Source: Psammoneis japonica | Taxonomy: Eukaryota | Assembly (NCBI GenBank): GCA_008632985.1 | Contig: QPGO01000033.1 | Location: 372,001-436,000, forward strand | Direction: 5' to 3' | DNA length: 64,000 bases | Shown here: in pieces, positions 1 through 64,000 of the stretch | Layout: every line of letters begins with the position of its first letter | Position numbering within the stretch: the stretch's first letter is position 1 | Program-made: the position numbers and the translations under genes | Notes under the pieces: generated by a model | Seen by the model: the letters and a program-made list of their open reading frames with translations, nothing else | Databases searched by the model: none | What the model was told of the DNA's origin: nothing

Positions 1-3000
1 GTAGGCTGCCAGGACGATTTCACGAAGCTCGAATACGACTCGAAATAAGCGCTTGCTGCTCTTCTTCAGAGTTTTGTCATCCGGAAAATAGGTCTCATAA
101 GAAGAGGCTTCTATCTCGAATAGAACAACTGAACATCTTGACAGCGCACGATGAGAATGCAGCACAATCGCTAGGACTAGGCGGTCAAGGGGGGCTGTAA
201 GGTCTTGGAAAGCGGCAGAGTACCCTGCTAGCGCAACCGATTCTCGGACCAGTTCAAGTGTCCAGTGAAGAAAACAACGTAGTCGGCTGCAGCACTGGAG
301 AAACTTAACGCTGATGGGTTCGAGATTACACTGAAAGCAAACACAGAAGATTTAAGATAAACCAATTGAAGTCACAAAGGTATCACCCAACAGCGAATTT
401 ATACTTACCAACAGGATCAGCGATGCTCGGACGAGCGACGCAAGGAGAGGGCCCTGCGCGAGCCCAACCCTAGATTCTGTTCGTCTAACAAGCGCAAGTC
501 CATGCATTTGTGAAGTCGAGACCGATGCGTCGAGAGACTCTGTGAAGATGAAATCATCTAGAAGAAGCAGCAACTCCGCAGCCAGCGTTACACATACGCG
601 GCGAGAATTCTGCCTTGCATCACGACTCTTCTCGGATCCGTCGCTCTCTCGGTCTGATCTGAACGCCGTGCACGCAGTGATCGGTATCGCAGGTACATTC
701 CCATCGGGGAGGCGAATGCCATGCAGCCCCCCAGACCATACATCTAGAACCGATGCGTTTTGATTCTGGTAATCGAACATATCACTTACGCCGCAACTGA
801 ACAGTGTAGGCAGTAAAATAAGGTCAGAGAAGCGGCGGCATCCATCTGAAGATGGCAGGGGGGGGCTTTAATGCCGGTACGTACCCACACTTCGTAACCA
901 CAGCTACAACAACCGCGGTTAAATGACGCAAGGACCTCCAATGCCGAGTTGCGGATGCCATATCCATACCATTAGACCCGCTCGAGAGAATGGCCTTCGT
1001 CACGATGTTCGCACTTTGCTTTAGAGGGCTATCAGCTGAGTCTCCTGTCGTTGATAGCTTTTCCACGTCCAGAATAGTGCCATTTTCAACAAGATTGAAC
1101 AAAAGATGGCTTAGGACTAAACATAGCACCTGCTCTCCGTTCAGACAGATGCGTTGCAGAGATGCTGTAGTCTCAATGGCCTAAAGAGAACACATTTGAC
1201 CGGATGAAGATGCTGTAAGCAATTCGAGATCGAAACTAAAATGCAAGCCCTGACCATCGTAAGGCTTACCTTCTCGTTGCCTTGCCGAATTGAGTGACCC
1301 AACAGAGTTGCGTACAGTTTCAGCGAAATGTTGTATCTTGACTCGAGGCAGTGGTTCCTCTGCTCGTTGAAATCTACACAGTCGCCATTCACCGCTTTAT
1401 CTGGCCTTTCACTACCATGTGACAGCACTCCATTACTTTCTAGCTTGTCTCCGTTGCTTTCGGCGGGAGTCGTTGGGAGAGAATCAACACCAGGTGAGCC
1501 TACATTTCCTTCGTTGATTGTATTTGTCAATGGCTCTTCTTTCCCCTGCTGGGGAGCCACTGACAATGTGGATGGAGTGGTAGAGTCTTGGCGACTGACT
1601 TCTTCGATGGATGACACTGGGGCGTGAACCTCATCTAAAATTTCAGAAATCAAAATGAACAAGCAAGGCTGCCAATCCAGGTTTGCTGCCAGCAATGAAA
1701 GGCTCGGCCGATTCTGTTCGACCAAATCTAAAATCTGTTTCAGCCACCTTTCCTTCATTTCATCCGGCAAAAACCGAAGGAGGCGTAGGACTGTACTAAT
1801 TGCGGGAGAATCGCGAAGGTTGTGAGATGAAAGTGATCTTGCTTCTTCGATAAATGCGCCAGCCCAATCAGTGTTCAGATTATACCCAATTCCCAAGATA
1901 TCATTGGGGGTCACAAAACCATCCAATAAAAATCCCAAAGACAACGAAGACGTGAACTGGTCGTCCAACAGTAGGTGGTACGTAGCAGAGTGAGTTTTCT
2001 CTTGTATTCTGGATCGATGGCATTTCAGTAGATGCCAAAGCAGCTTATATACAACTTGGACATTTAGTTTCGAAGGTAAAATCGCACCAGCCATGATTCC
2101 AGCGTTGGCCAACCCTTTTCCTACTTGATTCAGCATGTCGAACGCTCTCTTGTGCACCTGCGGAGAAATGTTCCCAATAGGCCCGTCTTTGACGAGTGCG
2201 GGGATCGCATCAGCTACCGCCTCTGGTACACTAACATTGAAAAACGATTCAGCCGCTGGAGCAACTATTTCCAGATACGCGTCCAAGCATCGCACGCCTA
2301 AAGACCTAATGCCGTCGTCGAAGGAGTTGACCATGGCGCAAAGAAGCCACCCGGCGAAGCCAGAAGTGCCTCCGCAGCACGTCTCAACACATTCAAAAAG
2401 TTCTCGAACAACCGGGCGGCCTTGCAAAAGGAAAAGAAGGATCGTGCAAGCTTTTACCGTCGTCAGGTACCTCTCATGTCGAGAGGCTTGGCGTGCAATT
2501 TCGCCACTCCCACCTTGCACCTGAAGTGAGTCCTGCTCCCAATCCCTGTCCAAGTTGAAAGATATGTAGCTAAGGAACGAGGAAATGTGCTCCGGAGTTG
2601 TCCCTGAAGCCATTACTGTCATTGTCATGGCCAACATTATATCAATCACATGACGTCGCTCGCATACCGTTAAGAGGGCACTTTCGTCGAGGCCGGAGCC
2701 TGAACTTCTATCAAAGAGGGTTGTTTCCGACTCACGAAAAAACGGTTTTGCGTCCTCCTGCACAATTAGACCACATTGGAATGTTGAGAAAGGGAGTGAG
2801 AAAGATGTCCTGGGGTGGACAGAAATGCGCAAACACGCTACGTACCACTGATTCGCCGATGTTCGTAAACCCATTCAACGACTCAATGATATCTCGAATG
2901 CCGACACAATCTCGTATCTTCTCAGGGTTTGCCTTTGTAATTTCAGAAAGAACTGGCAGTATTACGGCATAAAGGGCGACCCCCGGAGATCGATTGGGTT

Positions 3001-6000
3001 CGCCAAACCAAAGTGGAATGTTGAATAAAAGACGAGAGAGAACTTTGGTTTCGATCCCAACGTCATGAGAACAAGCCAAGCGTAGGTCTAAAAGTGAATC
3101 AAGAAGTCGCTGTGCCAAACCGGGATACAGACTCAAAACGTGCATCAGCGTCCTTCTTTGTTCTCCTGAAGTAAACGCTTTTTCGTCGCCGTCCTCATCT
3201 GATGTTCGTGGAGCACCGTTCTTTTTGTTTGTAAACAGCATATGTTCCGCAACGTCAATCCCTCCGCAACGTAACGTTTCGCGTGTATTTTCCGAATGAT
3301 TTCTCAAGAATGAGGCAAGCATAGTAAGCAGATCCGGAATGATTGTATATGTGATCACCTCGTCAAAAGGCAAGTCGTCTTTTGAGGTAATGTCAAGCCA
3401 CTCCTGCTCGATTTCACCTGAAAGCATCGTGCGGAACAAAGGTAATACCGCTTGAATACTACCAATGCTTGCAATAACTTGTTTCGGTCCTTCTATGTAC
3501 CAGGGCTGGACCTTGTCCAAATCCATTTGGACATGAGCTCCGGCATGAAGTTCAAGCGTCATTGGCCCTTCGGTTCGCTTTGGATCCCACACGAGAAAAA
3601 GTTTGGAGCTTAACGCAGCTTTGGAAAGTTCCTGAGGCGGAACATTTTCTTCGTGGGCTTCCTCACTTCCCAAGTCAAACACATGCGCCAACATGTTGCC
3701 ACCAACGGAATGTTTAGAGGAGCTTCGTTCTCTTCCGCTCTCTTCTTTCGTCACAACCATTTCATCAGCATCCGCCTTGGTCATGTCCACTGAAACCCTT
3801 TTGGCAACAGCGCCACGATTGGAGTCCCATGCGCCTTCCGCATAAGAATCGTCTTTGCTTACCCCTCCTCTCCCTCGTGTAGCAACGAACAACGCTCGAA
3901 GGGTAGCTTCCGAAACATGGTCATTGAATACATAGAGGGATCCCGTCTGTCCATCAAAGTCAGCACCAAAGGTAGCGGTAACGTTCAAAGTAGCATCTTT
4001 TGCCGAGTGTTTGGACGCGGATCGAATCAAGGCTGGAGGCAACAGCTTGGAGGACGATCCAGTCAATTGAGAGGAATCCGCAACGTCAGGAAATTGCAGT
4101 TCTTCTGTCAACATGACCTTGCCGTCAAGCATTATGGAGAGCTGTTGGCGAGTCGAAAGGGAGAAAACGCCCTGAAGCCTTGAACGAGTGTGACGTACGG
4201 CAATGTGGTACCAAACCTTTGGCAGCAAAACACATCCCTTTAGGACCACTCGATGTGAGGAATCCGTCGAGTTGGAATTCTTTACCGTTACCGCCAGCAC
4301 CGCAACATCGGCCTCATCTGTTGGTGACGCTGCCTTGTTCGTCGTTGTTGTTTCGAGAGGTAGCAGCGACACCTCAATACCACCTCCATCGTGCGTAAGA
4401 AAGCTCAGTAGTGTAGGATATCGGAGTGGTGCGTCTTGAGCGGACCCAGCAAAACGCTCGGCGCGAAACCAGACCGCCATTCCAAAGTCATTTCGAAAGG
4501 GCCAGGCGGACAAAGATTTCAAGTTGCGTATTATGCCCGGGCCTCGTCCAAAGGAATAGAAATACAGGGGTGGACAATTTGTCTTTCCCACTCTCTGCTG
4601 CGAAATAGAGGCACCCTCAGCGGCGGTGGTTAGAGCACGCACCAATAGCAGCTTTCCAATGGCTGGAACCCGAACGCTTGGAGCACCAATTTCGGATTCG
4701 TCCGCCGTGGCAGTACTTGAACGTAGTGGGCGATGTACAAGAGACAAAATCCGTCGAAACTCCTTGACCGACACACCAGCCGTACACACGAGCCCAAGCA
4801 ATCGAATGACGGGCGCAATCAAATGATCGTTTGGAAAGGCTTTACTGTCAGTCGAGGCGTCATCTTGTTGCTCCAGTATGGCTTCCAACAGTTCCAGCAA
4901 GGCCGTCACGGCACTGTGTTGACCAAGATTCAAGTTTGTTGAAACATTCGTATGTGCCACGCCCGACTTTGCCTTTTGTTTGCCCTTGTTGCGGTTTTTG
5001 CCGCTCTGTTTCAGAGCCGACACGGACCAATCCGATGCACAACGAAATCGAACGACGGTATAAATCTGATGAGGATTCTGTTTGGCTATTGTTTTGGAAT
5101 GGGCCCACTCTCTCCTCTTGGGCATGCTGCTGGTGGTTCGTTTGTGGCGTGAACCGCTACCAGTAGTGTCCTTGCAAACAACGGGCGAGACTGGATTTGC
5201 GTCTTGTTTGTTTATAAAATGAAATTCTTGTTCCCACCAGTCGACGCATAAAAGGCACTCCTTGTTGTATTCCTCATTGGTTTCGTTGGTCAAGAGTCGA
5301 ATCAAGATTCGAAAAAACGCCAGCTGAAAGGCCTTGTCGAGTTTTAAAATGTAATTTCGCACGTTGCGACACAATAATCGAATGACGGCACTTTTGGGTT
5401 TGCCCGACATTTGGACAAGGACGTCGGTTGGCAATGGTGTCGCCCTGTCCAGGTGTGGTACCTGAAATTGTCGGGGGTCGTGGTCACCGCGAGCGCGTTC
5501 CAAGTCCAAGACTTGCCGTACTTGTTCCAGAGACGGGCTGGGTTCACAAAAGGTGGCAAACAAGGAATACAGCATTTGTTCTTGATCCGACTTTTCGTTT
5601 CCTCTGTAAGCACTGTCTACAGGCTGTGCGGGTACATTGTCGGTGGTGGTCTTGCGAGTCGTGCTACTCTTTCGCCGTGCCATCATGGACTGAAAGAGAG
5701 CTGCTTTCAAGTCGCTTTCCGTTTGGAAGCGTGACATTTCTTGACAAGAAAGAGGCAACGCACCACACGATTTCAATAAGGATTCCGTCTTGTCGACTGA
5801 AGCGGGTGGTGCATCACTATTTGTTGTCGTCGTCGTTGGTCCGCTCTGCTGTGAGTCTACTGCGTCTGGTATTTTCGATTGTTGCTCCTGTACGCTTTCT
5901 CGTGGCATAGAAGAAGATACTGTTTCTGCGGTTTGATCCCGTGGAGCTCCCTCTACAAACACTTCCAAATCGCCAATATCGATCGACTGGGAAGCAAAGA

Positions 6001-6646
6001 GATCCACAGACGGTCGACGAAAGGAACTTTCTCGCCTTGCAAGCCCAAGACCACTTTCTATAATTCTGGCAGTACCGTGTTGGTGGTGCTCTTTATCATC
6101 ATGCTTTATAACCTCCATAGATGCACTCTCCATGTAATCCACCGTTGCGTGTCGCTTCATGCCGGATCGTTGTGGTTTTTCTTTACTGTTGTTGCTGCTG
6201 CAATCGTCCGTATCATCGTCATCGTCTTCTGGAAACAAAACGCTGTCTGAGGGAAGTCCGAGCTCAGCCGTCTTGATGGCTGCTTCTGTTGCAATTTTAA
6301 TCATTTCCTCATTCGTCATGGACTCATCGTCGTCGTCGTCTGTTTCAGCCTTGTCACTTGCTTTGCTGTGAGTACCAGTGTGGGTGGAATTCGAGTTTGA
6401 TTCCATCACATCGTCTTGTTTTTCCTGATCTTCCAAATCCTCGGGAATGTTGAGAATCCCATTCTCATACTCTGCAAGATTGTCATGATCACTCTCATCT
6501 CCGTGTCTAAGATTCGATGTGGTTGGCGTGATGGACTCGGATTCCTGCAGCTGCAGCAGCGAGTCGTCGTCGCGAACGATGGTCCGTTCCGGCGTTCCTG
6601 TTATGGGTCTTTCCGAAGAGTCGTCTTTATCATTCTCTTGATTCAT
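1..6646 (-). CDS. Neurobeachin/LRBA-like (BEACH-family) protein, N-terminal part; multi-exon, 3' end outside the window
   Basis: ORFs 2732-6646, 1141-2874, 824-1129 and 352-780 join through GT-AG introns at ~2758-2845, 1181-1269, ~797-884 and ~331-408. A ConA/LamG-like segment (WPFRNDFGMAVWF...KVWYHIAVRH...FDGQTGSLYVF) is followed by 'VIASIGSIQAVLPLF' and 'LLFNIPLW', as in NBEA/LRBA N-terminal regions. The BEACH domain itself is not in the window. Confidence 0.8.
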
Positions 6647-7088
6647 TCTCGCAACACTCTACTGTATCTAAGAACAAGCACAAGCTATAAACACCGTTTA
6701 CTGTAGCAGCGCAAAAGGCTTGAGGCCATTGTCGATCACAGTAGGGCCCTATGTAGGATCATTCGACGCGATCGACATCGACGACGACTTGCCCGCGACA
6801 TTTTTGGATTTTTCATGACGTCAATCATATATTCGAGAGTTATAAACTTAAACTCATTTTTTAATATTCAGATACTTAGCATTAATACTTTGTCTTTCCT
6901 ACGCATTTTTCACGTAGAAAACCCCGGGAAAATGGGTCATGTGCTCATTTTCCACGTCAGTGCGAACGAAAAAAGCAGGTAGGACGCCGACGCGAACAAC
7001 ACAAGCAACACACAACAAACCAATGCGAAGCAACACGAGACCTTATTGTTGCTGTCGTTATTGCATGTAACTTACAAGAGGCAAGGCA

Positions 7089-8012
7089 ATGGATTCCGTA
7101 ATCGACAATATGTATAATCTACTCAATCCGCTGGAATTGACCTTTGGAGTTTGGTGTGCAGGACTCGTGACGAAATCGATTCTCATTGGTTTGTTGGATG
7201 TTCTAATTCTGGGATCACTCTATTTGCTTTCCTATCGCAAAATGCCATCGCGAGATCCACCCATTATGAAGGGACTGGTGGAATTGGGACCCATGGATTG
7301 GACCTTTTTGACAGTCAATCAGAGCATTGAATTTGTCTTTGTATGTCATTTACTCAATTTCATCATGACGTCGCAACATGTGGAACGATCCTGGGAGAGT
7401 ATGAATCTAATCAATGTGGTGGTGCCCATGTATGCGATTCTCATGTTGGATGATTTCTTTTATTATTTTGGTATGTATCGGTTTTGAGTGTGGGGATTGT
7501 ATGATTGTATGGCTACACACACTCACTCGCTTTTGTGTACAACTCATTCTCTCTCTAACTCTCTCTACTGTAGCCCATCGAATCATGCACATGCCCGCCT
7601 TTTATCCATGGTGTCATAAACACCACCACAAACAAGCTTTACCTAAACGTGGATATTTGGATGCTGCCAATGAGCATCCCATGGAACAAGTCATTGCACT
7701 CTGCATCTTGTGGGGTACCTTACAAATCATTACAAAACCTTGTCGGTACACGCTCTGGGCATTTTTTTGTTTTTCATCTTGTACGCCGCCACGGCAGTGT
7801 TGAATCATACCGAATTTGATGTCGAATGCGGAATATTGGGATACTTTTATTCCGTCCGTGCACATGAAATGCATCATCGATTTCCTCAATGCAATTATGT
7901 ACAAACCTTTATCTGGTGGGATGTCTTGTTTGGATCCTATCGTGAATACAAGGAGAATCCAAACTTCAAAGGGGCGGCGAGTGACGAGAACAACAATGTC
8001 AAGAGTAGTTAG
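7089..8012 (+). CDS. Fatty acid hydroxylase / sterol desaturase family membrane enzyme
   Basis: Histidine boxes HRIMH, HKHHH and HEMHH, plus HPME. Intron 7471-7573 (GTATGT...TAG) gives YYFA|HRIMH. One 1-bp frameshift near 7740, probably an assembly error. Confidence 0.85.
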
Positions 8013-8099
8013 TGTGTAATTCGTTCTTGATTGGAGTATTGTGATTCTTTTGTGGTTCTCTAAAGAGAGAGGCTCTAGTCTAGCATCGTTTGTAGCCCC

Positions 8100-11000
8100 G
8101 GCATGTCAACTTCATGCAATGAGAATCACTGTTTCGACCACTGTCATCCTTGATGCGGAACGCTGCAGTCGTTTTCCTCCTCTGCTCGCACTTGGATTCC
8201 CCTTGCTGCCACCGCCGTTGTTGCCACTGCATGCAAGGACCTGCCAAATTGCTGCTTTCTCTTGGCCGAAGTGCCACTTCAACCACCTTGCGTGTGGAAC
8301 CTCAGACTCAAGCCAAGCAGGTCCTCTTGTCCCACCTCTTTGAGTTGCTCAGCTGGCAGTCCCACAATCTTTCCATTTCCCACCTTGGGATCATTGCCCA
8401 GCACAAACACTCATGGCTTGACCAACATGTCAGAGAGAGCCACCCGGTCCTTTCAATGCAGTGTGTGTGTTCGAATCAAACTCTTCTCATGCAATGGGAA
8501 GGTCCACGATGATCATGCTCAATCTCCCAAATGTCCAAACCATGTGCATCAACACAGGTTGCAATGAAAAGCATTTTCCAAATCAAAAGGATTCCAGCAC
8601 ACTGCCTCTTGTAAGAATGTGGTCAATTGCCATGGTGTTTGTGGCTGCAGTGGGAGTTGGGTGTTCCGGTGTCCTCGTCAGCACTCAAGAATGCAGAACA
8701 GAGAGACAGCAGAGGAGTGCACAAAACATGTCAAGCAACAACCATGAACTCTGATCATTCCCATTGTGCTCAATCACATGGCAGCCAACAACTCTTTTTA
8801 AATGCTCTTCATTTTTTGTCAGCACCAGGCTGCAGCATGTGCTCCTTGGATCCATCAAATGTGAGTTTCTTGGGAACTGCAAATTCCAAAAAAATGGCAT
8901 TTTCTTTTGTGGTTGTTGTCAGTTGGCTTGTCTTGTGTAACTCTGTTCTGGCACACCTTGGTGGCAGTCTTCTGCACCAAAGAAGGGGTGGATGATCTAA
9001 CATCCGGTCACTTCTGAGTGGCAGGATTTCTTGCCCCTGACACAAAAATGTCCTGTCTGACATGCAACACCCCTTCCTGCTGACACATCAATTGAATGGT
9101 GTTTGCAAGAAGTGCACTCACTTGCAGCAACAACATGAATGCTTGGGGCTTGCAACCCATTCCAAGGATGAGGAAAAACTGAACATTGGTCCAAGAAACA
9201 ACCCAGCCAGTCATTTGATTCATTGCAAATGAGTTGTTGTTGTTGCTTGCCTCATTGTTGCTACATTGATCATCACCAACACTGCTCTTCATCTTGTCTG
9301 TGTTTTCCTTGTTGGAGTCATCATTGCTGTCTTCACTGCTGCTGCTGCAGTTGTTTTTGGTGCCTCTCTTGGGCCTCCCTTTGGGTCTTTTGCTGCACTG
9401 TGCTTCCGACCCACTTCTCTGTCAGCCTCATCAGCCTTCTTGTCTTTTTTGCAGGTGTTTGTTGCCAACTTGCGACCTTTGCCACAGCACCCTGAGCCTC
9501 CTCTCTTGCTTGAATGAGGCTGCAAGGACTCAAGAGTGCTTGCCCCCATTTGAAAAAAATGGCACAACAACAAAAAAGCATGTTGTTGCGCTTTTGCCAT
9601 TTGCTGGCTGCAGCAGCAACAGCACAACTCACCCATTGAAAAAGCTGTGAAGACAAGGACAGCATTTTGCTGGGGTTGATGATGAGCCATGCACTGCATT
9701 TTGGTTTTTTGTGGCAGCTGTCTCTGAACTCAACTTTCAACGAAGTTGGCCAGCCATGTCAACCTGCCAGCATCCCAGAAACACCCCAGTCAATTGTTGC
9801 CAATGACATTTTTGTGAATCTCATCTGCCTCACATGCAAAAGCTGAGGACATTGAATGTGGCAAAACATGTGCACTTTTTAGCACCAAAATGAGCAAAGT
9901 TTTGTCAAAACAAAGAAGCTCACAATTTTGTCAATCTCTCAATGCTTGACATCTGAAATGTGCCTCAATGTTGTCCAGGGTTTTGCCGCACAACAATTTG
10001 CGAGCCCTGGCTCAGAATGTTGCCTGCGCCACTTGTCAACTCTTTCTTGGGATGTGTTGGATGTGACTGGCTGTTGCACCCCCCAAAACATGACACATCA
10101 CAGCACACTGAGGTTGGCACGGTCGCTGCTGGTCTCTTGCCCACACAGCCACTTGTCACCCTTGCATTTCTTGGGAAGAAAAGAAAGACTTGAAACTTGA
10201 CGACCTTGTTGCTGCTGCCTGTGGTGTCAGAGGTCAAAATGGAGCACACCAGCCAAAATGTTGCAGACCAAGGTGGGTCCAAGGGTCTTTGGTGGATGTC
10301 AGTCATCCCAAAGAACCATGGCAAACAGCTTCAGGGTGAATCTCTTGTCCATGCAGCCACTTGTCACTTGAGCAGGAGATTTGAAATTGATGCTGCCAGA
10401 GCTGCTGTGATGCTGGGTGTGTCAAAATGGGGTTCACCAACCAAACAACTGTGGCCCAAAAGGTTTGAGGGTCTTGGTGATTGCCAGGCATCACTTTGAG
10501 AACCATGGCAGGGACAGCTGCAGGCAGGGTCAATCTCTTGCCCATGCAGCCACTTCTCACTTGAGGAGGACACATGAAATTTGATGCTGGCTGTGGTGCT
10601 TGACATCGAAATGGGGCCAAAGTGCCAAACAGCCACAGGCCAAAGGGTCCCAGAGTCTTTGGCAGGCATCAGGCACCATTTTAAAAGCCATGATGAACAG
10701 CTGCAGGGTCAATCTCTTGTCCATGCAGCCATTCTCACCTGCATGCCTGGGAGAGGAGACTTGAAATGTGATGCTGGATGCTGGTGGCTGTGGTGCTGGA
10801 GGTCAAAATGAGGCCCGCCAACCAAACAACTGCAGGCTGAAGGTTGAAGAAGGGTCTTTGGCAGGTGCCAGGCATCACCCCAAGAACCATGGTGAACAGC
10901 TGGTGCAGGGTCAATCTCATGCCCATGCAGCTCGCTCTCACCTGCATGTGTGAGGAAGGAGGCTGCTGGAAATGTTTGGAAGCACAGAACCTGCCACTTG

Positions 11001-11150
11001 TTTTTAAATTAAATTCAAACAAATGATGCACATCATGCCATCCTTCTGCAAATGTGATTGTGATGCTGGAAACAATGGCAACAACAGCTGCTTGTCTGCA
11101 CAGATGTTTTTTGCATTCTCAACTGCTCTTTGTCTGCGTGGGTTACTTGG
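8100..11150. mobile_element. CpG/TpA-depleted degenerate repeat block A (decayed TE; possible copia-type integrase fragment near 8830-8900, minus strand)
   Basis: CG and TA are nearly absent, TG/CA is in excess and there is no coherent ORF. The minus-strand peptide FLEFAVPKKLTFDGSKEH resembles the 'EFGVPEKLTFDGSKEQ' type of copia integrase motif (weak). Confidence 0.55.
10225..10960 (+). repeat. Diverged tandem repeat, ~4 copies of ~180-200 bp
   Basis: The anchor cagggt(g/c)aatctc(t/a)tg(t/c)ccatgcagc recurs at ~10332, 10526, 10704 and 10906, along with gtcaaaatg and aagaaccatgg. Confidence 0.8.
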
Positions 11151-11933
11151 CGAACAGCGGTCTTGCATTTTCTTCACTCGATGCAGCCGCGGCCATCCGT
11201 GGGCTAATTCTCTGCTGTGCAGGTAACCTTTCGCTTCACATTGCAGTGTGCCTTGAAAAGGAAGCAACTCGAACACACCCATGTGTGGAAGCCTCCATCA
11301 AGAGATCTCTGACAGGTTCACAAGATTCAGTGAAAATGCTGTTGACATAGAACCATTCACCAGAATTCCTAAAACCAAGCTTGGAACTCAAGAGACTTGC
11401 CACCCGCTGCTAAAACCTTTTCAAGGCACCTGAAACAGCACCTCCAGAGAGCTGCCAAGGCACGTCGTGCTTTGGTCGATGCGACGAGAACGGATTCTGC
11501 ACAGAAATTTTGGTCAAAGTTGGGATCTCTTGTTGGGAGCCAAACATGGATTCTTTTGCAGTTGTCATTTCCATTCCACGGTTGGAAAAAAAAAACTTCC
11601 GAAGAGATGCTCGTGAGATTGTTTTGGAGCGTAGGGATTGCGGACATGTTCTTTTCTCCCAGTGCTTTGGTCCAGGATGCAATTCGACTAAGAATCTGAT
11701 CGGCTCTCTTGCCCGTGCAAGACAGTGGTTTGCTGCTCAAAGGATCGTCAAAAACGTTGCAGAGACGTCAACACTACATGTGAGTAGAATATTACTGTTC
11801 TCCGCTTTTGTCAGGCCTGTGTGCATCCGTGAATATCGGGTAAAGTCTCGTTTGTGATATAATGCAGTACCACATATAGAAAAAACTCAATCTCATATTG
11901 CGAAAAGCATCTTCTACGTACTGTACATGCTTT

Positions 11934-12926
11934 CTAGTCAAATTTGCTTCCATGAATCACCTTGACATGATCTGAGAGAGGGACAAGTGGATTAGGCGTT
12001 GAATGGTCAGCGTACCAATGCGAAATGTGAGAAGTCACGACACGGAAAAACTGACGATAGCCCGCTTGTTTCTGTGGCAATGCTGCATGAGGAGTACAAT
12101 CCGTCATCCAAACGAGTTCATTGGCCGCTGGTGTAGAGCTTGTTCCTTGCATGAGACGACGTAAATGATTGCACCCACCATGGCGATCAACTGTGCCTGG
12201 GACATTCTTGTCGACGAGAGCATCCCACAATTCACTCGTATCGCGGACGTTGGAGGCCATGTAGATGCCTCCATAATATCGATCGGGCTCACAGAACATA
12301 CCCATGCCCCACGGATGCTCCTCACCCAGATCAAACTCTGATGCGTTCGGGTCATCGGAAAATACCCCGGGCGATTCAATGCGGAGTCCCTGACGTCGCT
12401 GGGCATCTCCGGCTTGCACCAAACTCTCGTGAACCGTCAAGTAACCGACTTGGCCAAGTTCTTCTTTCATGTGTGGACACTTTTCTATGCAGCTGTCATG
12501 GTAGCACTGAAGATAATCAGGGAGTGATTCCTTATCTCCAAATCGAAACGGCATCATGTTTACGTTTCGGTCAGCAGGCTCTGGGTATTCCACAACTCCA
12601 CACGACGCCCACGCAACGGATCCTGTGAGAGAGGGCGCGACAAAGGTTCGTTCGGTCCATTGGGGATAGCTTCTACCCCGAGGAAAAATGTGCAACCAAA
12701 AAGTGGCAGCCTTTCGCAGTGCCACAACAGAGCAATTCATTCTAAAGCCCACGACACAGGCTCTTGTTTTGAAAAAGGATGAAGGGGTACATACCGAATT
12801 TTGTTCCGTTCGACCGGGAGGTGGAGCCAGAGGCCGGCCACCGCAACAACCAATCGGAAGAAGCCCTGAAATATTCAAGCGCCGTATAAAAGTGCCAGCG
12901 GAGTTTGCCGTACACGGCTGATGCAC
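11934..12926 (-). CDS. Conserved hypothetical protein with a possible 2OG/Fe(II)-oxygenase-like fold; start uncertain, possibly degenerate
   Basis: 330-aa ORF with motifs NMMPF, YLTVHES, RRQGLRIESPG, GGIYMASNV, WMTDCTPH and RQFFRVVT...STPNP. The N-terminal part looks frame-disrupted. Confidence 0.55.
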   Translation of the reverse strand: MHQPCTANSAGTFIRRLNISGLLPIGCCGGRPLAPPPGRTEQNSVCTPSSFFKTRACVVGFRMNCSVVALRKAATFWLHIFPRGRSYPQWTERTFVAPSLTGSVAWASCGVVEYPEPADRNVNMMPFRFGDKESLPDYLQCYHDSCIEKCPHMKEELGQVGYLTVHESLVQAGDAQRRQGLRIESPGVFSDDPNASEFDLGEEHPWGMGMFCEPDRYYGGIYMASNVRDTSELWDALVDKNVPGTVDRHGGCNHLRRLMQGTSSTPAANELVWMTDCTPHAALPQKQAGYRQFFRVVTSHISHWYADHSTPNPLVPLSDHVKVIHGSKFD

Positions 12927-13009
12927 CGTTCACTACTACTGTAGTCCCCAAGATGCTTCAGGCTACTAATAAAAGAACAGAAACGGCCGGCTCTTACGGT
13001 ACAACGACA

Positions 13010-16000
13010 TCATGACTGTGCATCCTGAGACTCGTCCGGCACGGTCAAGAGTAGACTCTTTTTTCGAAAAGCATCCAACGTTAATCCCATGTGCATACTT
13101 GTGATTGAAGCGTTATACCGTTGCCTTCCCTTAACAGACGACCTGTGAGCGCTGGAACCTGCTGGCGAAAAGATTGAACGATAATTGCTTGACAACTGGT
13201 CCGCTTTGGCCTTTGCTCCCCATTCTTCGTATAAACGATGTGCATCTGACAAATAAATTGAAGCCCAATATTCATCGCCATGCTGTGACAGAAAATTCCT
13301 GCTCGTTCACTCGCCAATGCAGTATCTTGAAGAAAGCCAGCTCTTTTTGATGTCTTGATTGCAAGGTCATAAGCACCTTTTACCTTGTCATTCGCTTCCT
13401 TGACCCCGAGGGCCTTGTATTCCGCATCCAAGAGTTGGAGCTTGTGTAGACAGTTGCCAACCCCAGATTTAACCCATTTACGCATTGCCTTGATATCAAC
13501 CCGAGCGCTAGTTTTGAATTTTCGCTTTGCTGTTGTTTGCGCCAAGTCAAGATGCGCCAAACCTTCAAAGAATACGAACACGAAGTAAACAAAGTGACTT
13601 TTCAGATTTTTGCAATTCGTTCGGAATTGATTCGCCATTTCCAGTGCAACGTCCAACTCTCCAAAGTAGTACGCCAGCTGCAAGCGTTGAAGCCAAACAC
13701 TCTGCACAGCTGGACCTTTACCACCGCATTCCACAACGTACAGCTCCTGGTTCATCACTTCGCCAGTCAATACAACGGGATCCTCATTCTGCCCCATAAG
13801 ATTCAATATGGACTGCCAATACGGAAGGCGTCCCTGCAGCATTGTCATAAGACCGTGTTCTCGGGCCTGGCCTACATACGAACGAATGTCGCTCTCCACC
13901 GGCTAATGGAGAAGAGAAAGTAGAAGGCAAATGGTAAGGTACGAGAGTAATTGATTCAGATTTAGCACACCTGGTAGACAAATATGCAAAGTAGACCATT
14001 ACTCACGTCCAGTGGAAGGCCGCAAAAATAGTAGGCTTGCGAATACAAACCAGCTGCAATTGACCCGGATTCAATGTCTCCAGATTCCATTCCAGAGTAA
14101 TGCGCTGCCAGGAGCGCATCGAGTGAATCATGAAGGGGCGCTTGCCAAGGATTGATAAAGGAATGCACCAGCACAAGAACACGCGCTTTGCACTCCTTTG
14201 CCCGAAGCCTCTCGACCAGCTTAATGGCAAGGCTGCCAAGTCGATAAGCCTCCTTAAACTGCCCAAGGGAACATAAAAGTACCGCATAGTTTGCAAACGC
14301 AAAAGTTGAAACATTCGTCACACCATGTGCAAGCGTAAGCTGCACCATACGAAGGATGCACAATGCAAAAAGGGAAGACTGCTCCAGCCAAAACGCGCAG
14401 ATAACCATGGAGTTCAATACCTTTAAGGCCGCAATTTTGTCGGCATTCTCCATCGCGCCAAGATTTTCAATGTCACTGTCGCTTCTATTCCTTAACATTC
14501 GCTTGGTCTTTACAAAACCAACCAGGACACGCCATGTAGACGCGTTCTTGGGAAAGTTCTCGCCTAGATCGCCCAGGACGGCGAACCCCATATCCATGGC
14601 TTGTTGGAACTTTCGTTCCGAATGAAGGAGCGTTTCCATCAAGACACAAAATGCTGGAAGCTTGTCGTGTAGGGAGTGTGCATTGGTCATGACCGTTTCA
14701 GAGGTAGCCTTGCAGTCTTTCGTACTCCCATTGCAATAATGCATTTGCGCAGAAGCAACATGGAGCTTGAGCGACAAATCGTAGTGGTCAGCCCACGAAT
14801 CTTTATGATTCAGCGATGACCACGAAGCCAGTGCCTTGATCCCGGATAAAAGATAGTCGGAAGCGGGGACAAAGGCGGAAAGTGAGATGGCTTTGATACC
14901 CACCTCTAGATTTACAAGGGCAAGCTCGAGCAGTTTCGACGAGTTCGAAATGCACGATGCGCCTCGGTTCAGCTGTTGCGCTGCCGTGAAAATGATGTTT
15001 TCTTCTGTTTTCCCGTCCTTTACTAGCATAGATAGAGTTTCTCCGATTCGTAAATGTAGTTGATTTCGATCGCCTTGTGGAATAAGTGAGTACGCCGCCT
15101 GCTGAATGCGATCGTGGACGAATCGGCATCGATCTTGCGGTAATTTCTCAACCAGACCCTCATCTATTGCAACGGTAAGGATTTTTAGAACGTCCTTCTT
15201 GTTCTGAATCGACATATTGTTGCCATTCAATCGCTGCAATACAGGCATTAAAACCTCAATATCGAACGTGTTGGACCACAAGCTCGCTGCAATCGACATG
15301 CAAAACTGAACATTCTCGTTTAGCTTTCCAATTTTTCCTGCCACGACTTGTAATACATTTTCGCAAATGCTTGTCTCCTCTTGGATTTCTTGCAGATCCC
15401 ACGTCCACTGAAACTTAACTAGAGAAAATCGCAAGAGTTTCTCCTGGACAAGGAGATCCAAGAACTGGAGGATAAAAAATGCATTTCCCAGTGTTCTGTG
15501 GTGCACCAATTCAGCTAATGGCGCCACATCGTCCACATTGACAAGGTTGGATATCATCTCATTGACCGTGCTTACACTCATGTTTTCAATTTTGATAGAA
15601 ACGCTGTGCTTATCATCTATCGTTTCTTCGATGTGGGTTGTATCGTCGTCGTCCCGAAAAGCACAAATAAGCATTATACCACGTTCAACCATCGCTGCTG
15701 CTTTGATCAGTTCCAATGAAGATGCATCTGCCCATTGTAAATCATCCATGAATATTATGAAAGGACGAAAGTGTGCAGTGATTGCACGGAGAAAAGCTCG
15801 AAATGTATACGTCAGTTTGTGTAAGGCCTTGGAATCGTCTTGAGCATATTGACGACTTATTTCGGGTTGCTCTCCAAGAACCTCGCTCAGCCTAGGAATC
15901 AAGTTTGCCAGGATGTGTGCTTCTGCCCCTACCGCGTCCTGTATTGCACTTCGAATTTCTTCTCTATCATGAACTTGGTCAATCAACTCATTCATTGCGT

Positions 16001-16265
16001 CTGCTACGGCGGCATAGGGTTTGCCCTCGCGATATTGATTAAATTTCCCGGAAACATGTTTGATAGGAGTGGAACCGCTATAAAAGTGGTGCACAAGAGC
16101 TGATTTGCCCGTTCCAGAAGCACCCTGAATAAACACCGTGCAACTGTTATTGCATTCAACGTCGTCATAAATCTCTTGCAACTGATTCAGTTCCTGCGAG
16201 CGCCCGAAGAGTGGCAATTCCTTCGTTCTTAATTGTGGACAATTCAGATGCGTAGGATCCAACAT
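13010..16265 (-). CDS. STAND-class (AAA_16) P-loop ATPase with C-terminal TPR-like helical region
   Basis: LFGRSQE, Walker A GASGTGKS, Walker B IFMDDLQWAD, TLGNAFF, FVHDRIQQAAY and C-terminal YEEWGAKAKA. Intron 13903-14006. 1-bp frameshift in an A-run near 13292. Confidence 0.85.
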
Positions 16266-16389
16266 TTTCTTCCGAATTCGCTGAGTACGTATGTAAAGGA
16301 GGACGACGATAATTCATGATTCTCCATCATCATCTTGTCGTTATCTTGTCTCTTGTTTCTTGTGATGGATTCGCGCTTACGGAAGAAAC

Positions 16390-17460
16390 CCGGAAAGTCA
16401 CTCAGCCATCAGCCATCACACATCTTGTCGCGTCAATTGTGACAGCCACGACGGACCTCAACAATGCCCTTGCCGCCATTCTGTGGTGGTTCTAGCTGCA
16501 TTTGATGAGGACAATGTTGCTCACTGTGTCATTTTCGAGGACCCTCACTTAAACGCTGAAACCCCGCGAAACATTTCGGCCTGGCATCACTGGCGCCGAC
16601 AGCAGCAGCACAAGGCCAGTCTCCACCACTTTGTGCAACTGTGAATGTTTGGAACAGCCATGATGACAAAGGCCAAGGAATCTCTGCATCGTTGGCACAA
16701 CATGGTGTTGCTTGCGCGTGCTTTTGTTTTCTTCATTCTTGCGTGAGAGTGACAGCAGAGACAATGAGGATGGGAGAGGGCTGGAGAGCCCAATGCTTGA
16801 GTGCCACAATCACACTGTTTGCTCGAGGTGCAGCTGGGGCCATTTCTCTGTCATGTGACTGGAACAACTGATGGCGAGAAACTTCAAGAAGAGGACATGA
16901 TTGGTCCTCAGCCTCTGTCTCAGCAGTGGCTGGTCAAAAGAAAATGCACTGTGCTGCCCAGTCTTCAAGGAAATGTGAAGAGCACCATCATGTCGTGACA
17001 TGGTCTGCTGCACCCCCATTCTTTTTGCAAGACCTGCAATGGCCATGTCTGCAAGACACAAGAAAAGTTCTGTGTTTGCCCACCATCTTTTTGAGTTTTG
17101 CCTCTCATGCTGCCACACACTTGTTTGTTGCTCTTTTTGTCGCGCAAGTTCATGCAAGGCTGTTTCTGTCTTCATTTCATGCACATGGGTTTTATTGCAT
17201 GGCATCCTCTGCCTCATTTCTTTCATTTGTTCCATTGGAAACCTGCGCGCTGTTGGGGTTTTTAGCCAACTCTCTTGTGTGAATCACCCTGGAGTCCTGG
17301 AGAGAGTTGGCGCGTGCCGGATTGCAAAAGGTTGCCGCTGCAGGATGTTTTCATCATCAGTGACATTGAGTCTCGACGAGCCACTTTGGGACCATGAGAG
17401 CGAGTGCTTTTCAATCTTGCATCTTTTGGGCCCGCAAAAGGTGAGAAGGTGGCAACAGTC
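16390..17460. mobile_element. CpG/TpA-depleted degenerate block B (unidentified repeat remnant)
   Basis: TA is almost absent and CG reduced over ~1 kb between two intact genes. No recognisable protein. Confidence 0.45.
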
Positions 17461-17715
17461 ATGTTTGTACCGTGTGTTGGCCGCAAAAAATTTAGCGCGC
17501 GTCATTCGCGATCCGAATTTACCTATTTGTATCAGGCAGACATGCTTTTCGAATGGAGATTTTTGATTGGGCGACGGGGTTCTCGTTGACATTTCAAGCA
17601 CGAAGAAAGAGAATAGCAAAATCTTGATGATATGTTCCTCGCATTTGCTCTCGGCATTGGATCGATCTTTCTGTATTGTAGATTGTACAGTAGCTTGATT
17701 GAAAGAGAGAACATC

Positions 17716-18699
17716 ATGGTGGCGATGAGCATGAGATACGTTCAACTTGTTCGATGTGCTTCCTTACGTTGTGGAGTCAGTAAGAGCATCCGTTCGGGGA
17801 CCGCGATCCGATCCCTCTCGTCCTGTAGCTCGCCCGGAAGAACAAGCTCCATAAGGGTGTTTGCAACCATGGCAGAGTCGCCCATGTTCGCGTCGACTGC
17901 AGTCAGCACTCCGACTCATCTAGTCAAGAAAAAAGTTACTGAAGAGTGGGACGAGTCAATGGTTCCTGCGTATCTGGATGATACCTACTGGTGGGCGTAT
18001 ACTCGACCGTGGGCCGTAAGAATCTTTGAACGAAAGTGGCTGGTGAATTCGATTTTGTGGGGAAATTTTGAACTGCTTCGTGATGCAGCTCTCGACGAGA
18101 TTCACCATCAGCAAATTCAAGCAGCTTCAACCAACGATTGTCCTCAGGCACAATCAGTACTACAAATTGCCTGTGTCTACGGGGAATTCTCAGAAAAGTT
18201 ACTTTCACTGCTTCGACCACACGATGCCCTGACGATTGTCGACGTGGCTCCGTCCCAGCTTGAAAATGTTTCCAGAAAGCTAAGTCTCGAGGACAATCAA
18301 TTTCTAGATGAAACTCATCGTCCACGAGTCAATGTATTGCAGCAAGACAGTTCCGACATGGATCAATTGCAGGATGGATCGCAAGACACGGTTTTTCTCT
18401 TTTTCCTCTTGCACGAGCAACCCGAGCATGTACGCCGAAAAACCTTGAAGGAAGCCATTCGTGTACTGAAACCATACACGGGAAAGCTAGTCATTGTCGA
18501 CTACCACAAACCATCCAGTGCATGGAACCCCTTTCGATACATTATGGAGCCAGTGTTTTGTCTGTTGGAACCCTTTGCCATGGATTTGTGGAGGCATTCC
18601 ATAACACACTATATCCAAGACGACAATATCAAAGTGACCTCGTCCAAGCTGTACTTTGGAGGTCTCTATCAGAAACTTGTCATTGAGAAAGAAGGATAG
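17716..18699 (+). CDS. rquA: Rhodoquinone biosynthesis protein RquA with probable mitochondrial presequence
   Basis: Hallmark motifs VPAYLDDTYWWAY, LVNSILWGNF, QIACVYG, IVDVAPSQL, LFFLLHEQP, VDYHKP, LEPFA and FGGLYQK. The N-terminal extension is Arg/Ser-rich with no acidic residues. Intronless; start at ATG 17716, 17725 or 17731. Confidence 0.92.
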   Translation: MVAMSMRYVQLVRCASLRCGVSKSIRSGTAIRSLSSCSSPGRTSSIRVFATMAESPMFASTAVSTPTHLVKKKVTEEWDESMVPAYLDDTYWWAYTRPWAVRIFERKWLVNSILWGNFELLRDAALDEIHHQQIQAASTNDCPQAQSVLQIACVYGEFSEKLLSLLRPHDALTIVDVAPSQLENVSRKLSLEDNQFLDETHRPRVNVLQQDSSDMDQLQDGSQDTVFLFFLLHEQPEHVRRKTLKEAIRVLKPYTGKLVIVDYHKPSSAWNPFRYIMEPVFCLLEPFAMDLWRHSITHYIQDDNIKVTSSKLYFGGLYQKLVIEKEG

Positions 18700-19120
18700 A
18701 CAATACAAAACTATACAAGCCGGGTTCAAGGTTTCGGTGGTACAGTGCGTTCCATGGTAAAGATACCTCTAGAGCTTCTCAAACCAGATGAAGGATGGTA
18801 CGAATGAAGCGTTTGTGAAAGTCGTTTCTCATTTTGTTACATAGCTTTAGAGCATTTAGTCATTCTACGAAGCTTTACGCGTAGGATGTTAAGCTCAGCA
18901 AAGATCAAAAGTAGTACGTCTCCAGAGATCGTACTGTAGGGTCCTACTTCAAGACAAGATACATTCTAGAGCGCTTCAATTCGAATCTTCATTCATCAGT
19001 TGTTTCTTCGGACTGAGATGTTCTCGCCAGAGTCGATGACTGTGGGCCCGATGGCAAGAGTACTAACGCTCTCTCCCTCTCGAGTAGACTCTATGCGTGT
19101 GTAGTTTTCACGTACAAAAA

Positions 19121-20128
19121 TCACACCACGCTGACAAGCTCTATGAATCTCGCTTCCAGCCAATTCCCCACAAACCATCCAATGCCTGCTGCCCACCAAG
19201 GCACCTCTCGTAGGGTCGTCCACAAGTCTTGCTTTCCCGATGCAATCGCACCAAACGGTACAAAGGAGGTGGATTGATAAAAGTTTTGCAATTCATCAAA
19301 ATCATCAAAGGTTGTTCCCACCGATCCTTCTTGTCTCGAGACTCTCAAATCTTGCGCAGCACATCCACAAATGGCATACACGGCGAGTCCACCAAAAAAG
19401 AGCCAATCCGCAGGACGGCCACCCAATATCATGGCATTGGCAATTCCCCACGGAACAACCGGAAGAATCAATGGATGACGAGTAATTCGAGTCAAACCTC
19501 GAGCAGTAAATTTGGAAGCATCGTTTCGAGTGACGGATCCAGATTCGGATGTTTCAAATCCTGGCATTAATCCGAGTGGCGATGCGTTTGCCAAGGATGC
19601 ACCGGCGGCTGCAAACGAAGCAGCCGCCACTGCAAAACAATAATCTGATGACTCTGATGGAATGGCTATTGGATCGGATTCAAGATAGAAATAAAGAGCA
19701 TTTCCCAAGGTTACAAAGGAGATTGCAGTGTACAAGGCTCGGTACAATTGTCGTCCGGTTGTCTCGCTGTCAGAAAAGATTTGATTCTGACCAACACTGT
19801 CGCCCGGCCAGAAATCTGGCAATTTCCATTCCTGGTTTCCCACAAGACCACTTGTATCAGCACTCTCTCCCAACCAGCCGATAATTCTGCCTCGTGTGGC
19901 TGACATGCCAATGTGAGATGAACTAAAGGCTGCAATCCAGAACGCAATCTCTTCTTCATGAGCGGCTGCAGCACTACGAGGAATTCTTGCACGCGTCAAT
20001 GATTCTTTTCTCGTCACTGGAAGCACCGAGAAAAATGCATGAGAACAAGACATGAAGGATAAACACAGCAACAAAAGAATGCGCTTGCACGTGAAAAGAC
20101 AGCGGGGAAAAGCCGTTCCTCGCGTCAT
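19121..20128 (-). CDS. NnrU / Z-ISO-like membrane protein, probably plastid-targeted
   Basis: AFSSSHIGMS, YRALYTAIS, GLTRITRHPLILP and TSFVPFGAIASGKQ match NnrU-family motifs. The signal peptide ends in SHA|FF. Confidence 0.8.
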   Translation of the reverse strand: MTRGTAFPRCLFTCKRILLLLCLSFMSCSHAFFSVLPVTRKESLTRARIPRSAAAAHEEEIAFWIAAFSSSHIGMSATRGRIIGWLGESADTSGLVGNQEWKLPDFWPGDSVGQNQIFSDSETTGRQLYRALYTAISFVTLGNALYFYLESDPIAIPSESSDYCFAVAAASFAAAGASLANASPLGLMPGFETSESGSVTRNDASKFTARGLTRITRHPLILPVVPWGIANAMILGGRPADWLFFGGLAVYAICGCAAQDLRVSRQEGSVGTTFDDFDELQNFYQSTSFVPFGAIASGKQDLWTTLREVPWWAAGIGWFVGNWLEARFIELVSVV

Positions 20129-20606
20129 GGTCACTTTTATTTTTTATGATACGCATGCGAAGAATCCAAAAGTGTTGAATTCGAACCGACACTTTTCCGA
20201 GCAGAAATTTCAAAATCAACCATGGCCATCAATGCTCCGATGCAAATTACAGTACTTGCCACAAAATACATCTTCGTTGTTGGCATCACAAGAGCAGCTC
20301 GAGTGCGTTTCTTCTTTTTTTCAAAATCAGCTAGAACATGAGCCCAGAGTTTGGAGCCCACGCATCACACACGCATTGGAATCCAGCGACAGGTCCAGTC
20401 GCCGAACACTAGCAGAATAACAAGGACTACGCTAGTCGAGTGGATTAGCTAGAGGGAAAACAAGTTCCTTGTGTAGAATGTGCTAGTATAATACAATCAT
20501 ATGCTATGATATTATTCAACAACAAGCCATCAGTTCTCTAGAGAGCCGCTTTTCTCTACCTGTACCTATTGTATCTGTCTGCCTTCGTATAACACCAAGT
20601 ATTCGT

Positions 20607-22086
20607 CTAAGCCTTCTGTCCAATTTCCTCGAGCATGGTTTGGAACCATTCTTGTTTGATATCAAAAGGCTTTCCACCCTTGATGCGTTCAAATTCAATA
20701 GCCCGAATGGGCGTTCCTTCCTTGTCTTCATCTTGTCCCATGCATCCACTGACACCCTCCAAAGCCGACGCGACACCCACCTTGGCACACTTGCCAATCA
20801 AGTCCCGATCAAAGTCATTGGCGGCGGCGGCTCGAGAAAAGTATCCCGATTTTTGCACCAGAGTCTTTTCGGCACCCACCAATTTGGAGAGGCGTTTGGA
20901 AAAGTACAGGCCGGGATTGATTTTGGCGAGAGCGACTGTGTCATTGAAAAAACAATAGAGATATGAATTCATTATGAGAAACACATAACAACAACAAATT
21001 CTACACAAGAAATACAATCAGTACATATAACGCACCATGGCCAAACGCATCACGAGGAACTTCTTCTCCTGCTTGTTCCATTTCCGCGACAATCTCATGA
21101 ACACCCGATCCTTCTCCAAAAAAGACATTGACATTTCCATGCTTGTCCATGATTTTCTTGAGACGATCCGCTTCGGCTTCAATATCAAGCGGCAATTCGG
21201 GAATCCAAATGGCATGCACATCCCGACTGGCCGCCGAGGTACAAAATCCGGGCACAAAGGTTTGCTTGGCAAGCCGTTCTCGATAGGCCTTGGCGGTGGC
21301 TGCCGTCAAGTATCCCGAATCCCGTCCCATGCATTCGTGCAAAATGAGCATGCGCGGATTGGCCGTGGATTCGGAAACGACATTTTCAAAAAAGAGCGCT
21401 CCCTGATGGGCGGCCGTGTCGGCACCAAAGGTCTGAACAATGGGATAAACGTCATTGTCAATCGTCTTGGGCATGCCAATGACAACCACCTTGCCGCCGT
21501 GTTCGTCGAGAATGTACTTGGACAATTCGGCAGCCTGTGTGTTGGTGTCGTCGCCACCGATCGTGTGCAACACATTCACCTTGTCGGCAATCAGACGCTG
21601 AGCGGCAACTTCAAGAGGAGATTCGTCGGGTTGAACAAAACCGCGAGCGACGCAGTCCTTGACGTTGGTGAGCTGTTTTGTGTAGTTGTAATGTTACATA
21701 GATAAGTGAATATGGTTAGAAAAGATCACAATAACAAAAAACAGTTCTTACACACAGCAGAAATACTTCAGAAATAACTCCTGAAAAACAAAACTCTTAT
21801 TCGAAACACTCACCTTGACTCGAGAATTGCCAATCGGACTGCCACCCAAATAATTGAGTGCCTCCGCCGCAGCCCACGTTTCTTCTGGAACTAAAAAGGA
21901 GTCTCCCGTCAAGACGCCCTTGTATCCATCCACGTACATGCGCAACGTCAATCCCGAAATGTCTCCCTGTTTGAGAGCCTCGGCCCAGTATCCGATCAAT
22001 TGAGCGATACTGGAGGACAGACACGGGGCTAATCCACCCGACGTCATGAATGCGACATTGACTGTAGGCTTATCTGAAGAAGACAT
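20607..22086 (-). CDS. pfp: Pyrophosphate-dependent phosphofructokinase (bacterial-type PPi-PFK)
   Basis: TSGGLAPC, GGSPIGNSRVK|LTN, IGGDDT and MPKTIDND (PPi-specific Asp/Lys), MGRDSG, QKSGYFSR. Introns 21673-21813 and 20936-21035. Confidence 0.92.
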
Positions 22087-22450
22087 GTTAGATACTGTTG
22101 TGAAAGAGTTGTTGTTTCAATGCCAGTTTAGCTGTTGTTGCAATAGAGAAAATGAGAATCGATTGGAGAGGAAGAAGCGAGAAAGATGCGGCGGTGTGTC
22201 TTTGTGCCAACTGCTCGAAGATCTTTGCTACGTCAGATACAGTATTGATTCTACATACTTCGATCTTAACCTGATAATCAGTACTAAAAAGATAGAGAGA
22301 AGCGCAAAATCTGCTGAATTTTCATTGGTCGCCAGAGTTCGGCAAATCCATCAGCGGGGGACGTGCAGACCCCTCTTTTGATTGGATCGCCACGTCATCA
22401 TGATATCACTGCATTTTCGTTCTCATTTTTTCTCAAAACATCGTCGAACC

Positions 22451-23180
22451 ATGATGTTTTTGGTGTCCACGTCTCGTTTCGTGTTGCGGGCTACTGCAAC
22501 CGCTCGTCCAATGATTGTTGCTGCTCGTGGATTTGCTACCGTAGGCGACAAACTTCCATCGGTGGAGCTTCACAAGGGATTTCCACCCGAAAAAGTAAAC
22601 ATTGCAGACTATGCTCAAGATCGTAATCTCATTTTGCTTGGTTTGCCCGGAGCTTTTACGGTAAGATCTTGTTGCTGTGTTTTCTATTTTATTACTGTCG
22701 TGTGTAGTATTGTTTTTGAAGATTCTACTCATGCAATCCTGCTAACAAAACATGACGCCACATCATAACAACACACTATAACAACAACACACAGCCCACG
22801 TGATCCACAAAGCAAATTCCCAATTACTTGGAGCATCAAGACGCGCTCCGCAAGGTTGGTGTCGAGCAGGTGATTGTCTATTGTGTCAATGACGGTGCCG
22901 TCATGCAGGCATGGGGTAAGGATCAAAAGGTGGGCGTTAGCATGCTGCGACTCATGGGGGATCCGGCCGGTGAGTTGACGGGGCGCTCGACATGGAATTA
23001 AATCATCCCGGCCCTGCGTCCAAGGGCATTTTGGGACGATGCAAGCGATTTGCCATGCATGTAGTCAAGGGTGAAATCAAGGCCATTCGAGTCAGTGAAG
23101 CAGAAGACGATCCGGCGGGTGATGCAGATCCGAGTGCGACATTGGCGGATGCCATGATTGAAGCCATCAAACAAGAATAG
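22451..23180 (+). CDS. Peroxiredoxin-5 (type II Prx) selenoprotein candidate with mitochondrial-type presequence
   Basis: Exon 1 (22451-22660) ends GLPGAFT. After intron 22661-22794, exon 2 reads PT-TGA(22801-22803)-STKQIPNY...YCVNDGAVMQAW...GRCKRFAM. One G is missing from the G-run at ~22980. Confidence 0.85.
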
Positions 23181-23247
23181 TGCTGTTTAAAGATATGTTG
23201 TTGTTGTGGTGAAGAGGACTGATTGAGTGATGCATTGTTTCCCGATG

Positions 23248-23320
23248 AGGCTGGAATGACGTTCTCTCTGCTTCATTACAGAGAGTACTTGGGGGTGGAG
23301 AACTGAATACAACACGGCCA
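23248..23320 (+). promoter_or_regulatory. Candidate SECIS element in the 3' UTR of the Prx5 gene
   Basis: ATGAC (23256-23260) and TGAA (23304-23307) flank the stem GTTCTCT/GGAGAAC. Lower helix GGCTG/CGGCC. It lies ~70 nt after the stop. The apical AA is not obvious and a competing CTCTCTG/CAGAGAG hairpin exists. Confidence 0.55.
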
Positions 23321-23491
23321 ATTGTCATTCACTGCGTCTTGGTGAATGGGCCGAGCCCTAGGGATTCTGGTTGCGCCTGCAAAAGTTGATCTTGGAGCAG
23401 CAATGCACACTTAGCTTAAATTTTAGAGATTCCATGCTGTGCCTGGTCCAGTAGTAGTTAGTCTATACGATCTGCCGGCATAGATCTGACT

Positions 23492-24437
23492 TCTGAGAGA
23501 ATCCATTCGATGCACGAATCGCTTCAGTACTTTGATGTGGATGTATGGGTCGATGGACCTTGTGATTTCATCCTAGATTGGCATTTTGAATATGTACAGG
23601 TTGATGGTACTGCAGTCCACAGTCGATGATTCAATCTGGCTATAGGCCAGAATGTGCTTTGAAAATGACGAGTAACGACAATGCGGGAGCGCTGATCCTC
23701 GATGTTCATCTCAACAAGAAACTACTCAACAAGCATTCAGAAGCCACCAGGCGGCACTATTTCGTTACGCAATACTCGATCATTTCTTTTCAGTTTTTGC
23801 AAGGCTAGCACACACAGCGTCAACCCAATCGCAAGTTCCAGAACGAAAGAGATCTCGAAATGGAGAGCACTCGTTGTTGTTAATCATCACTCCACGTTTT
23901 TTCTTCTTCTTCCGGAGGGCTGCCGCCTCCGTCAATCGCAGCCGCCACAGCCACAGCCAGTGCAAGTCCCATAACCATAATGATGGTGCCTGTTATTTCT
24001 CCGATTGACGTGCCGTTCGACATGTTCTTTGATCTGCATCATGACATAAAACACAATGTTGCAAAAAGTGAGACATCGTCACTGCACGCAAAAATGTTCT
24101 CATTGCAGTCGAAACCAGCACTTTTCTTACCGGTCAGTTCCGCAAAAGCAAGAAATCGTTTCACTTGAAACTGTGTCCTCTTTCTACGGATTTTGTGTTT
24201 TGTGTCTGAAACTTGTGTCTGAGAGAATCCATTCGATGCACGAATCGATGCACGAATCGCTTATTCAATGCACGAATCGCTCTTAGGTACTTTTATGGAT
24301 GTATGGGTCGACGGACATTGTGATTTCATCCAAGATTGGCATTTTGAATATGTACAGGTTGATGGTACTGCAGTCCACAGTCGATGATTCAATCTGGCTA
24401 GGCCAGAATGTGCTTTGAAAATGACGAGTGACGACAA
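23492..24437 (+). repeat. Pair of ~190-220 bp direct repeats (23492-23681 and 24218-24437) separated by ~535 bp
   Basis: Near-identical tctgagagaatccattcgatgcacgaatcg...gattggcattttgaatatgtacaggttgatggtactgcagtccacagtcgatgattcaatctggc...gaaaatgacgagt. The second copy has an expanded atgcacgaatcg unit. Confidence 0.9.
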
Positions 24438-24582
24438 CAATGGCTCTTGAAGCTCGTACGGCAGAGCTCTCCGATGGCTATCGGAATCTGTTGCGCTAGT
24501 GACGAATCTCCGAAATCACGACTTTGAAATTCTATTACATCGGCCAATTTGTAGGAACGGAAGTCAGTGACGTAGATCCGTC

Positions 24583-27500
24583 TCAAGACTTGTTTGCCTT
24601 CTTGCGCGCTCGTTTCCATTTGCGAAATGTTTCCGTGTCGTACTTTTTCTTGGCCTCCTTCATACTCATACTCAACGCATCCTCTGAAAACGCCATTTCC
24701 ATGTCACCATTTTCATCCCAAAGCTGCTCCACAACCACAAGGCGACAATCGTTGGGGATTACCGTATTATCGGAAAGGGCTTTTTCGAGTGAAAGAGCGT
24801 CTTGTAATGCACGTTCTACTTCCTTTGCGTATGCGTTGGCTCTTGGCAGGAGCAACTGCTGAGCGGCTTGGGCCTCAACTGGATCGAGCCACAAATGATC
24901 ACTGGACCGCCGTAGTAATTCAGAATGTCTTGCCAGTTGAAAGGATCGTTGTTGCAGAATGTTCCCGAGGCGCGACGACTCTGTTGCAAGAGATTGGATT
25001 GCTTCAATGTCGGATTTCCGACCACCAGATTCCCCAGTTACATCGCCATTGGTCTTTCGGACAAGAGCAATGGCTTCCTGGCGTAACCCGTCAAGCAAAA
25101 GACGAAATTGTCTCACTACGGATAATGCCGAGGATTCTAAAGACTCATCTTCAATCGTTGTCGAAGACACGTCACAGCTTCCCGGCGTAATGTGATTCCA
25201 TAGCCACTCTCTCACCGCCGCACGTTGTTCGGGGAGTCGCCACACAAGATGTTGCAGCAATAGACAGTCGACCGGATCAACTCTTGTCCGACCGTGGCAA
25301 GCCGCACTGATTTTGAGGAGTCTTGTGCTTTTCACGAGGCGTCGATCACTCACGTCCACGTCAAACTCATTTCGCATAAACGTTCTCAACTCTCTCATCA
25401 AGGTACAAGCATCGTCATCCATGACAACGTGGTCCGCCGCAGCTGACACATCCATGACTAGTGTATCTAAATCGTCTGTAAAGACAGTTTCACAAGTCTC
25501 CGCCCCGCCTTCTGCTGGATCATCACAAGGAGAACCTCCCGGAAGTTCCATACGAAGCATTTGCAGCACACCTTCATCCGACACGGGAAGAACTTCTTTT
25601 CTCAACAAGAAGCGATCATATAGCGCATCCAGTTCGTCACTTTCTGGAAGCTCGTTCGAGGCACCAACGACACATCGAATGGGACAATTCTCACGGACAC
25701 CCGCTCCATTGTCAAACGTTCGTTCATTGAGAATGGTCAAGAGAGTATTCAGTATTGCAGAATTTGCCTTGAAGATTTCATCCAAAAAGGCAACCGACGC
25801 TGTAGGAAGAAAGCCATCCGTTTTACGGCGGTATTCATCGTTTTCCAAGGCTCGGAGTGACAGCGGTCCAAAAATCTCTTCTGGTGTAGTGAATCTTGTG
25901 AGTAAACGTTGAAAGAAGGTTCCGCCGCATAGCTGTGACAAGCGTCGGCCCAATACACTCTTTGCTGTTCCAGGTGGACCGAGAAAGAGAACGTGTTCTT
26001 GTGATACCATTCCAAGCACTACAAGGCGTGCTTCTTCTTGCCGCTCCACGAGGCCCTCTGCAACTCGATCAACTGCATTTTGTAGCTCTTTGCGATACCG
26101 CCAACAAGAACCTATTGACGACTTTTCCTCGTCTAGCATGGAAACATTCCAGCGATCGTCAGCCACGCCTTTCTTTACGTCGTCTTTTAGTTTCTGTATC
26201 ACTTGGTCTGCCTTTACGTTGAAATCAGAAACTGGAGTGGAACTGGAGGCTTGTGAAATTGTCTGAGCGGACGCTTCTTCCGCCAATGAGTCCCTCTCTA
26301 TGAACAAGTCGACATTTTGGTCGTAGCGAGATTTTCTAGTGTACGAACGACCTCTGCGCTTTCTCTGGCCACCCCAATCTTCATCGTCGTCTTCGTAATA
26401 GTCTTGATATCTGGCTTCCAACGAAGTTCGACCATCCGTGATGAGTCTCCTAGTACTAAGAAACCTCCTCGCATGGTTTGTGGTGCCAGCTGGAAGTTGG
26501 TGACTTGGTGTGTTTGCCAACCTCTTGGATCTCAAAAGTGTGCGACTTCCAGTATTCCAATCATCAACTGCGCTCGCGGCGGTTGGAGTCACTGACTCGT
26601 AGCCAATCAAAAAGTCGTGAGTATGCGTGCACAACTTTGATAGGGGAGCACTTTCACGCTTGCCCACCAACAAGCCATGTACCTGGACACCGGCTCGCTG
26701 TTTGAGTCGATCCAGCGCTTGCATCACTACTTCCGACACTGGTGGGTCTGGGATCTCACCGTCTGTTACTAGTAAAATGTCGGCGGCAGCCATGGCGTTT
26801 AGATCACGCTGATGAACAGAGGTTGAATTCAATGGGCTTTCTTCCGTCGTCGTTACTGCCATTGCGTGCTTGAGAGCCCCCGTTACGTCTGTCCCACCGC
26901 CAAACGAAGACGATAAGAATTCCAACAAGCGACGTACGCCATGAGCGTCTGCTGAAATTGGTCCAGTTTCCATTGTGTTGCTTGCCGAAGAAAAGGCAAC
27001 AACCTGAACATCTCGTTTGTGCTTGTGAGCCGCAGCTACACATGCTAAGACTACAGCTTTGGAAAGCTGTTCCCGTCGTCCCGTCATGGACCAGGATGTA
27101 TCTAGGCAAATCATGATTGGTCCTCCCGGTGCAGACGGCAATCGCGAAAAATATCGTGGTTTCGGAACATTACTGCTTGGAACGTCCTGCCACCCCGCGG
27201 ACTCGTAGCTGAGTAATTTGGACTCTACCATTTTTGCAAGAAAGAGTCGTCGCAGCGCTGACTGTGTTGGCTTTTCGTGCTCCTCTTGCTTTTGTGCCAA
27301 AAGAAGAGCCTCGGAAGGAAGCATTTCGGAAAGACTTCCCGAGAGGGTAATGCCTCGAATTGATGTACGCCGAGAAGAATCATACTGCGCTCCCAATGCG
27401 CCCTCCTCGTCTAGTCGACGAGGGACAAACTTGTGCATGGCCTCACTTTGTTCCGCTGTTGGACGGCGTCCGAGCAACGAAATCAACTCTTTGATTTCGG

Positions 27501-28329
27501 GCATGGACGAAATCTCACGGTGTAACTCTGGCACAAGTCTCCAACCCGAGTGTTGCCAAACACCATCGTTCAATCCAAAGCCAATACTGTCATTGTCTTG
27601 AAAGTTGACAAGGCCGTGTCCCGCTCCAAAGATTTGATCCAATGCATGTACTCCAGTAATGACGCCACCCCATTGGGCTGTCAATTCAGCAGAAACAATA
27701 TCGATTGCAAGCTTCTCTTTTTCTTCATCAGACAAGAAAACTTCCTCCAGCATGTCTGCACCCTGGTCAACCTTAAGATCTTCGGTATCTATCCATTCCT
27801 GTGAAAGCAAGTCCCATTCGTCTTCATCCTCTTCAACTTCTTCTGTTGTCACGATTCGAGATTGTGATTGCTTGGCATATTGGCTAGCCATTCGTAGCAG
27901 ACTCAACAACACGGCAGACACTGACTCAGGGTGACGAAGAACAAATCGTGGTAGCTGCAATTCCGCCATGGCATTTGCCAAGGGAGTAAAGAGAGGCTCA
28001 TTGGGCCATGTTGTTGTAGATTGGAAGTCTAGATTCGTAGCAAGTCTCCCCTTGAGAAGGGCATTTCGCCATACTTCGAGACCCCTTGAACTTGCAATAA
28101 CACTGCTAAAATCAAGTACTGATTCGTCTTGTTCCAACAAAAGACGAGTCAACAGAGGGTCAATCGATGTTGTTGCTGTTTTTGCCGGAGCTGCTGCAGT
28201 AGGACTGACAAAGAAATGGATATCGCGGTGTTTTCTTTCTCTCCATAGTTTTGGTGACTGCACAAACGCTAAACTCCTAAAGGCAATGGCAACAAGAATC
28301 AGGCAAAAAAAAAGAATAGAGTGAGGCAT
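24583..28329 (-). CDS. ViaA-like VWA domain fused to a RavA-like MoxR AAA+ ATPase, with bipartite plastid-type presequence
   Basis: Uninterrupted 1248-aa ORF. VWA part: MLPSEALLL, MIDAS ICLDTSWSM, FGGGTDV, LLVTDGE. AAA part: LVERQEE, GPPGTAKS, LLTRFTTPEEIFGPLS, FLDEIFKANSAILNTLL, GASNELP, ALYDRF. N-terminus ...FRSLA|FVQSP. Confidence 0.9.
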   Translation of the reverse strand: MPHSILFFCLILVAIAFRSLAFVQSPKLWRERKHRDIHFFVSPTAAAPAKTATTSIDPLLTRLLLEQDESVLDFSSVIASSRGLEVWRNALLKGRLATNLDFQSTTTWPNEPLFTPLANAMAELQLPRFVLRHPESVSAVLLSLLRMASQYAKQSQSRIVTTEEVEEDEDEWDLLSQEWIDTEDLKVDQGADMLEEVFLSDEEKEKLAIDIVSAELTAQWGGVITGVHALDQIFGAGHGLVNFQDNDSIGFGLNDGVWQHSGWRLVPELHREISSMPEIKELISLLGRRPTAEQSEAMHKFVPRRLDEEGALGAQYDSSRRTSIRGITLSGSLSEMLPSEALLLAQKQEEHEKPTQSALRRLFLAKMVESKLLSYESAGWQDVPSSNVPKPRYFSRLPSAPGGPIMICLDTSWSMTGRREQLSKAVVLACVAAAHKHKRDVQVVAFSSASNTMETGPISADAHGVRRLLEFLSSSFGGGTDVTGALKHAMAVTTTEESPLNSTSVHQRDLNAMAAADILLVTDGEIPDPPVSEVVMQALDRLKQRAGVQVHGLLVGKRESAPLSKLCTHTHDFLIGYESVTPTAASAVDDWNTGSRTLLRSKRLANTPSHQLPAGTTNHARRFLSTRRLITDGRTSLEARYQDYYEDDDEDWGGQRKRRGRSYTRKSRYDQNVDLFIERDSLAEEASAQTISQASSSTPVSDFNVKADQVIQKLKDDVKKGVADDRWNVSMLDEEKSSIGSCWRYRKELQNAVDRVAEGLVERQEEARLVVLGMVSQEHVLFLGPPGTAKSVLGRRLSQLCGGTFFQRLLTRFTTPEEIFGPLSLRALENDEYRRKTDGFLPTASVAFLDEIFKANSAILNTLLTILNERTFDNGAGVRENCPIRCVVGASNELPESDELDALYDRFLLRKEVLPVSDEGVLQMLRMELPGGSPCDDPAEGGAETCETVFTDDLDTLVMDVSAAADHVVMDDDACTLMRELRTFMRNEFDVDVSDRRLVKSTRLLKISAACHGRTRVDPVDCLLLQHLVWRLPEQRAAVREWLWNHITPGSCDVSSTTIEDESLESSALSVVRQFRLLLDGLRQEAIALVRKTNGDVTGESGGRKSDIEAIQSLATESSRLGNILQQRSFQLARHSELLRRSSDHLWLDPVEAQAAQQLLLPRANAYAKEVERALQDALSLEKALSDNTVIPNDCRLVVVEQLWDENGDMEMAFSEDALSMSMKEAKKKYDTETFRKWKRARKKANKS

Positions 28330-28759
28330 AATCTAATGCTAGAGTCAAACCTGCACGTGGTTTGCATCGCCGAGGCCAGCCGCAATCCTCGTCATGGTGG
28401 CCAATATTTCATATCTCCCGAATCATCGCATCATCGCGTGCGTGTTGGAGGGAAAAACGGGCGCATTGCAGACGGTATGAATACGATAGAACGCACGCAC
28501 GGCAAGCGCTGTTCCATTTATGAATGTCTTCATTCAAGAAGAAACAGCATAAATATCAACGTTAAATAACATGAGAACTCCGATACATATCGCGCAAGAC
28601 ACATTTGACGTCGTACTGTATGTACCGTACAGTACAGTACTTCTTGCCGGCACGTTTCAACACCACGACTAACCGCATCCCGCATCATCACTCTACACCG
28701 ACCGACCTTGTGCCTCATATGAATTGATCTGTCAAGTATGCAACGAATTATTGGACACC

Positions 28760-31296
28760 ATGGACCAGCAACAACCTCTCGCTTATTTCGATGATCTGCG
28801 ATTTGACGAAAATGTCAAGGCAGAAGTGTTTGAAGGCTCCAAAGTGATTCTCGTCAACGGAAACATTCGGCTGTGTCAGCTTTTGTTTTTGGGCCCATCC
28901 GCGATGCGAACGATTAACGAACAAGGACAAGTCGAGTCAGCACCGTTTGATTTATTTGTCTATGCCGAAGCGACAGCCTTGCTTGCCATGAAGCACTTTA
29001 ACGAACGCAATCCTGCAGTGGTGGAGGATCTAGACGAACGATTACGAGACTGCAATATTTACTTTACAGCTGACTTGCGCGATTCACAATTCAGTCCGAT
29101 TCAAGCGTCTCGACAAATGCTGGAGGCACACGCTCCACAACACTCTCTCGAAACACCTCTTCCGGTTGCCATGATTGGTGCGGGCAGATCGGCAGTGTCG
29201 CTTCCACTGGGAATATTAGGCGGTGTCTCGTATGAATTGCCGCAAATTAGTTTTCTCTCCACGTCTGCTGAACTCGATAACCGAGAGAACTTGCCGTATT
29301 TTGCGAGAACCATTCCATCCAATACCGGAGACGCGTATTCCATTGCCATTTACCTTCGAAATTTAGGTATATCGCGCTTTGGTGTCTTGTACGTTCGAGA
29401 TTCGTACGGCTCCAATTACTTTTCGGATTTGCAAAGTGCGGCACGCAAGTACGGCATGACGATTGTGAGTGCGTCCTATGTCGTTTCCGATGAAGAGAGC
29501 ATTCGTACAGCGGTTGGAAGACTGCAGCAGTCGGGCCTGACGTATTTTGTGGGGATTTTGAGTCCAGACAATTACAAAATCTTGCTCAACAAATTGGTGG
29601 AGGCGAATATAATTGGAAATGCAAATACCCACTGGTTATTCTCGGACGGGCTTACAGAGATTATAGATTCTGGATATAGGGTGCCAGAGAATGAAGCGCA
29701 TATTGCAAGCGCACTCCATGGATCGGGCGTGGTGACCTTGAATGTACCTCCGAATGAGCGACTTAATGAAGCATTAAAGGAACTCGTGACCAATGTGGAG
29801 TTTCGGGAACACTACATTGCGAGACATGTGGCAGAGCCGGAAATATTCAAGGATTTTAACATCTCTGAAATTCCGCCGAGTACTTCTGTCTTTCACATTT
29901 TGGGCTATGATGCTGTTATTGCAATGGGCCTTGCGGCGTGTGATGTGGAACAAGATTACTTTACCGGTCCACAACTTTACGACCAGCTGCGGAAAACGAA
30001 ATTTAATGGCGCCTCTGGTCGGGTTGTATTTGACAGTGTGACTGGAACACGAGATTACGAAGCTGTGCAGTTTGCAATTACTAATGTCGTGAGAACAAAC
30101 ACCAGCGACAGCGATGGGTCGTTTCGTTTCAACGCCCAAACGTCGGTAGTCATTTCACCGAACGAAACAGAAGCAGTACACCTACTCAACCCGTTTGTTT
30201 TTTGGGATGGATCCGAAATTTCACCACCGGCCTTACCCCCTTTACGACCCGATATGAATTTGATTAGTTTGGGAGTTCGTGTGACTGGGTGGGTCTTGGC
30301 GGGCCTAATGGTGTTCATGTCCGTGGGGTGGGCCGTATGGACGTTTCGGAACAAGAGCAAGCCTGTCGTACGGGCGTCCCAACCGCAGTTCTTGTACATG
30401 CTTTGCCTTGGGACTGGTATCATGGCACTCACAATCATTCCAATGAGCTTGCAAGAGCCAATTTCACAACGTGGGCTTGACATTGCGTGCATGTCAATCC
30501 CCTGGGTACTGTCTGTCGGATTCGTAACATCGTTCTCAGCTCTCTTTTCCAAGACTTGGCGACTAAACAAGGCAAGTTGGCATCCGTTTCACTTTGGATA
30601 CACGCGCTTTTTGTCGTTCTTGTCAGTAGAGCTTACATATTGTTCTTCTCTATATTTCTACAGCTCTTCAGCAAGAGCACAGCGTTTCGTCGCGTTGAAA
30701 TCCAAGTTAAGGATGTGCTGCTCCCGTTTGTGGTACTGATGTCCATCAATGTCACCGTGTTAGTGGTTTGGACGATTATCGCTCCTCTCAAATGGACACG
30801 CCGTGTGACTTCTAGTATCGACATGTTTGGGAGACCAGATGAATCATATGGGACTTGCTACTACATCTACGATGACCGCCAATATGCATTTACCATATTG
30901 TGGGCTTTGATCAACGCCAGTGCTGTTCTCTTGGCTGTGTTTCAACTTTATCACGCTCGTAAGGTACCCCCATCAAATTTCAACGAGAGCAGCTTTATAT
31001 TTATATCTTTGCTCAGCTTTCTGGAAACGCTGGTCATTGCTTTACCGCTTTTCTTTGTGACTCAAGATAACCCTACCGCGGCTTTTATTGTGAATTCTCT
31101 TTTGGTGGTAATAATTTGCCTTTCCATATTGCTTCCTCTATTTATTCCCAAGTACATCAAAAGGAACAAGAGAGCACTGGACGCTCCACGAGCGAGAATC
31201 ATGAGAACCATTGTGGGCAGCAACACGCATAGTCGGTGCTCGAAAGTAAGCCGCGAAGAAGATTCGAATAGACAGGAAGGCAGCTCAGAGAAATAG
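28760..31296 (+). CDS. Class C (GABA-B-like) GPCR: Venus-flytrap domain plus 7TM
   Basis: IGAGRSAVS, PQISFLSTS, PYFARTIP, YDAVIA, FNGASGRVVFD, VRASQPQFL, FSALFSKTWRL, FNESSFI, LFIPK. GC-AG intron 30572-30663 joins the two ORFs. Start uncertain. Confidence 0.9.
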
Positions 31297-31873
31297 ATGT
31301 TGATCCCGATTTCGCTGCTGTCCTCTTGCTCGAAAAAAGTTTTGTTAAGATAGAAGATCCTGTATGCACTACTTTACTAACGGTATTGCTAGCTAGGGCA
31401 CTCTACACCATAGATTTTTCAACTCGTTTCACGTGTGACCTGCCGACGTCACACTTTTTCTCGCGAGAGTACTACCTCTCTAGAGAGGACCATTTTAAAA
31501 ATGGATGTGTGGCGGGCAACGGTAATTGGTCACGCATAACATGTATTCGTTTGGCAAGAGTCGCTAGCCTTGCCATCTTGGTGGTTTGCATGGGTTTCCA
31601 ACAGATAGTATAATTCTACAGCCAGCACATGCAACCAAGATCCCTTCAAAATTCTTTGACGTAGAAGTTGTACCAGAACCCACGAAGGTGCCGCTACTCA
31701 CAAAAACCAGGTTTTGGATGATTCGTTGTCGTTGGCCAATCGCATGCAGACATGATTCTTCGCTAAAGAGTACCAAAGTTCGATCGATTCAAAATCACAC
31801 ACACAAAAACGAGCCATCGCATAAAAGACACCAAGTGTTCAAAAGACCTCATTCTTGGTACACCACAACGTCA

Positions 31874-32971
31874 ATGCAAGTAGCGTCCACCATGCAATCC
31901 CCTCCATCGAGATTGGCAGGTACCAAACGCTCCGTCGACGACTCGTCTCCCGCGTTGTCAAGAAAGGATGCTGCTATTGCGTTTCGCCGTTTGCTCTCCG
32001 CTCTACCCAGAAAACCGAAGCGGCAGTCACTCTACGTTCGTTTCAAGTATGTCTTGTTGCAAGACGCCAGCGTCAAGGGCGACGTGAACGAGATCGCCAA
32101 CATTACCGACCTGGCCAAGGAAAAGTGGAAGCTCGTGAAGAATATCGACACGTCCACGCCTCATTTGGGTAAGGAAAACGCAGACAAGTATCTTGTGGAC
32201 GCCAAACGCCGTGCCGAAGCAGACGAGTTACTCGAGACCCAAACGCATTCGAAAACGTTGAAGGAATGGTGCGAGCGTTTCCATACCGCAGCTTCAGCTC
32301 ACCTAAGCTACCTCTCCTCCGATATCGACGAGCGCAACTTTCACGAACTCAAGGATGCAATCGCCAAGGTTGAGAGCATTCGTGAATGGTCCAGGCACGT
32401 CCCCAAGTTTCACTTGTTTGCTCTCGCCAAAGCCAAGGAAGAACTCGAAGCCTTCCAAACGAGAATGGTCGATAGCGCGTTGGTCCACAAGCTGTACGAC
32501 GCCAATACCCCCGATCTATTCCGTCACGCAAGAGACTACCGCGAAAAGGTGGAACAAGCCAAAGAGCTGGAGTCCGTCAAGGCCCAGCTCCATGCCTTGA
32601 AGTACGAGAGGGAAATGGAACTTCGTCAAGAACGTGAACTTGACCAGAAGGTTGCAGCCAATCTCTTGCCCGATATCGTCAAGAACATCGCACAGCAAAT
32701 GACATATGACTCGACCCTCAAGCGCCAGAGCAAAAAGGTAGTATACCAGAGGAGCGGAATCAAGGACGAAGTATTCTCTGCCGCCTTTAACGTGGCACGT
32801 GGAGCCAAGAAGGCTATCATTGCAGCGAGGCTAGTTCCGTGCAAGCTGCTTCAATACGGCGCAAGTTTGGAGTGCGGAAACGTTGATGTCACGCTCGCCA
32901 CGAACGGTGATCTTGTTGCCAGTGCGTGGTACAGAATGAACTCAAACCACCCCTCACGTTTTCGTAGCTAA
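31874..32971 (+). CDS. Hypothetical protein, coiled-coil rich
   Basis: Long open frame with coding-like codon usage. No family recognised; start uncertain. Confidence 0.6.
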   Translation: MQVASTMQSPPSRLAGTKRSVDDSSPALSRKDAAIAFRRLLSALPRKPKRQSLYVRFKYVLLQDASVKGDVNEIANITDLAKEKWKLVKNIDTSTPHLGKENADKYLVDAKRRAEADELLETQTHSKTLKEWCERFHTAASAHLSYLSSDIDERNFHELKDAIAKVESIREWSRHVPKFHLFALAKAKEELEAFQTRMVDSALVHKLYDANTPDLFRHARDYREKVEQAKELESVKAQLHALKYEREMELRQERELDQKVAANLLPDIVKNIAQQMTYDSTLKRQSKKVVYQRSGIKDEVFSAAFNVARGAKKAIIAARLVPCKLLQYGASLECGNVDVTLATNGDLVASAWYRMNSNHPSRFRS

Positions 32972-33202
32972 GCTTCTGGCAGGTTGGTGTTTCTGTCTAC
33001 AAGCAGCATGATTAGATCTGTGTTGTAATTTCGTCCATGTACTCGTAGTCGACATTCAAACATATTGTACAGTCTTAGTAGCATGCAGCATATCTATTCC
33101 ACCTCTGACTGCGGTTTCACTTCACTTAATAGGTCTCTTTTGCAAATCATAAGTACCGCGTTTATCAACACCGCAGCTGCTGTATGAGGTTTCATTTGCA
33201 AC

Positions 33203-33820
33203 TCACAAGTCTCGTATAGCTCGACACATTTGCACGTCAATGCCTGATAATCCTTCCATGTGTTGGCCACTGTACATCTGCATTGCCAAGGCCACAAAGG
33301 CACCCAGTACAGCCAGCCACACTAGCAATTCGGCAAGACGAACTTGCACCAAGGTTGACTCTAGCAGCGACCCATACAAGTCTTGACAACGCGTCGCAAC
33401 GTCTCGTTGTGCAACAATTCTCGTCAAGAGCACCAACGCGGCTACAACAATGACTACTTGATAACAGAAACGCTCCAACCCATCCGACAAGTTGAGAGGT
33501 CCGCAATTCGTGGTGAGAATTGCATACTCGCTCCACAAGACGCCGAGGCTCGTTCCTAAACTAATTTCAGCAATGCCAGAAATGAGACTGTCATAACGAG
33601 TGTAGCACAGTTTCGACACTGATTTTTTGTGGTGCGTTGGAAATACTGCGGTTGGTTTCACGAGAAGTAATTGTCGTGGCGGTGGGCGAACTAACGAGGA
33701 CGATGGGCAACTAGAAACAAAGGCTGCTGTTGCAGCTCTCGGCGCTGCAAAAACACTGCCACTTAAAGATAAAACCAAGGCCATCAAACACAAGCAGCAC
33801 ACGGTTCTCAGCGCTTGCAT
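33203..33820 (-). CDS. Hypothetical membrane protein, probably plastid-targeted
   Basis: Signal peptide, then a Ser/Pro/Arg-rich transit-like stretch, then ~3 hydrophobic segments (GVLWSEYAILTTNCGP...). Confidence 0.65.
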   Translation of the reverse strand: MQALRTVCCLCLMALVLSLSGSVFAAPRAATAAFVSSCPSSSLVRPPPRQLLLVKPTAVFPTHHKKSVSKLCYTRYDSLISGIAEISLGTSLGVLWSEYAILTTNCGPLNLSDGLERFCYQVVIVVAALVLLTRIVAQRDVATRCQDLYGSLLESTLVQVRLAELLVWLAVLGAFVALAMQMYSGQHMEGLSGIDVQMCRAIRDL

Positions 33821-34508
33821 TTTACAGTTGATGATCATGGACAATGGATAACTACTACCTACTAGCTTCGTCGCCTCCGCGCTGCACGAGATGGCATCCA
33901 AAAATTGAATTGAAAAAGCGGAAGCAATGTGCGAATCAAAAATTTCAAAAAATGCCGATTGGTGCGTCTGTCTGCTGTTGTGTCGGCGGGCGCCCGTTCG
34001 CCATGGAGACACAAACTTTCACATCTGCCCACAAAAAATGCTACTCTGCGGTGCCAAAAAAAGGACTGGACCTCAGGCTCTGGCCTTTGTGGAGAGAGAG
34101 ATGAGTGGAGAGAGAGAAGCGGTTTTAGCTTCATGGTGATATGTATTTTTGTTGCTTCGATCTCGTTTGATCGAAATATCCAAAATATTTCAAAATTTCA
34201 AAAAAACTCGCAGATTCGTGGCTTCGGCAGAAATTCTGTTGACAAAATGCATGATGTATTATCAATCTTAACTCTTGTATATGTCATTACGTAATAAGCG
34301 CAAATGTGAGAACTCCAGTTCAATTAAGTGTATTCGTAAATTAATTTCTAATTTGTGTTTGAATAGTTAACAACTATGATGACATCCTCGACAAAAATAG
34401 CTGGTACATTCTCCCGTACATCCTACGACGAGTAAATGCAAACGGCGAAACCGCACTCGCCCATGTTGAACAATCGTCACTCATTTTCAGTCCGATCCTC
34501 TGTTGACC

Positions 34509-35915
34509 ATGACGCAAACCACGGAGATGGAAGGCGGCAGTAGCAGCAAAGGCAAGGGCCCCTTCTTGGGTTCTGGCTCACCTTTGCCCCTCTTGGTCGA
34601 CACTGCGACGGATGAAGACAGCCTCGTGTTTGAAGACGATAGCGTTGAGGAGAGCGATGCCTCAACACCGACGAGCGAGTTTGAGGCGAGCCAGAAGACC
34701 ATCGAGCCGTCGCCTTCTTCTGCCATGATCAATCATGAATCAGTATCGTCTGATCGCGATGTGTTCTTAAGTATTCTTCAGAAGAAGCTGAAGCATCACA
34801 AGCACAAGTCTACGCATTCCTCTAAGAAAAAGAAGAAATCCTCCAGAGAAAGTTCTGTGAAACCCATTGCAGAAAACGGACCTTATACGGCCAGTCCGCC
34901 GAGTACACCGACTGCAAAGCATCCAACAAGCAGTCACTCGATTGTGCCAAAGAAGCGGCACTACAAGAATATCATCCTCTTGCTCCAGCCTCGTCACAAG
35001 ACCTTCGAATTGGTGGAGATTCGGTACGAAAGTGCCGCTGCTACTATTGGAGATATGATTCGAATGATTCCGCAGCGAGCCACCGTGGCAGAGTTCCGCA
35101 ATCAAGCATATACTGGCTTTGTCAGGCCCAAGGATGGAATGGAGTTTATCGACTTCCAGGAAATTGGAGCGGATCGAATTGATCATCACGAAGTTCTCGT
35201 GGCTATCAACCAGGGATGCACGGGATCTCAAGCACTGCTTTGCAGTCAACCTATTCTAGCCAACCGCAGAATGGTCAAGCTTTTGGGCAAGGCCGACAAG
35301 CACAAGAAGAAGCACCACGACAAGCTTCGTCACCAGGGCAGTCCCAAAAAGAGCAGGGCGGTGTCGCCCCTTATGCCTATTCAAGAGCAACCTGCGGCGG
35401 AAGAAGCAACTCAGATATTCACCGCTTCAACACCACGCCGTAAGACGATCAGTCGCCGCCAGAAACAAGCCGAGACTAGTGAGAAGCTCGATGTCCCCGT
35501 AGAGAACAACAGCACAGCTATTTCTCTCCTGACAGGAGCTGTCTCTTCCGATGACTCGTCGGTGTCTTCCGGCAACACTCTCTCGTATTCCGCGTCCCAA
35601 ACCGAGTATCACGTCGTGACGCAATCTAAGAGAAACCGACGACGCAAACGCGCCAAACGTCGAGCGGTCGCCATCAAGTGCGTTGCAGGAGTCCTGTTTT
35701 GCCTGGTTACGACCTACCTCATGGACTCTTCTGCCTCTGTTGCCGCGTCGGCCTCTCAAGCGCAAGATGCCGCCATGGGTATTACCGGCTTGGGTCAAGT
35801 GGCGTTGCTCCTTTTCGCATTTGTCATGATGCAAAGGCATGCCCAGAAGAACCAAGACAAGCGACTCCTCACGACTGCCCGCCGGCACGTGGGTTTTGCG
35901 CGATCGGTCATGTAG
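34509..35915 (+). CDS. Hypothetical protein with one 'LLLxP...FEL...YxG..P' domain and two C-terminal TM helices
   Basis: ~468-aa ORF; paralog of 42344-44509. Confidence 0.75.
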   Translation: MTQTTEMEGGSSSKGKGPFLGSGSPLPLLVDTATDEDSLVFEDDSVEESDASTPTSEFEASQKTIEPSPSSAMINHESVSSDRDVFLSILQKKLKHHKHKSTHSSKKKKKSSRESSVKPIAENGPYTASPPSTPTAKHPTSSHSIVPKKRHYKNIILLLQPRHKTFELVEIRYESAAATIGDMIRMIPQRATVAEFRNQAYTGFVRPKDGMEFIDFQEIGADRIDHHEVLVAINQGCTGSQALLCSQPILANRRMVKLLGKADKHKKKHHDKLRHQGSPKKSRAVSPLMPIQEQPAAEEATQIFTASTPRRKTISRRQKQAETSEKLDVPVENNSTAISLLTGAVSSDDSSVSSGNTLSYSASQTEYHVVTQSKRNRRRKRAKRRAVAIKCVAGVLFCLVTTYLMDSSASVAASASQAQDAAMGITGLGQVALLLFAFVMMQRHAQKNQDKRLLTTARRHVGFARSVM

Positions 35916-36489
35916 AAGCTGTCCTCTGAAACGGAGACTTTCGAGTCTCGTTTCACCCGTGACGCTACCACTACTACTGCCGGTATTTGTTTCGAGAAGA
36001 TCCATTGTTGACTCCCGTCCCCCGTGTAAACGGCCGCTTTCATGCTGACGTTTACCTTGATGGAAACAAGTCACAAGGATCAGTTTCAATTCTCGCGAAT
36101 CATCTTGGGAGATGATTCCTTTCATGGGCTCTTGTCTCGCACACCTTCTAGTGTCAAGACACCCGTGCCCATACAATACCGACAGTTCACGTGTCGACGA
36201 TCATTCTGGGGTTTGTATTTGGCAGACAAGGTGGTTCTCGAAAGAGATGGGCGCTTTTTCTGCACACAACTTCACATTTCATATTCTATTTACGTCGAGA
36301 TTGGGATCGACTGCTCAACAGTTTAGTACAGTGGCGGAGCAACGACGTTGTCTTTTGCTCTCCACTCTCAAATACACTACAGTGTGTGTATTACTTGTTT
36401 GTTTATAACTTTACTTAGCAAACAAGTTGTTAATGAGACCCGACAAGGGTCCAAGGAAGGACGGATTTGCGTAGAGCCTACTATACTAC

Positions 36490-38101
36490 ATGCTCGTTTC
36501 CCACGCTCTTGTTGCTTTGCTGCTTGCTTTGGGCGAATCCTTTTGCAGTGGCAACAAGCAGGGCCGCCAAGGTCTACTGTAGACCCAACTGGACCCCTTG
36601 AAAATCTGTGCTGCCACAGCAAATCTGAACAAATGAAGCTGTGGACCAGGCAGTCTATTGCCCAAGCAACAAAGCAAAGGGGAACAACAAGACAGCACCC
36701 CTGACACCTGCCTTGCATTTTGGATGCGCTCGAAAAATGCACATCTCTGGGCTTTCTTTTTAAAGTTTTGCGAGGTTTGACCGTTTTCAACTGCAAGATT
36801 CAGACTCATAGAACAAGCCAACATTTTAACTCATCAAGTGCCGTGTTGTCATGCTTGTTCTTGTCTGTTTGTTTTAAGAATGAAAGTCGTTTGAGAGTCG
36901 CTCCTCTGAGGACAATGACCCTGGCAGAACAAAATTTGATGCAAAATGGTGCCACTGATTTTTTGGGAGCAAAATTTCATTTCTGGAGAACAAGTTGAAC
37001 TCCAACACTTGCAGATGATGCACCAAACCAAATGTCTGAGTGGCAGGCTCGACTCCTGGTCTGGATTGGGTGCAACAGCACTTAAAAGCAGGTTTGAGTT
37101 TTTTCAAATTTCTGAGTGGCAGGCTCAACTCCTGTTCTGGATTGCAGCTGTCATGTGTGGAACAAATTTTATGGTGGCCAAGCTTTTGGATCAGATCATG
37201 CCCTTGTCGGCAAGTGCAGCAATTCTGTTTGCTGTGGCTGCTGTCCCTTGCACAATGGGAACTTTTGTGGTGCAACAAAACCAAGATGAGAGTGAAAAAG
37301 AGATGGACTGCAAACAGATTTTTCAGCCGCATTGGAACAAGCTTGGTGCATGGTGCATGGCACACTGGGCAAGGTGCCTTTGCCAAGCCTGCAGTTTTTG
37401 CAGCAGTTGGCAGATGCCAGGGAGAGTGCATTTTTTTCAACACCTTGGCTGTTGTGGTTGTCCCCACTTTGGAATCTGTTTTCAATGAAAAGGAACTTTA
37501 GCCAACTGCAGTTTTGCCTCTGTGGGCATGGCAGCGGGTGGTGGCATGGCACACTGCTGGAATGGGGAAAATCCTTGCTCGGCACTCCTGGGCATGGGGC
37601 AGTGCCAAAACATCAGCTGCCCTGTCACCGCCAAGTCACCATTGGAACCTGCTGTGTTTTTATCTTGGACAAGCATTCATGTTTGGTGTTCTTGGTTGTT
37701 GGTGATTGGAAAGTGTTTCCACCAAATTTCCTGACAAAAGTGATGTGTTGAGACAGTCTTTCAGAGCTTTGGGGTGTTGCTCTGGGGTCACAACTGCCTT
37801 GGCTGCTGACAGATGGTTCCAGCATTCCTGTGATTCAACAGCAGCTCTCAAGTGCATCTTTGGCAACTGATTTGTTGTGGACTGGGTTGGTGTCAATTGC
37901 ACTCACATTGTGCATGGAAATTGTGGTGCTGATTGCCATGTTGGCCACCAATCTCACACTCACAATGACGACATTGACTGGCATCTTTGGGTCTCTTTTT
38001 GCCCATTTGATGCTGGGTGTGAATTTTTGAGTGGTGAAGGAATTGCAGGTGGCACCTTGGCTGTGCTTGCTTGCATTCTTTCAACTCCATCAAAGGACTG
38101 A
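36490..38101 (+). pseudogene. Hypermutated EamA/DMT-family transporter pseudogene, originally with signal/plastid presequence
   Basis: MLVSHALVALLLALGESF start; remnants AVMCGTNFMVAKLLDQIMPLSASAAILFAVAA, ECIFFNTLAVVVVPTLE, LLWTGLVSIALTLCMEIV and GIFGSLFAHLMLG, GIAGGTLAVLAC. Many stops and frameshifts. Confidence 0.75.
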
Positions 38102-41100
38102 CAAGTGCCAAAGCAAATGTTGTTTTGAGCTGAACCAATTTTGTTTTTGCCAGTCGTCATTGGGTCTGGTGCCTTCTTGGAAACTTGTGACGTGACAGTC
38201 TTTGCAACAACATTGTGAAGTCTGACACCCTCTGAGCAAGTTAGGAGATTGGCAGCTGCCACTTTGTTGCACCCAAGCCACAATGCCTTGCAGTTGAAAC
38301 ATTGGCATGGGGTGCATTGCCACACCAAGGGTGCCACATCATGGCCTCTGTCCATGTTGGCAATTTGCCCAAGAGGATGTGCATTGCCCTTCTTGCATTT
38401 TTGCTTTCTTGTTCCAAAGCCAGCATTTCCACCATGAGCACCACAAGAGCAAGATGGTGGGGGGTGTTCCTGTGTGAGGAAGCTGGGGATTGCCATCCAC
38501 CAATGCATCAGCTGCTGAGCACACCATGCAGAAATTTGCAAAACAAAACGTCACAGAAAGCTGTTCTCTTTGGTGTTGCAAAAGGCTGCATCACCCAAAA
38601 TGGTCATTTGTGGCTTTGCAAAACAATTTGACAAGTCTCAGAGTTGTTTCTCAGTGATCAAAAATGGAGCAAACCATGACATGATGCCATCTGTGGTGGC
38701 TTCATTGCAACTGCAGTCGTGGAAGCATGCGCAGCTTGTCACAGTGCTCTGTTTCACCACCTCATGCTGGCTTTTTCAACAGCTTGACGTTGCACACAAT
38801 GGTGCAATGAAAACATTTTTCAATGAACCAAGCAAGAGCCAAAGGCAAAAGGTCCATTCCCAGAGGCAGCTTTTTGTTGTGCCCAGACAAAAAGTCTCCA
38901 AACCTGGGGTTTTTGAATTTCTGTTTTGTCATTGGCTTGAGTGGCATTTTGCAAGTGCAAAAGCACCAGCTTTGATTGTGTGTGCATGATGATGCAATTT
39001 TTGGGGCAAATCTTGCTTTTGCCATGGATGTGTTCACACAGCAACGAGCCAGACAACTTGCTTTTGCAGTGCATGGCCCATGCAATTGCAGCACTTGCCA
39101 CATGACTGCGGTTGTTAAAGAAGTGCACCTGGTGCCATTGCATTGCAACACATGACAGATGCACTGTGCTGTGGGCTGCACAGCGCAACGATGCAACTGC
39201 CATTTTTGCACAGGAGTCATGCAGAGCATGCTGCAAACAAAAATGCCATTGCAGCTTTTGACTCAAGCAGAAGCCACATGAAATCATGGCATGTCATGTC
39301 TCACAGGTGCATGGACAGACAGCTAGAAAGCTGCTTGCATGACACTCTTGCTGCATCGCTGGAGTCAGCAGGAATTGAGATGACAGCTGCAGGCACAACA
39401 CCACATCACATGACCAAAAAAAGTGACACAACCATGAGTCATAAAACTCAATGCAAACAAGGCCATAACTCACAAGGCCAAGCTTCAACTCTCTGTCCAC
39501 AGCCAACACACAAGTGCAAATGACCAACAAACCAACCCGATGATTTTTGCCACAATCACATTTCAGCATCAGGATTGCTGTTTCAGACAAGCATTGTTGC
39601 ACCCCTTCTTGTGTGCACACATGTGCCATTTGGGTGGCACACACGAATGCCACAACTCCAGTGTTTTTGTGATGTGGGGGATGCTTTGTTCCTGCAACAT
39701 GGAAATCTGGCTGCTTGATGCTCAAGACTTGTCTGCCAAGGGCCGAGGTGGGGCAGGCATTTGTGGTGTCTCAGTTGTGGAAAATGCTTCATGTCAAAGA
39801 AGGGGTTGTTGTTGGGGCTGGCAAACAATGTCCTCCCACAATGTGGCCAGTGCAGAACCCAAAGCAAAGCACAAAAGCACTTGTGCTTTATGCAAAATTG
39901 AGCTTGCACCAAAAAACAAGCAGGGACATCTGCCATTGTCAAGCCAGGCAGAGCACTGCAAGGGGCTTGCTGGAACAATGACTTCATTGTGCAATTGAGC
40001 TGTGACAACATGCCATCACCTGGCCAAATTGAGAAAGGTGCTCATGTCCAAATGACACTTTCATGAGACAAAGCTGAGCCTGCTGAATGACAACATTGCT
40101 CACAAAAAAAGTGCAAGAGCACTGCACGGCAGCATTTGCTCATGAAGAAGTGCTGAGAAAAGTGATGCTCAAGTCATCACCAAGCTTGCTTCTGACCCTC
40201 ATGACCCTGCAGTGTGCTCTTGTTTGCTCATGCAAGTTTTGTTCTCATCTTGTTGTTCCCTGAATTGCACACAGAGCAAACAAATGAGTTCATGGTGCCA
40301 AAGCAAAGGTTGATGCAGCTGGGCAATTCAGACAAAGATGACATGGGAGCATGAACAGCAGCAGCATTTTCCCAGTCATTCCACACCACAAGAAATGATG
40401 GGGGTCAAATCTGCTTGCACCCATGAGATCTGATGTCAACAGAGAAGTCTTGAGAGCATGCAATCAACAGCTGCCAAAGAATGAGCTTTGCACACCTGCT
40501 GACATGCAGTTTGAAAAGCACAACAGAAAAGACAGGCAAACAACACTGCAGGAGGACTGATGCTTGCACTCAAGAGTGGTGACAAAACACGCAGGATTTG
40601 TGGCAATTGCAGGTGGGGCAATGCACACCACTTGCAGCAAGAGAAGTGAACATCAGATCACATGAGAGTCAGGGTTTTGAGGAGCCCAACATGGTGGCTG
40701 GCATCTTTGCAGTCAACCCCACTTTTGCATGTGACGTGCCAATGTTTGCATCTAGAAGTCTGCTGCTGAAGACTTGCTGCATGCCAACGTTTTGGGGGAC
40801 GTCTTCGGAAGTGAGACTGTCAAAGAAAGTCATGTAGAATTTGCACTGAAACAGTCTGTCAATCAGTGCGATTGGGCATTTGGGACCTCTGGACAGATCC
40901 CACGTGTTTTCTTGTGCATGCAAATTGCACTGGGAAAGCCCCCAAACGCACTGGCGATCAGACCACCTTCAATGATCTCACTTCCAAAGACGCCCCCCAG
41001 CTTCCTTTTCTTGTCAGCGTGTGTGCTGTCACCCATTTTGCAATTGCCCAGGTTTCTGTTTTAAGCCACATCAAGCATGCTTTGTTCCTGAGTCATGGTG

Positions 41101-41960
41101 CAATTCATCAAAAAATGAGCCATCATTCTGTCATCACTGCCTTGCTCCAAAAAGCCCTTGCTGTGTGATGTGGCATGGCATGTGCTCGCTGCTTTTGCTG
41201 TGAATGCCAGCATTTGCTGCAGACACAGCACCCCAGCATGCACACTCTGTTCACACTGAGGACCCTTGCAACAACTTGCAACTGACAGCAAAGCTCTCCT
41301 CTCTTGCCAGCCAAATTTTGTTCATCTGTCTGGCATGCAAGCACAGCCTTGAGTGCTGATTTTCTGAGCATGTCAGCAAGCGAGGGTGCAAGCACACGCG
41401 TTGTCCTGATGGCACATTTTCCAGCTTTGGGCGGGATGCTCTGCACGGCATTTTGAGCCTGCCGAGCTTTGCAAACAAACCCTGCAGCAAAATCGCTGTG
41501 CAACAAACAAGTCAACAATTGGTTGGGAACAGAGTGAGAGATGACTGTTTTTAGATTGATTTTGGGAAACACCCAGCCAGGCTTGAAGCATGTGTGTTGT
41601 TTCTGGTGCTTGCTCAGGTGCCCCGCTCACATGTGAAAAATGTCACCAACACAACTGCCTGACTGTGGTCTCGAAAATGGTCAAAATCAAGTTCTTTTGG
41701 CTTTGTAAAATGGGGCATGTCAGTGCTTGACGAAAGAGCTGGTGCGCACCCCCGCCCTGCTCTGCCAATCGAGTTTGGGTTCCTGCTTGTCACCAGCCAT
41801 GTGGAGGCGCAGAACCAGCTGATGAGCATGTGCAGCGCAGAACTGTTGGCTTGCCGCGCGCCAGCCACCAAGTTCAAAGTTCCGAGACTCTGGCCGGCAA
41901 AGCGCGGATCGGATGACTCAGAACTTGAAGAACGGCAGCCGGCGATTGGCTGATTTCATC
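36830..41960. mobile_element. CpG/TpA-depleted degenerate block C (EamA pseudogene plus TE remnants)
   Basis: CG and TA are near-absent, with graded edges. Confidence 0.7.
38400..38950 (+). mobile_element. Possible pogo/Fot1-like DDE_1 transposase remnant
   Basis: Fragments KGCITQ...LW and FTTSCWLFQQLDVAHNGAMKT resemble the DDE_1 'GW.t..F..W' and 'PxxTxxLQPLDV..f...K' motifs. Confidence 0.4.
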
Positions 41961-42343
41961 CTCGACTGACGAACGTGGGTGCAGTGAAACGACTTGGATG
42001 GCGCTTCGTATTTGAGTCTTCATTCCTTTTGATTCCGATGAAACTTTACGATCTGAAAAATAGTTTGATGACGTGTAGGTTTAACGACTCAGACATCAAA
42101 CCCCTTCTCATCTTCCCACCGGCAGGTCTCAACGGGCGCGAAACAGCGATGAAAAGCACTGTTCAACGCATACAACGCATGACCATTTCCACTATCGTCT
42201 TTTGTGAGGGAAGCGGTATCGCGGAACATCAAGATCACTTTGAGTTCCGCAAAATCAATCACCGCTGTCTCATTCACTGAATCAGCCTCATTCAGCCTGA
42301 TGAGCTGGTTATCTCAGCTTTTCATGGGAAGCCTCGATTCATC

Positions 42344-44509
42344 ATGCCAAACTTAATCGCAACTCATCCACCGACCTCTTGTAAGATGAAGCCCAAGAAA
42401 CTCCTTAAGAGACTCTCGCCTTTTGGAAAGCAAAAGAATTCGTTTTGGAAAGATCATCATCGCTGCTACGAGGGGCTCAACAAAACACCCCATGATGTTT
42501 CCTCTTTCGAGATCAAGCCGGTTCCTGCCGAAATTGATACTGACTTGGAGTCCAGCGTGTGCTCGCAGCAAGCTCACGATTTTCACCAGTTCACTCCTGA
42601 GGAATTAGAGCGGACTTCGTACGCAAAGGATGCAGCATTTCCTGTTGGCTGCAGGTTGTCACCACCTCCCCAGGACTCCCCGCCCTGTTCTCCTTCCACT
42701 ACTCGTTGCCGACCTTTGAACGACTTCGCGAACTCGCCTCTGGATGCGTCTTTCATCGTATGGGAGGATTCATCGGATTGCGGTGATGGAGTTCAGTCCT
42801 CGTCTCCTACGGGCGTGGTGACTTGGCCTCCATCGCAAGATAATGTATCCGAAACACCTGAGGTCGAGAGCTCTGCCACATGGGGAAGTGGCTTTGGCAG
42901 TGAATCAAAGGTTGATGAAGCTACCTGTTCAGATTTACCCAGCTTCAAGAAAAGCCTTGTCGGCCCAGAGGCTGACTCTGACTGTACATCTGCCCTCCCC
43001 TTTACCCCAGATGCTATCGAGTCCCCCCCTGCCATACCTGAATTGGAACCCCTTACTGACGAGGACAGCGTCTTCACCGAAACAACGATGAGCCCAGCTG
43101 CATTCAACACGAGGGCGATGCTGACGGAGCCCCATCATTTCGCACCTCCGGCTATCAAGCAAAGAGAGGAGAAGCGGGTCAAGATCTCTGTTTTGCTCCT
43201 GAAGCCGGCGAACAAGAGCTTCGAGCTAACTCAAGTACAGTTTCGTCCTTCTGCAAGCTCCGTGGAAGATGTGTTGAGCTTATCAAAGGAGCGTGCTTCG
43301 GACATTCGGCTTGTTTTGCAAAAGTATTCAGGCCTCTACCATCCGGATCGCGAAGTTGAAGTCTTTGACGAAACAGTCTGGCAAATACAGGACCATGATA
43401 TCCTTGTGGCAATTCCCGTCGGATACTCCTCCAGGCAAGTATCAGTCATTGCCAAGAGCATTCTGTCGAGGCGGTCCATGACTGATTTGGTTCATCGACT
43501 TTGCCCCGAAAAGAGTTCCCCGCCGCCCCAGAAGCAAATTGAAGCCAAGGTGACGACGGCGCTCGCAACCGTACCAGAACGCGAGAAGAAGATCAAGCTA
43601 CTGGTTCTTTTGCTAGACCCTCGATTTCGCACGTTTGAACTGTGCGAAATCAAGTACCGTCCCAGCACTGCTTCGATCAAGAAGGTGCTAGGCAAGATCC
43701 CCGGCAAGGCCACCCGACCAGAGCTTGGATATCGAACTTACGTCGGTCTCTGCAAGCCCGCAGACGGTGCCGAAATCACCAAGAGCTGTCTTTCAAAGGG
43801 CGATTTGGATGTGGTTGTTGCAGTTCCTAAACGATTCACTGGAGAAACGATTTCTTGCTACGCGAGACAGGTCCTCTCAAGCCGCAGTTTGTCAGATGTC
43901 GTGGAACAGCACAAGCTGGATCAAGATGCGCTCGTTGGCGAGAAACAAGTGTGCTCACCACCACAAGTGGATGAGAAATCACCCGGATCACCCAGGTTGG
44001 TCAACGGCGTTCCTCTGATCAAGTCTACGCCGATGGGATCAAGTCCTTCGTCCTCTGAAGTCGAATCCTTGCCATCTGTGGCTTGCTCGGCAATGTCCAC
44101 CACGTCAAGCTCGGACATGTCGTGCGGTACATCATCAACCGAACGGCAAATCGTTGTAAGCACTCCACCGCCACCTCCCTTGATGGTGAGCCCCAAGAAA
44201 CTCTACTCTGCGCCATCTGTGCCAAGACGCACCCGTCGCGCCAAGTGCAAATCGTTTGCCATGCGCGTTTCCGGAGTCATCTTTGCCAGCATGGTCTTTG
44301 TGTACCGTGTCAACTCGACCATTACTACCGGCGGGGTTGGCAGTCAGTCGGCCATGGGTGCGAGCGGATTCATTCAAGCCATCATTATGATTGCATTCAT
44401 GGTTCTTGTTCAGAGAAGCATGGTGGCAAACCAAGCTCAAAAGCGAAGCGTGGTTCAGCCCAAGGTTACCGGCATTCCAGAGACGGTGCTTGTAGCCGTT
44501 TCACGGTAA
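42344..44509 (+). CDS. Hypothetical protein with two 'LLLxP...FEL' domains and two C-terminal TM helices; paralog of 34509-35915
   Basis: 721-aa ORF; VLLLKPANKSFELTQVQF...YSGLYHP and VLLLDPRFRTFELCEIKY...YVGLCKPADG. Confidence 0.8.
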   Translation: MPNLIATHPPTSCKMKPKKLLKRLSPFGKQKNSFWKDHHRCYEGLNKTPHDVSSFEIKPVPAEIDTDLESSVCSQQAHDFHQFTPEELERTSYAKDAAFPVGCRLSPPPQDSPPCSPSTTRCRPLNDFANSPLDASFIVWEDSSDCGDGVQSSSPTGVVTWPPSQDNVSETPEVESSATWGSGFGSESKVDEATCSDLPSFKKSLVGPEADSDCTSALPFTPDAIESPPAIPELEPLTDEDSVFTETTMSPAAFNTRAMLTEPHHFAPPAIKQREEKRVKISVLLLKPANKSFELTQVQFRPSASSVEDVLSLSKERASDIRLVLQKYSGLYHPDREVEVFDETVWQIQDHDILVAIPVGYSSRQVSVIAKSILSRRSMTDLVHRLCPEKSSPPPQKQIEAKVTTALATVPEREKKIKLLVLLLDPRFRTFELCEIKYRPSTASIKKVLGKIPGKATRPELGYRTYVGLCKPADGAEITKSCLSKGDLDVVVAVPKRFTGETISCYARQVLSSRSLSDVVEQHKLDQDALVGEKQVCSPPQVDEKSPGSPRLVNGVPLIKSTPMGSSPSSSEVESLPSVACSAMSTTSSSDMSCGTSSTERQIVVSTPPPPPLMVSPKKLYSAPSVPRRTRRAKCKSFAMRVSGVIFASMVFVYRVNSTITTGGVGSQSAMGASGFIQAIIMIAFMVLVQRSMVANQAQKRSVVQPKVTGIPETVLVAVSR

Positions 44510-44651
44510 TTCAAAGAAGCACTTCCAGGAAGAGACAAGCTTACAAGCTATCAAGGAATAAGAAGTGCCCCCGTGGATTTCGATACTCTTGCTTGAGTTG
44601 CGATTCATCCCTTGGCACAACTTACATGATTCTGTTGCTTGTCCTAACCTT

Positions 44652-45272
44652 TGTCCCAAGATGATCTCCCCGAAGCTTGGCTTTGTCCCTTTCTACTCCA
44701 AGATCGACAAGGTGCCCCCTTGGAGGACGGTGTGATCGTCTACTCCCTTGGCATCATGCAATGGGAGATTTGTAAGGGCAATTCTTTGCTTTTCAAGGTC
44801 CACAAGGTTGACGCTGTGCTTTGTAGATGTCGACCACTCGGTTGTTTCCTACCAGGGCACGTCCGCACAAAGATATGGTTTCCCCGAAGCTTGGCTTTGT
44901 CCTTTTCATCGAGATCGACAAGGTGCCCCCGTGGAGGACGGTGTGATCGTCTACTCCCTTGGTATCTTGCATGGAGATGTATGTAAGGGCGAGGCTTTGC
45001 TTTTCAAGGTCCACGAGATTGACGCTGTGCTTTAAAGATGTCGACCAATCGGTTGTTTCCTACGATAGCACGTCTGTCCAAAGATGAAGCTTGGCTTTGT
45101 CCCTTTCCCAAGATCGACAAGGTGCCCCCGTGGAGGACGGCGTGATCGTCTACTCCCTTGGCATCGTGCATGAAGATATATGAAAGGGCGTGGCTTTGCT
45201 TTTCAAGATCCACAAGATTGACGCTGTGCTTTGAAGATATCGACCACTCGGTTGTATCCTAGCATGGCACGT
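44652..45272 (+). repeat. Tandem repeat, 3 copies of ~200-215 bp
   Basis: gaagcttggctttgtcc...agatcgacaaggtgcccc..ggaggacgg.gtgatcgtctactcccttgg...ttgacgctgtgcttt recurs at ~44672, 44886 and 45086. Confidence 0.9.
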
Positions 45273-45769
45273 TTATTCCTCAAGTGGCCCAGCTTATGGC
45301 AAGTGGCCCAGCTTATGTTGTGACGATAGTCCCCCAAGACCCTCAAGAATAGCACAATACCTCGAGTTGCAGCTTGTGTCCCCGTGGAGGTTTCGTCCTC
45401 CCTTGACTCTGAGAGCGCCTCTCGAGCGATGCTTTTCTATTCCTGCCCCTCAAGACGATCCTACGAAAGTACGCAACGTTACTCTCTGCATTCTCCATAC
45501 ATTTCATCCTTCCCGTCCACAAGATTTACGTTCTATTCACATGCGACTTTCATACTTAATTATTATGTAGGTAACATTTATCCTGCAATGCTACTCAGTC
45601 GATTTCCTTAGCAATTCCTTCCACCCAATCACTCAAGCATTAGAGCACGCACATACTATACCGTAAATATTTGCGCTGTTGACAAAATCTTAAAGTTAAC
45701 TCTGTAACAATCAATTTCAGCTCACACATGTCAAGTCTCTTGTCTGGCAGTGCTGTACCGTATGTTCGC

Positions 45770-46483
45770 TTATTGGACTGCAGAGGTACTTCCACCCGGA
45801 ACATCGTCATGATCATCTAGTTCCAGATTCTCCATATTCTCCAGAATAACTTCAGGACGTACCTGAATCAAGTGATCTCCATTTTTGTTGTTCTCATCCT
45901 CGTCATCTTCTTCATCCAGAGTCTCCAAAAGCGCGTCTCCCGTCGCAATCGAGTTGTTTGTACTCGATATTTTCTTGACATCCGAGAAGGCGTGCACATC
46001 TTCCAAATCATCGTTGCATAGCCGTTCATTGACGGGCGGAAGCGACGATACAGACGCCTGCAAGTCCTTGACAGACGCTTGTGCGTCTTTTGGGTTCATA
46101 TCTTCAAATCCTGCCTTGTCCGTGAGAATATCAGGATCCACCAAGTCTTCCAGGTCTTGCAGAGACGAAATGGACGAGCCGGCATCAAAGGTTGTTTCTG
46201 TATTCTTCACAGAGGGAGATCGGGATCGAGATCGTTGTCCTGCACTTCCAACACGACGGTGGTGTTTGAGCAAGGCGTCTGCCGAATCCAACAAACTACT
46301 GCTTGTAGGACCTCCCGATAAACGCTGCGATGGCACACCGCGCGTCGCGTGCATTCGCAGCGGAGGCAAATCCTCCGTGCCATTGTTGTTGTTGTTATCG
46401 TCGTTACTGCCACGGACGACGTCCTCCACGCTCAGTTCTACTCCTTCTGATGCTTCCACTGTTGTAGTCGTGTTCTCCACCAT
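45770..46483 (-). CDS. Hypothetical acidic low-complexity protein
   Basis: Open frame from MVENTTT with coding-like composition. Confidence 0.6.
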   Translation of the reverse strand: MVENTTTTVEASEGVELSVEDVVRGSNDDNNNNNGTEDLPPLRMHATRGVPSQRLSGGPTSSSLLDSADALLKHHRRVGSAGQRSRSRSPSVKNTETTFDAGSSISSLQDLEDLVDPDILTDKAGFEDMNPKDAQASVKDLQASVSSLPPVNERLCNDDLEDVHAFSDVKKISSTNNSIATGDALLETLDEEDDEDENNKNGDHLIQVRPEVILENMENLELDDHDDVPGGSTSAVQ

Positions 46484-46782
46484 GGTGTAATGTGTATTGT
46501 AATCTCTTTTCCAAGACTTGTAATGTTCGAAGTGATTCCGTTCGAACGAAGGTGTGATTGAATGTTTCTCTGCACGCACTTGGCCGTGTTGTTTTGCATG
46601 CGAAGCCTGCGCGAGCTCGACTGTCAAGTCAGAAAGTGTATCTACGAGAACGTGTACGTCATGTCGCGTATGTAGAAAGTTATGTAGTTTTGTACGGCAC
46701 TTCAAAACGCACGTCTGTCTGCCTTTCGTTCACCTCGAGCACCTTTCGTCTGCTATCGTCCGACATTGTTTTGTGCTTCACC

Positions 46783-47703
46783 ATGGCGACACCGACGGCA
46801 TCTGAGTTGAATCAGAGCACCGAGGATACTTCGTGGCTTGACGCCTTTTCAATTCTTGATCCAAAGGTGAGTTTGTGAAAAGCATATGAAGTAATTGATG
46901 AATTCTGAGCTCACAATTTTCTATTCACAATTTTTCAACAAAAAACACCGCATATAGGCATATTTGAATGGCTTTCTTGAAAAGGACACAAGACCAGATG
47001 GACGTTTATTGTATGGAGTTCGTCCTACAGTAATTCACAAGTCCACACTGACAAAAAACTCGGTGGGTTCGGCCTTGGTAAAGCTCGGTCAAACCCAAGT
47101 CTTGGGAGCCGTCACGCTGCAAGTGGGACAGCCCTCGGCAGCGGCTCCCAACGAGGGAGACGTGCAAGTCGTGTTGCAACAACAAAACGACAGCGGCGAT
47201 GATGACGAGTCGTGGATACAATCCTTGCTGCAACGGCATGTTTTGAATGTAAAGATTTGTGTATCAAAGAGGGTAAGGCTGCCTGGCGATTGGTAGTTGT
47301 TCTGCAAGTACTGAATGAAAATGGCAATGTCAAGGATGCCGCCTTTTTAGCAGCGCTGGCGGCTCTTGCGGATACCAAGCTTCCCACCAATATCGTATGG
47401 AACAATGACAAGGTGGAACTGTCGGACCAAGACGAGTGCGTCGCTTTGAAATTAAACAAGGTGGCCGTCCTCTTTCGATTGGTTTGTACAAGGATAGCAA
47501 CGAAAAGATTATCTTTTTGGTGGATCCAAGTCCACTCGAGAGCCAACTATTGGAAGGGACAATCACGTTGGTGGCCACGACCAACCAAGAGTTGGTGAGT
47601 GTGAACTATGTGGAAACGCTAGATTATCCATTCAGGATCTAAGCAAGTGTGCACACATGGCGTTTGGACGGGCCGAAGAACTGACTGGCTATTGTTGGAA
47701 TAA
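46783..47703 (+). CDS. RNase PH-family exosome core subunit (RRP43/RRP42-like)
   Basis: RPDGR, GSALVKLGQTQVL, LCIKEGKAAWRL.V.LQVLNENGNVKDA...AALADTKLP and LVDPSPLE. Intron 46867-46957. About three 1-bp frameshifts. Confidence 0.75.
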
Positions 47704-48157
47704 GTGTTTAGCATGCGGTGCCTTACGGTATTATCGATGTAAGGGGCGTCATGTGGCATTGGCTCATACACATAGCAATGTCTTCTCCTCCGCATGGTCT
47801 CTAAAGGAATTTCAATACGAGTACAGTTGTCAGCGACTCTTTACGGCGTCATGCACGTCGTCTGCAATGACAATCCCAAGATCGCAAGCCGTTTCATGAA
47901 GCATACTAATCACCCATCATCTTTGTCGAGTTACAGCTCCGTTTCTATTTTGATTGAGTCCAATCCAGAAGGTGTCACAAGAGATTCATGCTACAGTGAA
48001 TATGCAAACAAGCTTCTTCAACGGACCCACATCTACTATCTTTTATCCAAGCTATTCAACTCTTGTCTATACAAAGGTAGCAAGTCAACGCCAAGGCCAC
48101 ACAGTTCATATGTTGTCGCTGACTTTAAAAAATGGTCACCGAGGAACGATATCACAT

Positions 48158-48591
48158 TCAAAAGTGACGGGTACGCTTGCCCTTGGGAGCCTTGGAGCTT
48201 CCCAAACTGCTAGAAGGAGACTTGGATTCCTTCAGCTGACGGCGTTTGCCCTTGGGAGCCTTGGACGAGGGAGACTTGGATTCCTTCAATTGACGGCGCT
48301 TGCCCTTTGGCGCCTTGGAGCTCGAGGGAGACTTGGATTGCTTCAATTGACGGCGTTTGCCCTTGGGAGCCTTGGACGAGGGAGACTTGGATTGCTTCAA
48401 TGACGGCGTTGGCGCTTTGGCGCCTTGGAGCTTCCCGAACTACTCGATGGCGACTTGGTGCTCTTCGAGTCCTTTCCTTTCAAGGCCCTCGCAAACACAC
48501 TAGCGTACTCGTCGCGTAGACCAAAACAAGACGTTGCGCACAGAGACACAAGGAGAGAAATGAGAAGAGGAACAATGAGGGAGAACTTCAT
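48158..48591 (-). CDS. Silaffin-like secreted Lys/Ser-rich repeat precursor
   Basis: Signal peptide MKFSLIVPLLISLLVSLCATSCFG, then RAL, then ~5 units of K(E/Q)SKSPSS(S)KAPKGKRRQL (54-57 nt repeats). One 1-bp frameshift at ~48400. Confidence 0.75.
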
Positions 48592-49139
48592 GGTGACTGT
48601 TTCTTTTAGGCGAATCTTCAAACAAGAAACCGAAAGACCCGATTGCCAAAATTGTGAGAAGTTGGAAGGAGAGAAATAGTTTGGAACATCCGATCCAACG
48701 GTAGGAGTCCATTTCGATCAGTTCATTACGATCGTGAACACGTCAGCGTGGCGTGAGTTACAGCATTCTTAGCGTGATACTGTTTCCGGGACTCTAGCGT
48801 TTTGTGGTACAGTCTCTGTCGCCACTTAGATAACCACACGTAACAAACGCAAATTACAAGATACACAGAAACTTCTTTTGATTTGTGTTGACAGAAAGAA
48901 TTTCCTAGACTAGCACTTTTAACAAATTCATTCGTTCTTGACTGGTTTTTACAACTGCAGACTTTCTCATCTAATTTTTTTTTTAGAATATTATTTTGCG
49001 TGGGAAGTGCTGACCAAACTGCCAGCACACAATCGCAGGATTCCTCTCCTCTACTGTACGATGATTTATGCAGAATGCGTAGAGAAACCAGTGCGCAGGA
49101 TTGCGTGTAGGATTTGCACTTAATTTTCTTAAAACCACC

Positions 49140-52100
49140 TTCATCCACGAATCATCCCTCCACCACCACGACAAATCACCGTGTCATCGCCAATGCTTCA
49201 TTGCATCCGGTTCTTTTCTGCATCTCTGCTGCTGTGTCCAGCTCTTGTCAAGTTGTTGCTGTTGTTGAGCCCGTTGTGCGAGTTTTTGCAAGCTGGCAAT
49301 TTCGCTGTGCTTGCAAACAAGCAAAAGCTTGTTGCTGGCCACACTCTGCTTTCTGACTGTTGTTGCATTTGGAAACAGAGCTGCCAAAACTAATGCTGCT
49401 GATCTCCTGTCAAGATGTTGACATCATTTTTGGTTTGCAGACTTGGCAACCTTTGTTTGGGGGGGTGCACTTTGGGTGCTGACATGTCAACAGCGGCAAA
49501 TGCATCATGGCTGGGAGATCATGGCTGATTTTGTTCTGGTTGAGACAACCTGTCATGCTGTTGTTTGGTGTCTGACATTTTTGAGCACAGCTGCCAAAAC
49601 AGATGCCACTGATCTCTTGACAATGGGGCCAAGCTCCTCTTCATTGTCTTTGGCTTGCAGACTTGGCAACCTTTTTGGCGTGCACTTGCAAGTGCAATTT
49701 GCTGGCTGAACTTTTGTTTGCACATGCAAGATGTTGTCACTTAATTGGCCAGTTTGCTCAGCTAAAAAGTCAGTGCCCAAGACAATGAGTTGCAGCAGCA
49801 TTCAGACAAAGCTTCATGGTTGGACTCTTTGAAGCCACCGAAGTCATGCTGGCTGCTGAGCTGGATGATGGTTGCTTGGAAGCAGCCAAACTTTCCATTT
49901 TGGTGAAGTGACAAAGATCCTCAATCTGCAACCTTGTGTGCTCTTTCTTTTGCAGTCTTGTGTCAACACTCATGACCAAGGTTGAGCCTTTGCCAGCTGT
50001 TTGCTGGAAGAAGCAGTGCTGGAAGCAGTGACACAAGCAATGTGCAAGTGTGCCTGGGGTGCTTGCAACTCTCCAGCAGCAGCTTTGCTCTGTCAAGGCA
50101 CCATCTTGCCAACTCATGATTGCATGCTCTCTTCTCAGAAGCAATGGATTTGATCATTTGCTGCACTGCATTTGCTGTGCAGGATTGGTCAATGTGAAAG
50201 CAGCTCAGTTGCAGCTGCAGCTTTTTGCTCTTGGTGACATTCATCTAAAGATTTGTGGCTGCAGTGGTTGGCTGGAACAGATGCTGTCAGAAATGCTCTT
50301 GCTTTCTGTCTTCATGGGGTTTGCAAGATGCAATTGGATTTTGCACAGAAAACGCTCTGCAGACCTTTGCTTTTTTTTGCTCCAGCTTGCACTTCTATCT
50401 TGCCATGAGCAAATCTTGTGCAACATGTCCTTTTTGCTTTCAACTGGCTGCAGACCCAAACAACCTCTTGCTCCAGGAAAGCACTCGGTCATGGAGGATG
50501 CCTTGGTGGGTTGATCATCAGCCCAGTCAATTGCAGCTGCTCTTTGAAAGCCTGGCCATGGCTGCCACAACTTTGGGCGCACAAGCACACAATGCTTGAG
50601 CAAGAGAAAATGTCTGGACAAGCAACAATGGACTTTCTTTGTGAATGAATGACTGTCAATTCAACAAAAGAAGAGAGTTCATTCCTGCTGGTTGCATCAA
50701 GTCTTTTGCATCATTGGTGCTGCAATGTCAAGAGACTTGTCATGCTTGTTCACAGCAAGTTTGCCAGCCAAGCACTGCAGTGATGCAGGCACCAGAAAGT
50801 TGGAGATTCTGAAAAAAGTTTCTTGTGTCTCTTCCTCTCTTGGAGCAAGAGAACAGTGGCCAAGCTTGGCTGGGATGATGAGTTGCAGCAAAGCAGCACT
50901 CAGAAAAATGTGTCTGCAGCATGCACCAAGAATTCTGCAGCCCGCTCCAGTCAGCCCCACTTGTTGTCCATCCCTCCCCAGTTCTTAAAGACAGGGACAT
51001 TCATCAGATCTCTGAGCATCAGAGCAAATTGCTTGTCTTCCTCTGATTCATGAGAGCAGTCTGATTTGGAAGAGACCAGTTGACAAAAGGTGGGGCAGAC
51101 CACCACTCTGACACACAATCTGCAATTGAGCTCTAAAGTGCTGATGATGACTTGGGATTTGTTGACCCAGTTGTGCAGCATTTTGGGGAGACAAGTTGAC
51201 AGCCTTGTGACTTCTTTGTGGTTGACTTGCTTTTGCAACATGCAATGTCAGCAAATGAGGATGGAGCTGTGGTGTCAGGTGCACTCAAGTTCAAAGAGCC
51301 TGAGGATGACAGGAAAACTCTGACAAGCCAATCACACTCAGCTGCAGCAGAGGTGTTTGTGGCCACAATGACAACAACAAGAGCATTGCTGCAGGTTCTG
51401 GAGGGCCTGCAGGTTCAACCTGAGAAGCATTGTTTCTGACTCAGCTGCCTGGCAATGAAGGCAGGTTTCTTTGGAGTGGAGGGGTGGAATCGCAAAAAGG
51501 TCCAGCTCTGACTTGGGAGAACCCAGTTGCAGACTTCATTGCCAAAGAGCCACCAAGAAAAGGCAGAGAGAGGAGATGAAGAGAGACAAAAACCCATTGG
51601 CACATTTCACACAGCAGCTCCAAAGACATGCTCATTGACCTGGGGCTCCCAACAGAGTGAGATGTGCAAAATGAAGCAGGAGCATCTCCATGCCCCACAT
51701 GAACAACACCATCCCATTTTTTGCTCAGCAACCCCAGCTGTTCAATTGCTGCTTGTGTCATTGTTGTTGTTGTTGTCAACCACCCAACACTGCACACTTT
51801 GGTTGCATCAAGAGAGATGTTGTCATCAATTGCTGATGCCAAAACACACAGAGAGACAGTCTTGACAACAGCACAGATGTCTGTGATGGTGAGAGAGACA
51901 GAGACATGCAAAAGTGAGCAAACCAGTTGCCTTGCAGGGAGACATTGTTTGCTGTGTCCCCAACAATTTTTTTCTTCTTGGACATGAACTTTTTTGTGAC
52001 TTCTGGCAAATGCCCACCAGCTTGGTGGGCAAGTTTCAAGCACATTTCACATGGTGCAAACATGCAGATTTCTGCTTTGGCAATGCACAGAAATGCAGCT

Positions 52101-55100
52101 TTCGCCCACGCTGCACAATTGCGGTGCTGAGTTGTGTGCAGCACGCCAGTTTTTTTTTTTTTTGCAAATCTGTGCATCATTTTGCACAGGGTGCACAAGC
52201 ACCTGCTGCAAGTGGCAGTGTGCTCAAATCTGCACAGGCAACTGCTGTGGGTGCTTGCCCACATGCATGCCACAGTGACGCTGGGCCCACAGAACTCCAC
52301 ACATGAGGAGCTCTGCACTGAAATCAAAAGGTGATGAACAACTGATGGTCACCAAGAAAAAAGGCCTTTTTGCATGCAACAGCGCAAACTCATCCATGCT
52401 TGAAGTGTGTGCCTTGGTGTTTTCTGCAGACATCAAAGAAATTCCCAGCCTGGCTTTTGCCATCAGAAATGGGCAAAATGAAAATTCTTTGGTTTCAAAA
52501 CACAAAAATTTTTGCAAAAGAGTGCACAAAGACATGCGCGTGCATGACATGCAGCCCATGATCAAAAATGTTCTGTCACAGTCCCACAACATGCCCGCCA
52601 ATTTGGTGCACTCCCCTGAGACCAAAAGCAAAAGCACAAAAACAAAAAACGAAACATTGCAGTTGTTCTGCAACTCTCTTGTGCTTGAAAACAACATTGT
52701 CCACCAAATGAAGCCACATTGTTGCATGGCTGCCCCTTTCAACCACACTTTTGAGTCCAAAATTGATGTCCCCACTCAATTTGCATTTGCTTTGCAACAC
52801 CAACAACAGTCACCTCAGAGTGGTGCAAACAAACCCTTGCTTGCCATCCGCACTTGTTCATTGTCTTTTGTTTTGTTGGTGCTTCAAAACATTGGCCATC
52901 TCTTGATCACTTGCTTTCTTCATGAGACACACAAAAGAATTGCCACAAAGGGCAAAAAACTGCTGTCGTGTGATCTGCACTCTCTCACACATCATTGTGT
53001 TCACGCAGATTTTTTGAAAACAAACAACACTGAATGCCCAATCTTTGTTGGGTGGCAAAAAGAGATTGATGACAAGCACATTGATTGTTCTGTCAGACAT
53101 GTGCAGAAGGAACTTGTTTGCAGATTGAGCCACACACCAACTTCTGCATGGAATGACAGGTGCTTTTTTGTGCAAGTTCCTGTGGATGTGTTGCGCGGCT
53201 GTTTTTGACAATTTTTTGTCATCTTTGCAGCTGCAGAACTGATGCCACACATGGGCAATGCAAAGTGAGCATGACATGCATCATGATTTTGATGTGTTTC
53301 AGCCCCCAGGTGGCAGGGCTCATGTTGCACACAACACCAGGCCTGCAAACAGAATGAACTGCAATGGCACAACCATCTGTCAGGAGCATGCAACATTTTG
53401 CTGTTGCACATTGACCATGGCCAGCGAGATCAAGGGAGTCAGGTTGTTCTTTTGGCTCAGACAGGCTCTCAATGTGTGGCACATGCTGTGGCACATTGGA
53501 TGACAGTGGGAGCAAGTGAGTGCATGTGCATGATGGGAAATCCAAGGAAGAGCTGAGGGAGTGGAGGCACATTCCACAGTGAAGCAAATGGCTGGGAAAA
53601 AACAAAAATTAAAAAAGAACCAAGGTCAGAACAAACAAGGACTCAAAAGGTGCCAAAAATTGGGAAAGGAGACACACAAGAGAAGGACGAACAAGGATGC
53701 TGAGCAATGTGATGAAATGTGGTCCAAGCAATTCTGGGATGATTGTGTTGACTGCAAAGAAGTCCTCTGGATGGATGGGGGATGGGCAATGTGATGTTGA
53801 TGGAAGCCGATGACAGCGACAATGAACAGAGGAGAGTTGTGGTTTGCAGATGCACTGCAAACAGCAGTGCAATGGTCATCTGGTCAGCCAAAAAGACAAT
53901 TGAGTGAGAAAGCAAAAGCACACATCAAAAGCATGATGAAACAAAAATTTGCTGCAAAATGAGAGTGCATCTTGGTGATTTGTGTGCTGTGACAGCAGGA
54001 AATGAAAGGCACAGCTGCGTGAACAATCTGGCATCATGAGATGACAAACAACCACCAATGATTGCCAAAGGGGAAGAAGTGATTTTTCATGCAAGTGAAC
54101 AAAGTCATCCATGATTGAAATGTGCACATTGTTTTTGGTGTGCATGGGTGTTTTCTGCAGATGTCAAAGAAAAAATGCCTCTCACACTGGCTTTGCTGTC
54201 AGAAATTGCCCCAAAAAATTTTTTGACCGTGCAAAAGAAGCTGTGTGAAACAATTTTGTCTGAGAGCACAAACAGAAAAGCAGCCCATGATTAAAAAATG
54301 TCCTGTCACAGCCCCGCACTGTCGCGCAAGGTCTCAACAACCAACAGAGCTGGAGCACCGCTGCAGTGGTTTAAAAAGAAAAACACCTGAATTTGGCAAT
54401 GTGTTGCAACCTCTGATGAAGGCAAGGACAGCTTTGTCAGATGGCACAAGTTGCACGGCATGAACCAAGCTGATCATTTTCACATTGGGCATGAAGCTGT
54501 CCCATGCACGAGAGCACCTTCTTGGCACAACAACAGCCACAGCAGCAGGTGCACAAACCACCTCTGTGTGCATGCGTCTCTCAGGACAACCAGCACAACT
54601 TCTGAGTTTTGAAGTGCATCAACAAAGAAGCTTGCACCAACATCCATGTGTCCCCAGTCCAGCCTTCAACATCAAGGAGGCCACCATCATTCACACAAAT
54701 CAAATGAATTGTGGTGGCATGATGAATGCGTGCATGGTCAGCAAGCCACAATGTCTTGCTGTTGCGCGCTCATTGTGGCTCAGCAACGCAAAGGGTGCCA
54801 GGTTGTTCTTTGGGCTTGGGTTTGTCCCAGAAAGAAGTCAACAAGTGTGCATCATGCACACATCACAGACCGCCCCAACTGACCCTTTGTGCTCAACTGC
54901 AGCAGCGCATGCAAAGACAATTTGAAATGAAAAACAGTCATTTTTGGGGCATGTCAACTTGATTGTGCATTGTCAAGGTCAGTTGCACCTCATTTCTCAT
55001 GTCTTTTTTCTCATTGTCAGTGCTTTCACCATGGTCTGTTGTTTTTCTGATTCAGACTCTGATGACAACTCTGTTCACTCCAACAAATTTTTGCGCTGCC

Positions 55101-56500
55101 CCAGCAGTGATGAGGACCCATCCAGAATGCCACTGCTGTTGCTGCTGCCTTGCATCAGTGTGCAGCAAACAAAGAAAACCAATGCAACAGCACAGGAGCA
55201 GATGGCTGGCACCATGTTGGTGACAACCCAAATCTTCAGATGATGAAAACAAACCCACGATTGCCACCGCTGCAAATGCACACCACACCACTGTTGCTGC
55301 TGCCTTGCATCAGCATGCAGCAGACCAAGAAAACCAACACATCAACACAGGAGACAGGTGGCATCAAGACAAGGACAACTTGTTTGATGCAGACAAGGAA
55401 GAGAGTGACAACAATGAGCCTCCTCTCTGTGCAACCAGAACAAGGTGCATGAGATGCTTGAAGTTGTTGATGCAGTGTTGTTGGCACGACATTTGTGGGG
55501 TTGGAGTTGGACCAAGTGGAGCAGCCCTGTCCTCTTGATGTGACTTCCCACTCAAACAACAAGAAGAGAACCCTGCTCACTTTTTCAGCAAGGGTGCCAG
55601 GCAGAATGCACTTTGTTTTTTTGCAAGGTTTGGAGGGTGTTCCAAGTTGTGCTGGGTGTTCCAAGTTGTGCTGCCAGCACCATTGGACAAGCAGCCCCTG
55701 CAACAAGCTTGCATGATCTTCACTGATGGTGATTCCCAAGAAATCAAAGAGCTGTGTGGTGCCATGTGCAGGCACATGCCTTCAACCCACCAAGCCAGAT
55801 GCAGGAGGCACAATTTTTGCAAAAGCTGGATGATGCACTGCCCCAGAGAAAAAGCATTGTGCCCCCCAATTGCAAAAGCTTCAAGCTCCAAGTTGCCGTG
55901 ATTGAGGCATGGTTGCACTCATTGATGCATCGGGGTGGGTGCAAGAACAAGGAGGAGATGATGGTGTCCAAGCAGGCATTGCTGCCAATGTTTCTTCATT
56001 CTTTGCTGGTTCTCCAGGTGTGAGGGAGTCAAGTCAACATCACTTGCATGTTCAAATTCATCCAAGGCAAAGTCTTCAACAAAGAAGCCAGCTGCACTTG
56101 TTGCCAAAAGAAGTGGGTGCATTGCTGCAAAGAAGCCAACAACTCAAGCCAAAGGAGCCAACTTTGGCATGAAAAATCATGTGGCCCCAGTGCTGCTGTC
56201 ACAAAGCCTGGCCACCAGTGAAAAAAATCTTGCAATGCAGTTGGGTGCAAAGGTTGTGGAGTTGATGCATCAGCCAAGCTGCAAAACAAACACACGGTGC
56301 CTGTGGTCAAAGCTGCCAATGGCGAATCACGTTCTCGCCAAGTGCATTGGAAGTTGCTTGCAAACAAACCAATGAGGAAGGAGACAAATGACAAGGTGCT
56401 CTTGAACAAGATCTCAAAGAAGAAGAAAGCAACAATGCCAAGGCCAGCAACCCACACTTCAAGTGCAACATCCCCAAGCGCCAATGACGCGTTCCAGCCC
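49140..56500. mobile_element. CpG/TpA-depleted degenerate block D (nested TE remnants)
   Basis: CG and TA are near-absent. Internal diverged duplications at ~49380/49590, ~52330/54050 and ~55130/55290. Confidence 0.75.
55490..56400 (+). mobile_element. MULE (Mutator-like) transposase remnant
   Basis: Fragments LDVTSHSNNKKRTLLTFSAR, WVFQVVLP...MIFTDGDSQEIKEL...RCRRH and EANNSS...NFGMK match the MULE D..D..CxxH..E layout once TG/CA are back-mutated. Confidence 0.65.
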
Positions 56501-56746
56501 TAGGTGGGACTCCGTGTGACATTGGGCCCGTAGAATTCTACGTGCGAGCTCCGTAGTACGAGAATTTAATCGATGGATATATTTATCTTCAACATCAAAT
56601 AAACGGCCAAGTTTGTGGTACAATTATGCCTCTTACCACTCGACGTTTTTGCAACTTCGCCTGCCCTACGCGATTCTTAAGACATTAAAGAATCGCGCTG
56701 TAACAAAAAATGTCAAAAGTTGTTGGACGGATCGCTCAATAAGTGT

Positions 56747-56747
56747 N
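56747..56747. other. Ambiguous base / probable contig join
   Basis: Single 'n'; composition switches abruptly from normal to CpG/TpA-depleted exactly here. Confidence 0.8.
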
Positions 56748-57998
56748 TTGAAGGCTTGCTGGAAAATGATGCAAAGGGCCATGCATGGCAGATCATTTTG
56801 ATCCATCTGTTGTCCCTGACAACCCCACAACCATGAGAGAGGACATTTTTGAGAGACTGGGTGATGCCATGTTGTTGTTGACAAACTTGCTCCCTGGGAC
56901 AAGCTGAGCAAGCTGTTGAATCCACCATGCCCTTGATGAACACTGCTGCTGCCAGCTTTTCACAGATTTCAAATGTCAACATGCAAAACAATGAGGATGA
57001 TGGGACCAACCTTGGGTTCAGATTCCTGGATGATGCATGCCAAGATGGCTGTGACTTGTGGGCAAACAACATGAGAGTGACAAGCTGCAGGCAGTCGCCA
57101 ATGATCAAAACCCTTGCAACACATCAGCTGGTTGCACGGCAAATCAACCACAACTGTTTTGTGGTCAATTGATGCAAAACAACAATGGCTTGCACTTTCG
57201 TCTAAAAATCACCCATTGCGAGGTCAGAACACCAACAATACTGTTTGTTTTGCTGCTTTTGGCATGTCTGTTCCCAATCTTGGCACTGTCTGATGGCAAC
57301 ACTTGATCACCACGCAAACATGCATTGTCAATGCATCCCATCACCAACCTCTCTTTCATTTTCTGTTGTTGCACCTGAGCCCAAGCACTTCAAACCCAGG
57401 ACTTTCTGAGACATTCTCTTCTTTGCCCAGCAGCATGAGATCACAGCACCATTCCCAAAGATGTGCCAACATGTCAAGCTGCATGTTGTCAAGTGTGCAT
57501 CGCCCTTGCGTCCACAAAGAAATTTCATTGTGTCTTCACTCCAACAAAAACAGTCAAGCAATGTCTGCTTCTCCTCTTTCCTGTCAAATTCCATGCCACA
57601 GCACATCTGAAGATCATTGTGGCACCCCCCTCACACATCCAAGAGTTTGAGCAGCACTCTTTTGGGGACACCCACAGCAGCAGAACTTGGAACTCTGCAT
57701 CTCATCCACCTTGTTTGCATTTTCCCAGTGTTGGCCACCACAGACGCGAAAGCAGGGTTTTCCATTGCTGGACACTTTGCCACTCCAGATCCAGCAGCCC
57801 TTGGTGTTGTCACAGCACAGGTGGCAACCCTCAAGTTCATTCAATGGAGCAGTGATCATTTGGAAAATTTCTGCAATGGGAATCTTGAGTGAGCAACATT
57901 TGATGTCCATGCAATCAAGATCATCCGCGACATGTCCTGCAAGAGAAAATGCAGCAGCCATGAGCAGAAGGCTGTTGGATGCAAACACCAGCATTTGA

Positions 57999-59836
57999 TG
58001 GTTCTCTTTCTTCTTTTCTGCCCACTTTGCAATGAGACAATCAAGTCCAGTCTCCAGCATGGGAAGCAACTTGTCAGCACCTTCCTTCATTTCATCAGTG
58101 ACATCCAAGTTGAGGGGTGCACCCTTTGGTCTAGAAAAGATGTGCGGCACCAGCCCAAGCTGGAGAGGTGTTCAGAAGGCTTCTTTCAAACTGCCAAGGA
58201 AAATGCAGAGGTTGTCGGGGCTGTCACTGTGAACATTGGATCAGGCAACAAATCAAAATCTGACAGCTCAGGTTCTTTTGGCAAAATGCCAGCTGCAAAA
58301 GCAAAGACAAGCAGAGCTCCAAGGCCACCGCTGTTCAAAGGATTGTTGTCAACCTTGCAAGTTGAACAAACACCAGCATCCTTCACTGGATTGACAAGTT
58401 TCCAACTCCATTCCTCCTTTTCCTTGGCACCTTCAAAAGCAAAAACAACAGCGTCATTGGTCAACAACAGAAGATTGGGGTTCACAGGAAATGCTGCCTC
58501 CAGCACGCTCCAAGCTTGTTTCACAAACTCAACCATTTCCTTTGCTTCATCACTGAGCTTGGACTTGTCACAATGCTCCCACCCTCTTTGGGGTTGGGCT
58601 TCTCAATGAAATGTGTTTGATGGCTCTCTTTCTTCTTTTCTGCCTGCTTTGCAATGAGACAATCAAGTCCAGTCTCCAGCATGGGAAGCAACTTGTCAGC
58701 ACCTTCCTTCATTTTGTCAGTGACACCCAAGTTGAGGGGTGCACCCTTTGGTCTAGAAAAGATGTTGCGGCACCAGCCCAAGCTGGAGAGGTGTTCAGAA
58801 GGCTTCTTTCAAACCACCAAGAACAATGCAGAGGTTGTTGGGGCTGTCACTGTGAACATTGGATCAGGCAACAAATCAAAATCTGACAGCTCACATTCTT
58901 TTGGCAAAATGCCAGCTGCAAAAGCAAAGACAAGCAGAGCTCCAAGGCCACCACTGTTCAAAGGATTGTTGTCAACCTTGCAAGTTGAACAAACACCAGC
59001 ATCCTTCACTGGATTGACAAGTTTCCAACTCCATTCCTCCTTTTCCTTGGCACCTTCAAAAGCAAAAACAACAGCGTCATTGGTCAACAACAGAAGATTG
59101 GGGTTCACAGGAAATGCTGCCTCCAACATTTCCAAGCTTGTTTCACAAACTCAACCATTTCCTTTGCTTCATCACTGAGCTTGGACTTGTCACAATGCTC
59201 CCACCCTCTTTGGGGTTGGGCTTCTCAATGAAATGCATTCGATGGCTCTCTTTCTTCTTTTCTGCCTGCTTTGCAATGAGACAATCAAGTCCAGTCTCCA
59301 GCATGGGAAGCAACTTGTCAGCACCTTTGTTCATTTCATCAGTGACACCCAAGTTGGAGGGTGCACCCTTTGGTCTAGAAAGGATGTTGCGGCACCAGCC
59401 CAAGTTGGAGAGGTGTTCAGAGGGTTTCTTTCAAACCACCAAGAACAATGCAGAGGTTGTTGGGGCTGTCGCTGTGAATGTTGGATTGGGCAACAAATCA
59501 AAATCTGACAGCTCAGGTTCTTTTTGGCAAAATGACAGCTGCTGAAGCAAAGGCAAGCCAAGCTCTGAGGCCACGCTGCTCCTCAAAGGATTGTTGTTGA
59601 CCTTTCAGGTTGAACAAACACCAGCATCCTTTGCTGGATTGACAAGTTTCCAACTCCTTTCTTCCTTTTCCTTGGTGCCTTCAAAAGCAAAAACAGAAGA
59701 TTGGGATTTGCAGGAAATCTGCCTCTGACATGTTCCAAGCTTGTTCACAAACTCAGCCATTTCCTTTGCTTCATCACTGAGCTTGAACTTGTCACAATGC
59801 TGCCACCCTCTTTGGGGTTGGGCCCTTCAATGAAGT
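57999..59836 (+). repeat. Tandem triplication of a ~622-bp unit
   Basis: ctctttcttcttttctgcc...gcaatgagacaatcaagtccagtctccagcatgggaagc recurs at ~58004, 58626 and 59248. Confidence 0.92.
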
Positions 59837-62800
59837 GTGCATCAAGCGGTGCATTTTGACATGTTGGTGCCATTTGAATCAAGTTCATGCTGACAAAGCG
59901 TGTCTCCATCTGACTTGTTGTTTTCCTGTCTGTCAACAAGCACTGCACACCCTTTTTCACAGCATGCAAAATCAATTGAACTTTGGCAGCAGCATCTGAG
60001 TTTTTTTTGCACTGCTGTGCTCTTCCATGGCTTCTTCTGCTTCAGAAAGACCAAACAATTTTCCACCGGCAGCCTCAACCTTGTCAGCGAACATGGCCTG
60101 GGCAGTGGCATGGATCATCACTCATCAGGCAGGGTCAACCAACGTGTCCTGCAGGTCCTCTCCTTGGCAGCTTGCAGATGTTTGAGATGTCAAAGTGTGG
60201 ACACCACTTTGACTGAACAGAATGCTTTGCAGCCTTCCTTCTTTCTTTGCTTTTTTTGGGGTGACAAGTCTTGTTTCATCCAACCAATGGATTTGTTGGC
60301 AGGGTCAGGGACAGGCAGACCAGAGTTGACAGCTTTTGGTGGAGTGTCGAGCTTTGCCCTTTTCAATTGTCTCACTTCAACATTTGGATCATTTTGTTTC
60401 AACACTGTCACTTTCTTTGCACTCTTGGGGGGTGCTCTTGCAAAGGACTTTAGCTGCCAAAGAGGGTCTGGGGGTGGGTTCTCATGATGCTCCTCTGCTT
60501 TCACCGAGTTGTGCAACCTTGACACATGTTTAACAAACCCAAATTCTGAGTCATTGAAGCACTTCGCACCAATGAAAATGAAACAAAAACCATCAAAAGA
60601 CATGCAAGATCAAGACCAATGGCCAAGTGACAATCAAGAGATGCGCCCTTTTTCACACAATTCTGACATGGTGTGAAGGCACCATCGTGGGTCACGACAC
60701 GCATGGCATCAGTTCATTTGGTGTCTTGCAAGCAGAGGTGATTGATTGGCAATGGATTGACCATTGTTGATTGTTGGCAGTTCAGCGGCATGCAAAAAGT
60801 CTTTTGTTCGCGTTTCCCATGCATGGAACAAAAAAGTGGCCAATTTGTCATTGTGGTCAATTTTCCATGCAACCAGTCAGTGCCAAGGACAAACACCCTG
60901 TTTGGTTTGTTCGAGTCTGAAGATGTTGCAAGCACAGATCCTCCAGACATGCAACCTTTGGTTGTCAGAGCAGATGAGATGATTGCAGAGACAGAGGAAA
61001 GCTCCACTCACTCTGTGTTGGCTGATGGGACCATCAGCTGACCATGATGAAGCAGTGCCTTGTTGGGTGTCCAATTGCAGCAAGAGGGAAACCAAGCATC
61101 AGCGCACCCACACATGTCACAACGGTGTGCACAAATGGTGGCAATGAATGTTCAGCAACAATGCAAATCATTGTGCATTGTGCAAACTTCAATGCACAGC
61201 TCAGCTGATGTCTGGACCTGATGTGATGATCAGGTCTAACACCGGCTGCATTGTGCAGCACTTTTTGTGCCAAGTCAATGCTCTCTTGACCAAGCGGCAC
61301 TGGCAGGTTCACTGGGCAGTTCACCCAAAACTGATGCTTGGGAGTCATGAGTTCAGGGGGGAACTCAAGCAACTTCAAACAGTCAATGCTGGGCAAGGAG
61401 CACAGTCTCAAGTCTGCTTTTGTCTTGACACATCAAGCAACCTCACCCCATTCTTCCAACATCCTGCTGCACAGAATTTGCTTGATGTGCTCAAACATGG
61501 GAGAGTCCCCAAACACCAGCACATTGTAAAACTCACACATTTTGTGATTGTCTTGTTTCTTCTCCTTGCAGATGAACAACTCAAACCACCTCTCTCTGCA
61601 CACTGAGTGTGCAAATGTGCATGTGCAAATGACAACACACAATTTGTGCACCTCTGTCTCTGCAGTGGTCAGCCAAGCCGTGTTCTGTTTTCAGATGATG
61701 AAGAAATGTCTTGCCAAAGGTTTGCACACTGTGGGTTTGCTGTCCAAACAGTTGGTCACAGGCAGCTCATGGTTGACAGCTGCTGTGAAGGCATTGCCTG
61801 GTTTGACAACAGCCTGTGTGTTGCCATCCAGGATGGCAGGAAGAAACCAATTGTCCCCTTCTGACCAATGTCATGAGCACCGGTCAAATTGCCAGATTGC
61901 TCCACATTGTCATTCAGCAGGCCAAATGAGGATTTGTGAGCCTTTTGATTTGGTCCATCTGGTTGGGAGTGGCTTCAACAAAATCTTTTCCGGAGGTGTG
62001 TGCACGCTGCACACCGCCACCTGAGCACAGGTTTCCAAGGTCCAATCATCTTCAGGCATGACATCAGTGTCCGGTTTGAGTGCATTGCAGAAGCAATGAA
62101 AGTCTTCTTGTCTGCCATGCTCGTGCTTGTGCAAATGGAACAAGTGGACAAACATCTTGGCCAAGTGACGCCCAATCAGCTTGTCAACCATGTTGCAGCA
62201 CAGCCTTTTGCAATGGCCCACCAACAGCAGCAGCATTCGGGCAGTGACACCCAAAAAACAAGGACCTGGTGCACATGCGTGCATTGCACACTGCACCAAA
62301 ACCAGCTCAAGATGGTTGAGCCAAAGTGTCAAAGCAAGACAAAGGCACAGGCAACCATGTGGCTTGCTCACCTTTGCTCAATGTGTTGCCAAGGCAGCGA
62401 CAAGACACATCAAATCACTGGTGGTTGCTGACACATCTGCCCAGAATGTTGTCGCAGGCATCTTTTTTTTATCACATCATTGCAGACACATCAAATTGCT
62501 GGTGGTTGCTGACACATCTGTCTAGAATGTTGTTGCAGGCATCTTGTTTTTTCATCACATCATTGCAGACCTTGCACATCTGGCAGTCAATGGCACATGT
62601 TGTTTCAACCTTCCATTTTCGGGGTCTTGTTCCAGACTGGACAGGCTGACCACTTGGCTGTTGTGCCATTTTTGGCATCATCATGATGCTTGCAATTGTG
62701 GCCTGGAACTTCAAACATCTCACTTGGACATCCAACATTCTGCATTGTCTTGGGGTCCAGAGTGTTTCCAAATTTGGAGCTGCAATCAGGGTGAGTGGGA

Positions 62801-64000
62801 TCAGCAAATGGAGGGGATGCTGCTGGCCTTTGGGGATGAATGCACCATTTTGCACAGCTGCACTGGCTTTTTTCATGGCGCAAATGAACACAGGATTTGG
62901 AACATGGGTGCTTGACTTGTTGGACTTGGGCAACCAGGTGGCTTTAAAGAATGCTGGGGTGACTGTGTCTGTCATCACAGTGGTTGGCTGGCTTTTGACA
63001 TTTCACTGATTTCTTTTCTGGAGCAGCATTGAATTTACATCCACACTTTGTTCCAGCTTTGATGCCAGACCAATCAACATCTTTTGCCAACGTGGCAGCT
63101 TCTTTGTCATCATGGATGACTGTTGTGGCTGTTGTTGCAATGCACAAGTGTTTTGGGGTTGCACAGATGATGCGGGGCAGGAGAGATGCAGGGAGAAGCA
63201 CAAACCTGTTGAATCCATTTGTCAAGAAACTGATCAGGCACTGGCCATGTCCATGCTCACCACAGTGCAACAAGTGAGCTTGATGCTTGGCCTGCAGCCA
63301 GAAGTGAGTTTTGGAGACATTGTTCAGGATGCAGTCTACACTGAGTCAACCTTGGTTGATCAGAGCAAGCTGCTTGTCCCTGGAAAGTTTGAACTGTTCA
63401 TTGTTGTTGAACTTCTCCAAAAAAAAAACATGATTGAAAATGAGCTGCTTGTGCAGAGAAGCAGGCAAGGAATGGCGCAAGTGCCAGAACACCAGTGGGA
63501 AGCCAATGACACATTCCAGCCTTGGGTGGGAGCTTCCAGTGTGGACGTGTGACACAAATGTTTTTTGTCATCCGTCACATGTTTTGCACACACATTTCTG
63601 TGTGTTGTCACACAAAAATTGTTCCACACTGCCCATTTTGCAAAGCCCCAAACATTTCATTCGGTGCATTTGTGGGAACATCAATGCACCCAATGCACTC
63701 TTGAATGCATGAAGAGTCCATTGGGTCAAGTGAAAAATGATGTGCTTCCATCATGGACGAGTTGGTGTTTTTGCAAAATTGTCTCTTTTTCTGTTGGCGA
63801 TCATTGGCACATTCATCACCTGACAATTTTGCTGCAGAGCTCGCACACAGAATTCTGTGGGCCCAATGATGTGCCAGTTCCACCTGCATCTGGGACGTGT
63901 CCAATGGGTGACATGGGAAGGCAGAAGCAATTGTTGGAGGCATTGGCAGACACGTGTTTCAGGGGACAGGACTCCGTGTGACATTGGGCCCACAGAATTC

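Follow-up and report, generated by a model that had tools for sequence, protein, structure and literature searches.

Joint loss of CpG and TpA in sharply bounded, repeat-like blocks of a diatom genome: evidence for mutation in place and a possible two-activity origin

To our knowledge, fungi are the only organisms in which hypermutation aimed at repeats is an established genome defence; the forms described change cytosine only and leave AT-rich tracts behind. RIP (Neurospora and other fungi; RID, DNMT4-type) is a DNA-level transition hypermutation of repeats that follows duplication, has sharp borders and ruins coding sequence; it turns CpA into TpA, giving TpA- and AT-rich DNA. Methylation-driven CpG decay converts CG to TG/CA on both strands of silenced repeats and leaves TpA alone.

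Further described systems overlap with parts of this picture. A TCG/CpG-directed hypermutation of basidiomycete repeats also yields TG/CA from CG and, in the available text, comes without a TpA effect (PMC3318451). Diatom DNMT4 is described, in the accessible part of the source, as related to fungal RID and of unknown function (PMC9998398). Dinoflagellates have a TET/JBP enzyme whose product, 5hmU, contributes to transposable-element silencing, and older work cited there found TA and TC to be the preferred sites of T replacement; the accessible sections present the base as a mark and not as a mutator, and do not mention TA erosion (PMC11572971). Joint conversion of CG and TA in repeats of diatoms or other eukaryotes was not described in the literature searched, supplements aside, and the available portions of PMC2806351 and PMC7466962 make no mention of it.

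Composition and borders of the depleted blocks

The window scanned is a 64-kb stretch of Psammoneis japonica, in which composition was followed in 1-kb windows with dinucleotide density in the flanks as the reference. The original prediction held that CG and TA are nearly absent from transposable-element blocks and normal in their neighbours, and observed-to-expected (o/e) ratios, counts and TA spacing confirm this deficit. In five blocks, together ~22 kb, the ratio to flank density is 0.135 for CG and 0.054 for TA. Their cores hold 160 CG against 1181 expected from flank density and 41 TA against 755, together with 2361 TG against 1464 and 2464 CA against 1585 (Poisson tail probabilities < 1e-250). 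In 1-kb windows, o/e inside the blocks is 0.02–0.30 for CG, 0.00–0.18 (mostly ≤0.08) for TA, 1.46–2.16 for TG and 1.72–2.26 for CA; in gene regions it is 0.76–1.23 for CG and 0.40–0.77 for TA. All 30 TA-free gaps of at least 250 bp lie within blocks or their margins, the longest measuring 2476 bp, against a median TA spacing of 19 bp across the window.

Relative to the flanks, the blocks lose 49.1 CG and 34.6 TA per kb (sum 83.7) and gain 44.4 TG and 41.4 CA per kb (sum 85.7), so that the near-symmetric gain in TG and CA matches the CG and TA losses combined, and not the CG loss alone. AA and TT show no depletion (+8.8 and +11.2 per kb), and no conversion of TC is visible in the dinucleotide densities. 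The predicted G+C neutrality is borne out: overall G+C is 0.474 in blocks and 0.480 in flanks, with 1-kb windows ranging over 0.46–0.53 inside the blocks and 0.42–0.54 outside.

Scanning in 200-bp windows placed the block limits at 8201–11100, 16601–17200, 36901–40800, 49201–56400 (briefly interrupted near 54.3 kb) and 56701–64000, in agreement with the predicted coordinates, and the borders are sharp, the transition taking place within 100–200 bp. The features are listed below; X1 denotes a sequencing run of one sample, whose contigs were built by a de Bruijn method from exact 31-letter words at a depth of ~56–66.

8093–11100, no strand: block 1, depleted in CG and TA; holds a decayed tandem repeat of ~190 bp at 10133–10964
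16529–17318, no strand: block 2, small and intergenic; in 16501–17300, 3 TA against 29 expected
36901–40800, no strand: block 3 core; CG 25 and TA 11 in 3900 bp; border bridged by X1 contig 36075–40819
40791–41000, no strand: high-copy repeat fragment; depth ~4660 against ~60
40801–41911, no strand: block 3 margin; TA 4 against 40 expected, CG 28 against 63 (~44% kept)
49130–56480, no strand: block 4; holds TA-free runs 2476 and 2129 bp long; border bridged by X1 contig 48402–52037
56480–56746, no strand: island of normal composition; CG 20 and TA 18 in 56401–56746; ends at a single N, 56747
56748–63968, no strand: block 5, depleted in CG and TA (1-kb and 200-bp windows, TA spacing)
57350–60030, minus strand: DDE-transposase-like decayed, frameshifted copy; best E 3e-44
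57994–59839, minus strand: three tandem copies, unit ~621 bp, covering family residues ~385–500
63969–64000, no strand: start of a second island copy; compared with 56507–56538, CGTA against CACA

Loss of CG had been predicted for every block. It holds for most of them; the exceptions are the block at 16.4–17.5 kb and the margin at 40.8–41.9 kb, where ~10% of TA is left and ~40% of CG is kept. In block 2 only ~60% of CG is lost (18 against 46 expected in 16501–17300). Since survival in block cores is also lower for TA (5.4%) than for CG (13.5%), TA has been removed more completely and over a wider area than CG, and by the faster process.

The near-absence of TA also shapes translations. TAA and TAG cannot occur where TA is missing, so TGA is the remaining stop, and the predicted Cys/His-rich, Tyr-free character was found in the one stretch checked (57350–58108, minus strand), whose 253 residues include 0 Tyr, 19 Cys and 7 His.

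Ancestral states and repeat copies

The description of the blocks as transposable elements stands for one of them, block 5, which carries the DDE-transposase-like remnant at 57.35–60.03 kb. Nothing comparable came from the other blocks, which match no Pfam family in any frame and do not resemble one another. Pfam returned no family for 27 long block ORFs apart from two sub-threshold chance matches, and none for 24 six-frame read-through translations of the blocks; no reverse transcriptase or integrase domain was found in any block by these Pfam and read-through scans. Blocks showed no mutual similarity by blastn or by tblastn of ORF pieces, a homology search with the longest block ORF gave no match, and neither did Rfam and tRNA scans of the whole window. 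An RY-codon likelihood, a weak tool that found the correct frame in 15 of 31 control windows, nevertheless flagged a coding remnant at 57.6–59.8 kb. RNY periodicity proved a weak tool on the blocks.

The family of the block-5 remnant has Thalassiosira members and an invariant S-T-D-D stretch, and its nearest Atlas clusters carry DDE_1. Foldseek with a model of the family (pLDDT 67.7) placed Mos1 transposase on top (E 2.4e-4, probability 1.00, TM-scores only 0.18/0.35), and the best structural matches of this moderate-confidence model were Mos1, Sleeping Beauty, TnsB and Mu transposases. Among known groups, the Tc1/mariner–pogo DDE transposases come closest. Sequence profiles set the family apart from that group: Pfam, including the curated DDE_1 profile, returned no family for the 7 members scanned, no precomputed Pfam entry exists for the 26 family proteins listed, and the family profile found nothing below E 0.19 among PDB sequences. 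We call the element DDE-transposase-like, a probable relative of cut-and-paste transposases and not a retroelement.

Aligned to its family, the element records what was lost. The block copy keeps Tyr at none of 11 conserved Tyr columns, which now hold 4 Cys (TGY), 2 His (CAY), 2 Phe, 1 Trp, 1 Glu and 1 Val; as a control, 12 of 14 conserved Phe columns and 7 of 9 Trp columns are unchanged (Fisher p 5e-6 against Tyr 0/11). A single reversion accounts for 39 of the 129 mismatched conserved columns, either TG/CA to TA (21) or TG/CA to CG (18), where shuffling gave a mean of 13.1 and 0 of 2000 shuffles reached 39. The other 90 of 129 are not explained by a reversion, and the element has decayed otherwise too, with 5 stops and with frameshifts. 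At TA, 21 of 123 possible reversions are accounted for by A:T transitions, and at other sites 7 of 162 are (odds ratio 4.6, p 5e-4), an enrichment of TA to TG/CA changes over other A:T transitions such as the original prediction had called for. For G:C transitions the corresponding figures are 18 of 107 at CG and 7 of 177 at other sites. Considering A>G alone, 17 of 97 reversions are explained at TA and 3 of 88 away from it. These ancestral states come from one element in one block, and ~10 of the 39 events so explained recur among the tandem copies; leaving out one of these copies changes p to 0.002 for A:T at TA and to 0.012 for G:C at CG.

Relatives of the element are not equally poor in TA. 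All 27 metagenome loci have normal TA (o/e 0.47–0.80), and Tyr makes up 1.5–3.3% of residues in 31 of 32 family proteins. Some metagenome relatives display CG loss alone (CG o/e 0.43–0.6) with normal TA.

Repeat copies are a second kind of witness. Pairs among the three ~621-bp tandem copies in block 5 differ by 3, 10 and 10 TG/CA double swaps, and three repeats outside the blocks have 0 swaps among 8, 9 and 1 adjacent double differences; swaps between adjacent tandem copies indicate mutation in place, after duplication. At 40.8–41.0 kb, most of the other copies of the high-copy repeat, counted by depth, carry TA or CG where the window copy has CA or TG at 8 of 11 variant places, TA in 6 and CG in 2 (variants listed at 40844–40965). 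Most other copies of this ~200-bp repeat are unmutated, and a repeat this short says little about a duplication trigger. A homology search with the 200-bp piece gave no match. Two allele differences within block 3 both fall at target dinucleotides (39325 TA/TG, 40269 CA/CG); they carry no weight, since about half of random transitions there would also do so.

The bookkeeping of gains and losses, the swaps, the Tyr columns and the reversions support the predicted conversion of CG and TA to TG/CA by mutation in place, in sharp domains. On this comparison of sequences, the double deficit reflects mutation after arrival and not native composition. Of the three outcomes named in the original prediction as refuting it (relatives equally poor in TA, no enrichment at TA over other A:T transitions, and CG or TA in independent reads), none was observed, the last as judged from the X1 contigs.

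Candidate activities and alternative explanations

The comparisons show the blocks as silent remnants of repeats or transposons that underwent hypermutation of their DNA in their present place, after insertion and duplication, by two context-specific transitions on both strands, CpG to TpG/CpA and TpA to TpG/CpA, with TG/CA as the end state. We consider it moderately probable that two activities lie behind this, CpG deamination and a separate, TpA-specific A:T>G:C activity, both aimed at one silenced domain, perhaps by chromatin state or repeat homology. The first may be deamination of (methyl)cytosine at CpG, either spontaneous at methylated sites or by a RID-like DNMT4, a candidate of the kind encoded by many centric diatoms. 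The second would be faster and highly specific, most likely an enzyme that deaminates DNA adenine to inosine, a base read as G. The TA-preferring adenine deaminase or base modification named in the original prediction is a possible candidate, although adenine deamination in double-stranded DNA is not known from any natural enzyme. The broader proposal, to which we give slightly less than even weight, is that this diatom has a chromatin- or repeat-targeted TpA-specific mutator (an adenine-deaminating or thymine-altering enzyme acting on double-stranded DNA) beside CpG deamination, a G+C-neutral counterpart of RIP that would erase Tyr codons and TAA/TAG stops in elements that invade the genome.

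Compared with RIP, the blocks share C>T and G>A changes in repeated DNA, confined to the blocks (18/107 at CG against 7/177 elsewhere), as well as sharp borders, damage to coding capacity and change that follows duplication. They differ in that TpA is destroyed (0.054 of flank density), CpG is the cytosine target and G+C is unchanged, so the TpA- and AT-rich product of RIP is not found. Methylation-driven decay accounts for the CG part, as CG turns into TG/CA on both strands in the blocks; as an account of the whole signature it fails, because TG and CA gains equal both losses and TA loss is the more complete and wider signature. No genome-defence mutation process known to us or found in print corresponds to the TA part.

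The word context of the survivors bears on the second activity. Among the 41 surviving TA in blocks, 27 are YTAR, against 16% in flanks (p 9e-13), and RTAY words (ATAT, GTAC, ATAC/GTAT) count 1 survivor in blocks against 460 sites in flanks. Because surviving TA is mostly YTAR, the TA activity appears to work best with a pyrimidine 3' of the A, a preference drawn from survivors and from comparison with coding flanks. TA being palindromic, A to G on one strand is indistinguishable from T to C on the other. The largest word excess in blocks is TGC/GCA. Surviving CG sits in GCGC, and the heaviest CG loss is in TCGA. Six conserved Tyr codons are now Cys or His, one of them through a change on the disfavoured strand. 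Swap flanks fell into Y..Y 15, R..Y 8, Y..R 8 and R..R 2; the R..Y excess predicted for TA ancestors was absent among these pairs (8/33), which are not independent. A tetranucleotide regression of TG excess on CG and TA loss was weak (r 0.34) and was limited by the use of coding DNA as the reference. TadA/ADAT and ADAR deaminases perform A>G chemistry and have T (U) before their target, and TadA/ADAT, acting in the tRNA anticodon loop, also have a pyrimidine after it, both of which resemble the survivor pattern. Their natural substrates differ, being RNA, and we know of no activity of these enzymes on chromosomal double-stranded DNA in nature.

Several other processes could bring CG and TA losses together. 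A single dioxygenase of the TET/JBP kind, oxidising 5mC at CpG and T at TpA in silenced repeats, would leave 5fC and 5hmU/5fU to mispair and cause C>T at CG and T>C at TA; 5-formyluracil does mispair mutagenically, and the process would stop at TG/CA, which has ceased to be a self-complementary pyrimidine–purine step. Both targets are such steps, lie in the same sharp domains and are hit equally on both strands, and the dinoflagellate enzyme, with its tie to silencing and the TA/TC preference of T replacement, offers a precedent (PMC11572971, available text). We regard this single system as unlikely, given that TA and CG losses are uncoupled at the margins, that YTAR survival of TA differs from the flank preferences of CG, and that TC shows no visible conversion. 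Error-prone patch repair of T:G mismatches from deaminated 5mCpG, in which a Pol-eta-type enzyme mutates A at WA, had been put forward in the original prediction and would likewise place both losses in the same domains. Pol eta prefers WA, with TA its hottest word in somatic hypermutation. Here the supposed by-product is more complete than its trigger and extends to where ~40% of CG persists, which argues against such repair; A>G is expected at AA as at TA, AA and TT are undepleted, and A>G away from TA explains just 3 of 88 reversions. The candidate fits poorly and is highly improbable. ADARs hypermutate double-stranded RNA by A>G with a preferred 5' U, so editing of retroelement intermediates (ADAR-like A>I with APOBEC-like C>U) fixed by reverse transcription could also be imagined. 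It is a very remote prospect for these blocks: the single identified element is a DDE cut-and-paste relative, the Pfam scans found neither reverse transcriptase nor integrase domains in any block, TG and CA are gained symmetrically and without skew to one strand, and neighbouring tandem copies diverged in place.

Two further explanations deny mutation altogether. In one, real CG and TA carry modified bases that are miscalled as TG/CA and left unpolished in repeats. The effect is indeed seen only in repeat-like DNA, the kind that short reads polish least well; indels between X1 and the window in block 4 (9 and 22 gaps) hint at an imperfectly polished assembly, and all runs matching the window come from one sample and study. 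Short-read chemistry, for its part, works on copied strands, and 5mC, 6mA and 5hmU pair as usual during copying. The X1 contigs, at ~60-fold depth, carry the same TG/CA letters as the window and bridge three block borders, which makes a base-calling artefact unlikely; X1 may be the assembly's own source data, and its platform independence is judged from contig depth and accuracy. X1 and window differ at 9 of 4745, 25 of 3637 and 17 of 3343 letters (0.2–0.7%), where ~84 differences per kb would be expected were CG and TA really present; one 3783-bp piece has no difference at all, and the longest contig reaches 315 kb. As far as can be judged, the bridging contigs also speak against a chimera. 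Noisy long reads would not yield such exact-word contigs, and the element has also decayed apart from CG and TA, so we hold an artefact to be quite improbable. The other explanation, that these sequences always avoided CG and TA by selection or foreign origin, has nothing for it beyond the composition itself and is barely credible: conserved Tyr columns now read Cys or His, the related loci are normal in TA, tandem copies differ from one another by TG/CA swaps, and other copies of the 200-bp repeat carry TA and CG. Native composition is refuted for block 5 and the 40.8-kb repeat.

An A:T>G:C signature that removes ~95% of TpA in sharp domains suggests that something acts on the adenine or the thymine of chromosomal DNA, which no natural enzyme known to us does. 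If the two-activity reading is true, a natural enzyme of this kind would be of interest for base editing and DNA-repair biology, diatom RID-like DNMT4 genes would gain a possible function, and it would be explained why old diatom repeats evade homology-based annotation. The joint CG and TA deficit would be a simple genome-wide marker with which silenced chromatin could be mapped in this major group of ocean primary producers.

No RNA run is listed among those matching the window. A further run, X2 (tentatively marked as DNA), covers 42.0–48.8 kb with a GT..AG joint and has almost no cover in the blocks, and a third, X3, gave no contigs on the window; none of this was taken as evidence of expression. 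A diatom origin is plausible, as the family of the block-5 remnant has Thalassiosira members and the best Atlas cluster for a neighbouring gene is mostly Bacillariophyta.

Depletion of CG and TA in the blocks

The original prediction that several blocks of the window are almost free of both CG and TA was borne out by windowed observed/expected (o/e) ratios, core counts against the flanks and TA-free gaps. In 1-kb windows, the blocks at ~8.1–11.1, 36.9–42, 49.1–56.5 and 56.75–64 kb had CG o/e values of 0.02–0.30 and TA o/e values of 0.00–0.18, with TG and CA at 1.5–2.3; the adjoining gene regions had CG o/e of 0.76–1.23 and TA o/e of 0.40–0.77, and G+C was equal within and outside the blocks. 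Windows of 200 bp placed the block limits, whose borders are sharp (100–200 bp), as follows (no strand assigned):

8201–11100, block 1
16601–17200, block 2
36901–40800, block 3
49201–56400, block 4
56701–64000, block 5

With flank density as the expectation, the block cores held 160 CG against 1181 expected and 41 TA against 755 expected (Poisson tails <1e-250 for both deficits). Median TA spacing in the window is 19 bp and the longest TA-free gap 2476 bp; all 30 TA-free gaps of at least 250 bp lie within blocks or block margins.

Relative to the flanks, the blocks lost 49.1 CG and 34.6 TA per kb (83.7 in sum) and gained 44.4 TG and 41.4 CA per kb (85.7 in sum), with base composition unchanged. 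This balance is the one predicted if CG and TA are both converted to TG/CA, CG loss alone amounting to little over half of the TG+CA gain, and the similar gains of TG and CA show that the process hits both strands about equally.

De Bruijn contigs of sequencing run X1, made of exact 31-letter words at a depth of ~56–66, span three block borders (36075–40819, 40968–44750 and 48402–52037) and carry the same letters as the window, with differences at 9/4745, 0/3783, 25/3637 and 17/3343 letters, where ~84 per kb would be expected were CG and TA truly present. Since such depth and accuracy are unlike noisy long reads, X1 appears to be a high-accuracy platform reading DNA copies, from one sample and study, with library type unrecorded and perhaps representing the assembly's own data. 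An artefact of sequencing or assembly is thus unlikely, even though the sequence is known from a single sample and study and X1 is perhaps the source of the assembly.

Block identity and evidence for mutation

Neither the 27 long ORFs nor the 24 read-through frame translations of the blocks matched any Pfam family, and a search for similarity between blocks found none. Block 5 contains a recognizable protein-coding remnant:

57350–60030, minus strand, decayed copy of a protein family (best tblastn E 3e-44)
57994–59839, minus strand, three tandem copies of a 621-bp unit

The family, recovered by exhaustive HMMER search, has ~780–1300 residues and includes hypothetical proteins from two Thalassiosira species as well as relatives on 27 metagenome contigs (L001–L027). 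It had no Pfam match and no PDB sequence match; the Atlas clusters closest to it carry DDE_1, and its AlphaFold model (pLDDT 67.7) gave best matches to the Mos1, Sleeping Beauty, TnsB and Mu transposases, at E 2.4e-4 with low TM-scores. The residues S-T-D-D are invariant in the family (proteins P0003 and P0008–P0032), which is probably an unclassified DDE transposase with a Mos1-like predicted fold. The DDE_1 clusters and the AlphaFold matches point to the block 5 remnant being probably that of a DNA transposon. Tandem arrays, a high-copy fragment and the 207 of 360 X1 contigs that match the stretch at <95% likeness also speak for repeat DNA. The proposal that the blocks are transposable elements therefore holds for block 5, with its DDE-like remnant, and is plausible for the others.

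An island of normal composition (~270 bp, 56480–56746), ending at a single N (56747), separates blocks 4 and 5. Its first part recurs after block 5, at 63969–64000, where CGTA reads CACA, so that the second copy is mutated. With island sequence at 56480 and 63969, each ~7.2-kb block is followed by the same sequence, which could reflect either the terminus of a younger element or a join made in assembly.

Four lines of evidence concur that the CG/TA-poor state is the result of mutation and not native composition. Two further repeats bear on the comparison:

44661–45272, no strand assigned, tandem repeat of ~210 bp, 85% identity, normal in CG and TA and within a transcribed gene region; served as control
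40791–41000, no strand assigned, 200 bp of a high-copy repeat, depth ~4660 vs ~60 in run X1 (~75x single-copy)

Adjacent double differences with TG in one copy and CA in the other (TG/CA swaps) are expected between the 621-bp copies if ancestral CG or TA sites were resolved independently in each. Per pair they number 3, 10 and 10, the 3 belonging to the younger pair and the 10 to the older ones; three repeats outside the blocks had 0 swaps among 8, 9 and 1 adjacent double differences. Mutation occurred in place and continued during duplication of the unit.

At the 11 conserved Tyr columns of the DDE-like family, the window copy has no Tyr, reading TGY (Cys) at four, CAY (His) at two, Phe at two, and Trp, Glu and Val at one each, whereas it keeps Phe at 12/14 and Trp at 7/9 conserved columns (Tyr contrast p 5e-6). 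Six of the 14 conserved Arg columns read Cys, Trp or Gln, and one is still Arg. A single reversion accounts for 39 of 129 mismatched conserved columns (TG/CA to TA in 21, to CG in 18), ~10 of the 39 events being repeated among tandem copies; shuffled consensus residues explained a mean of 13.1, and 39 was reached in 0/2000 shuffles. A:T transitions explained 21/123 reversions at TA vs 7/162 elsewhere (odds ratio 4.6, p 5e-4), and G:C transitions 18/107 at CG vs 7/177 elsewhere (odds ratio 4.9, p 4e-4); leaving out one tandem copy raised p to 0.002 (TA) and 0.012 (CG). These ancestral states come, via family comparison, from one element, in an analysis of one window.

Relatives of the element have a normal Tyr and TA content. 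Tyr makes up 1.5–3.3% of 31 of the 32 family proteins, the exception being an 89-residue fragment with no Tyr, and TA o/e is 0.47–0.80 in all 27 metagenome loci encoding relatives. Their CG o/e of 0.43–1.02 alongside normal TA indicates that some show CG decay alone, environmental copies L004 (0.43) and L013 (0.48) being examples. In the high-copy repeat, 8 of the 11 listed variant places read CA or TG in the window but TA (6 places) or CG (2 places) in the majority of the other copies, judged by depth. Most other copies of this repeat are unmutated; for the 200-bp piece, searches for a protein homologue, an Rfam family and a tRNA match found none.

Sequence preference and possible mechanism

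In the block cores, 5.4% of TA survived vs 13.5% of CG. The same held at 40801–41900 (TA 4 vs 40 expected, CG 28 vs 63 expected) and 16501–17300 (TA 3 vs 29, CG 18 vs 46), and in the high-copy repeat, with 6 ancestral TA changed and 1 left as against 2 CG changed and ~10 left. TA loss is fuller and wider than CG loss, so the two signatures are separable and TA is the faster.

YTAR makes up 16% of TA in the flanks but 27 of the 41 survivors in the blocks (TTAA 11, CTAA/TTAG 11, CTAG 5; p 9e-13). Of RTAY, the blocks keep 1 survivor where the flanks have 460 sites, and the most over-represented product word is TGC/GCA. By this pattern the process appears to prefer T-A-pyrimidine, whichever strand is read; in two further tests, the tetranucleotide regression was weak and the swap flanks lacked the predicted excess. 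Among the CG that remain, GCGC is over-represented and TCGA under-represented. One CTAG site, an example of the YTAR class resisting TA conversion, is kept in all three 621-bp copies (58132, 58754 and 59376, 622 bp apart).

The blocks thus record in-place, domain-limited, two-signature transition hypermutation with G+C unchanged. Repeat-targeted hypermutation is known as a kind, from fungal RIP and CpG decay; the TpA>TpG/CpA signature and the G+C-neutral outcome have no known counterpart. CpG decay shares the CG loss of the blocks, and fungal RIP their repeat targeting, but the defining signature of RIP is TpA production, which the blocks fail to show. In the literature searched, we found no account of CG and TA being converted together, in diatoms or elsewhere.

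CpG loss would follow from deamination of (methyl)cytosine, perhaps aided by a RID-like DNMT4, a type of gene described as widespread in centric diatoms and without known function (PMC9998398). With less confidence than for CpG deamination, we infer a separate TpA-specific activity. We consider adenine deamination in DNA its likeliest chemistry, given how sharply the activity is confined to one dinucleotide and that its T-A-Y-like preference resembles that of TadA/ADAT substrates. At palindromic TA, A>G looks the same as T>C. The main rival is a thymine-modifying dioxygenase acting at TpA, with a precedent in 5hmU at TA/TC tied to TE silencing in dinoflagellates (PMC11572971).

The patch repair by Pol eta offered in the original prediction fits poorly: TA loss, its supposed by-product, exceeds its trigger, CG loss, in degree and reach, and AA is untouched in the blocks. 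RNA editing of retro-intermediates is likewise unlikely, because the identified element is a DDE element, the tandem copies diverged in place, and the gains of TG and CA are strand-symmetric.

Neighbouring genes

Genes between blocks 2 and 3 include the following:

24583–28332, minus strand, vWA and MoxR-type AAA ATPase ORF of 1249 residues (bpMoxR, AAA_5, AAA_lid_8)
28673–30739, plus strand, class-C GPCR-like gene (ANF_receptor ligand-binding domain and 7tm_3 domain)

The Atlas cluster closest to the ORF is mostly diatom, and bpMoxR is, per Pfam, part of MoxR-vWA-beta-propeller ternary systems. Run X2, from the same sample and study as X1 and labelled 'DNA?', behaves like RNA, with very uneven depth over 42.0–48.8 kb. 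One of its contigs skips 91 bases with GT..AG ends at 46864–46956, resembling an intron.

What the first reader, a model, noticed from the sequence alone, without database searches (positions are those of the whole stretch)
17716..18699. rquA in a photosynthetic diatom: capacity for rhodoquinone-based fumarate respiration
RquA converts ubiquinone to rhodoquinone, which lets complex II run as a fumarate reductase. It is patchily distributed in microbial eukaryotes through lateral transfer. Here it is intronless, has a mitochondrial-type presequence and lies next to a decayed repeat block. This suggests adaptation to dark anoxia, as in sediments.
Basis: partly seen in the sequence, partly recalled or inferred. 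Interest (0 to 1): 0.72.

Follow-up and report, generated by a model that had tools for sequence, protein, structure and literature searches.

The report
Second-lineage rquA gene in a diatom
A diatom nuclear contig carries an intact, intron-free gene for RquA, the enzyme that turns ubiquinone into the low-oxygen electron carrier rhodoquinone; diatoms were already known to have such genes, but this copy belongs to a different branch of the family than the diatom copies described so far.

Summary
The ORF at 17716-18699 (+) is a genuine rquA. It scores 254.9 bits on NCBIfam's RquA equivalog model (cutoff 175), and all but the last position of that model is matched. It is intronless. Its roughly 80-residue N-terminal extension looks like a mitochondrial presequence.

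The gene is not a contaminant. GC and GC3 match the neighbouring genes. DNA depth is even across the gene and its flanks. The next gene is a diatom NnrU-family gene, and the flanking genes have spliced introns. The best bacterial match is only 54% identical.

The "decayed repeat block" next to the gene was not found.

RquA in diatoms is not new: Stairs et al. 2018 reported it from three diatom transcriptomes. What is new is the branch. This copy and one metagenomic relative group with rhizarian RquAs (Reticulomyxa, Apiculatamorpha), away from the known diatom group (Attheya, Fragilaria). An AU test rejects joining the two diatom types (p 3.7e-61).

Rhodoquinone production, mitochondrial location and use in anoxia are inferred, not shown. 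Verdict: real, ordinary in function, modestly novel in evolutionary origin.

The parts
17716..18699 (+). rquA coding sequence, 327 codons plus TAG stop, no intron
   Evidence: ORF listing and sequence. NF038261 RquA equivalog 254.9 bits against cutoff 175. An X2 contig is colinear with 17753-18822.
17716..17865 (+). Predicted mitochondrial presequence (residues 1-50), with an R-x-F|A motif at residues 47-50 (17854-17865)
   Evidence: 8 K+R, 0 D+E, 12 Ser. First acidic residue at 54. Maximum 12-residue hydropathy 1.15. pLDDT is below 60 for residues 1-70. 'RVF' and the following 'AESP' are conserved in P0001. The cleavage-motif rule is recalled, not from a call.
17962..18696 (+). Catalytic core (residues 83-327), class I SAM-dependent methyltransferase fold of RquA type
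   Evidence: The NF038261 match covers residues 83-324. AF2 pLDDT is above 93 except for residues 191-200. Foldseek finds yeast Coq5 4obw_B at TMt 0.72 and PE N-methyltransferase 8ys9.
18160..18189 (+). RquA-type altered SAM motif I (residues 149-158, L-Q-I-A-C-V-Y-G-E-F)
   Evidence: In the 63-sequence alignment A3, Y155 is invariant and L149, Q150, C153 and V154 are nearly invariant. [quoted passage not shown]
18241..18348 (+). The two acidic SAM-contact positions: D176 (18241-18243) and D211 (18346-18348)
   Evidence: D176 is invariant in A2 and A3. D211 is present here. In bacterial rows of A2 the two Asp lie 25 residues apart, as do D118 and D143 of R. rubrum RquA, which Neupane 2022 reports as key aspartates required for RQ synthesis in vivo (PMC9814641, passages). 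The mapping is inferred; the R. rubrum sequence was not in hand.
18103..18153 (+). Variable insert (residues 130-146) that bacterial RquAs lack; it carries the allelic differences
   Evidence: Alignments A1 and A2. An X1 contig shows 7 substitutions and four small deletions summing to 6 nt between 18109 and 18146, so the frame is kept.
17632..17715 (+). In-frame upstream extension from an earlier ATG (28 codons, hydrophobic); a possible alternative start, judged less likely
   Evidence: ORF 17632-18699. Hydropathy 2.33. P0001 has no such extension. The start context was read from the sequence.
18700..18822 (+). 3' untranslated stretch present in the X2 contig
   Evidence: X2 record 12 covers 17753-18822.
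19121..20128 (-). Convergent neighbour: NnrU-family membrane protein with a signal-peptide-like N-terminus (context; marks the contig as diatom)
   Evidence: Pfam NnrU, E 1.8e-11. All named homologs are diatoms, 44-61% identical. Hydropathy 2.63 at residue 17. X1 unitigs chain it to rquA.
13962..16265 (-). Divergent upstream neighbour: AAA_16 ATPase gene with a spliced intron just downstream (13903-14006)
   Evidence: Pfam AAA_16, E 1.3e-25. X2 joint 13902>14007 with CT..AC ends.
20936..21813 (-). Phosphofructokinase gene segment with two spliced introns (20936-21035 and 21673-21813), on the same X1 unitig as the NnrU gene
   Evidence: Pfam PFK, E 4.8e-23. X2 joints 20935>21036 and 21672>21814 with CT..AC ends. 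X1 record 8 spans 19126-22925.

Best explanation
This is a nuclear gene of a diatom that encodes RquA, and it appears to be transcribed.

The protein is made with an N-terminal presequence of about 50 residues. The presequence most likely sends it to the mitochondrial inner membrane and is probably cut after R-V-F.

There, like characterised RquA, the enzyme would bind S-adenosylmethionine and Mn2+ and replace a methoxy group of ubiquinone with the amino group of SAM. The product is rhodoquinone. Rhodoquinol has a low enough potential for complex II to run backwards as a fumarate reductase. Complex I can then keep pumping protons when oxygen is lacking.

Shown here:
- family membership
- an intact frame in two alleles
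- nuclear diatom context
- no intron
- cDNA-like cover
- a separate phylogenetic position

Inferred:
- the enzyme activity
- mitochondrial targeting
- the physiological use in hypoxia or dark anoxia

On origin, the gene entered this diatom lineage separately from the RquA of the known diatom group. It shares an ancestor with rhizarian RquAs, and the nearest bacterial rows in the tree are a Sedimenticola MAG and the unnamed P0250.
For: Family membership:
- NF038261 equivalog at 254.9 bits against a cutoff of 175, model positions 1-217 of 218.
- All 12 invariant columns of a 63-sequence RquA alignment are kept.
- The core is modelled at pLDDT above 93 with a Coq5-like class I methyltransferase fold.
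- 6 of the 120 listed homologs carry NCBI's name RquA.

Nuclear diatom context:
- Window GC is 0.44-0.51 throughout.
- rquA GC/GC3 is 0.477/0.498, inside the neighbours' 0.46-0.53/0.41-0.59.
- X1 depth is 55-57 over most of rquA and 57.3 on the flank.
- X1 unitigs 17691-18694, 18665-19155 and 19126-22925 overlap by 30 nt. They chain rquA to the NnrU and PFK genes.
- The NnrU neighbour's 6 organism-named hits are all diatoms.
- The best of 588 bacterial genome matches is 54% identical.

Transcription and integrity:
- X2's contigs carry intron-skipping joints with GT..AG ends, read on the gene's strand, at four places in neighbouring genes. X2 therefore behaves as cDNA.
- One X2 contig covers 17753-18822 colinearly.
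- A second allele in X1 differs by an in-frame 6-nt deletion.

Presequence:
- Composition and the RVF|A motif.
- Similarity to P0001 extends into the extension, query residues 30-325.
- Stairs 2018 report that all complete eukaryotic RquAs have predicted mitochondrial signals and that Pygsuia RquA localises to the organelle (section 13).

Mechanism:
- Neupane 2022, abstract and passages.

Phylogeny:
- Careful IQ-TREE, 79 rows x 265 columns. Window + P0001 has support 100/99.
- They sit in an 8-row clade (100/94) with Apiculatamorpha, Reticulomyxa + P0023, and P0243/P0252/P0259.
- Adding the Sedimenticola MAG and P0250 gives a clade with 96/90.
- A one-residue insertion (P-S-S-A-W-N-P-F against bacterial P-T-S-I-N-P-F) is shared by all 8 rows.
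- A W-[DE]-x-x-hydrophobic-[IV]-P motif before the core is shared by 5 of the 8 rows: window, P0001, P0243, P0252 and P0247.
Against: - No rhodoquinone measurement, no enzyme assay and no localisation exists for this protein.
- No targeting predictor could be run.
- An earlier in-frame ATG at 17632 would add a hydrophobic, signal-peptide-like start. The X2 contig starts only at 17753, so the true 5' end is unknown.
- X2 is on record as 'DNA?' and comes from the same sample as X1. It is probably the sample the window was assembled from, so it is not independent. Contigs give no expression level.
- No single X1 piece spans rquA and a flank. Linkage is by 30-nt unitig overlaps.
- The rest of the pathway (ubiquinone synthesis, complex II type) could not be checked, because no genome is held.
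- Purified RquA needed oxygen in vitro (Neupane 2022 passages). Synthesis may have to precede anoxia.
- The tree has no experimentally verified RquA (R. rubrum, Pygsuia, Euglena).
- I chose its rows by hand from about 520 proteins held, after seeing a quick tree.
- The AU groups were named after the tree was seen.
Confidence: 0.8

Rival explanations
1. The locus is bacterial contamination or a chimeric join in the assembly.
For: RquA is mostly a proteobacterial gene. The gene has no intron. The nearest named sequences are bacterial MAGs.
Against: - The best bacterial identity is 54% among 588 matches.
- The protein has an eukaryote-style 80-residue extension that it shares with P0001.
- GC and GC3 match the neighbours.
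- DNA depth is even, and unitig overlaps run into intron-bearing diatom genes.
- Two alleles are present.
Confidence: 0.02
2. The gene was inherited vertically from the same acquisition as the known diatom RquA (Attheya, Staurosira, Synedropsis, Fragilaria) and has only diverged strongly.
For: Both are diatom genes with N-terminal extensions. [quoted passage not shown]
Against: - The core is 42% identical to Fragilaria RquA but 50-55% identical to bacterial RquAs.
- The tree places the two types in separate, well-supported clades.
- An AU test rejects window + P0001 with the 8 known-type rows (delta lnL 110.5, p 3.7e-61).
- An AU test also rejects, less strongly, holding them with the whole 28-row clade around those rows (delta lnL 46.5, p 0.011).
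- The indel patterns differ. This type has an extra residue before N-P-F, where the Fragilaria type has a two-residue gap.
Confidence: 0.06
3. The diatom lineage and the rhizarians each took the gene separately from closely related (Sedimenticola-like) bacteria, with no eukaryote-to-eukaryote transfer.
For: A Sedimenticola MAG and P0250 are the nearest outgroups (96/90). Eukaryote rows could attract each other through shared composition.
Against:
- The one-residue insertion is shared by all 8 rows, and the W-[DE] motif upstream of the core by 5 of them. Both are absent from the bacterial rows.
- All 7 complete rows of the clade have N-terminal extensions; P0259 is cut at its N-terminus.
Confidence: 0.25
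4. Translation starts at 17632, and the hydrophobic N-terminus sends the protein into the ER or plastid route instead of, or as well as, the mitochondrion.
For: The in-frame ATG at 17632 has no stop before 17716. The 12-residue hydropathy of 2.33 is close to the 2.63 of the neighbour's signal peptide.
Against: - P0001 starts at the position equivalent to about 17731 and has no such segment.
- 17716 has A at -3 and G at +4. 17632 has G at -3 and T at +4, and an out-of-frame ATG overlaps it just upstream (sequence).
- Ubiquinone, the substrate, is mitochondrial (established knowledge).
- Other eukaryotic RquAs are predicted or shown to be mitochondrial.
Confidence: 0.1
5. The protein has the RquA fold but another activity, for example an ordinary quinone methyltransferase, so no rhodoquinone is made.
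For: Activity is untested. D211's position varies among relatives: it is N in Reticulomyxa, Apiculatamorpha and Fragilaria.
Against: - It scores above the equivalog cutoff, against 28.3 bits for UbiE/MenG.
- It keeps every invariant RquA column and both Asp.
- It keeps the RquA-type motif I.
Confidence: 0.05

Closest known systems
RquA of Rhodospirillum rubrum (biochemically characterised; Neupane et al. 2022, PMC9814641; Lonjers 2012, as cited by Stairs 2018)
   Same: Same NCBIfam equivalog family. Same altered motif I. Both Asp positions are kept (inferred mapping). Same predicted fold.
   Different: This protein has an eukaryotic presequence of about 80 residues and two inserts (residues 130-146 and about 191-205). 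It is nuclear-encoded. Identity to the R. rubrum protein was not measured, because that sequence was not in hand.
The 'diatom group' of RquA Group B: Attheya septentrionalis, Staurosira complex sp., Synedropsis recta (Stairs et al. 2018, PMC5953543), and Fragilaria crotonensis KAI2497385.1 (annotated only as a methyltransferase)
   Same: Diatom host, N-terminal extension, same enzyme family. Attheya has a predicted mitochondrial signal.
   Different: Core identity is only 42%. The clades are separate, and monophyly is rejected. The indels around N-P-F differ. The 2018 sequences are incomplete transcripts, whereas this is a complete gene in genomic context.
Rhizarian RquA: Reticulomyxa filosa ETO28810.1 and Apiculatamorpha spiralis (EukProt)
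   Same: Same 8-row clade (100/94). Shared one-residue insertion. Reticulomyxa also shares the W-[DE] motif before the core. Core identity is 46-47%.
   Different: The host supergroup lineage is different. Stairs 2018 report introns in the Reticulomyxa gene, and this gene has none. Reticulomyxa and Apiculatamorpha have N where this protein has D211.
Coq5 / UbiE C-methyltransferases of ubiquinone synthesis
   Same: Class I SAM-dependent fold. Yeast Coq5 4obw is among the best structural matches, TMt 0.72.
   Different: The score is 28.3 bits on TIGR01934 against a cutoff of 158. Sequence identity in the structural alignment is 14-16%. Motif I is altered. The chemistry is amino transfer, not methyl transfer.

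Membership tests
RquA (NCBIfam NF038261, rhodoquinone biosynthesis methyltransferase) | Whole-protein score above the curated equivalog cutoff, over the full model | tested here: met
   254.9 bits against a cutoff of 175. Model positions 1-217 of 218, residues 83-324.
RquA (NCBIfam NF038261, rhodoquinone biosynthesis methyltransferase) | SAM motif I altered relative to other class I methyltransferases | tested here: met
   Residues 149-158 read L-Q-I-A-C-V-Y-G-E-F. Y155 is invariant and C153/V154 are nearly invariant across 63 RquA rows. The criterion comes from Stairs 2018 section 8. The canonical G-x-G-x-G form is recalled.
RquA (NCBIfam NF038261, rhodoquinone biosynthesis methyltransferase) | The two aspartates required for activity (D118 and D143 of R. 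rubrum) | tested here: inconclusive
   D176 and D211 are present. Their equivalents in bacterial rows lie 25 residues apart, as in R. rubrum. The R. rubrum sequence was not aligned.
RquA (NCBIfam NF038261, rhodoquinone biosynthesis methyltransferase) | Class I SAM-dependent methyltransferase fold | tested here: met
   AF2 core pLDDT above 93. Foldseek hits have probability 1.00 to Coq5, RebM and PE N-methyltransferase. phmmer against PDB sequences gave 0 hits at E <= 0.01.
RquA (NCBIfam NF038261, rhodoquinone biosynthesis methyltransferase) | Converts ubiquinone to rhodoquinone with SAM and Mn2+ | not testable with these tools
   Needs expression and LC-MS.
Eukaryotic mitochondrial RquA | N-terminal mitochondrial targeting signal | tested here: inconclusive
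   Composition fits: 8 basic and 0 acidic residues in the first 50, an RVF|A motif, and no hydrophobic stretch. No predictor or localisation was available. An alternative start at 17632 exists.
Known 'diatom group' of RquA (Stairs 2018) | Forms one clade with Attheya/Fragilaria-type sequences | tested here: not met
   Separate clades. AU p 3.7e-61 for the 10-row union. AU p 0.011 for the 30-row union.
RquA Group B, rhizarian-associated subclade | Clusters with Reticulomyxa filosa RquA, which Stairs 2018 place in Group B | tested here: met
   8-row clade at 100/94. The Group A/B labels themselves were not reproduced, because no Group A reference other than a euglenid (Petalomonas) was named in the tree.

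The most novel reading that the evidence does not exclude
Diatoms acquired rquA at least twice. This copy is not a descendant of the known diatom RquA. It belongs to a eukaryote-only subclade shared with foraminiferal and cercozoan Rhizaria, so the gene would have passed between Rhizaria and a diatom lineage. Rhizarian rows branch first in the rooted-by-bacteria view, which hints at transfer from Rhizaria to the diatom. Benthic foraminifera feed on diatoms and keep them or their plastids (recalled knowledge), which gives such a transfer an ecological route. Rhodoquinone-based fumarate respiration would then be a trait traded among sediment protists.
Probability: 0.4. Interest if true: 0.6.

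Novelty: new member of a known kind. Interest (0 to 1): 0.42.

Why it matters
RquA is the single gene that lets a ubiquinone-using respiratory chain switch to fumarate as electron acceptor. Its patchy spread is a textbook case of lateral transfer shaping eukaryotic anaerobiosis.

For diatoms, the only published evidence found here was three incomplete transcripts. At the time, no diatom genomic record was available that could exclude contamination.

This locus supplies a complete diatom rquA in nuclear genomic context. The gene is chained to intron-bearing diatom genes, and two alleles are present.

The locus also shows that diatoms hold two unrelated RquA types. That raises the count of transfers and points to gene exchange among sediment-dwelling protists.

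If rhodoquinone is really made, it offers a concrete and testable mechanism for how some diatoms survive burial in dark, oxygen-free sediment. Nitrate respiration is another mechanism (recalled knowledge).

Tried and rejected
- Repeat block: TRF at score >= 30 on 15500-20500 gave only four 17-23-nt micro-arrays. The repeat finder on 16200-19200 gave one 21-nt pair and two short inverted pairs. A whole-window scan put the nearest family at 10210-10933. blastn (word 7) of 16300-17715 and 18700-19120 against the window hit only themselves.
- Whole genome: none is held. Complex II, ubiquinone genes and photosynthesis genes could not be sought.
- Exact look-up: neither start variant of the protein nor the NnrU neighbour is in the 15-billion collection.
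- Sequencing runs: no RNA holder is listed. Three rows of one study were returned, all 'DNA?'.
- Parts of X2 without cover (16404-17504 and 18973-20440, which include the NnrU gene) are not used as evidence.
- Metagenome scan: 131 stretches matched a pattern, and 1 relative was found (L001, 36% identical). P0001's contig was not retrieved, so synteny could not be compared.
- Giant-virus lead: the Atlas feature search ranked a cluster labelled mostly Nucleocytoviricota first, at 0.97. A scan of viral contigs with the RquA motifs matched 22 stretches, and none encoded a relative. The lead is dropped.
- PDB by sequence: 0 hits.
- Earlier notes of this scan: nothing for this genome or sequence. 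The word search returned only bacterial rquA loci, which were not used.
- Cluster look-ups: no organism names for P0001, P0023, P0243, P0252, P0259 or P0250. The identity of the window's closest clade-mates stays open.
- First tree set (84 rows, after dropping 13 partial rows): only its quick tree was seen. It was replaced by the 79-row set that adds Attheya.
- Literature: RquA + diatom returned 7 papers and rhodoquinone + diatom returned 25. Among the papers I opened, only Stairs 2018 reports diatom RquA. The 2026 sponge preprint has no occurrence of 'diatom' or 'stramenopile'. The Leontynka, foraminifera and Thalassiosira papers mention RquA or rhodoquinone only for other organisms. bioRxiv supplements are closed and were not seen.
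Full report
**What is at the coordinates**

An ATG at 17716 opens a frame of 327 codons that ends with TAG at 18697-18699. An earlier in-frame ATG lies at 17632, and the frame is open from 17617.

Pfam sees only generic class I methyltransferase domains, such as Methyltransf_25 at E 1.9e-10. NCBIfam's equivalog model for RquA (NF038261) matches residues 83-324 over model positions 1-217 of 218. The score is 254.9 bits against a curated cutoff of 175. The UbiE/MenG subfamily model reaches only 28.3 bits against 158.

A search of 5.8 billion clustered proteins gave 6502 hits at E <= 0.001 among 7346 candidates. Of the 120 listed, 6 carry NCBI's name 'rhodoquinone biosynthesis methyltransferase RquA', and all 6 are proteobacterial MAGs.

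In a 63-row alignment of the family, the window protein keeps all 12 invariant columns. An AlphaFold2 model has pLDDT above 93 over the core, except for a 10-residue insert. Its best structural matches are class I methyltransferases, including yeast Coq5 (4obw_B, TMt 0.72). By sequence, no PDB chain matches at E <= 0.01.

The gene is therefore a bona fide rquA.

**Functional residues**

Stairs et al. [quoted passage not shown] Here that motif reads L-Q-I-A-C-V-Y-G-E-F (residues 149-158). Y155 is invariant and C153/V154 are nearly invariant in the family.

Neupane et al. 2022 (abstract and passages) show that R. rubrum RquA alone converts ubiquinone to rhodoquinone. It uses SAM as amino donor and Mn2+ as cofactor, and they report D118 and D143 as key aspartates required for RQ synthesis in vivo.

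The window protein has D176 (invariant) and D211. In bacterial rows of alignment A2 the equivalent residues lie 25 apart, as in R. rubrum. This mapping is an inference, because I did not have the R. rubrum sequence.

**Is it a gene of the organism or a contaminant?**

- GC is 0.44-0.51 in every 2-kb step of the window.
- The gene's GC/GC3 (0.477/0.498) lies inside the range of nine other long frames (0.46-0.53/0.41-0.59).
- The best of 588 matches in one genome per bacterial and archaeal species is 54% identical.
- The window holds eukaryotic genes: a family-3 GPCR, a phosphofructokinase, a VWA-MoxR fusion and an AAA_16 ATPase.
- The gene 421 bp downstream, on the other strand (19121-20128), is an NnrU-family protein. 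All 6 of its hits that show an organism, among the 120 listed, are diatoms (Thalassiosira profunda, Seminavis robusta, Discostella pseudostelligera, Chaetoceros tenuissimus, and two MMETSP entries beginning 'Detonul' and 'Thalas'), at 44-61% identity.

Two public runs of one sample hold the stretch. They probably come from the sample the window was assembled from, so they are not independent.

Run X1 covers all 30 bins of 12000-23000. Depth is about 55-57 over most of rquA and 57.3 on the downstream flank. Its unitigs 17691-18694, 18665-19155 and 19126-22925 overlap by 30 nt and chain rquA to the NnrU and PFK genes. No single piece spans the whole stretch.

One X1 contig is a second allele of rquA, with 7 substitutions and small deletions summing to 6 nt between 18109 and 18146. 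This falls in an insert that bacterial RquAs lack, and the frame is preserved.

Run X2 is recorded as 'DNA?'. Its contigs nevertheless skip 100-141 nt with GT..AG ends (read on the gene's strand) at 13902>14007, 20935>21036, 21672>21814 and 22659>22794. It therefore behaves as cDNA. One X2 contig of 1070 nt is colinear with 17753-18822, with 0 gaps and 1 differing letter.

I read this as follows: rquA is transcribed, it has no intron, and it sits among intron-bearing nuclear genes. Contigs cannot give an expression level or a transcript start.

**The N-terminal extension**

Counted from 17716, the first 50 residues hold 8 Lys+Arg, no Asp/Glu and 12 Ser. The first acidic residue is at position 54. 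There is no hydrophobic stretch: the maximum 12-residue hydropathy is 1.15, against 2.63 for the signal-peptide-like start of the NnrU neighbour.

R-V-F|A at residues 47-50 fits the R-3 cleavage pattern of the mitochondrial processing peptidase. That rule is recalled, not taken from a call. 'RVF' and the following 'AESP' are conserved in the closest relative P0001, where the Met of 'MAESP' is Ile. The extension is therefore translated in that relative. phmmer similarity to P0001 runs from query residue 30. The model leaves residues 1-70 at pLDDT below 60.

Stairs 2018 state that all complete eukaryotic RquAs have predicted mitochondrial signals and that Pygsuia RquA localises to its organelle (section 13).

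A mitochondrial presequence is thus well supported by composition but not by a predictor or an experiment. The alternative start at 17632 would add 28 residues with a hydrophobic core (hydropathy 2.33). I rate it less likely for three reasons. P0001 lacks the segment. The start context is poorer. An out-of-frame ATG overlaps it.

**The repeat block**

Nothing beside the gene qualifies. The 1.45 kb between the AAA_16 gene and rquA is unique in the window. It is a divergent intergenic region, since the two genes point away from each other. The nearest decayed repeats (units of about 190-200 nt) lie at 10210-10933.

**What was already known**

Stairs et al. 2018 list 'a diatom group' among four eukaryote lineages in RquA Group B (main text). 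Their Supplementary file 1 names Attheya septentrionalis, Staurosira complex sp. and Synedropsis recta. All three are MMETSP transcripts marked 'Incomplete'. Attheya has predicted mitochondrial signals: MitoProt 0.9969, TargetP 0.94, MitoFates 0.986.

The genomic records in which they found rquA introns did not include a diatom.

In the protein collection I also found a genome-derived copy from Fragilaria crotonensis (KAI2497385.1), named only 'methyltransferase domain-containing protein'. The Attheya transcript (P0413) is 72% identical to it.

Full-text searches for RquA + diatom (7 papers) and rhodoquinone + diatom (25 papers) turned up no other report of diatom RquA among the papers I opened.

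**Where this copy sits**

The core (residues 83-327) has these identities:

| Compared with | Identity |
|---|---|
| P0001 (one JGI metagenome protein) | 70% |
| Bacterial RquAs | 50-55% |
| Reticulomyxa and Apiculatamorpha | 46-47% |
| Fragilaria | 42% |

Among representatives of 1.84 billion clusters, P0001 scores 399 bits and the next hit 233.

I built a tree of 79 rows x 265 columns (IQ-TREE, LG+C20+F+G4 by PMSF, ultrafast bootstrap / SH-aLRT). I chose the rows by hand from about 520 proteins held, after seeing a quick tree of an earlier 84-row set.

- Window + P0001 has support 100/99.
- They lie in an 8-row clade (100/94) with Apiculatamorpha spiralis, Reticulomyxa filosa + P0023, and three unnamed metagenome proteins (P0243, P0252, P0259).
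- A Sedimenticola MAG and P0250 join next (96/90).
- The Attheya/Fragilaria rows form part of a separate 28-row clade (100/99).

Holding window + P0001 together with the 8 known-type rows costs 110.5 log-likelihood units (p-AU 3.7e-61). Holding them with the whole 28-row clade costs 46.5 (p-AU 0.011). Both groups were named after the tree was seen, so the second value in particular is only moderate evidence.

Independent of the tree, all 8 clade members share a one-residue insertion before N-P-F, where the Fragilaria type has a two-residue gap. Five of them (window, P0001, P0243, P0252 and P0247) share a W-[DE]-x-x-hydrophobic-[IV]-P motif upstream of the core. The bacterial rows lack both features.

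**Interpretation of origin**

The simplest reading is that this diatom lineage obtained rquA separately from the known diatom group. It would have come from within, or together with, a eukaryotic subclade that includes Rhizaria.

Rooted on the bacterial rows, rhizarian sequences branch first, which hints at transfer from Rhizaria to the diatom. The inner nodes are weak (94/50 and 95/78), and the hosts of P0243, P0252, P0259 and P0023 are unknown.

Separate uptake from Sedimenticola-like bacteria by each lineage remains possible. [quoted passage not shown]

**How it most likely works**

The steps below are inferred from the family, not shown here.

1. The precursor is imported into the mitochondrion and processed.
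2. The mature enzyme, probably sitting on the inner membrane, converts part of the ubiquinone pool to rhodoquinone, using SAM and Mn2+.
3. When oxygen is scarce, complex I reduces rhodoquinone and complex II reoxidises rhodoquinol by reducing fumarate to succinate.

Purified RquA needed oxygen in vitro. The pool may therefore be built before full anoxia, which suits a phototroph that is buried or darkened gradually.

**Limits**

- No genome is held, so the partner genes could not be checked.
- No RNA-labelled run was listed.
- P0001's contig could not be fetched.
- 'Photosynthetic' rests only on the organism being a diatom with a plastid-type signal on the NnrU neighbour. The link of NnrU-family proteins to carotenoid isomerase Z-ISO is recalled.

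**Verdict**

The gene is real, is a member of a known enzyme family, and sits in a host group where that family was already reported. The modest novelty has two parts. First, this is a complete diatom rquA in nuclear genomic context, chained to intron-bearing genes and present as two alleles. Second, diatoms hold two phylogenetically separate RquA types.

Noticed in passing
window 19121-20128 (-): NnrU-family gene convergent with rquA, 421 bp between the stops. Its N-terminus has a hydrophobic signal-peptide-like stretch followed by S-H-A|F-F, which resembles the diatom bipartite plastid-targeting motif (recalled). It may be the carotenoid isomerase Z-ISO (recalled).
   Followed up: partly
window 18109-18146: A second rquA allele in run X1 has 7 substitutions and a net in-frame 6-nt deletion. 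All changes fall inside the eukaryote-specific insert.
   Followed up: partly
window 10210-10933: Decayed direct repeats with spacing of about 180-200 nt, 63-88% identical (families D9, D11, D14 and D16).
   Followed up: no
window 57887-59837: Three to four tandem copies of a unit of about 622 nt, 86-99% identical, overlapping long open frames.
   Followed up: no
window 44667-45272 and 48216-48429: Tandem arrays of 199 nt x 2.9 and 54 nt x 3.9.
   Followed up: no
window 28673-31296 (+): Family-3 GPCR (ANF_receptor plus 7tm_3) whose 7TM domain continues in a second frame from about 30481. An intron or a frameshift is likely.
   Followed up: no
window 24583-28332 (-): A single 1249-codon frame joins a VWA domain to a MoxR-type AAA ATPase (bpMoxR, AAA_5, AAA_lid_8).
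   Followed up: no
window 46958-47595 (+): An RNase_PH domain is split over two frames, which suggests an intron.
   Followed up: no
window 17716-18696 (protein): The ESM Atlas feature search ranked methyltransferase clusters labelled mostly Nucleocytoviricota among the nearest, the first at 0.97. A motif scan of viral contigs found no RquA relative.
   Followed up: yes
P0398 (Fragilaria crotonensis KAI2497385.1): A genome-encoded diatom RquA of the known type sits in GenBank under the generic name 'methyltransferase domain-containing protein'.
   Followed up: partly

What the first reader, a model, noticed from the sequence alone, without database searches (positions are those of the whole stretch)
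49140..64000. Surviving TpA sites are mostly YTAR, suggesting a sequence-context preference
By eye, the rare TAs left in the blocks are mostly in CTAG/CTAA/TTAA/TTAG. Examples: tctaga in all three 622-bp units, tctaaa at ~50244, 51132 and 57201, ttaa at ~49741, 50985 and 54291. TAY/RTA sites are almost gone, and all three TA changes in the terminal repeat are TAC->TGC or GTA->GCA. This suggests A->G is favoured in 5'-TAY-3', as an enzyme footprint would be. Exceptions exist (e.g. ttatc), so it is a preference, not a rule.
Basis: partly seen in the sequence, partly recalled or inferred. Interest (0 to 1): 0.7.

Follow-up and report, generated by a model that had tools for sequence, protein, structure and literature searches.

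The report
Flank-biased TA erasure in algal repeats
In the transposon DNA of this diatom-like alga almost every TA step has been mutated to TG or CA, fastest where a T or C follows the A, so the few TAs left carry the sequence fingerprint of a still unidentified mutator so far described in only one unrelated alga.

Summary
Confirmed. In 49,209-64,000, 18 of 24 surviving TA are YTAR, against 244 of 1,462 in flanking DNA (Fisher p 8e-10; 16 of 22 with the triplicated unit counted once). The cause was measured on young repeat copies from the same genome (a MITE and a Gypsy-type LTR element). TA becomes TG or CA in place, on both strands: 33% per A after T, about 1% after A, C or G, and about 20 times faster than CpG decay. 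Read as A>G, the next base sets the rate (T 3.5, C 2.8, G 1.5, A 1) and A at -2 doubles it, so the best target is ATAY. These rates, with one dose parameter, predict the window's survivors and total survival (0.044 predicted, 0.046 seen). Pol eta (WA, TAA), RNA editing and an assembly artefact do not fit. Sequence cannot tell A from T as the substrate; a TadA/ADAT-fold deaminase is the likeliest guess (0.5). TpA hypermutation is described in Bigelowiella natans (bioRxiv 2026); its main text gives no flank bias. This scan noted the same process and TAY bias many times elsewhere in this genome.

The parts
49209..56478 (.). TA-erased, CpG-poor block of decayed repeats; 10 TA left (9 YTAR: 49391, 49742, 49763, 50246, 50986, 51134, 53610, 54292, 54372; CTAT at 50396)
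   Evidence: no Pfam family in six frames; 48402-56181 held at about 99% identity by contigs of public run X1
56486..56746 (+). Young, un-erased copy of a 390-bp MITE (terminal inverted repeats of about 28 bp; 4-bp target duplications in complete copies), cut by the N at 56748; internal control and polarising reference
   Evidence: 97-98% identical to dozens of genomic copies; 310 copies carry one internal 24-mer
56741..64000 (.). TA-erased, CpG-poor block; 14 TA left (9 YTAR); runs on about 2 kb beyond the window
   Evidence: L021
56751..57080 (.). First part of an old dispersed repeat (family A), interrupted by family B
   Evidence: 66-74% identity to L213, L215, L216, L221
57127..60873 (.). 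Old dispersed repeat (family B) inserted in family A; holds the 622-bp triplication
   Evidence: 69-84% identity to L025, L027, L212, L217, L220, all TA-erased
57994..59839 (+). Three tandem units of about 622 bp, each with the same surviving CTAG (58132, 58754, 59376); units also differ at TG/CA pairs
60866..63508 (.). Second part of family A repeat; all 11 fetched relatives are TA-erased over the match, L213 with CpG intact
63969..64000 (+). Start of an old, mutated copy of the same MITE family (about 72% identical once followed beyond the window)
36900..41705 (.). Second TA-erased block of the window (14 TA), outside the finding; same survivor bias
8217..11136 (.). Third TA-erased block (9 TA); a small fourth one lies at 16598-17245

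Best explanation
A host mutator acts in place on the double-stranded DNA of silenced repeats and turns A:T into G:C almost only at TpA, on either strand. SHOWN: the change, its confinement to TpA, both strands, action after insertion, the flank bias (3' T>C>G>A; A at -2 best), and that this bias at a high finite dose gives the YTAR survivors, because YTAR is the class with a slow TAR on both strands. SUPPORTED, with caveats: it works domain-wise and switch-like (kb tracts about 75% changed beside nearly untouched ones; MITE copies bimodal), and hits come in micro-clusters of 6 bp or less. INFERRED: the chemistry is adenine deamination to inosine by a TadA/ADAT-fold enzyme brought to methylated or heterochromatic repeats, with inosine copied as G. 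It is the same kind of process as reported in Bigelowiella natans. CpG loss is a separate, slower methyl-C decay in the same domains.
For: MITE copies under 96% identity (49 of 93): A>G after T 670 of 2,031 (33%), after A 1.13%, C 1.19%, G 0.88%; C>T at CpG 7.1%. The two LTRs of 14 elements, identical at insertion, differ at 296 columns, 257 of them TA-type (74 TA/TG, 79 TA/CA, 104 TG/CA pairs). TG-or-CA choice between copies is concordant 0.41-0.75, mostly about 0.6, as independent hits give. Rates on 318 sites, bootstrap by site: +1 C 2.8 (2.0-3.7), G 1.5 (1.1-2.0), T 3.5 (2.5-4.7); -2 C 0.62, G 0.45, T 0.49; MITE gives the same order at +1. These rates predict the window survivors: lnL -48.4 vs -64.3 null, survival 0.044 vs 0.046 seen; in 169 other tiles -446 vs -583, better than an equilibrium model at -462. 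CpG C>T is 3.4% in hit tracts, 0.55% in spared ones. An engineered TadA-8e variant has YAY>YAR preference (PMC12528748, passages). B. natans shows TpA-only A:T>G:C hypermutation.
Against: No enzyme is identified: the deaminase genes found (TadA-like L187, ADAT2-like L190, two ADAT1-like L194/L195, dCMP, RibD-like, guanine-deaminase-like) look like a housekeeping set. The one natural ADAT2 measured on DNA prefers GAA, not TAY (PMC10354150, passages). ABE8e-YA takes CA as well as TA, whereas CA is almost untouched here (0.85%). TadA-type enzymes need single-stranded DNA, yet long same-strand runs are nearly absent (same-strand 0.50-0.54 vs 0.49-0.52 permuted; largest z 2.7 for 0.507 vs 0.500; MITE whole-copy variance 1.03). 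The model over-predicts GTAA (5.3 vs 2) and under-predicts CTAG (1.7 vs 4, three being one site) in the finding's blocks. The ancestors of the window's own blocks were not found; flanks or the LTR element stand in as baseline. Tract edges may be shaped by my query bias or by recombination or mis-assembly (two copies have mismatched target duplications).
Confidence: 0.5

Rival explanations
1. Same targeted process, other chemistry: a DNA-modifying enzyme (for instance a RID/DNMT4-like methyltransferase-fold protein, or an adenine methyltransferase or dioxygenase) marks T or A at TpA, and the modified base miscodes or is mis-repaired. TpA>CpA is the exact reverse of Neurospora RIP.
For: TpA, like CpG, is a symmetric YpR step hit on both strands without long strand runs; micro-clusters include opposite-strand pairs (MITE 5 vs 1.7 expected). 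The genome has 27 C5-methyltransferase matches, among them three intact DNMT1/DNMT4-like genes, one with a chromodomain upstream. Diatom DNMT4 is RID-related and of unknown function (bioRxiv 10.1101/2021.06.11.447926, passages).
Against: I know no such chemistry giving T>C (recalled). That paper finds DNMT4 only in diatoms among the MMETSP species, so it would not be shared with B. natans. The three genes were not placed in a tree. A Tet/JBP search found nothing, but had no positive control.
Confidence: 0.27
2. Error-prone repair synthesis (Pol eta-like, as in antibody hypermutation) triggered at methylated repeats.
For: Hit tracts also have more CpG transitions (3.4% vs 0.55%) and slightly more non-TA A>G (0.3-0.85% vs 0.05-0.4%); short clusters occur.
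Against: Pol eta targets WA, first defined as TAA (PMC6102386, passages). Here AA is about 1% or less and not depleted in the blocks (ratio 1.12), TAA is the slowest context, and transversions at TA are 0.1-0.7%. Only a polymerase of unknown specificity would fit.
Confidence: 0.12
3. A-to-I editing of element RNA, or editing of reverse-transcription intermediates, fixed by retrotransposition.
For: A 5' U/T preference is ADAR-like.
Against: TG and CA are equal on one strand (74 vs 79); the two LTRs of one copy differ; a MITE, presumably with no RNA step, is hit in the same way.
Confidence: 0.02
4. The YTAR excess reflects new TAs made by slippage at T/A runs or by back-mutation, or ancestral composition, not protection.
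For: 14 of 24 survivors touch a run of 3 or more T or A, against 206 of 1,461 in flanks; in the finding's blocks alone the equilibrium model is only 1.5 lnL worse.
Against: Ancestral TTAA and CTAA sites survive at 0.62 and 0.58 against 0.04 for ATAT in young LTR copies; A at +1 and +2 is itself slow; tctaga is kept in all three units; finite dose wins by 15 lnL in the 231-site set. It may add a minority of sites.
Confidence: 0.06
5. Assembly or base-calling artefact, or a mathematical by-product of CpG decay.
For: One N lies in the block; some indels against run X1.
Against: Contigs of public run X1 carry the erased sequence at about 99% identity (X1 may be related to the source sample); TA falls 20-fold in raw counts; many copies lose TA with CpG intact.
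Confidence: 0.01

Closest known systems
TpA hypermutation of integrated NCLDV and virophage DNA in Bigelowiella natans (Mettrop et al., bioRxiv 10.64898/2026.01.13.699255)
   Same: A:T>G:C transitions at TpA on both strands, confined to foreign or silenced DNA, not always on; TpA-poor, TG/CA-rich clusters; an adenine deaminase proposed.
   Different: Here a diatom-like genome; targets are multi-copy transposons (MITE, Gypsy-type) taken to near saturation; a flank bias (ATAY), tracts, micro-clusters and coupled CpG decay are measured. The main text there has no 'trinucleotide', 'flanking', 'context', 'CpG' or 'diatom'; its main target is single-copy; its supplements could not be seen.
Repeat-induced point mutation (RIP) of ascomycetes, RID/DNMT4
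   Same: Repeat-directed, dense, both-strand transitions with a dinucleotide target.
   Different: Opposite direction (RIP makes TpA from CpA; recalled, and RIP indices); homology sensing and a sexual-cycle link not shown.
TadA-derived adenine base editors (ABE3.1, ABE8e-YA; PMC12528748)
   Same: A>G with a 5' pyrimidine and YAY>YAR hierarchy.
   Different: Engineered, work on single-stranded DNA, edit CA too; here TA only.
Amphioxus ADAT2/3 DNA deamination (PMC10354150)
   Same: A natural tRNA deaminase able to make A-to-I in DNA.
   Different: Prefers GAA (and TCG for C) and hairpin loops; no TAY.
Pol eta WA mutagenesis in somatic hypermutation
   Same: TA is a hot spot for A:T changes.
   Different: AA is spared, TAA is the coldest TA context, almost no transversions.

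Membership tests
B. natans-type TpA hypermutation | A:T>G:C transitions almost only at TpA | tested here: met
   33% per A after T vs about 1% elsewhere; 257 of 296 LTR-pair differences
B. natans-type TpA hypermutation | Both strands, in chromosomal DNA | tested here: met
   74 TA/TG vs 79 TA/CA between LTR pairs
B. natans-type TpA hypermutation | Confined to foreign or mobile DNA, genes spared | tested here: met
   sharp block edges, gene-bearing flanks keep about 36 TA/kb; viral inserts not examined
B. natans-type TpA hypermutation | Not constitutive | tested here: inconclusive
   62 MITE copies picked without regard to TA: 28 at or below 0.26, 34 at or above 0.41; tracts; age structure and saturation could add to this
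B. natans-type TpA hypermutation | About 1000-fold raised de novo rate; single-copy DNA can be a target | not testable with these tools
   needs mutation-accumulation lines and a whole-genome repeat map
Fungal RIP | C>T at CpA, enriching TpA | tested here: not met
   C>T before A 0.4%; TpA is lost
Fungal RIP | RID/DNMT4-type enzyme present | tested here: inconclusive
   DNMT1/DNMT4-like genes present, not placed in a tree
Fungal RIP | Triggered by homology in the sexual cycle | not testable with these tools
   needs crosses or duplication tests
Pol eta WA signature | AA as well as TA mutated; TAA hot | tested here: not met
   AA 0.5-1.1%; TAA slowest
TadA/ABE signature | 3' pyrimidine preferred (YAY>YAR) | tested here: met
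   +1 T 3.5, C 2.8, G 1.5, A 1
TadA/ABE signature | CA edited as well as TA | tested here: not met
   A after C 0.7-1.2%
TadA/ABE signature | Single-stranded substrate, same-strand runs | tested here: inconclusive
   no long runs; clusters within 6 bp, same strand 8 vs 2.9 and 7 vs 2.0 expected, opposite strand also raised
ADAT2/3 DNA editing (amphioxus) | GAA preference | tested here: not met
ADAR/APOBEC editing of retroelements | Strand-biased, needs an RNA or cDNA step | tested here: not met

The most novel reading that the evidence does not exclude
A natural adenine editor of double-stranded chromosomal DNA, specific for TpA and best on ATAY, is recruited to silenced repeats as a 'reverse RIP' genome defence shared by stramenopiles and Rhizaria. 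The fingerprint measured here is enough to pick out the enzyme in a heterologous screen.
Probability: 0.3. Interest if true: 0.9.

Novelty: new variant of a known kind. Interest (0 to 1): 0.64.

Why it matters
TpA hypermutation has been reported once, in a preprint on one alga, with no enzyme and no flank preference in its main text. A second, distant lineage that applies it to ordinary transposons suggests a wider eukaryotic defence running opposite to RIP. The rates (ATAY best, TTAA slowest, AA/CA/GA spared) exclude Pol eta and amphioxus-type ADAT2 and give a quantitative signature to match against candidate enzymes and against the B. natans mutation list. It also warns that erased repeats lose TAA/TAG stops and Tyr codons, giving false long ORFs and escaping homology-based annotation.

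Tried and rejected
No un-erased ancestor of the window's blocks was found: all 11 relatives and the two are erased over the match. Pfam on six frames of 49209-64000 and on four ORFs of relatives (L213, L214): no family, so families A and B stay unclassified. One search used log-rates by mistake; its model lines were discarded and redone. The 5' order of non-TA A>G (AA>CA>GA, CA>AA>GA) is inconsistent, so no ADAR-like ranking is claimed. Whole-copy and long-range strand coordination: none or very weak. Tet/JBP search: blank without a positive control. No RNA holder listed; run X2 has no cover on the block: not used as evidence. None of the 15 listed X1 differences inside the block is at a TA, and 78 rows were not shown. 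Rhizoctonia paper (passages): not relevant. Literature searches (listings) gave only the B. natans preprint for TpA hypermutation and nothing on diatoms; the library lacks most subscription journals. Rows dropped: 12 of 105 MITE copies under 84% identity and 12 polymorphic columns; 10 of 26 divergent copies; one copy lacking an LTR end.

Full report
Setting. The window is G000:C33:372001-436000 of a 91-Mb eukaryotic genome. I call it diatom-like from its gene set and from earlier notes of this scan; I did not test the taxonomy. Gene-bearing DNA has about 36 TA per kb. Five blocks have 1-3 per kb and have also lost most CG, with TG/CA up 1.57-fold and G+C unchanged at 47-48%.

The observation. 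The finding's two blocks hold 24 TA in 14.5 kb: 18 YTAR, 5 mixed, 1 RTAY, against 244, 741 and 477 of 1,462 in the flanks (Fisher p 8e-10). Counting the triplicated CTAG once leaves 16 of 22 (p 1e-8; binomial line). The other three blocks give 14/10/0 and 169 depleted tiles from other loci 133/91/7. Over all window blocks survival is 0.237, 0.036 and 0.004; two independent strands with a slow and a fast rate predict 0.031 for the mixed class (my arithmetic). AA is not depleted (1.12). CpG survivors show only a weak, opposite bias. The blocks are nested old dispersed repeats whose fetched relatives are all erased, with no Pfam family. The 'terminal repeat' is two copies of a 390-bp MITE; only one TA change can be seen between them inside the window. 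Contigs of public run X1 carry the erased sequence at about 99% identity, which argues against a base-calling artefact, though X1 may be related to the source sample.

Polarised spectrum, MITE. Of 105 distinct copies fetched, 93 are at least 84% identical to the young copy. In the 49 under 96%, A>G is 670 of 2,031 after T and 0.9-1.2% after A, C or G; C>T at CpG is 7.1%. Different copies take TG or CA at the same site. At asymmetric sites 246 changes fall on the TAY strand and 74 on the TAR strand. Copies found by the pattern were excluded at the site that pattern fixes.

Polarised spectrum, LTR element. A 5.18-kb element with 381-bp LTRs, 4-bp target duplications and RT-RNaseH-integrase order (Gypsy-type) was taken in 15 copies. 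Between the two LTRs of 14 copies, 257 of 296 differing columns are TA-type, with 74 TA/TG and 79 TA/CA; the 104 TG/CA-pair columns are read as TA-derived because single CpG-type differences are only 19. So the change happens after insertion, on both strands. A competing-risk fit on 3,141 site-copies at 318 sites gives, for the base after A, C 2.8, G 1.5, T 3.5 relative to A, and for the base before T, C 0.62, G 0.45, T 0.49; intervals from a bootstrap by site exclude 1. Position +1 is the strongest term, then -2, then +2. Site loss runs from TTAA 0.98 to ATAT 6.89. Applied to the window with one dose parameter, these rates raise lnL from -64.3 to -48.4 (saturated -42.1) and predict survival 0.044 against 0.046 seen; in the 231-site set finite dose beats equilibrium by 15 lnL, in the finding's blocks by only 1.5. 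Misfits: GTAA over-predicted, CTAG under-predicted; 14 of 24 survivors touch T or A runs, so slippage may add some.

How it is laid down. Summing the rows, HMM-defined hit tracts have 2,343 of 3,149 TA changed and spared tracts 130 of 1,576 (partly circular); CpG sites change 214 of 2,987 and 33 of 1,126. TA loss is thus about 20 times faster per base than CpG decay, yet in the same domains. The copies were found with a query from the TA-rich 3' part, which biases where spared tracts lie, and two copies have mismatched target duplications. Among 62 MITE copies chosen by a motif without TA or CG, 28 have at most 26% of TA changed and 34 at least 41%. In lightly hit DNA, changed neighbours within 6 bp are in excess (LTR 12 vs 5.5; MITE 12 vs 3.7), on the same and on opposite strands; the LTR signal rests mostly on one copy. 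Long same-strand runs are absent or very weak.

Mechanism. Shown: a TpA-specific, both-strand, in-place transition process with an ATAY optimum, confined to repeats. Inferred: adenine deamination (0.5). The 3' hierarchy matches an engineered TadA (PMC12528748, passages), but that enzyme also edits CA, and amphioxus ADAT2 prefers GAA (PMC10354150, passages). The genome's deaminases look like a housekeeping set; a divergent one could have been missed. The main rival is a base mark on T or A (0.27): the genome has several DNMT1/DNMT4-like genes, and diatom DNMT4 is RID-related (bioRxiv 10.1101/2021.06.11.447926, passages). Pol eta is a WA/TAA mutator (PMC6102386, passages) and does not fit. RNA or cDNA editing is contradicted by strand symmetry, LTR pairs and the MITE.

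Known and new. The B. natans preprint (10.64898/2026.01.13.699255; I read parts 1-4 of 5 of the main text and searched it for terms; supplements closed, and Table S2 may show flanks) reports TpA-only A:T>G:C hypermutation of integrated viruses and proposes ADAT2. I was led to it by earlier notes. Searches listed no report for diatoms or for a flank bias. Earlier notes of this scan, unchecked AI reports, record the same process and TAY bias on at least eight other pieces of this genome and an LTR-pair test, so this is not a first sighting within the scan.

Verdict. Observation confirmed; interpretation supported as to direction and context, enzyme unproven; new variant of a recently described kind; interest 0.64.

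Noticed in passing
L203-L205, L209 (G000:C301:35.4-36.2 kb; C297:5.1-6.0, 37.2-39.8 kb): At least four copies of a DNMT1/DNMT4-like methyltransferase gene are themselves TA-erased with CpG intact, while L199, L200 and L206 (chromodomain upstream) are intact: duplicated host-type or transposon-borne genes are targets too.
   Followed up: partly
L194 (G000:C40:112.7 kb) and L195 (C79:344.6 kb): Two separate ADAT1-like (A_deamin) genes; one may be a spare paralogue worth testing.
   Followed up: partly
L189 313-1785 minus (G000:C79:88.5 kb): Nucleoside-deaminase domain fused to a 2OG-Fe(II) dioxygenase in one 491-aa frame.
   Followed up: no
L167-L170 (C38 and C57 copies of the LTR element): Both have mismatched target duplications and share a hit 5' half and an untouched 3' half with an edge near column 2,800-3,000; C392 and C424 are spared from about the same place: recombination, mis-assembly or a sequence-set boundary.
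   Followed up: partly
LTR element, alignment columns 750-1300: Few TA sites in any copy, as if the parent element had already been partly erased before it multiplied.
   Followed up: no
window 56486-56746: High-copy 390-bp MITE with 4-bp target duplications; many copies sit inside already erased DNA; 11 of 13 LTR copies have erased DNA on at least one side.
   Followed up: partly
window 49209-64000: Surviving CpG are biased to RCGY/GCGC (0.23-0.26) over TCGA (0.04), but not significantly so in the other blocks.
   Followed up: partly
window 24586-28332 minus; 28673-30736 plus: A vWA plus MoxR AAA fusion (bacterial ternary-system type) and an ANF-receptor/7tm_3 GPCR gene in the flanks.
   Followed up: no
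window 44667-45272 and 48216-48429: Tandem arrays (199-bp and 54-bp units) that are not erased: short tandem repetition alone does not trigger the process here.
   Followed up: no

Follow-up and report, generated by a model that had tools for sequence, protein, structure and literature searches.

Natural hypermutation of chromosomal DNA from A:T to G:C has been published, in the literature searched, for one unrelated alga in a single 2026 preprint. This closest case is Bigelowiella natans, in which integrated NCLDV and virophage DNA undergoes TpA hypermutation, with a raised rate of de novo mutation in only some lines. For it, the main text reports a TpA to TpG/CpA direction measured directly in mutation-accumulation lines (230 of 231 mutations) and proposes an ADAT2-like adenine deaminase (Mettrop et al., bioRxiv 10.64898/2026.01.13.699255). 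The main text of the preprint makes no mention of diatom, CpG, trinucleotide or flanking. The window analysed here (the whole stretch of 64,000 nucleotides) resembles that description in an apparent A:T to G:C change at TpA, giving TpG/CpA, that is confined to regions, here possibly of foreign or mobile DNA, and affects single-copy sequence. Such transitions are seen at 9 of 9 anchored sites, with the direction inferred, and TA stands at 0.03 of expectation in five blocks versus 0.54 outside them. Whereas the main region of B. natans keeps TpA at 0.45 of expectation, the process here is inferred from an end state at 0.03, is coupled to CpG loss, carries a TAY/RTA flank rule and lies in a diatom-like genome. 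No diatom case of such hypermutation was found in the literature searched, which leaves out most subscription journals. A diatom case would carry the phenomenon beyond Rhizaria into the stramenopiles and beyond integrated viruses to transposon relics, and would show a near-complete end state together with a flank rule that narrows the enzyme.

Repeat-induced point mutation (RIP) of ascomycetes makes TpA from CpA/TpG, is triggered by duplication and depends on RID/DIM-2 in the sexual cycle. The present pattern is like RIP, a process touched on in PMC12730594, in that dinucleotide-specific transitions destroy mobile DNA in sharply bounded stretches, but RIP makes TpA and the process here removes it. 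No TpA excess is found; TA is depleted, and TG and CA stand at 1.87 of expectation in the blocks. The most repeated sequence here, the very high-copy family, is unmutated and the mutated blocks are low-copy, although the two also differ in age. In methyl-CpG decay, 5-methylcytosine deaminates to T. CG methylation has been described over diatom transposons, and such decay, with diatom DNMT5, would account for the three CG differences treated below as well as for the low CG content of the blocks, 0.16 of expectation (Hoguin et al., PMC9998398, for the methylation). Its signature, CG changed to TG/CA, is present at 10 of 13 anchored CG sites. It cannot remove TA, however, which is lost more completely here and with a flank rule of its own. 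TadA-derived adenine base editors likewise change A to G in DNA and prefer TA and TAC, but these are engineered enzymes of graded preference (2.9-fold TA over GA; PMC8065034), and the enzyme considered here is only proposed. According to the same source, the base after the target matters less in these editors than the base before it, which counts against the flank fit.

We consider it probable that a young copy with intact TA landed in an eroded block, and that silent domains lose TA and CG to TG/CA by two processes. The presence of a young unmutated element end among TA/CG-erased relatives supports a rare TA-erasing process in a diatom-like genome, on grounds other than the palindrome on which an earlier sequence-only reading of this locus had relied.

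Composition of the blocks and the flank rule

Nearly all TA and most CG are gone from about 15 kb of low-copy DNA around 56486. The blocks contain decayed element ends and tandem repeats, and the features concerned are as follows.

49200..56480: eroded block on the left side of the insertion, TA- and CG-free (TA: 10 versus 511 expected; CG: 57 versus 401)
56748..64000: eroded block on the right side of the gap, TA- and CG-free (TA: 14 versus 505 expected; CG: 68 versus 404)
57991..59850: three tandem units of about 622 bp, the copies differing by TG/CA swaps at the same sites

A mass balance was drawn up between the five blocks (22,737 bases) and 38,203 bases of ordinary DNA. The sum of CG, TA, TG and CA is 0.244 in the blocks and 0.242 in ordinary DNA, with CG down by 0.048, TA down by 0.034 and TG+CA up by 0.084. 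The rise in TG+CA exceeds the fall in CG, so CG loss alone is too small and TA loss is needed as well. The loss within the blocks is greater for TA (94%) than for CG (84%), and the two losses coincide in the same 500-base windows throughout.

As read from the letters of the window, the TA loss follows a 5'-TAY/RTA rule. Of the 49 TA sites that survive in the blocks, 32 are YTAR and 1 is RTAY; among the 1392 TA sites of ordinary DNA the corresponding numbers are 220 (p=4e-14 for YTAR) and 466. Survival of TA falls from 0.246 through 0.038 to 0.0035 with zero, one and two RTA strands, respectively, and the RCAR/RTGR ratio is 1.70 in the blocks versus 1.23, being raised in four of the five. All three TA changes in the core pair described below obey the rule; the relic at 52282 violates it at 56539. 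The mass-balance share going to CA in the RTAR context is 1.16, a value above 1, which shows that ordinary DNA represents the ancestor imperfectly. Between tandem copies, 43 TG/CA swaps were counted in seven block pairs, which overlap one another, versus none in four control pairs. These data identify a base pair and not which of its bases was changed.

The young element end and its relics

The following features lie at the insertion and among its relatives.

56486..56746, + strand: end of a young, very high-copy element of normal TA/CG content, cut by the assembly gap (from contig depth and composition)
56486..56509, + strand: terminal 24 bases, probably a terminal inverted repeat (from similarity to 63508-63531), with CAAT before it
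56520..56556, + strand: 37-bp subterminal core in TA/CG form (letter comparison)
56529..56542: 14-bp palindrome in TA/CG form, perfect
56747..56747: single N, the assembly gap
63508..63901: 394-bp relic, a small non-autonomous element (TIR/MITE type) with decayed 24-bp inverted ends and CAAT on both sides
63832..63868, - strand: 37-bp core in TG/CA form, within the right end of the 394-bp relic (letter comparison)
63846..63859: 14-bp palindrome in TG/CA form, also perfect
63970..64000, + strand: third copy, of all relatives the nearest to the young end (same letter at 29 of 31 positions), running off the window
52270..52410, + strand: older relic of a related end, reading CA at the site that is TA (56539) in the young copy
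41397..41521, + strand: relic of a related end, more remote, within a different TA-free block (gapped alignment, low identity)

Summed contig depth reaches 145,251 in the bin 56411-56811 against 47-238 in 27 ordinary bins; this sum is not a copy number, and no copy count is claimed for the family. The family end is sharp, with 30 contigs of unlike flanks breaking off before 56486 and 17 before 56491. The 261 bases of 56486-56746 hold 18 TA and 19 CG, compared with 0.4 and 2.2 predicted from the surrounding block, and the terminal 24 bases are identical to 63508-63531 at 20 of 24 positions and to the reverse complement of 63878-63901 at 17 of 24. The family is probably a DNA transposon of recent origin whose terminal inverted repeats are short, and this copy probably landed after the surrounding block had eroded. 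Pattern searches of metagenomes found no related locus giving the second end of the element.

That the segment might not be real sequence of this organism, a doubt raised with the sequence-only reading, is answered in part: it is real DNA of the organism's sample and very abundant there. What is less secure is its letters at this very locus, where the contig ends at the N 190 bases past the core. A contig of the low-depth run X3 over 56537-56649 has two other letters, both at 56571-56572, and none at 56540, 56541, 56552 or 56554; the displayed X3 contigs leave 56530-56531 uncovered. At 56571-56572 the window reads CG but about 87% of the depth is TA, which means that the copy in the window cannot be taken simply as the master. 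The commonest form has TA/CG at four of the six positions that differ in the core pair. A single-copy contig covering 56748-58054 bears 159 further letters beyond its aligned part, which on our reading of the record's strand lie left of 56748.

The inverted ends of the 394-bp relic are decayed (16 of 24 alike), and terminal inverted repeats are present. CAAT on each side of it forms a candidate 4-bp target duplication, of four bases in one copy. The third copy differs from the young end by one CG to CA and one TA to CA change, and the CACAG form claimed for the copy near 63982 is indeed there. CAAT also flanks both 56486 and 63901, where a nested or composite arrangement may be read.

The two cores, 56520-56556 and the reverse complement of 63832-63868, are identical at 31 of 37 positions. 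Our recount agrees with the sequence-only reading that the six differences (56530, 56531, 56540, 56541, 56552 and 56554) are transitions only, three at CG and three at TA, each giving TG or CA. If six transitions fell randomly on 37 positions, all would be of this class with P=0.0013, for a 37-mer that was chosen post hoc as the best-matching core. The description of the two as a clean before/after pair does not stand, as identity is only 77% over 133 bases even when CG, TA, TG and CA are treated as equal. Nor is the core the terminal repeat that it was taken for; the family end lies at 56486, 34 bases further up, and the mutated core is internal to 63508-63901. A target-site duplication around 56520/63868 was looked for and none was seen. 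On this account, and because the true end is 56486 and the mutated core is part of a separate 394-bp unit, we rejected the reading of 56520 to 63868 as one 7.3-kb element. The young end and the relic come from related but different families, so the relic may have received part of the six differences by descent and not suffered them in place. The direction of change cannot be read from two sequences, and as stand-alone proof the pair is weaker than was held.

The palindrome had been thought to persist solely in the pristine copy. However, CGTAGAATTCTACG and CACAGAATTCTGTG are each a perfect 14-bp palindrome, so the argument from it for ancestral TA is void and the palindrome is ruled out as a sign of ancestry. 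Its survival could be explained because the two TA sites mirror each other under the strand rule and would have mutated as mirror images; its two CG sites would have happened to change in the same way. Both 37-mers fold an identical 5-bp stem, and none of the five sequences folded better than its shuffles (z -0.47 to 0.78).

Direction of change and the origin of the pair

The proposal that TA is ancestral and TG/CA derived loses its palindrome reason and keeps its direction, which appears well supported by read depth, three-state sites and mass balance. The young copy has TA at both 56539 and 56501. The first of these sites appears as TG at 63868 and as CA at 52282; the second appears as TG at 63508, and the consensus of 24 contigs continuing behind 63868 has CA there. 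As TA is one step from both TG and CA, which are two steps apart, these sites favour a TA ancestor. Across six anchored segments, which stem from three loci and are not independent, the TA sites (9 of 9) and most CG sites (10 of 13) have changed, and TG/CA is unchanged at 12 of 12.

Homology searches yielded no outgroup or protein. In metagenomes, a 26-letter pattern gave no matches, and of the 21 loci matched by an 18-letter pattern none could be extended past 24 bases; the one locus followed up as an outgroup copy was rejected, as it lies within a prokaryotic ORF that we take, by recognition of its sequence, to be acetyl-CoA-synthetase-like. Rfam gave no match at E≤1 on 56300-56900, and Pfam gave no family for 18 read-through frames of three other blocks. 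Weak matches, all at E≥0.018 and below the cut-off, were obtained for 5 of 81 stop-free ORFs in 49200-64000. The frame 60701-62377 had two phmmer matches, both low-scoring and to repetitive proteins, and no homologue was found for the ORF 58189-58602. No RNA dataset was listed as containing the sequence, a result that carries no information on its expression. These searches found no transposase or viral domain in the blocks, so the attempt to read direction through proteins (conserved Tyr to His/Cys) failed for want of homologues.

Divergence between families is the alternative that survives best, and we regard it as a serious possibility, though not the favoured one. A sister master would already have had CA/TG at most positions, and 63832-63868 would not be the "after" of 56520-56556. 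Every relic covering a site has the same derived letter at 56530-56531 (3 of 3) and, among anchored relics, at 56552/56554 (2 of 2); four of the six differences are thus common to all covering relics and may be inherited. Nine contigs on the young copy also continue in relic-like form after 56553, with CA at 56554, and the 77% identity points the same way. Against this, the copy at 63970, the nearest to the young family, has the same CACAG, the relics differ among themselves at 56501 and 56539, and CA is the product expected in a GTAG context under the strand rule. Such a master could itself have been mutated once and then amplified, which is compatible with a TA-erasing process.

The pristine segment could also be an assembly mosaic of other copies, written as the assembler passed out of single-copy DNA and into an abundant repeat, the real copy at this locus being mutated or absent. 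It is 261 bases of very high-depth sequence running into an N, and no piece bridges 56486 by 31 letters on both sides among the 16 of 2937 pieces listed. However, the segment begins exactly at the family end, its left junction has no N, it is preceded by CAAT as is the 394-bp unit, and it carries the minority variant at 56571-56572 and not the majority letters. We judge a mosaic unlikely; if it were one, the abundance-based argument for direction would stand and the unmutated copy inside the block would fall.

Proposed chemistry and its alternatives

In the preferred reading, silent, transposon-rich domains would undergo two transition processes, both ending in TG/CA. The first would be ordinary decay of methylated CpG, and the second would turn the A:T pair in 5'-TAY-3'/5'-RTA-3' into G:C on each strand independently. 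We tentatively suggest, as the likeliest chemistry, adenine deamination in DNA by a TadA/ADAT-like enzyme that would prefer an A preceded by T and followed by a pyrimidine, the inosine being copied as G. It is conceivable, if somewhat doubtful, that this diatom lineage possesses a nuclear enzyme deaminating adenine in DNA (or an equivalent that modifies thymine) and targets it to domains that are silenced and methylated. If so, 5'-TAY would be rewritten until TA is nearly absent and, with CpG decay, old mobile DNA would reach the TG/CA end state. Fresh elements such as the one at 56486 would be the next substrates, the family's many copies would form a dated series for measuring the process, and some mutated masters may have been amplified afterwards. 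With an abundant young family beside old relatives, the locus offers a handle by which direction, rate and position dependence are measurable from existing long reads.

The same direction would result if the thymine of 5'-RTA were modified to hydroxymethyl- or formyl-uracil and paired with G, giving T to C, for example through oxidation by a TET/JBP enzyme marking silenced repeats. Oxidised T can mispair with G, and the present data name a base pair, not a base. A precedent comes from a dinoflagellate, in which T gives way to 5hmU preferentially at TA and TC, a modification associated with the silencing of transposons; the main text of that source is without mention of "diatom" or "mutagen" (PMC11572971). 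A literature search on hydroxymethyluracil at TpA in dinoflagellates gave no match. In the blocks TC is only slightly low (0.90 versus 1.14, as TCG loss would also give) and TA is at 0.03. This chemistry seems improbable to us.

Less probable still is error-prone repair, in which T:G mismatches from CpG decay would recruit mismatch repair and a polymerase-eta-like enzyme, giving A to G at WA. Polymerase eta makes such errors at WA in antibody hypermutation. This would explain the joint loss of TA and CG, which share the same 500-base windows, but AA, the other WA target, is not depleted (1.28 versus 1.16), and TA loss exceeds CG loss. Additionally, the B. natans mutations are, according to the preprint, all at TpA, with almost no C to T in the region (10.64898/2026.01.13.699255).

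The reverse direction, with TG/CA as the ancestral state and a young copy that acquired CG as well as TA (the latter as in fungal RIP), is very improbable: the two-sequence pair permits either way and the palindrome is neutral, but one and the same site would have to go from TG to TA and from CA to TA while CG was gained at the same time, the young segment is of ordinary composition beside blocks with TA at 0.03 of expectation, and the three-state sites already disfavour a TG/CA root. Weakest of all is a base-calling artefact of modified DNA, for which it speaks that run X1 may be the window's own source sample; misread bases should give mixed letters and broken contigs, whereas long uniform X1 contigs agree with the blocks at all but 17 of 3343, 5 of 1310 and 14 of 4102 letters.

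The comparison of window and run X1 used 30 of the 40 rows listed out of 367, the other ten (59071-59126) having been dropped as a presumed paralogous contig. Ongoing TA mutation was not detected above background, with 2 TA-linked changes among the 25 differences listed (three records). Transitions at pyrimidine-purine steps make up 18 of these 25 differences, and include three TG/CA double swaps, ten involving CG and two involving TA.

An abundant element end and its decayed relatives

The window consists of gene-rich DNA alternating with blocks in which TA and CG are almost absent; the remaining, ordinary DNA served for comparison. The genome is termed diatom-like because, among the 120 relatives listed for an AAA-ATPase ORF (13962-16265), the three carrying a eukaryote name are the diatoms Attheya, Odontella, and Ditylum.

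Depleted blocks and members of the element family (window positions)
About 8.5-11, 16.5-17.3, 36.9-41.9, and 49.3-64 kb: blocks poor in TA and CG
56486-56746: young element end, holding the young 37-mer (56520-56556)
63508-63901: 394-bp unit holding the mutated 37-mer (reverse complement of 63832-63868), with decayed 24-bp inverted ends (16/24 alike) and CAAT at both sides
63970, 52270, and 41397: further relatives of the element end

Contigs from three public runs of one sample were compared with 52000-64000. Summed contig depth, a marker of abundance rather than of copy number, peaked at 145,251 (bin 56411-56811); the final two bins reached 5,406 and 23,346, and the remaining 27 ranged from 47 to 238. 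This peak marks the segment at 56486 as a member of a very abundant family. The sequence-only reading had placed the repeat terminus at 56520; the family end lies instead at 56486, because 30 contigs with unlike flanks (agreement 0.35) break off before 56486 and 17 before 56491. The young segment extends 261 bases to a lone N at 56747 and contains 18 TA and 19 CG, with the closest outside TA at 54372 and 57203. The letters shown may be those of the copy at this locus: the left junction is free of gaps, but among the 16 pieces displayed, out of 2937, none spans it. Since a contig from the very shallow run X3, whose displayed pieces fall only on the abundant repeat, differs from the window over 56537-56649 solely at 56571-56572, the commonest form of the family keeps TA/CG at four of the sites that separate the two 37-mers, the other two sites lying outside the displayed X3 pieces. 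At 56571-56572 the window has CG, but about 87% of the depth in run X1 has TA; the window copy is therefore a minority variant, and this two-step difference marks a minority subfamily.

The two 37-mers are identical at 31 of 37 positions. As originally noted, the remaining six carry only transitions, three of which affect CG and three TA, and every one yields TG or CA. Given transitions only, the chance that all six fall in this class is 0.0013, calculated for a 37-bp core picked post hoc. The pair had been taken for one element before and after mutation. Judged by their sequences, however, the copies are ends of two related families, since the 24-base ends are alike (20/24 and 17/24 between the young end and the two ends of the 394-bp unit, with CAAT also preceding the young end), yet indels and transversions separate them outside the core. 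Identity is 77% across 133 bases once CG, TA, TG, and CA are collapsed. Most simply, one family would be a young DNA transposon and the other an old, miniaturized relative; no transposase was found among the frames and ORFs of the block around the young end. Because four of the six differences are common to every relic covering those positions, and nine contigs continue in relic style on the young copy, these four may have been inherited rather than produced by decay in place.

The same block contains three tandem units of ~622 bp (57991-59850), the minus strand of which looks like a repeated protein segment; a homologue search with the stop-free 138-aa ORF within it (58189-58602) found none. 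On the minus strand of 60701-63345, long Cys/His-rich protein-like frames with a few TGA interruptions resemble a TA/CG-eroded gene.

Direction of the TA change

The palindrome had been offered as proof of direction, which fails because CACAGAATTCTGTG and CGTAGAATTCTACG are equally perfect palindromes. The proposed direction, TA to TG or CA, is nevertheless probably right on four other lines of evidence. First, the abundant form holds TA and CG, whereas the relics within blocks do not. Second, two sites occur in three states, 56539 (young TA, TG at 63868, CA at 52282) and 56501 (young TA, TG at 63508, and a CA consensus among 24 contigs that extend behind 63868), which argues for TA as the source, TA being one step from both TG and CA. 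In six anchored segments at three loci, 9/9 TA and 10/13 CG were converted, vs 0/12 TG/CA. Third, the four pyrimidine-purine steps sum to 0.244 in blocks and 0.242 in ordinary DNA, with TG+CA changed by +0.084, CG by -0.048, and TA by -0.034. Fourth, tandem copies in blocks show 43 TG/CA swaps in seven overlapping pairs, compared with 0 in four control pairs; such swaps point to a putative palindromic ancestor step at the swapped sites, for which TA and CG are indistinguishable.

At three places (54367-54368, 55595-55596, and 55607-55608) the window and run X1 differ by a TG/CA double change, which suggests independent opposite-strand hits after the two haplotypes split. Three pairwise comparisons within repeats of ordinary composition (44661-45284 and 23492-24445) gave 11 TA and 9 CG differences from TG/CA, despite TA being scarcer there than CG, and the TA differences may be an early stage of TA loss outside blocks. 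Units 1 and 2 of an 81-bp tandem repeat (62403-62631) differ by six transitions, of which five fall at pyrimidine-purine steps, two of these being CA/TA sites.

Flank rule and candidate chemistry

Only 49 TA survive in 22,737 bases of blocks, 32 as YTAR and 1 as RTAY (Y, pyrimidine; R, purine), compared with 220 and 466 of the 1392 in ordinary DNA. Survival was 0.246, 0.038, and 0.0035 for sites with RTA on no, one, and two strands, values close to those expected for independent hits per strand. Where RTA is on one strand only, the product is mostly CA (RCAR/RTGR 1.70 vs 1.23, up in four of five blocks). Because survival tracks RTA strands and one-strand sites yield mostly CA, the target is a single base pair, with either adenine (in 5'-TAY) or thymine (in 5'-RTA) as the base hit. 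All three TA changes of the pair obey this rule, which the 52282 relic breaks once, and it explains half of the palindrome retention in the mutated copy. CG survival in five depleted blocks was 0.244 for RCGY, 0.146 for mixed contexts, and 0.113 for YCGR, a mild dependence in the reverse order of that for TA.

The loss of CG would fit methylated-cytosine decay, and CG methylation on diatom transposons is described in PMC9998398. For TA, adenine deamination would be the first choice, since TadA-derived editors reportedly favor TA and TAC (PMC8065034) and an ADAT2 homologue is proposed in the Bigelowiella natans preprint (10.64898/2026.01.13.699255). Thymine oxidation is possible, as 5hmU in a dinoflagellate favors TA and TC according to PMC11572971. 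Polymerase-eta-type errors fit badly, AA showing no depletion in blocks. A base-calling artefact is unlikely, with long uniform contigs reproducing the blocks at >99%, although their run is possibly the window's own source. RIP is ruled out, as it creates TpA whereas the process here destroys it.

The B. natans preprint describes TpA hypermutation with a similar working, measured there but deduced from sequence here, and both B. natans-type features examined are present in the window. It was the sole source on TpA hypermutation in the literature searched, which yielded no diatom case.

Genes identified in the window include an ORF with vWA and MoxR-type AAA domains (bpMoxR; 24583-28329) and one resembling class C GPCRs (ANF_receptor + 7tm_3; 28724-31296). 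A methyltransferase ORF (17632-18699; Pfam Methyltransf_25) directly adjoins the short block of depletion between 16.5 and 17.3 kb.
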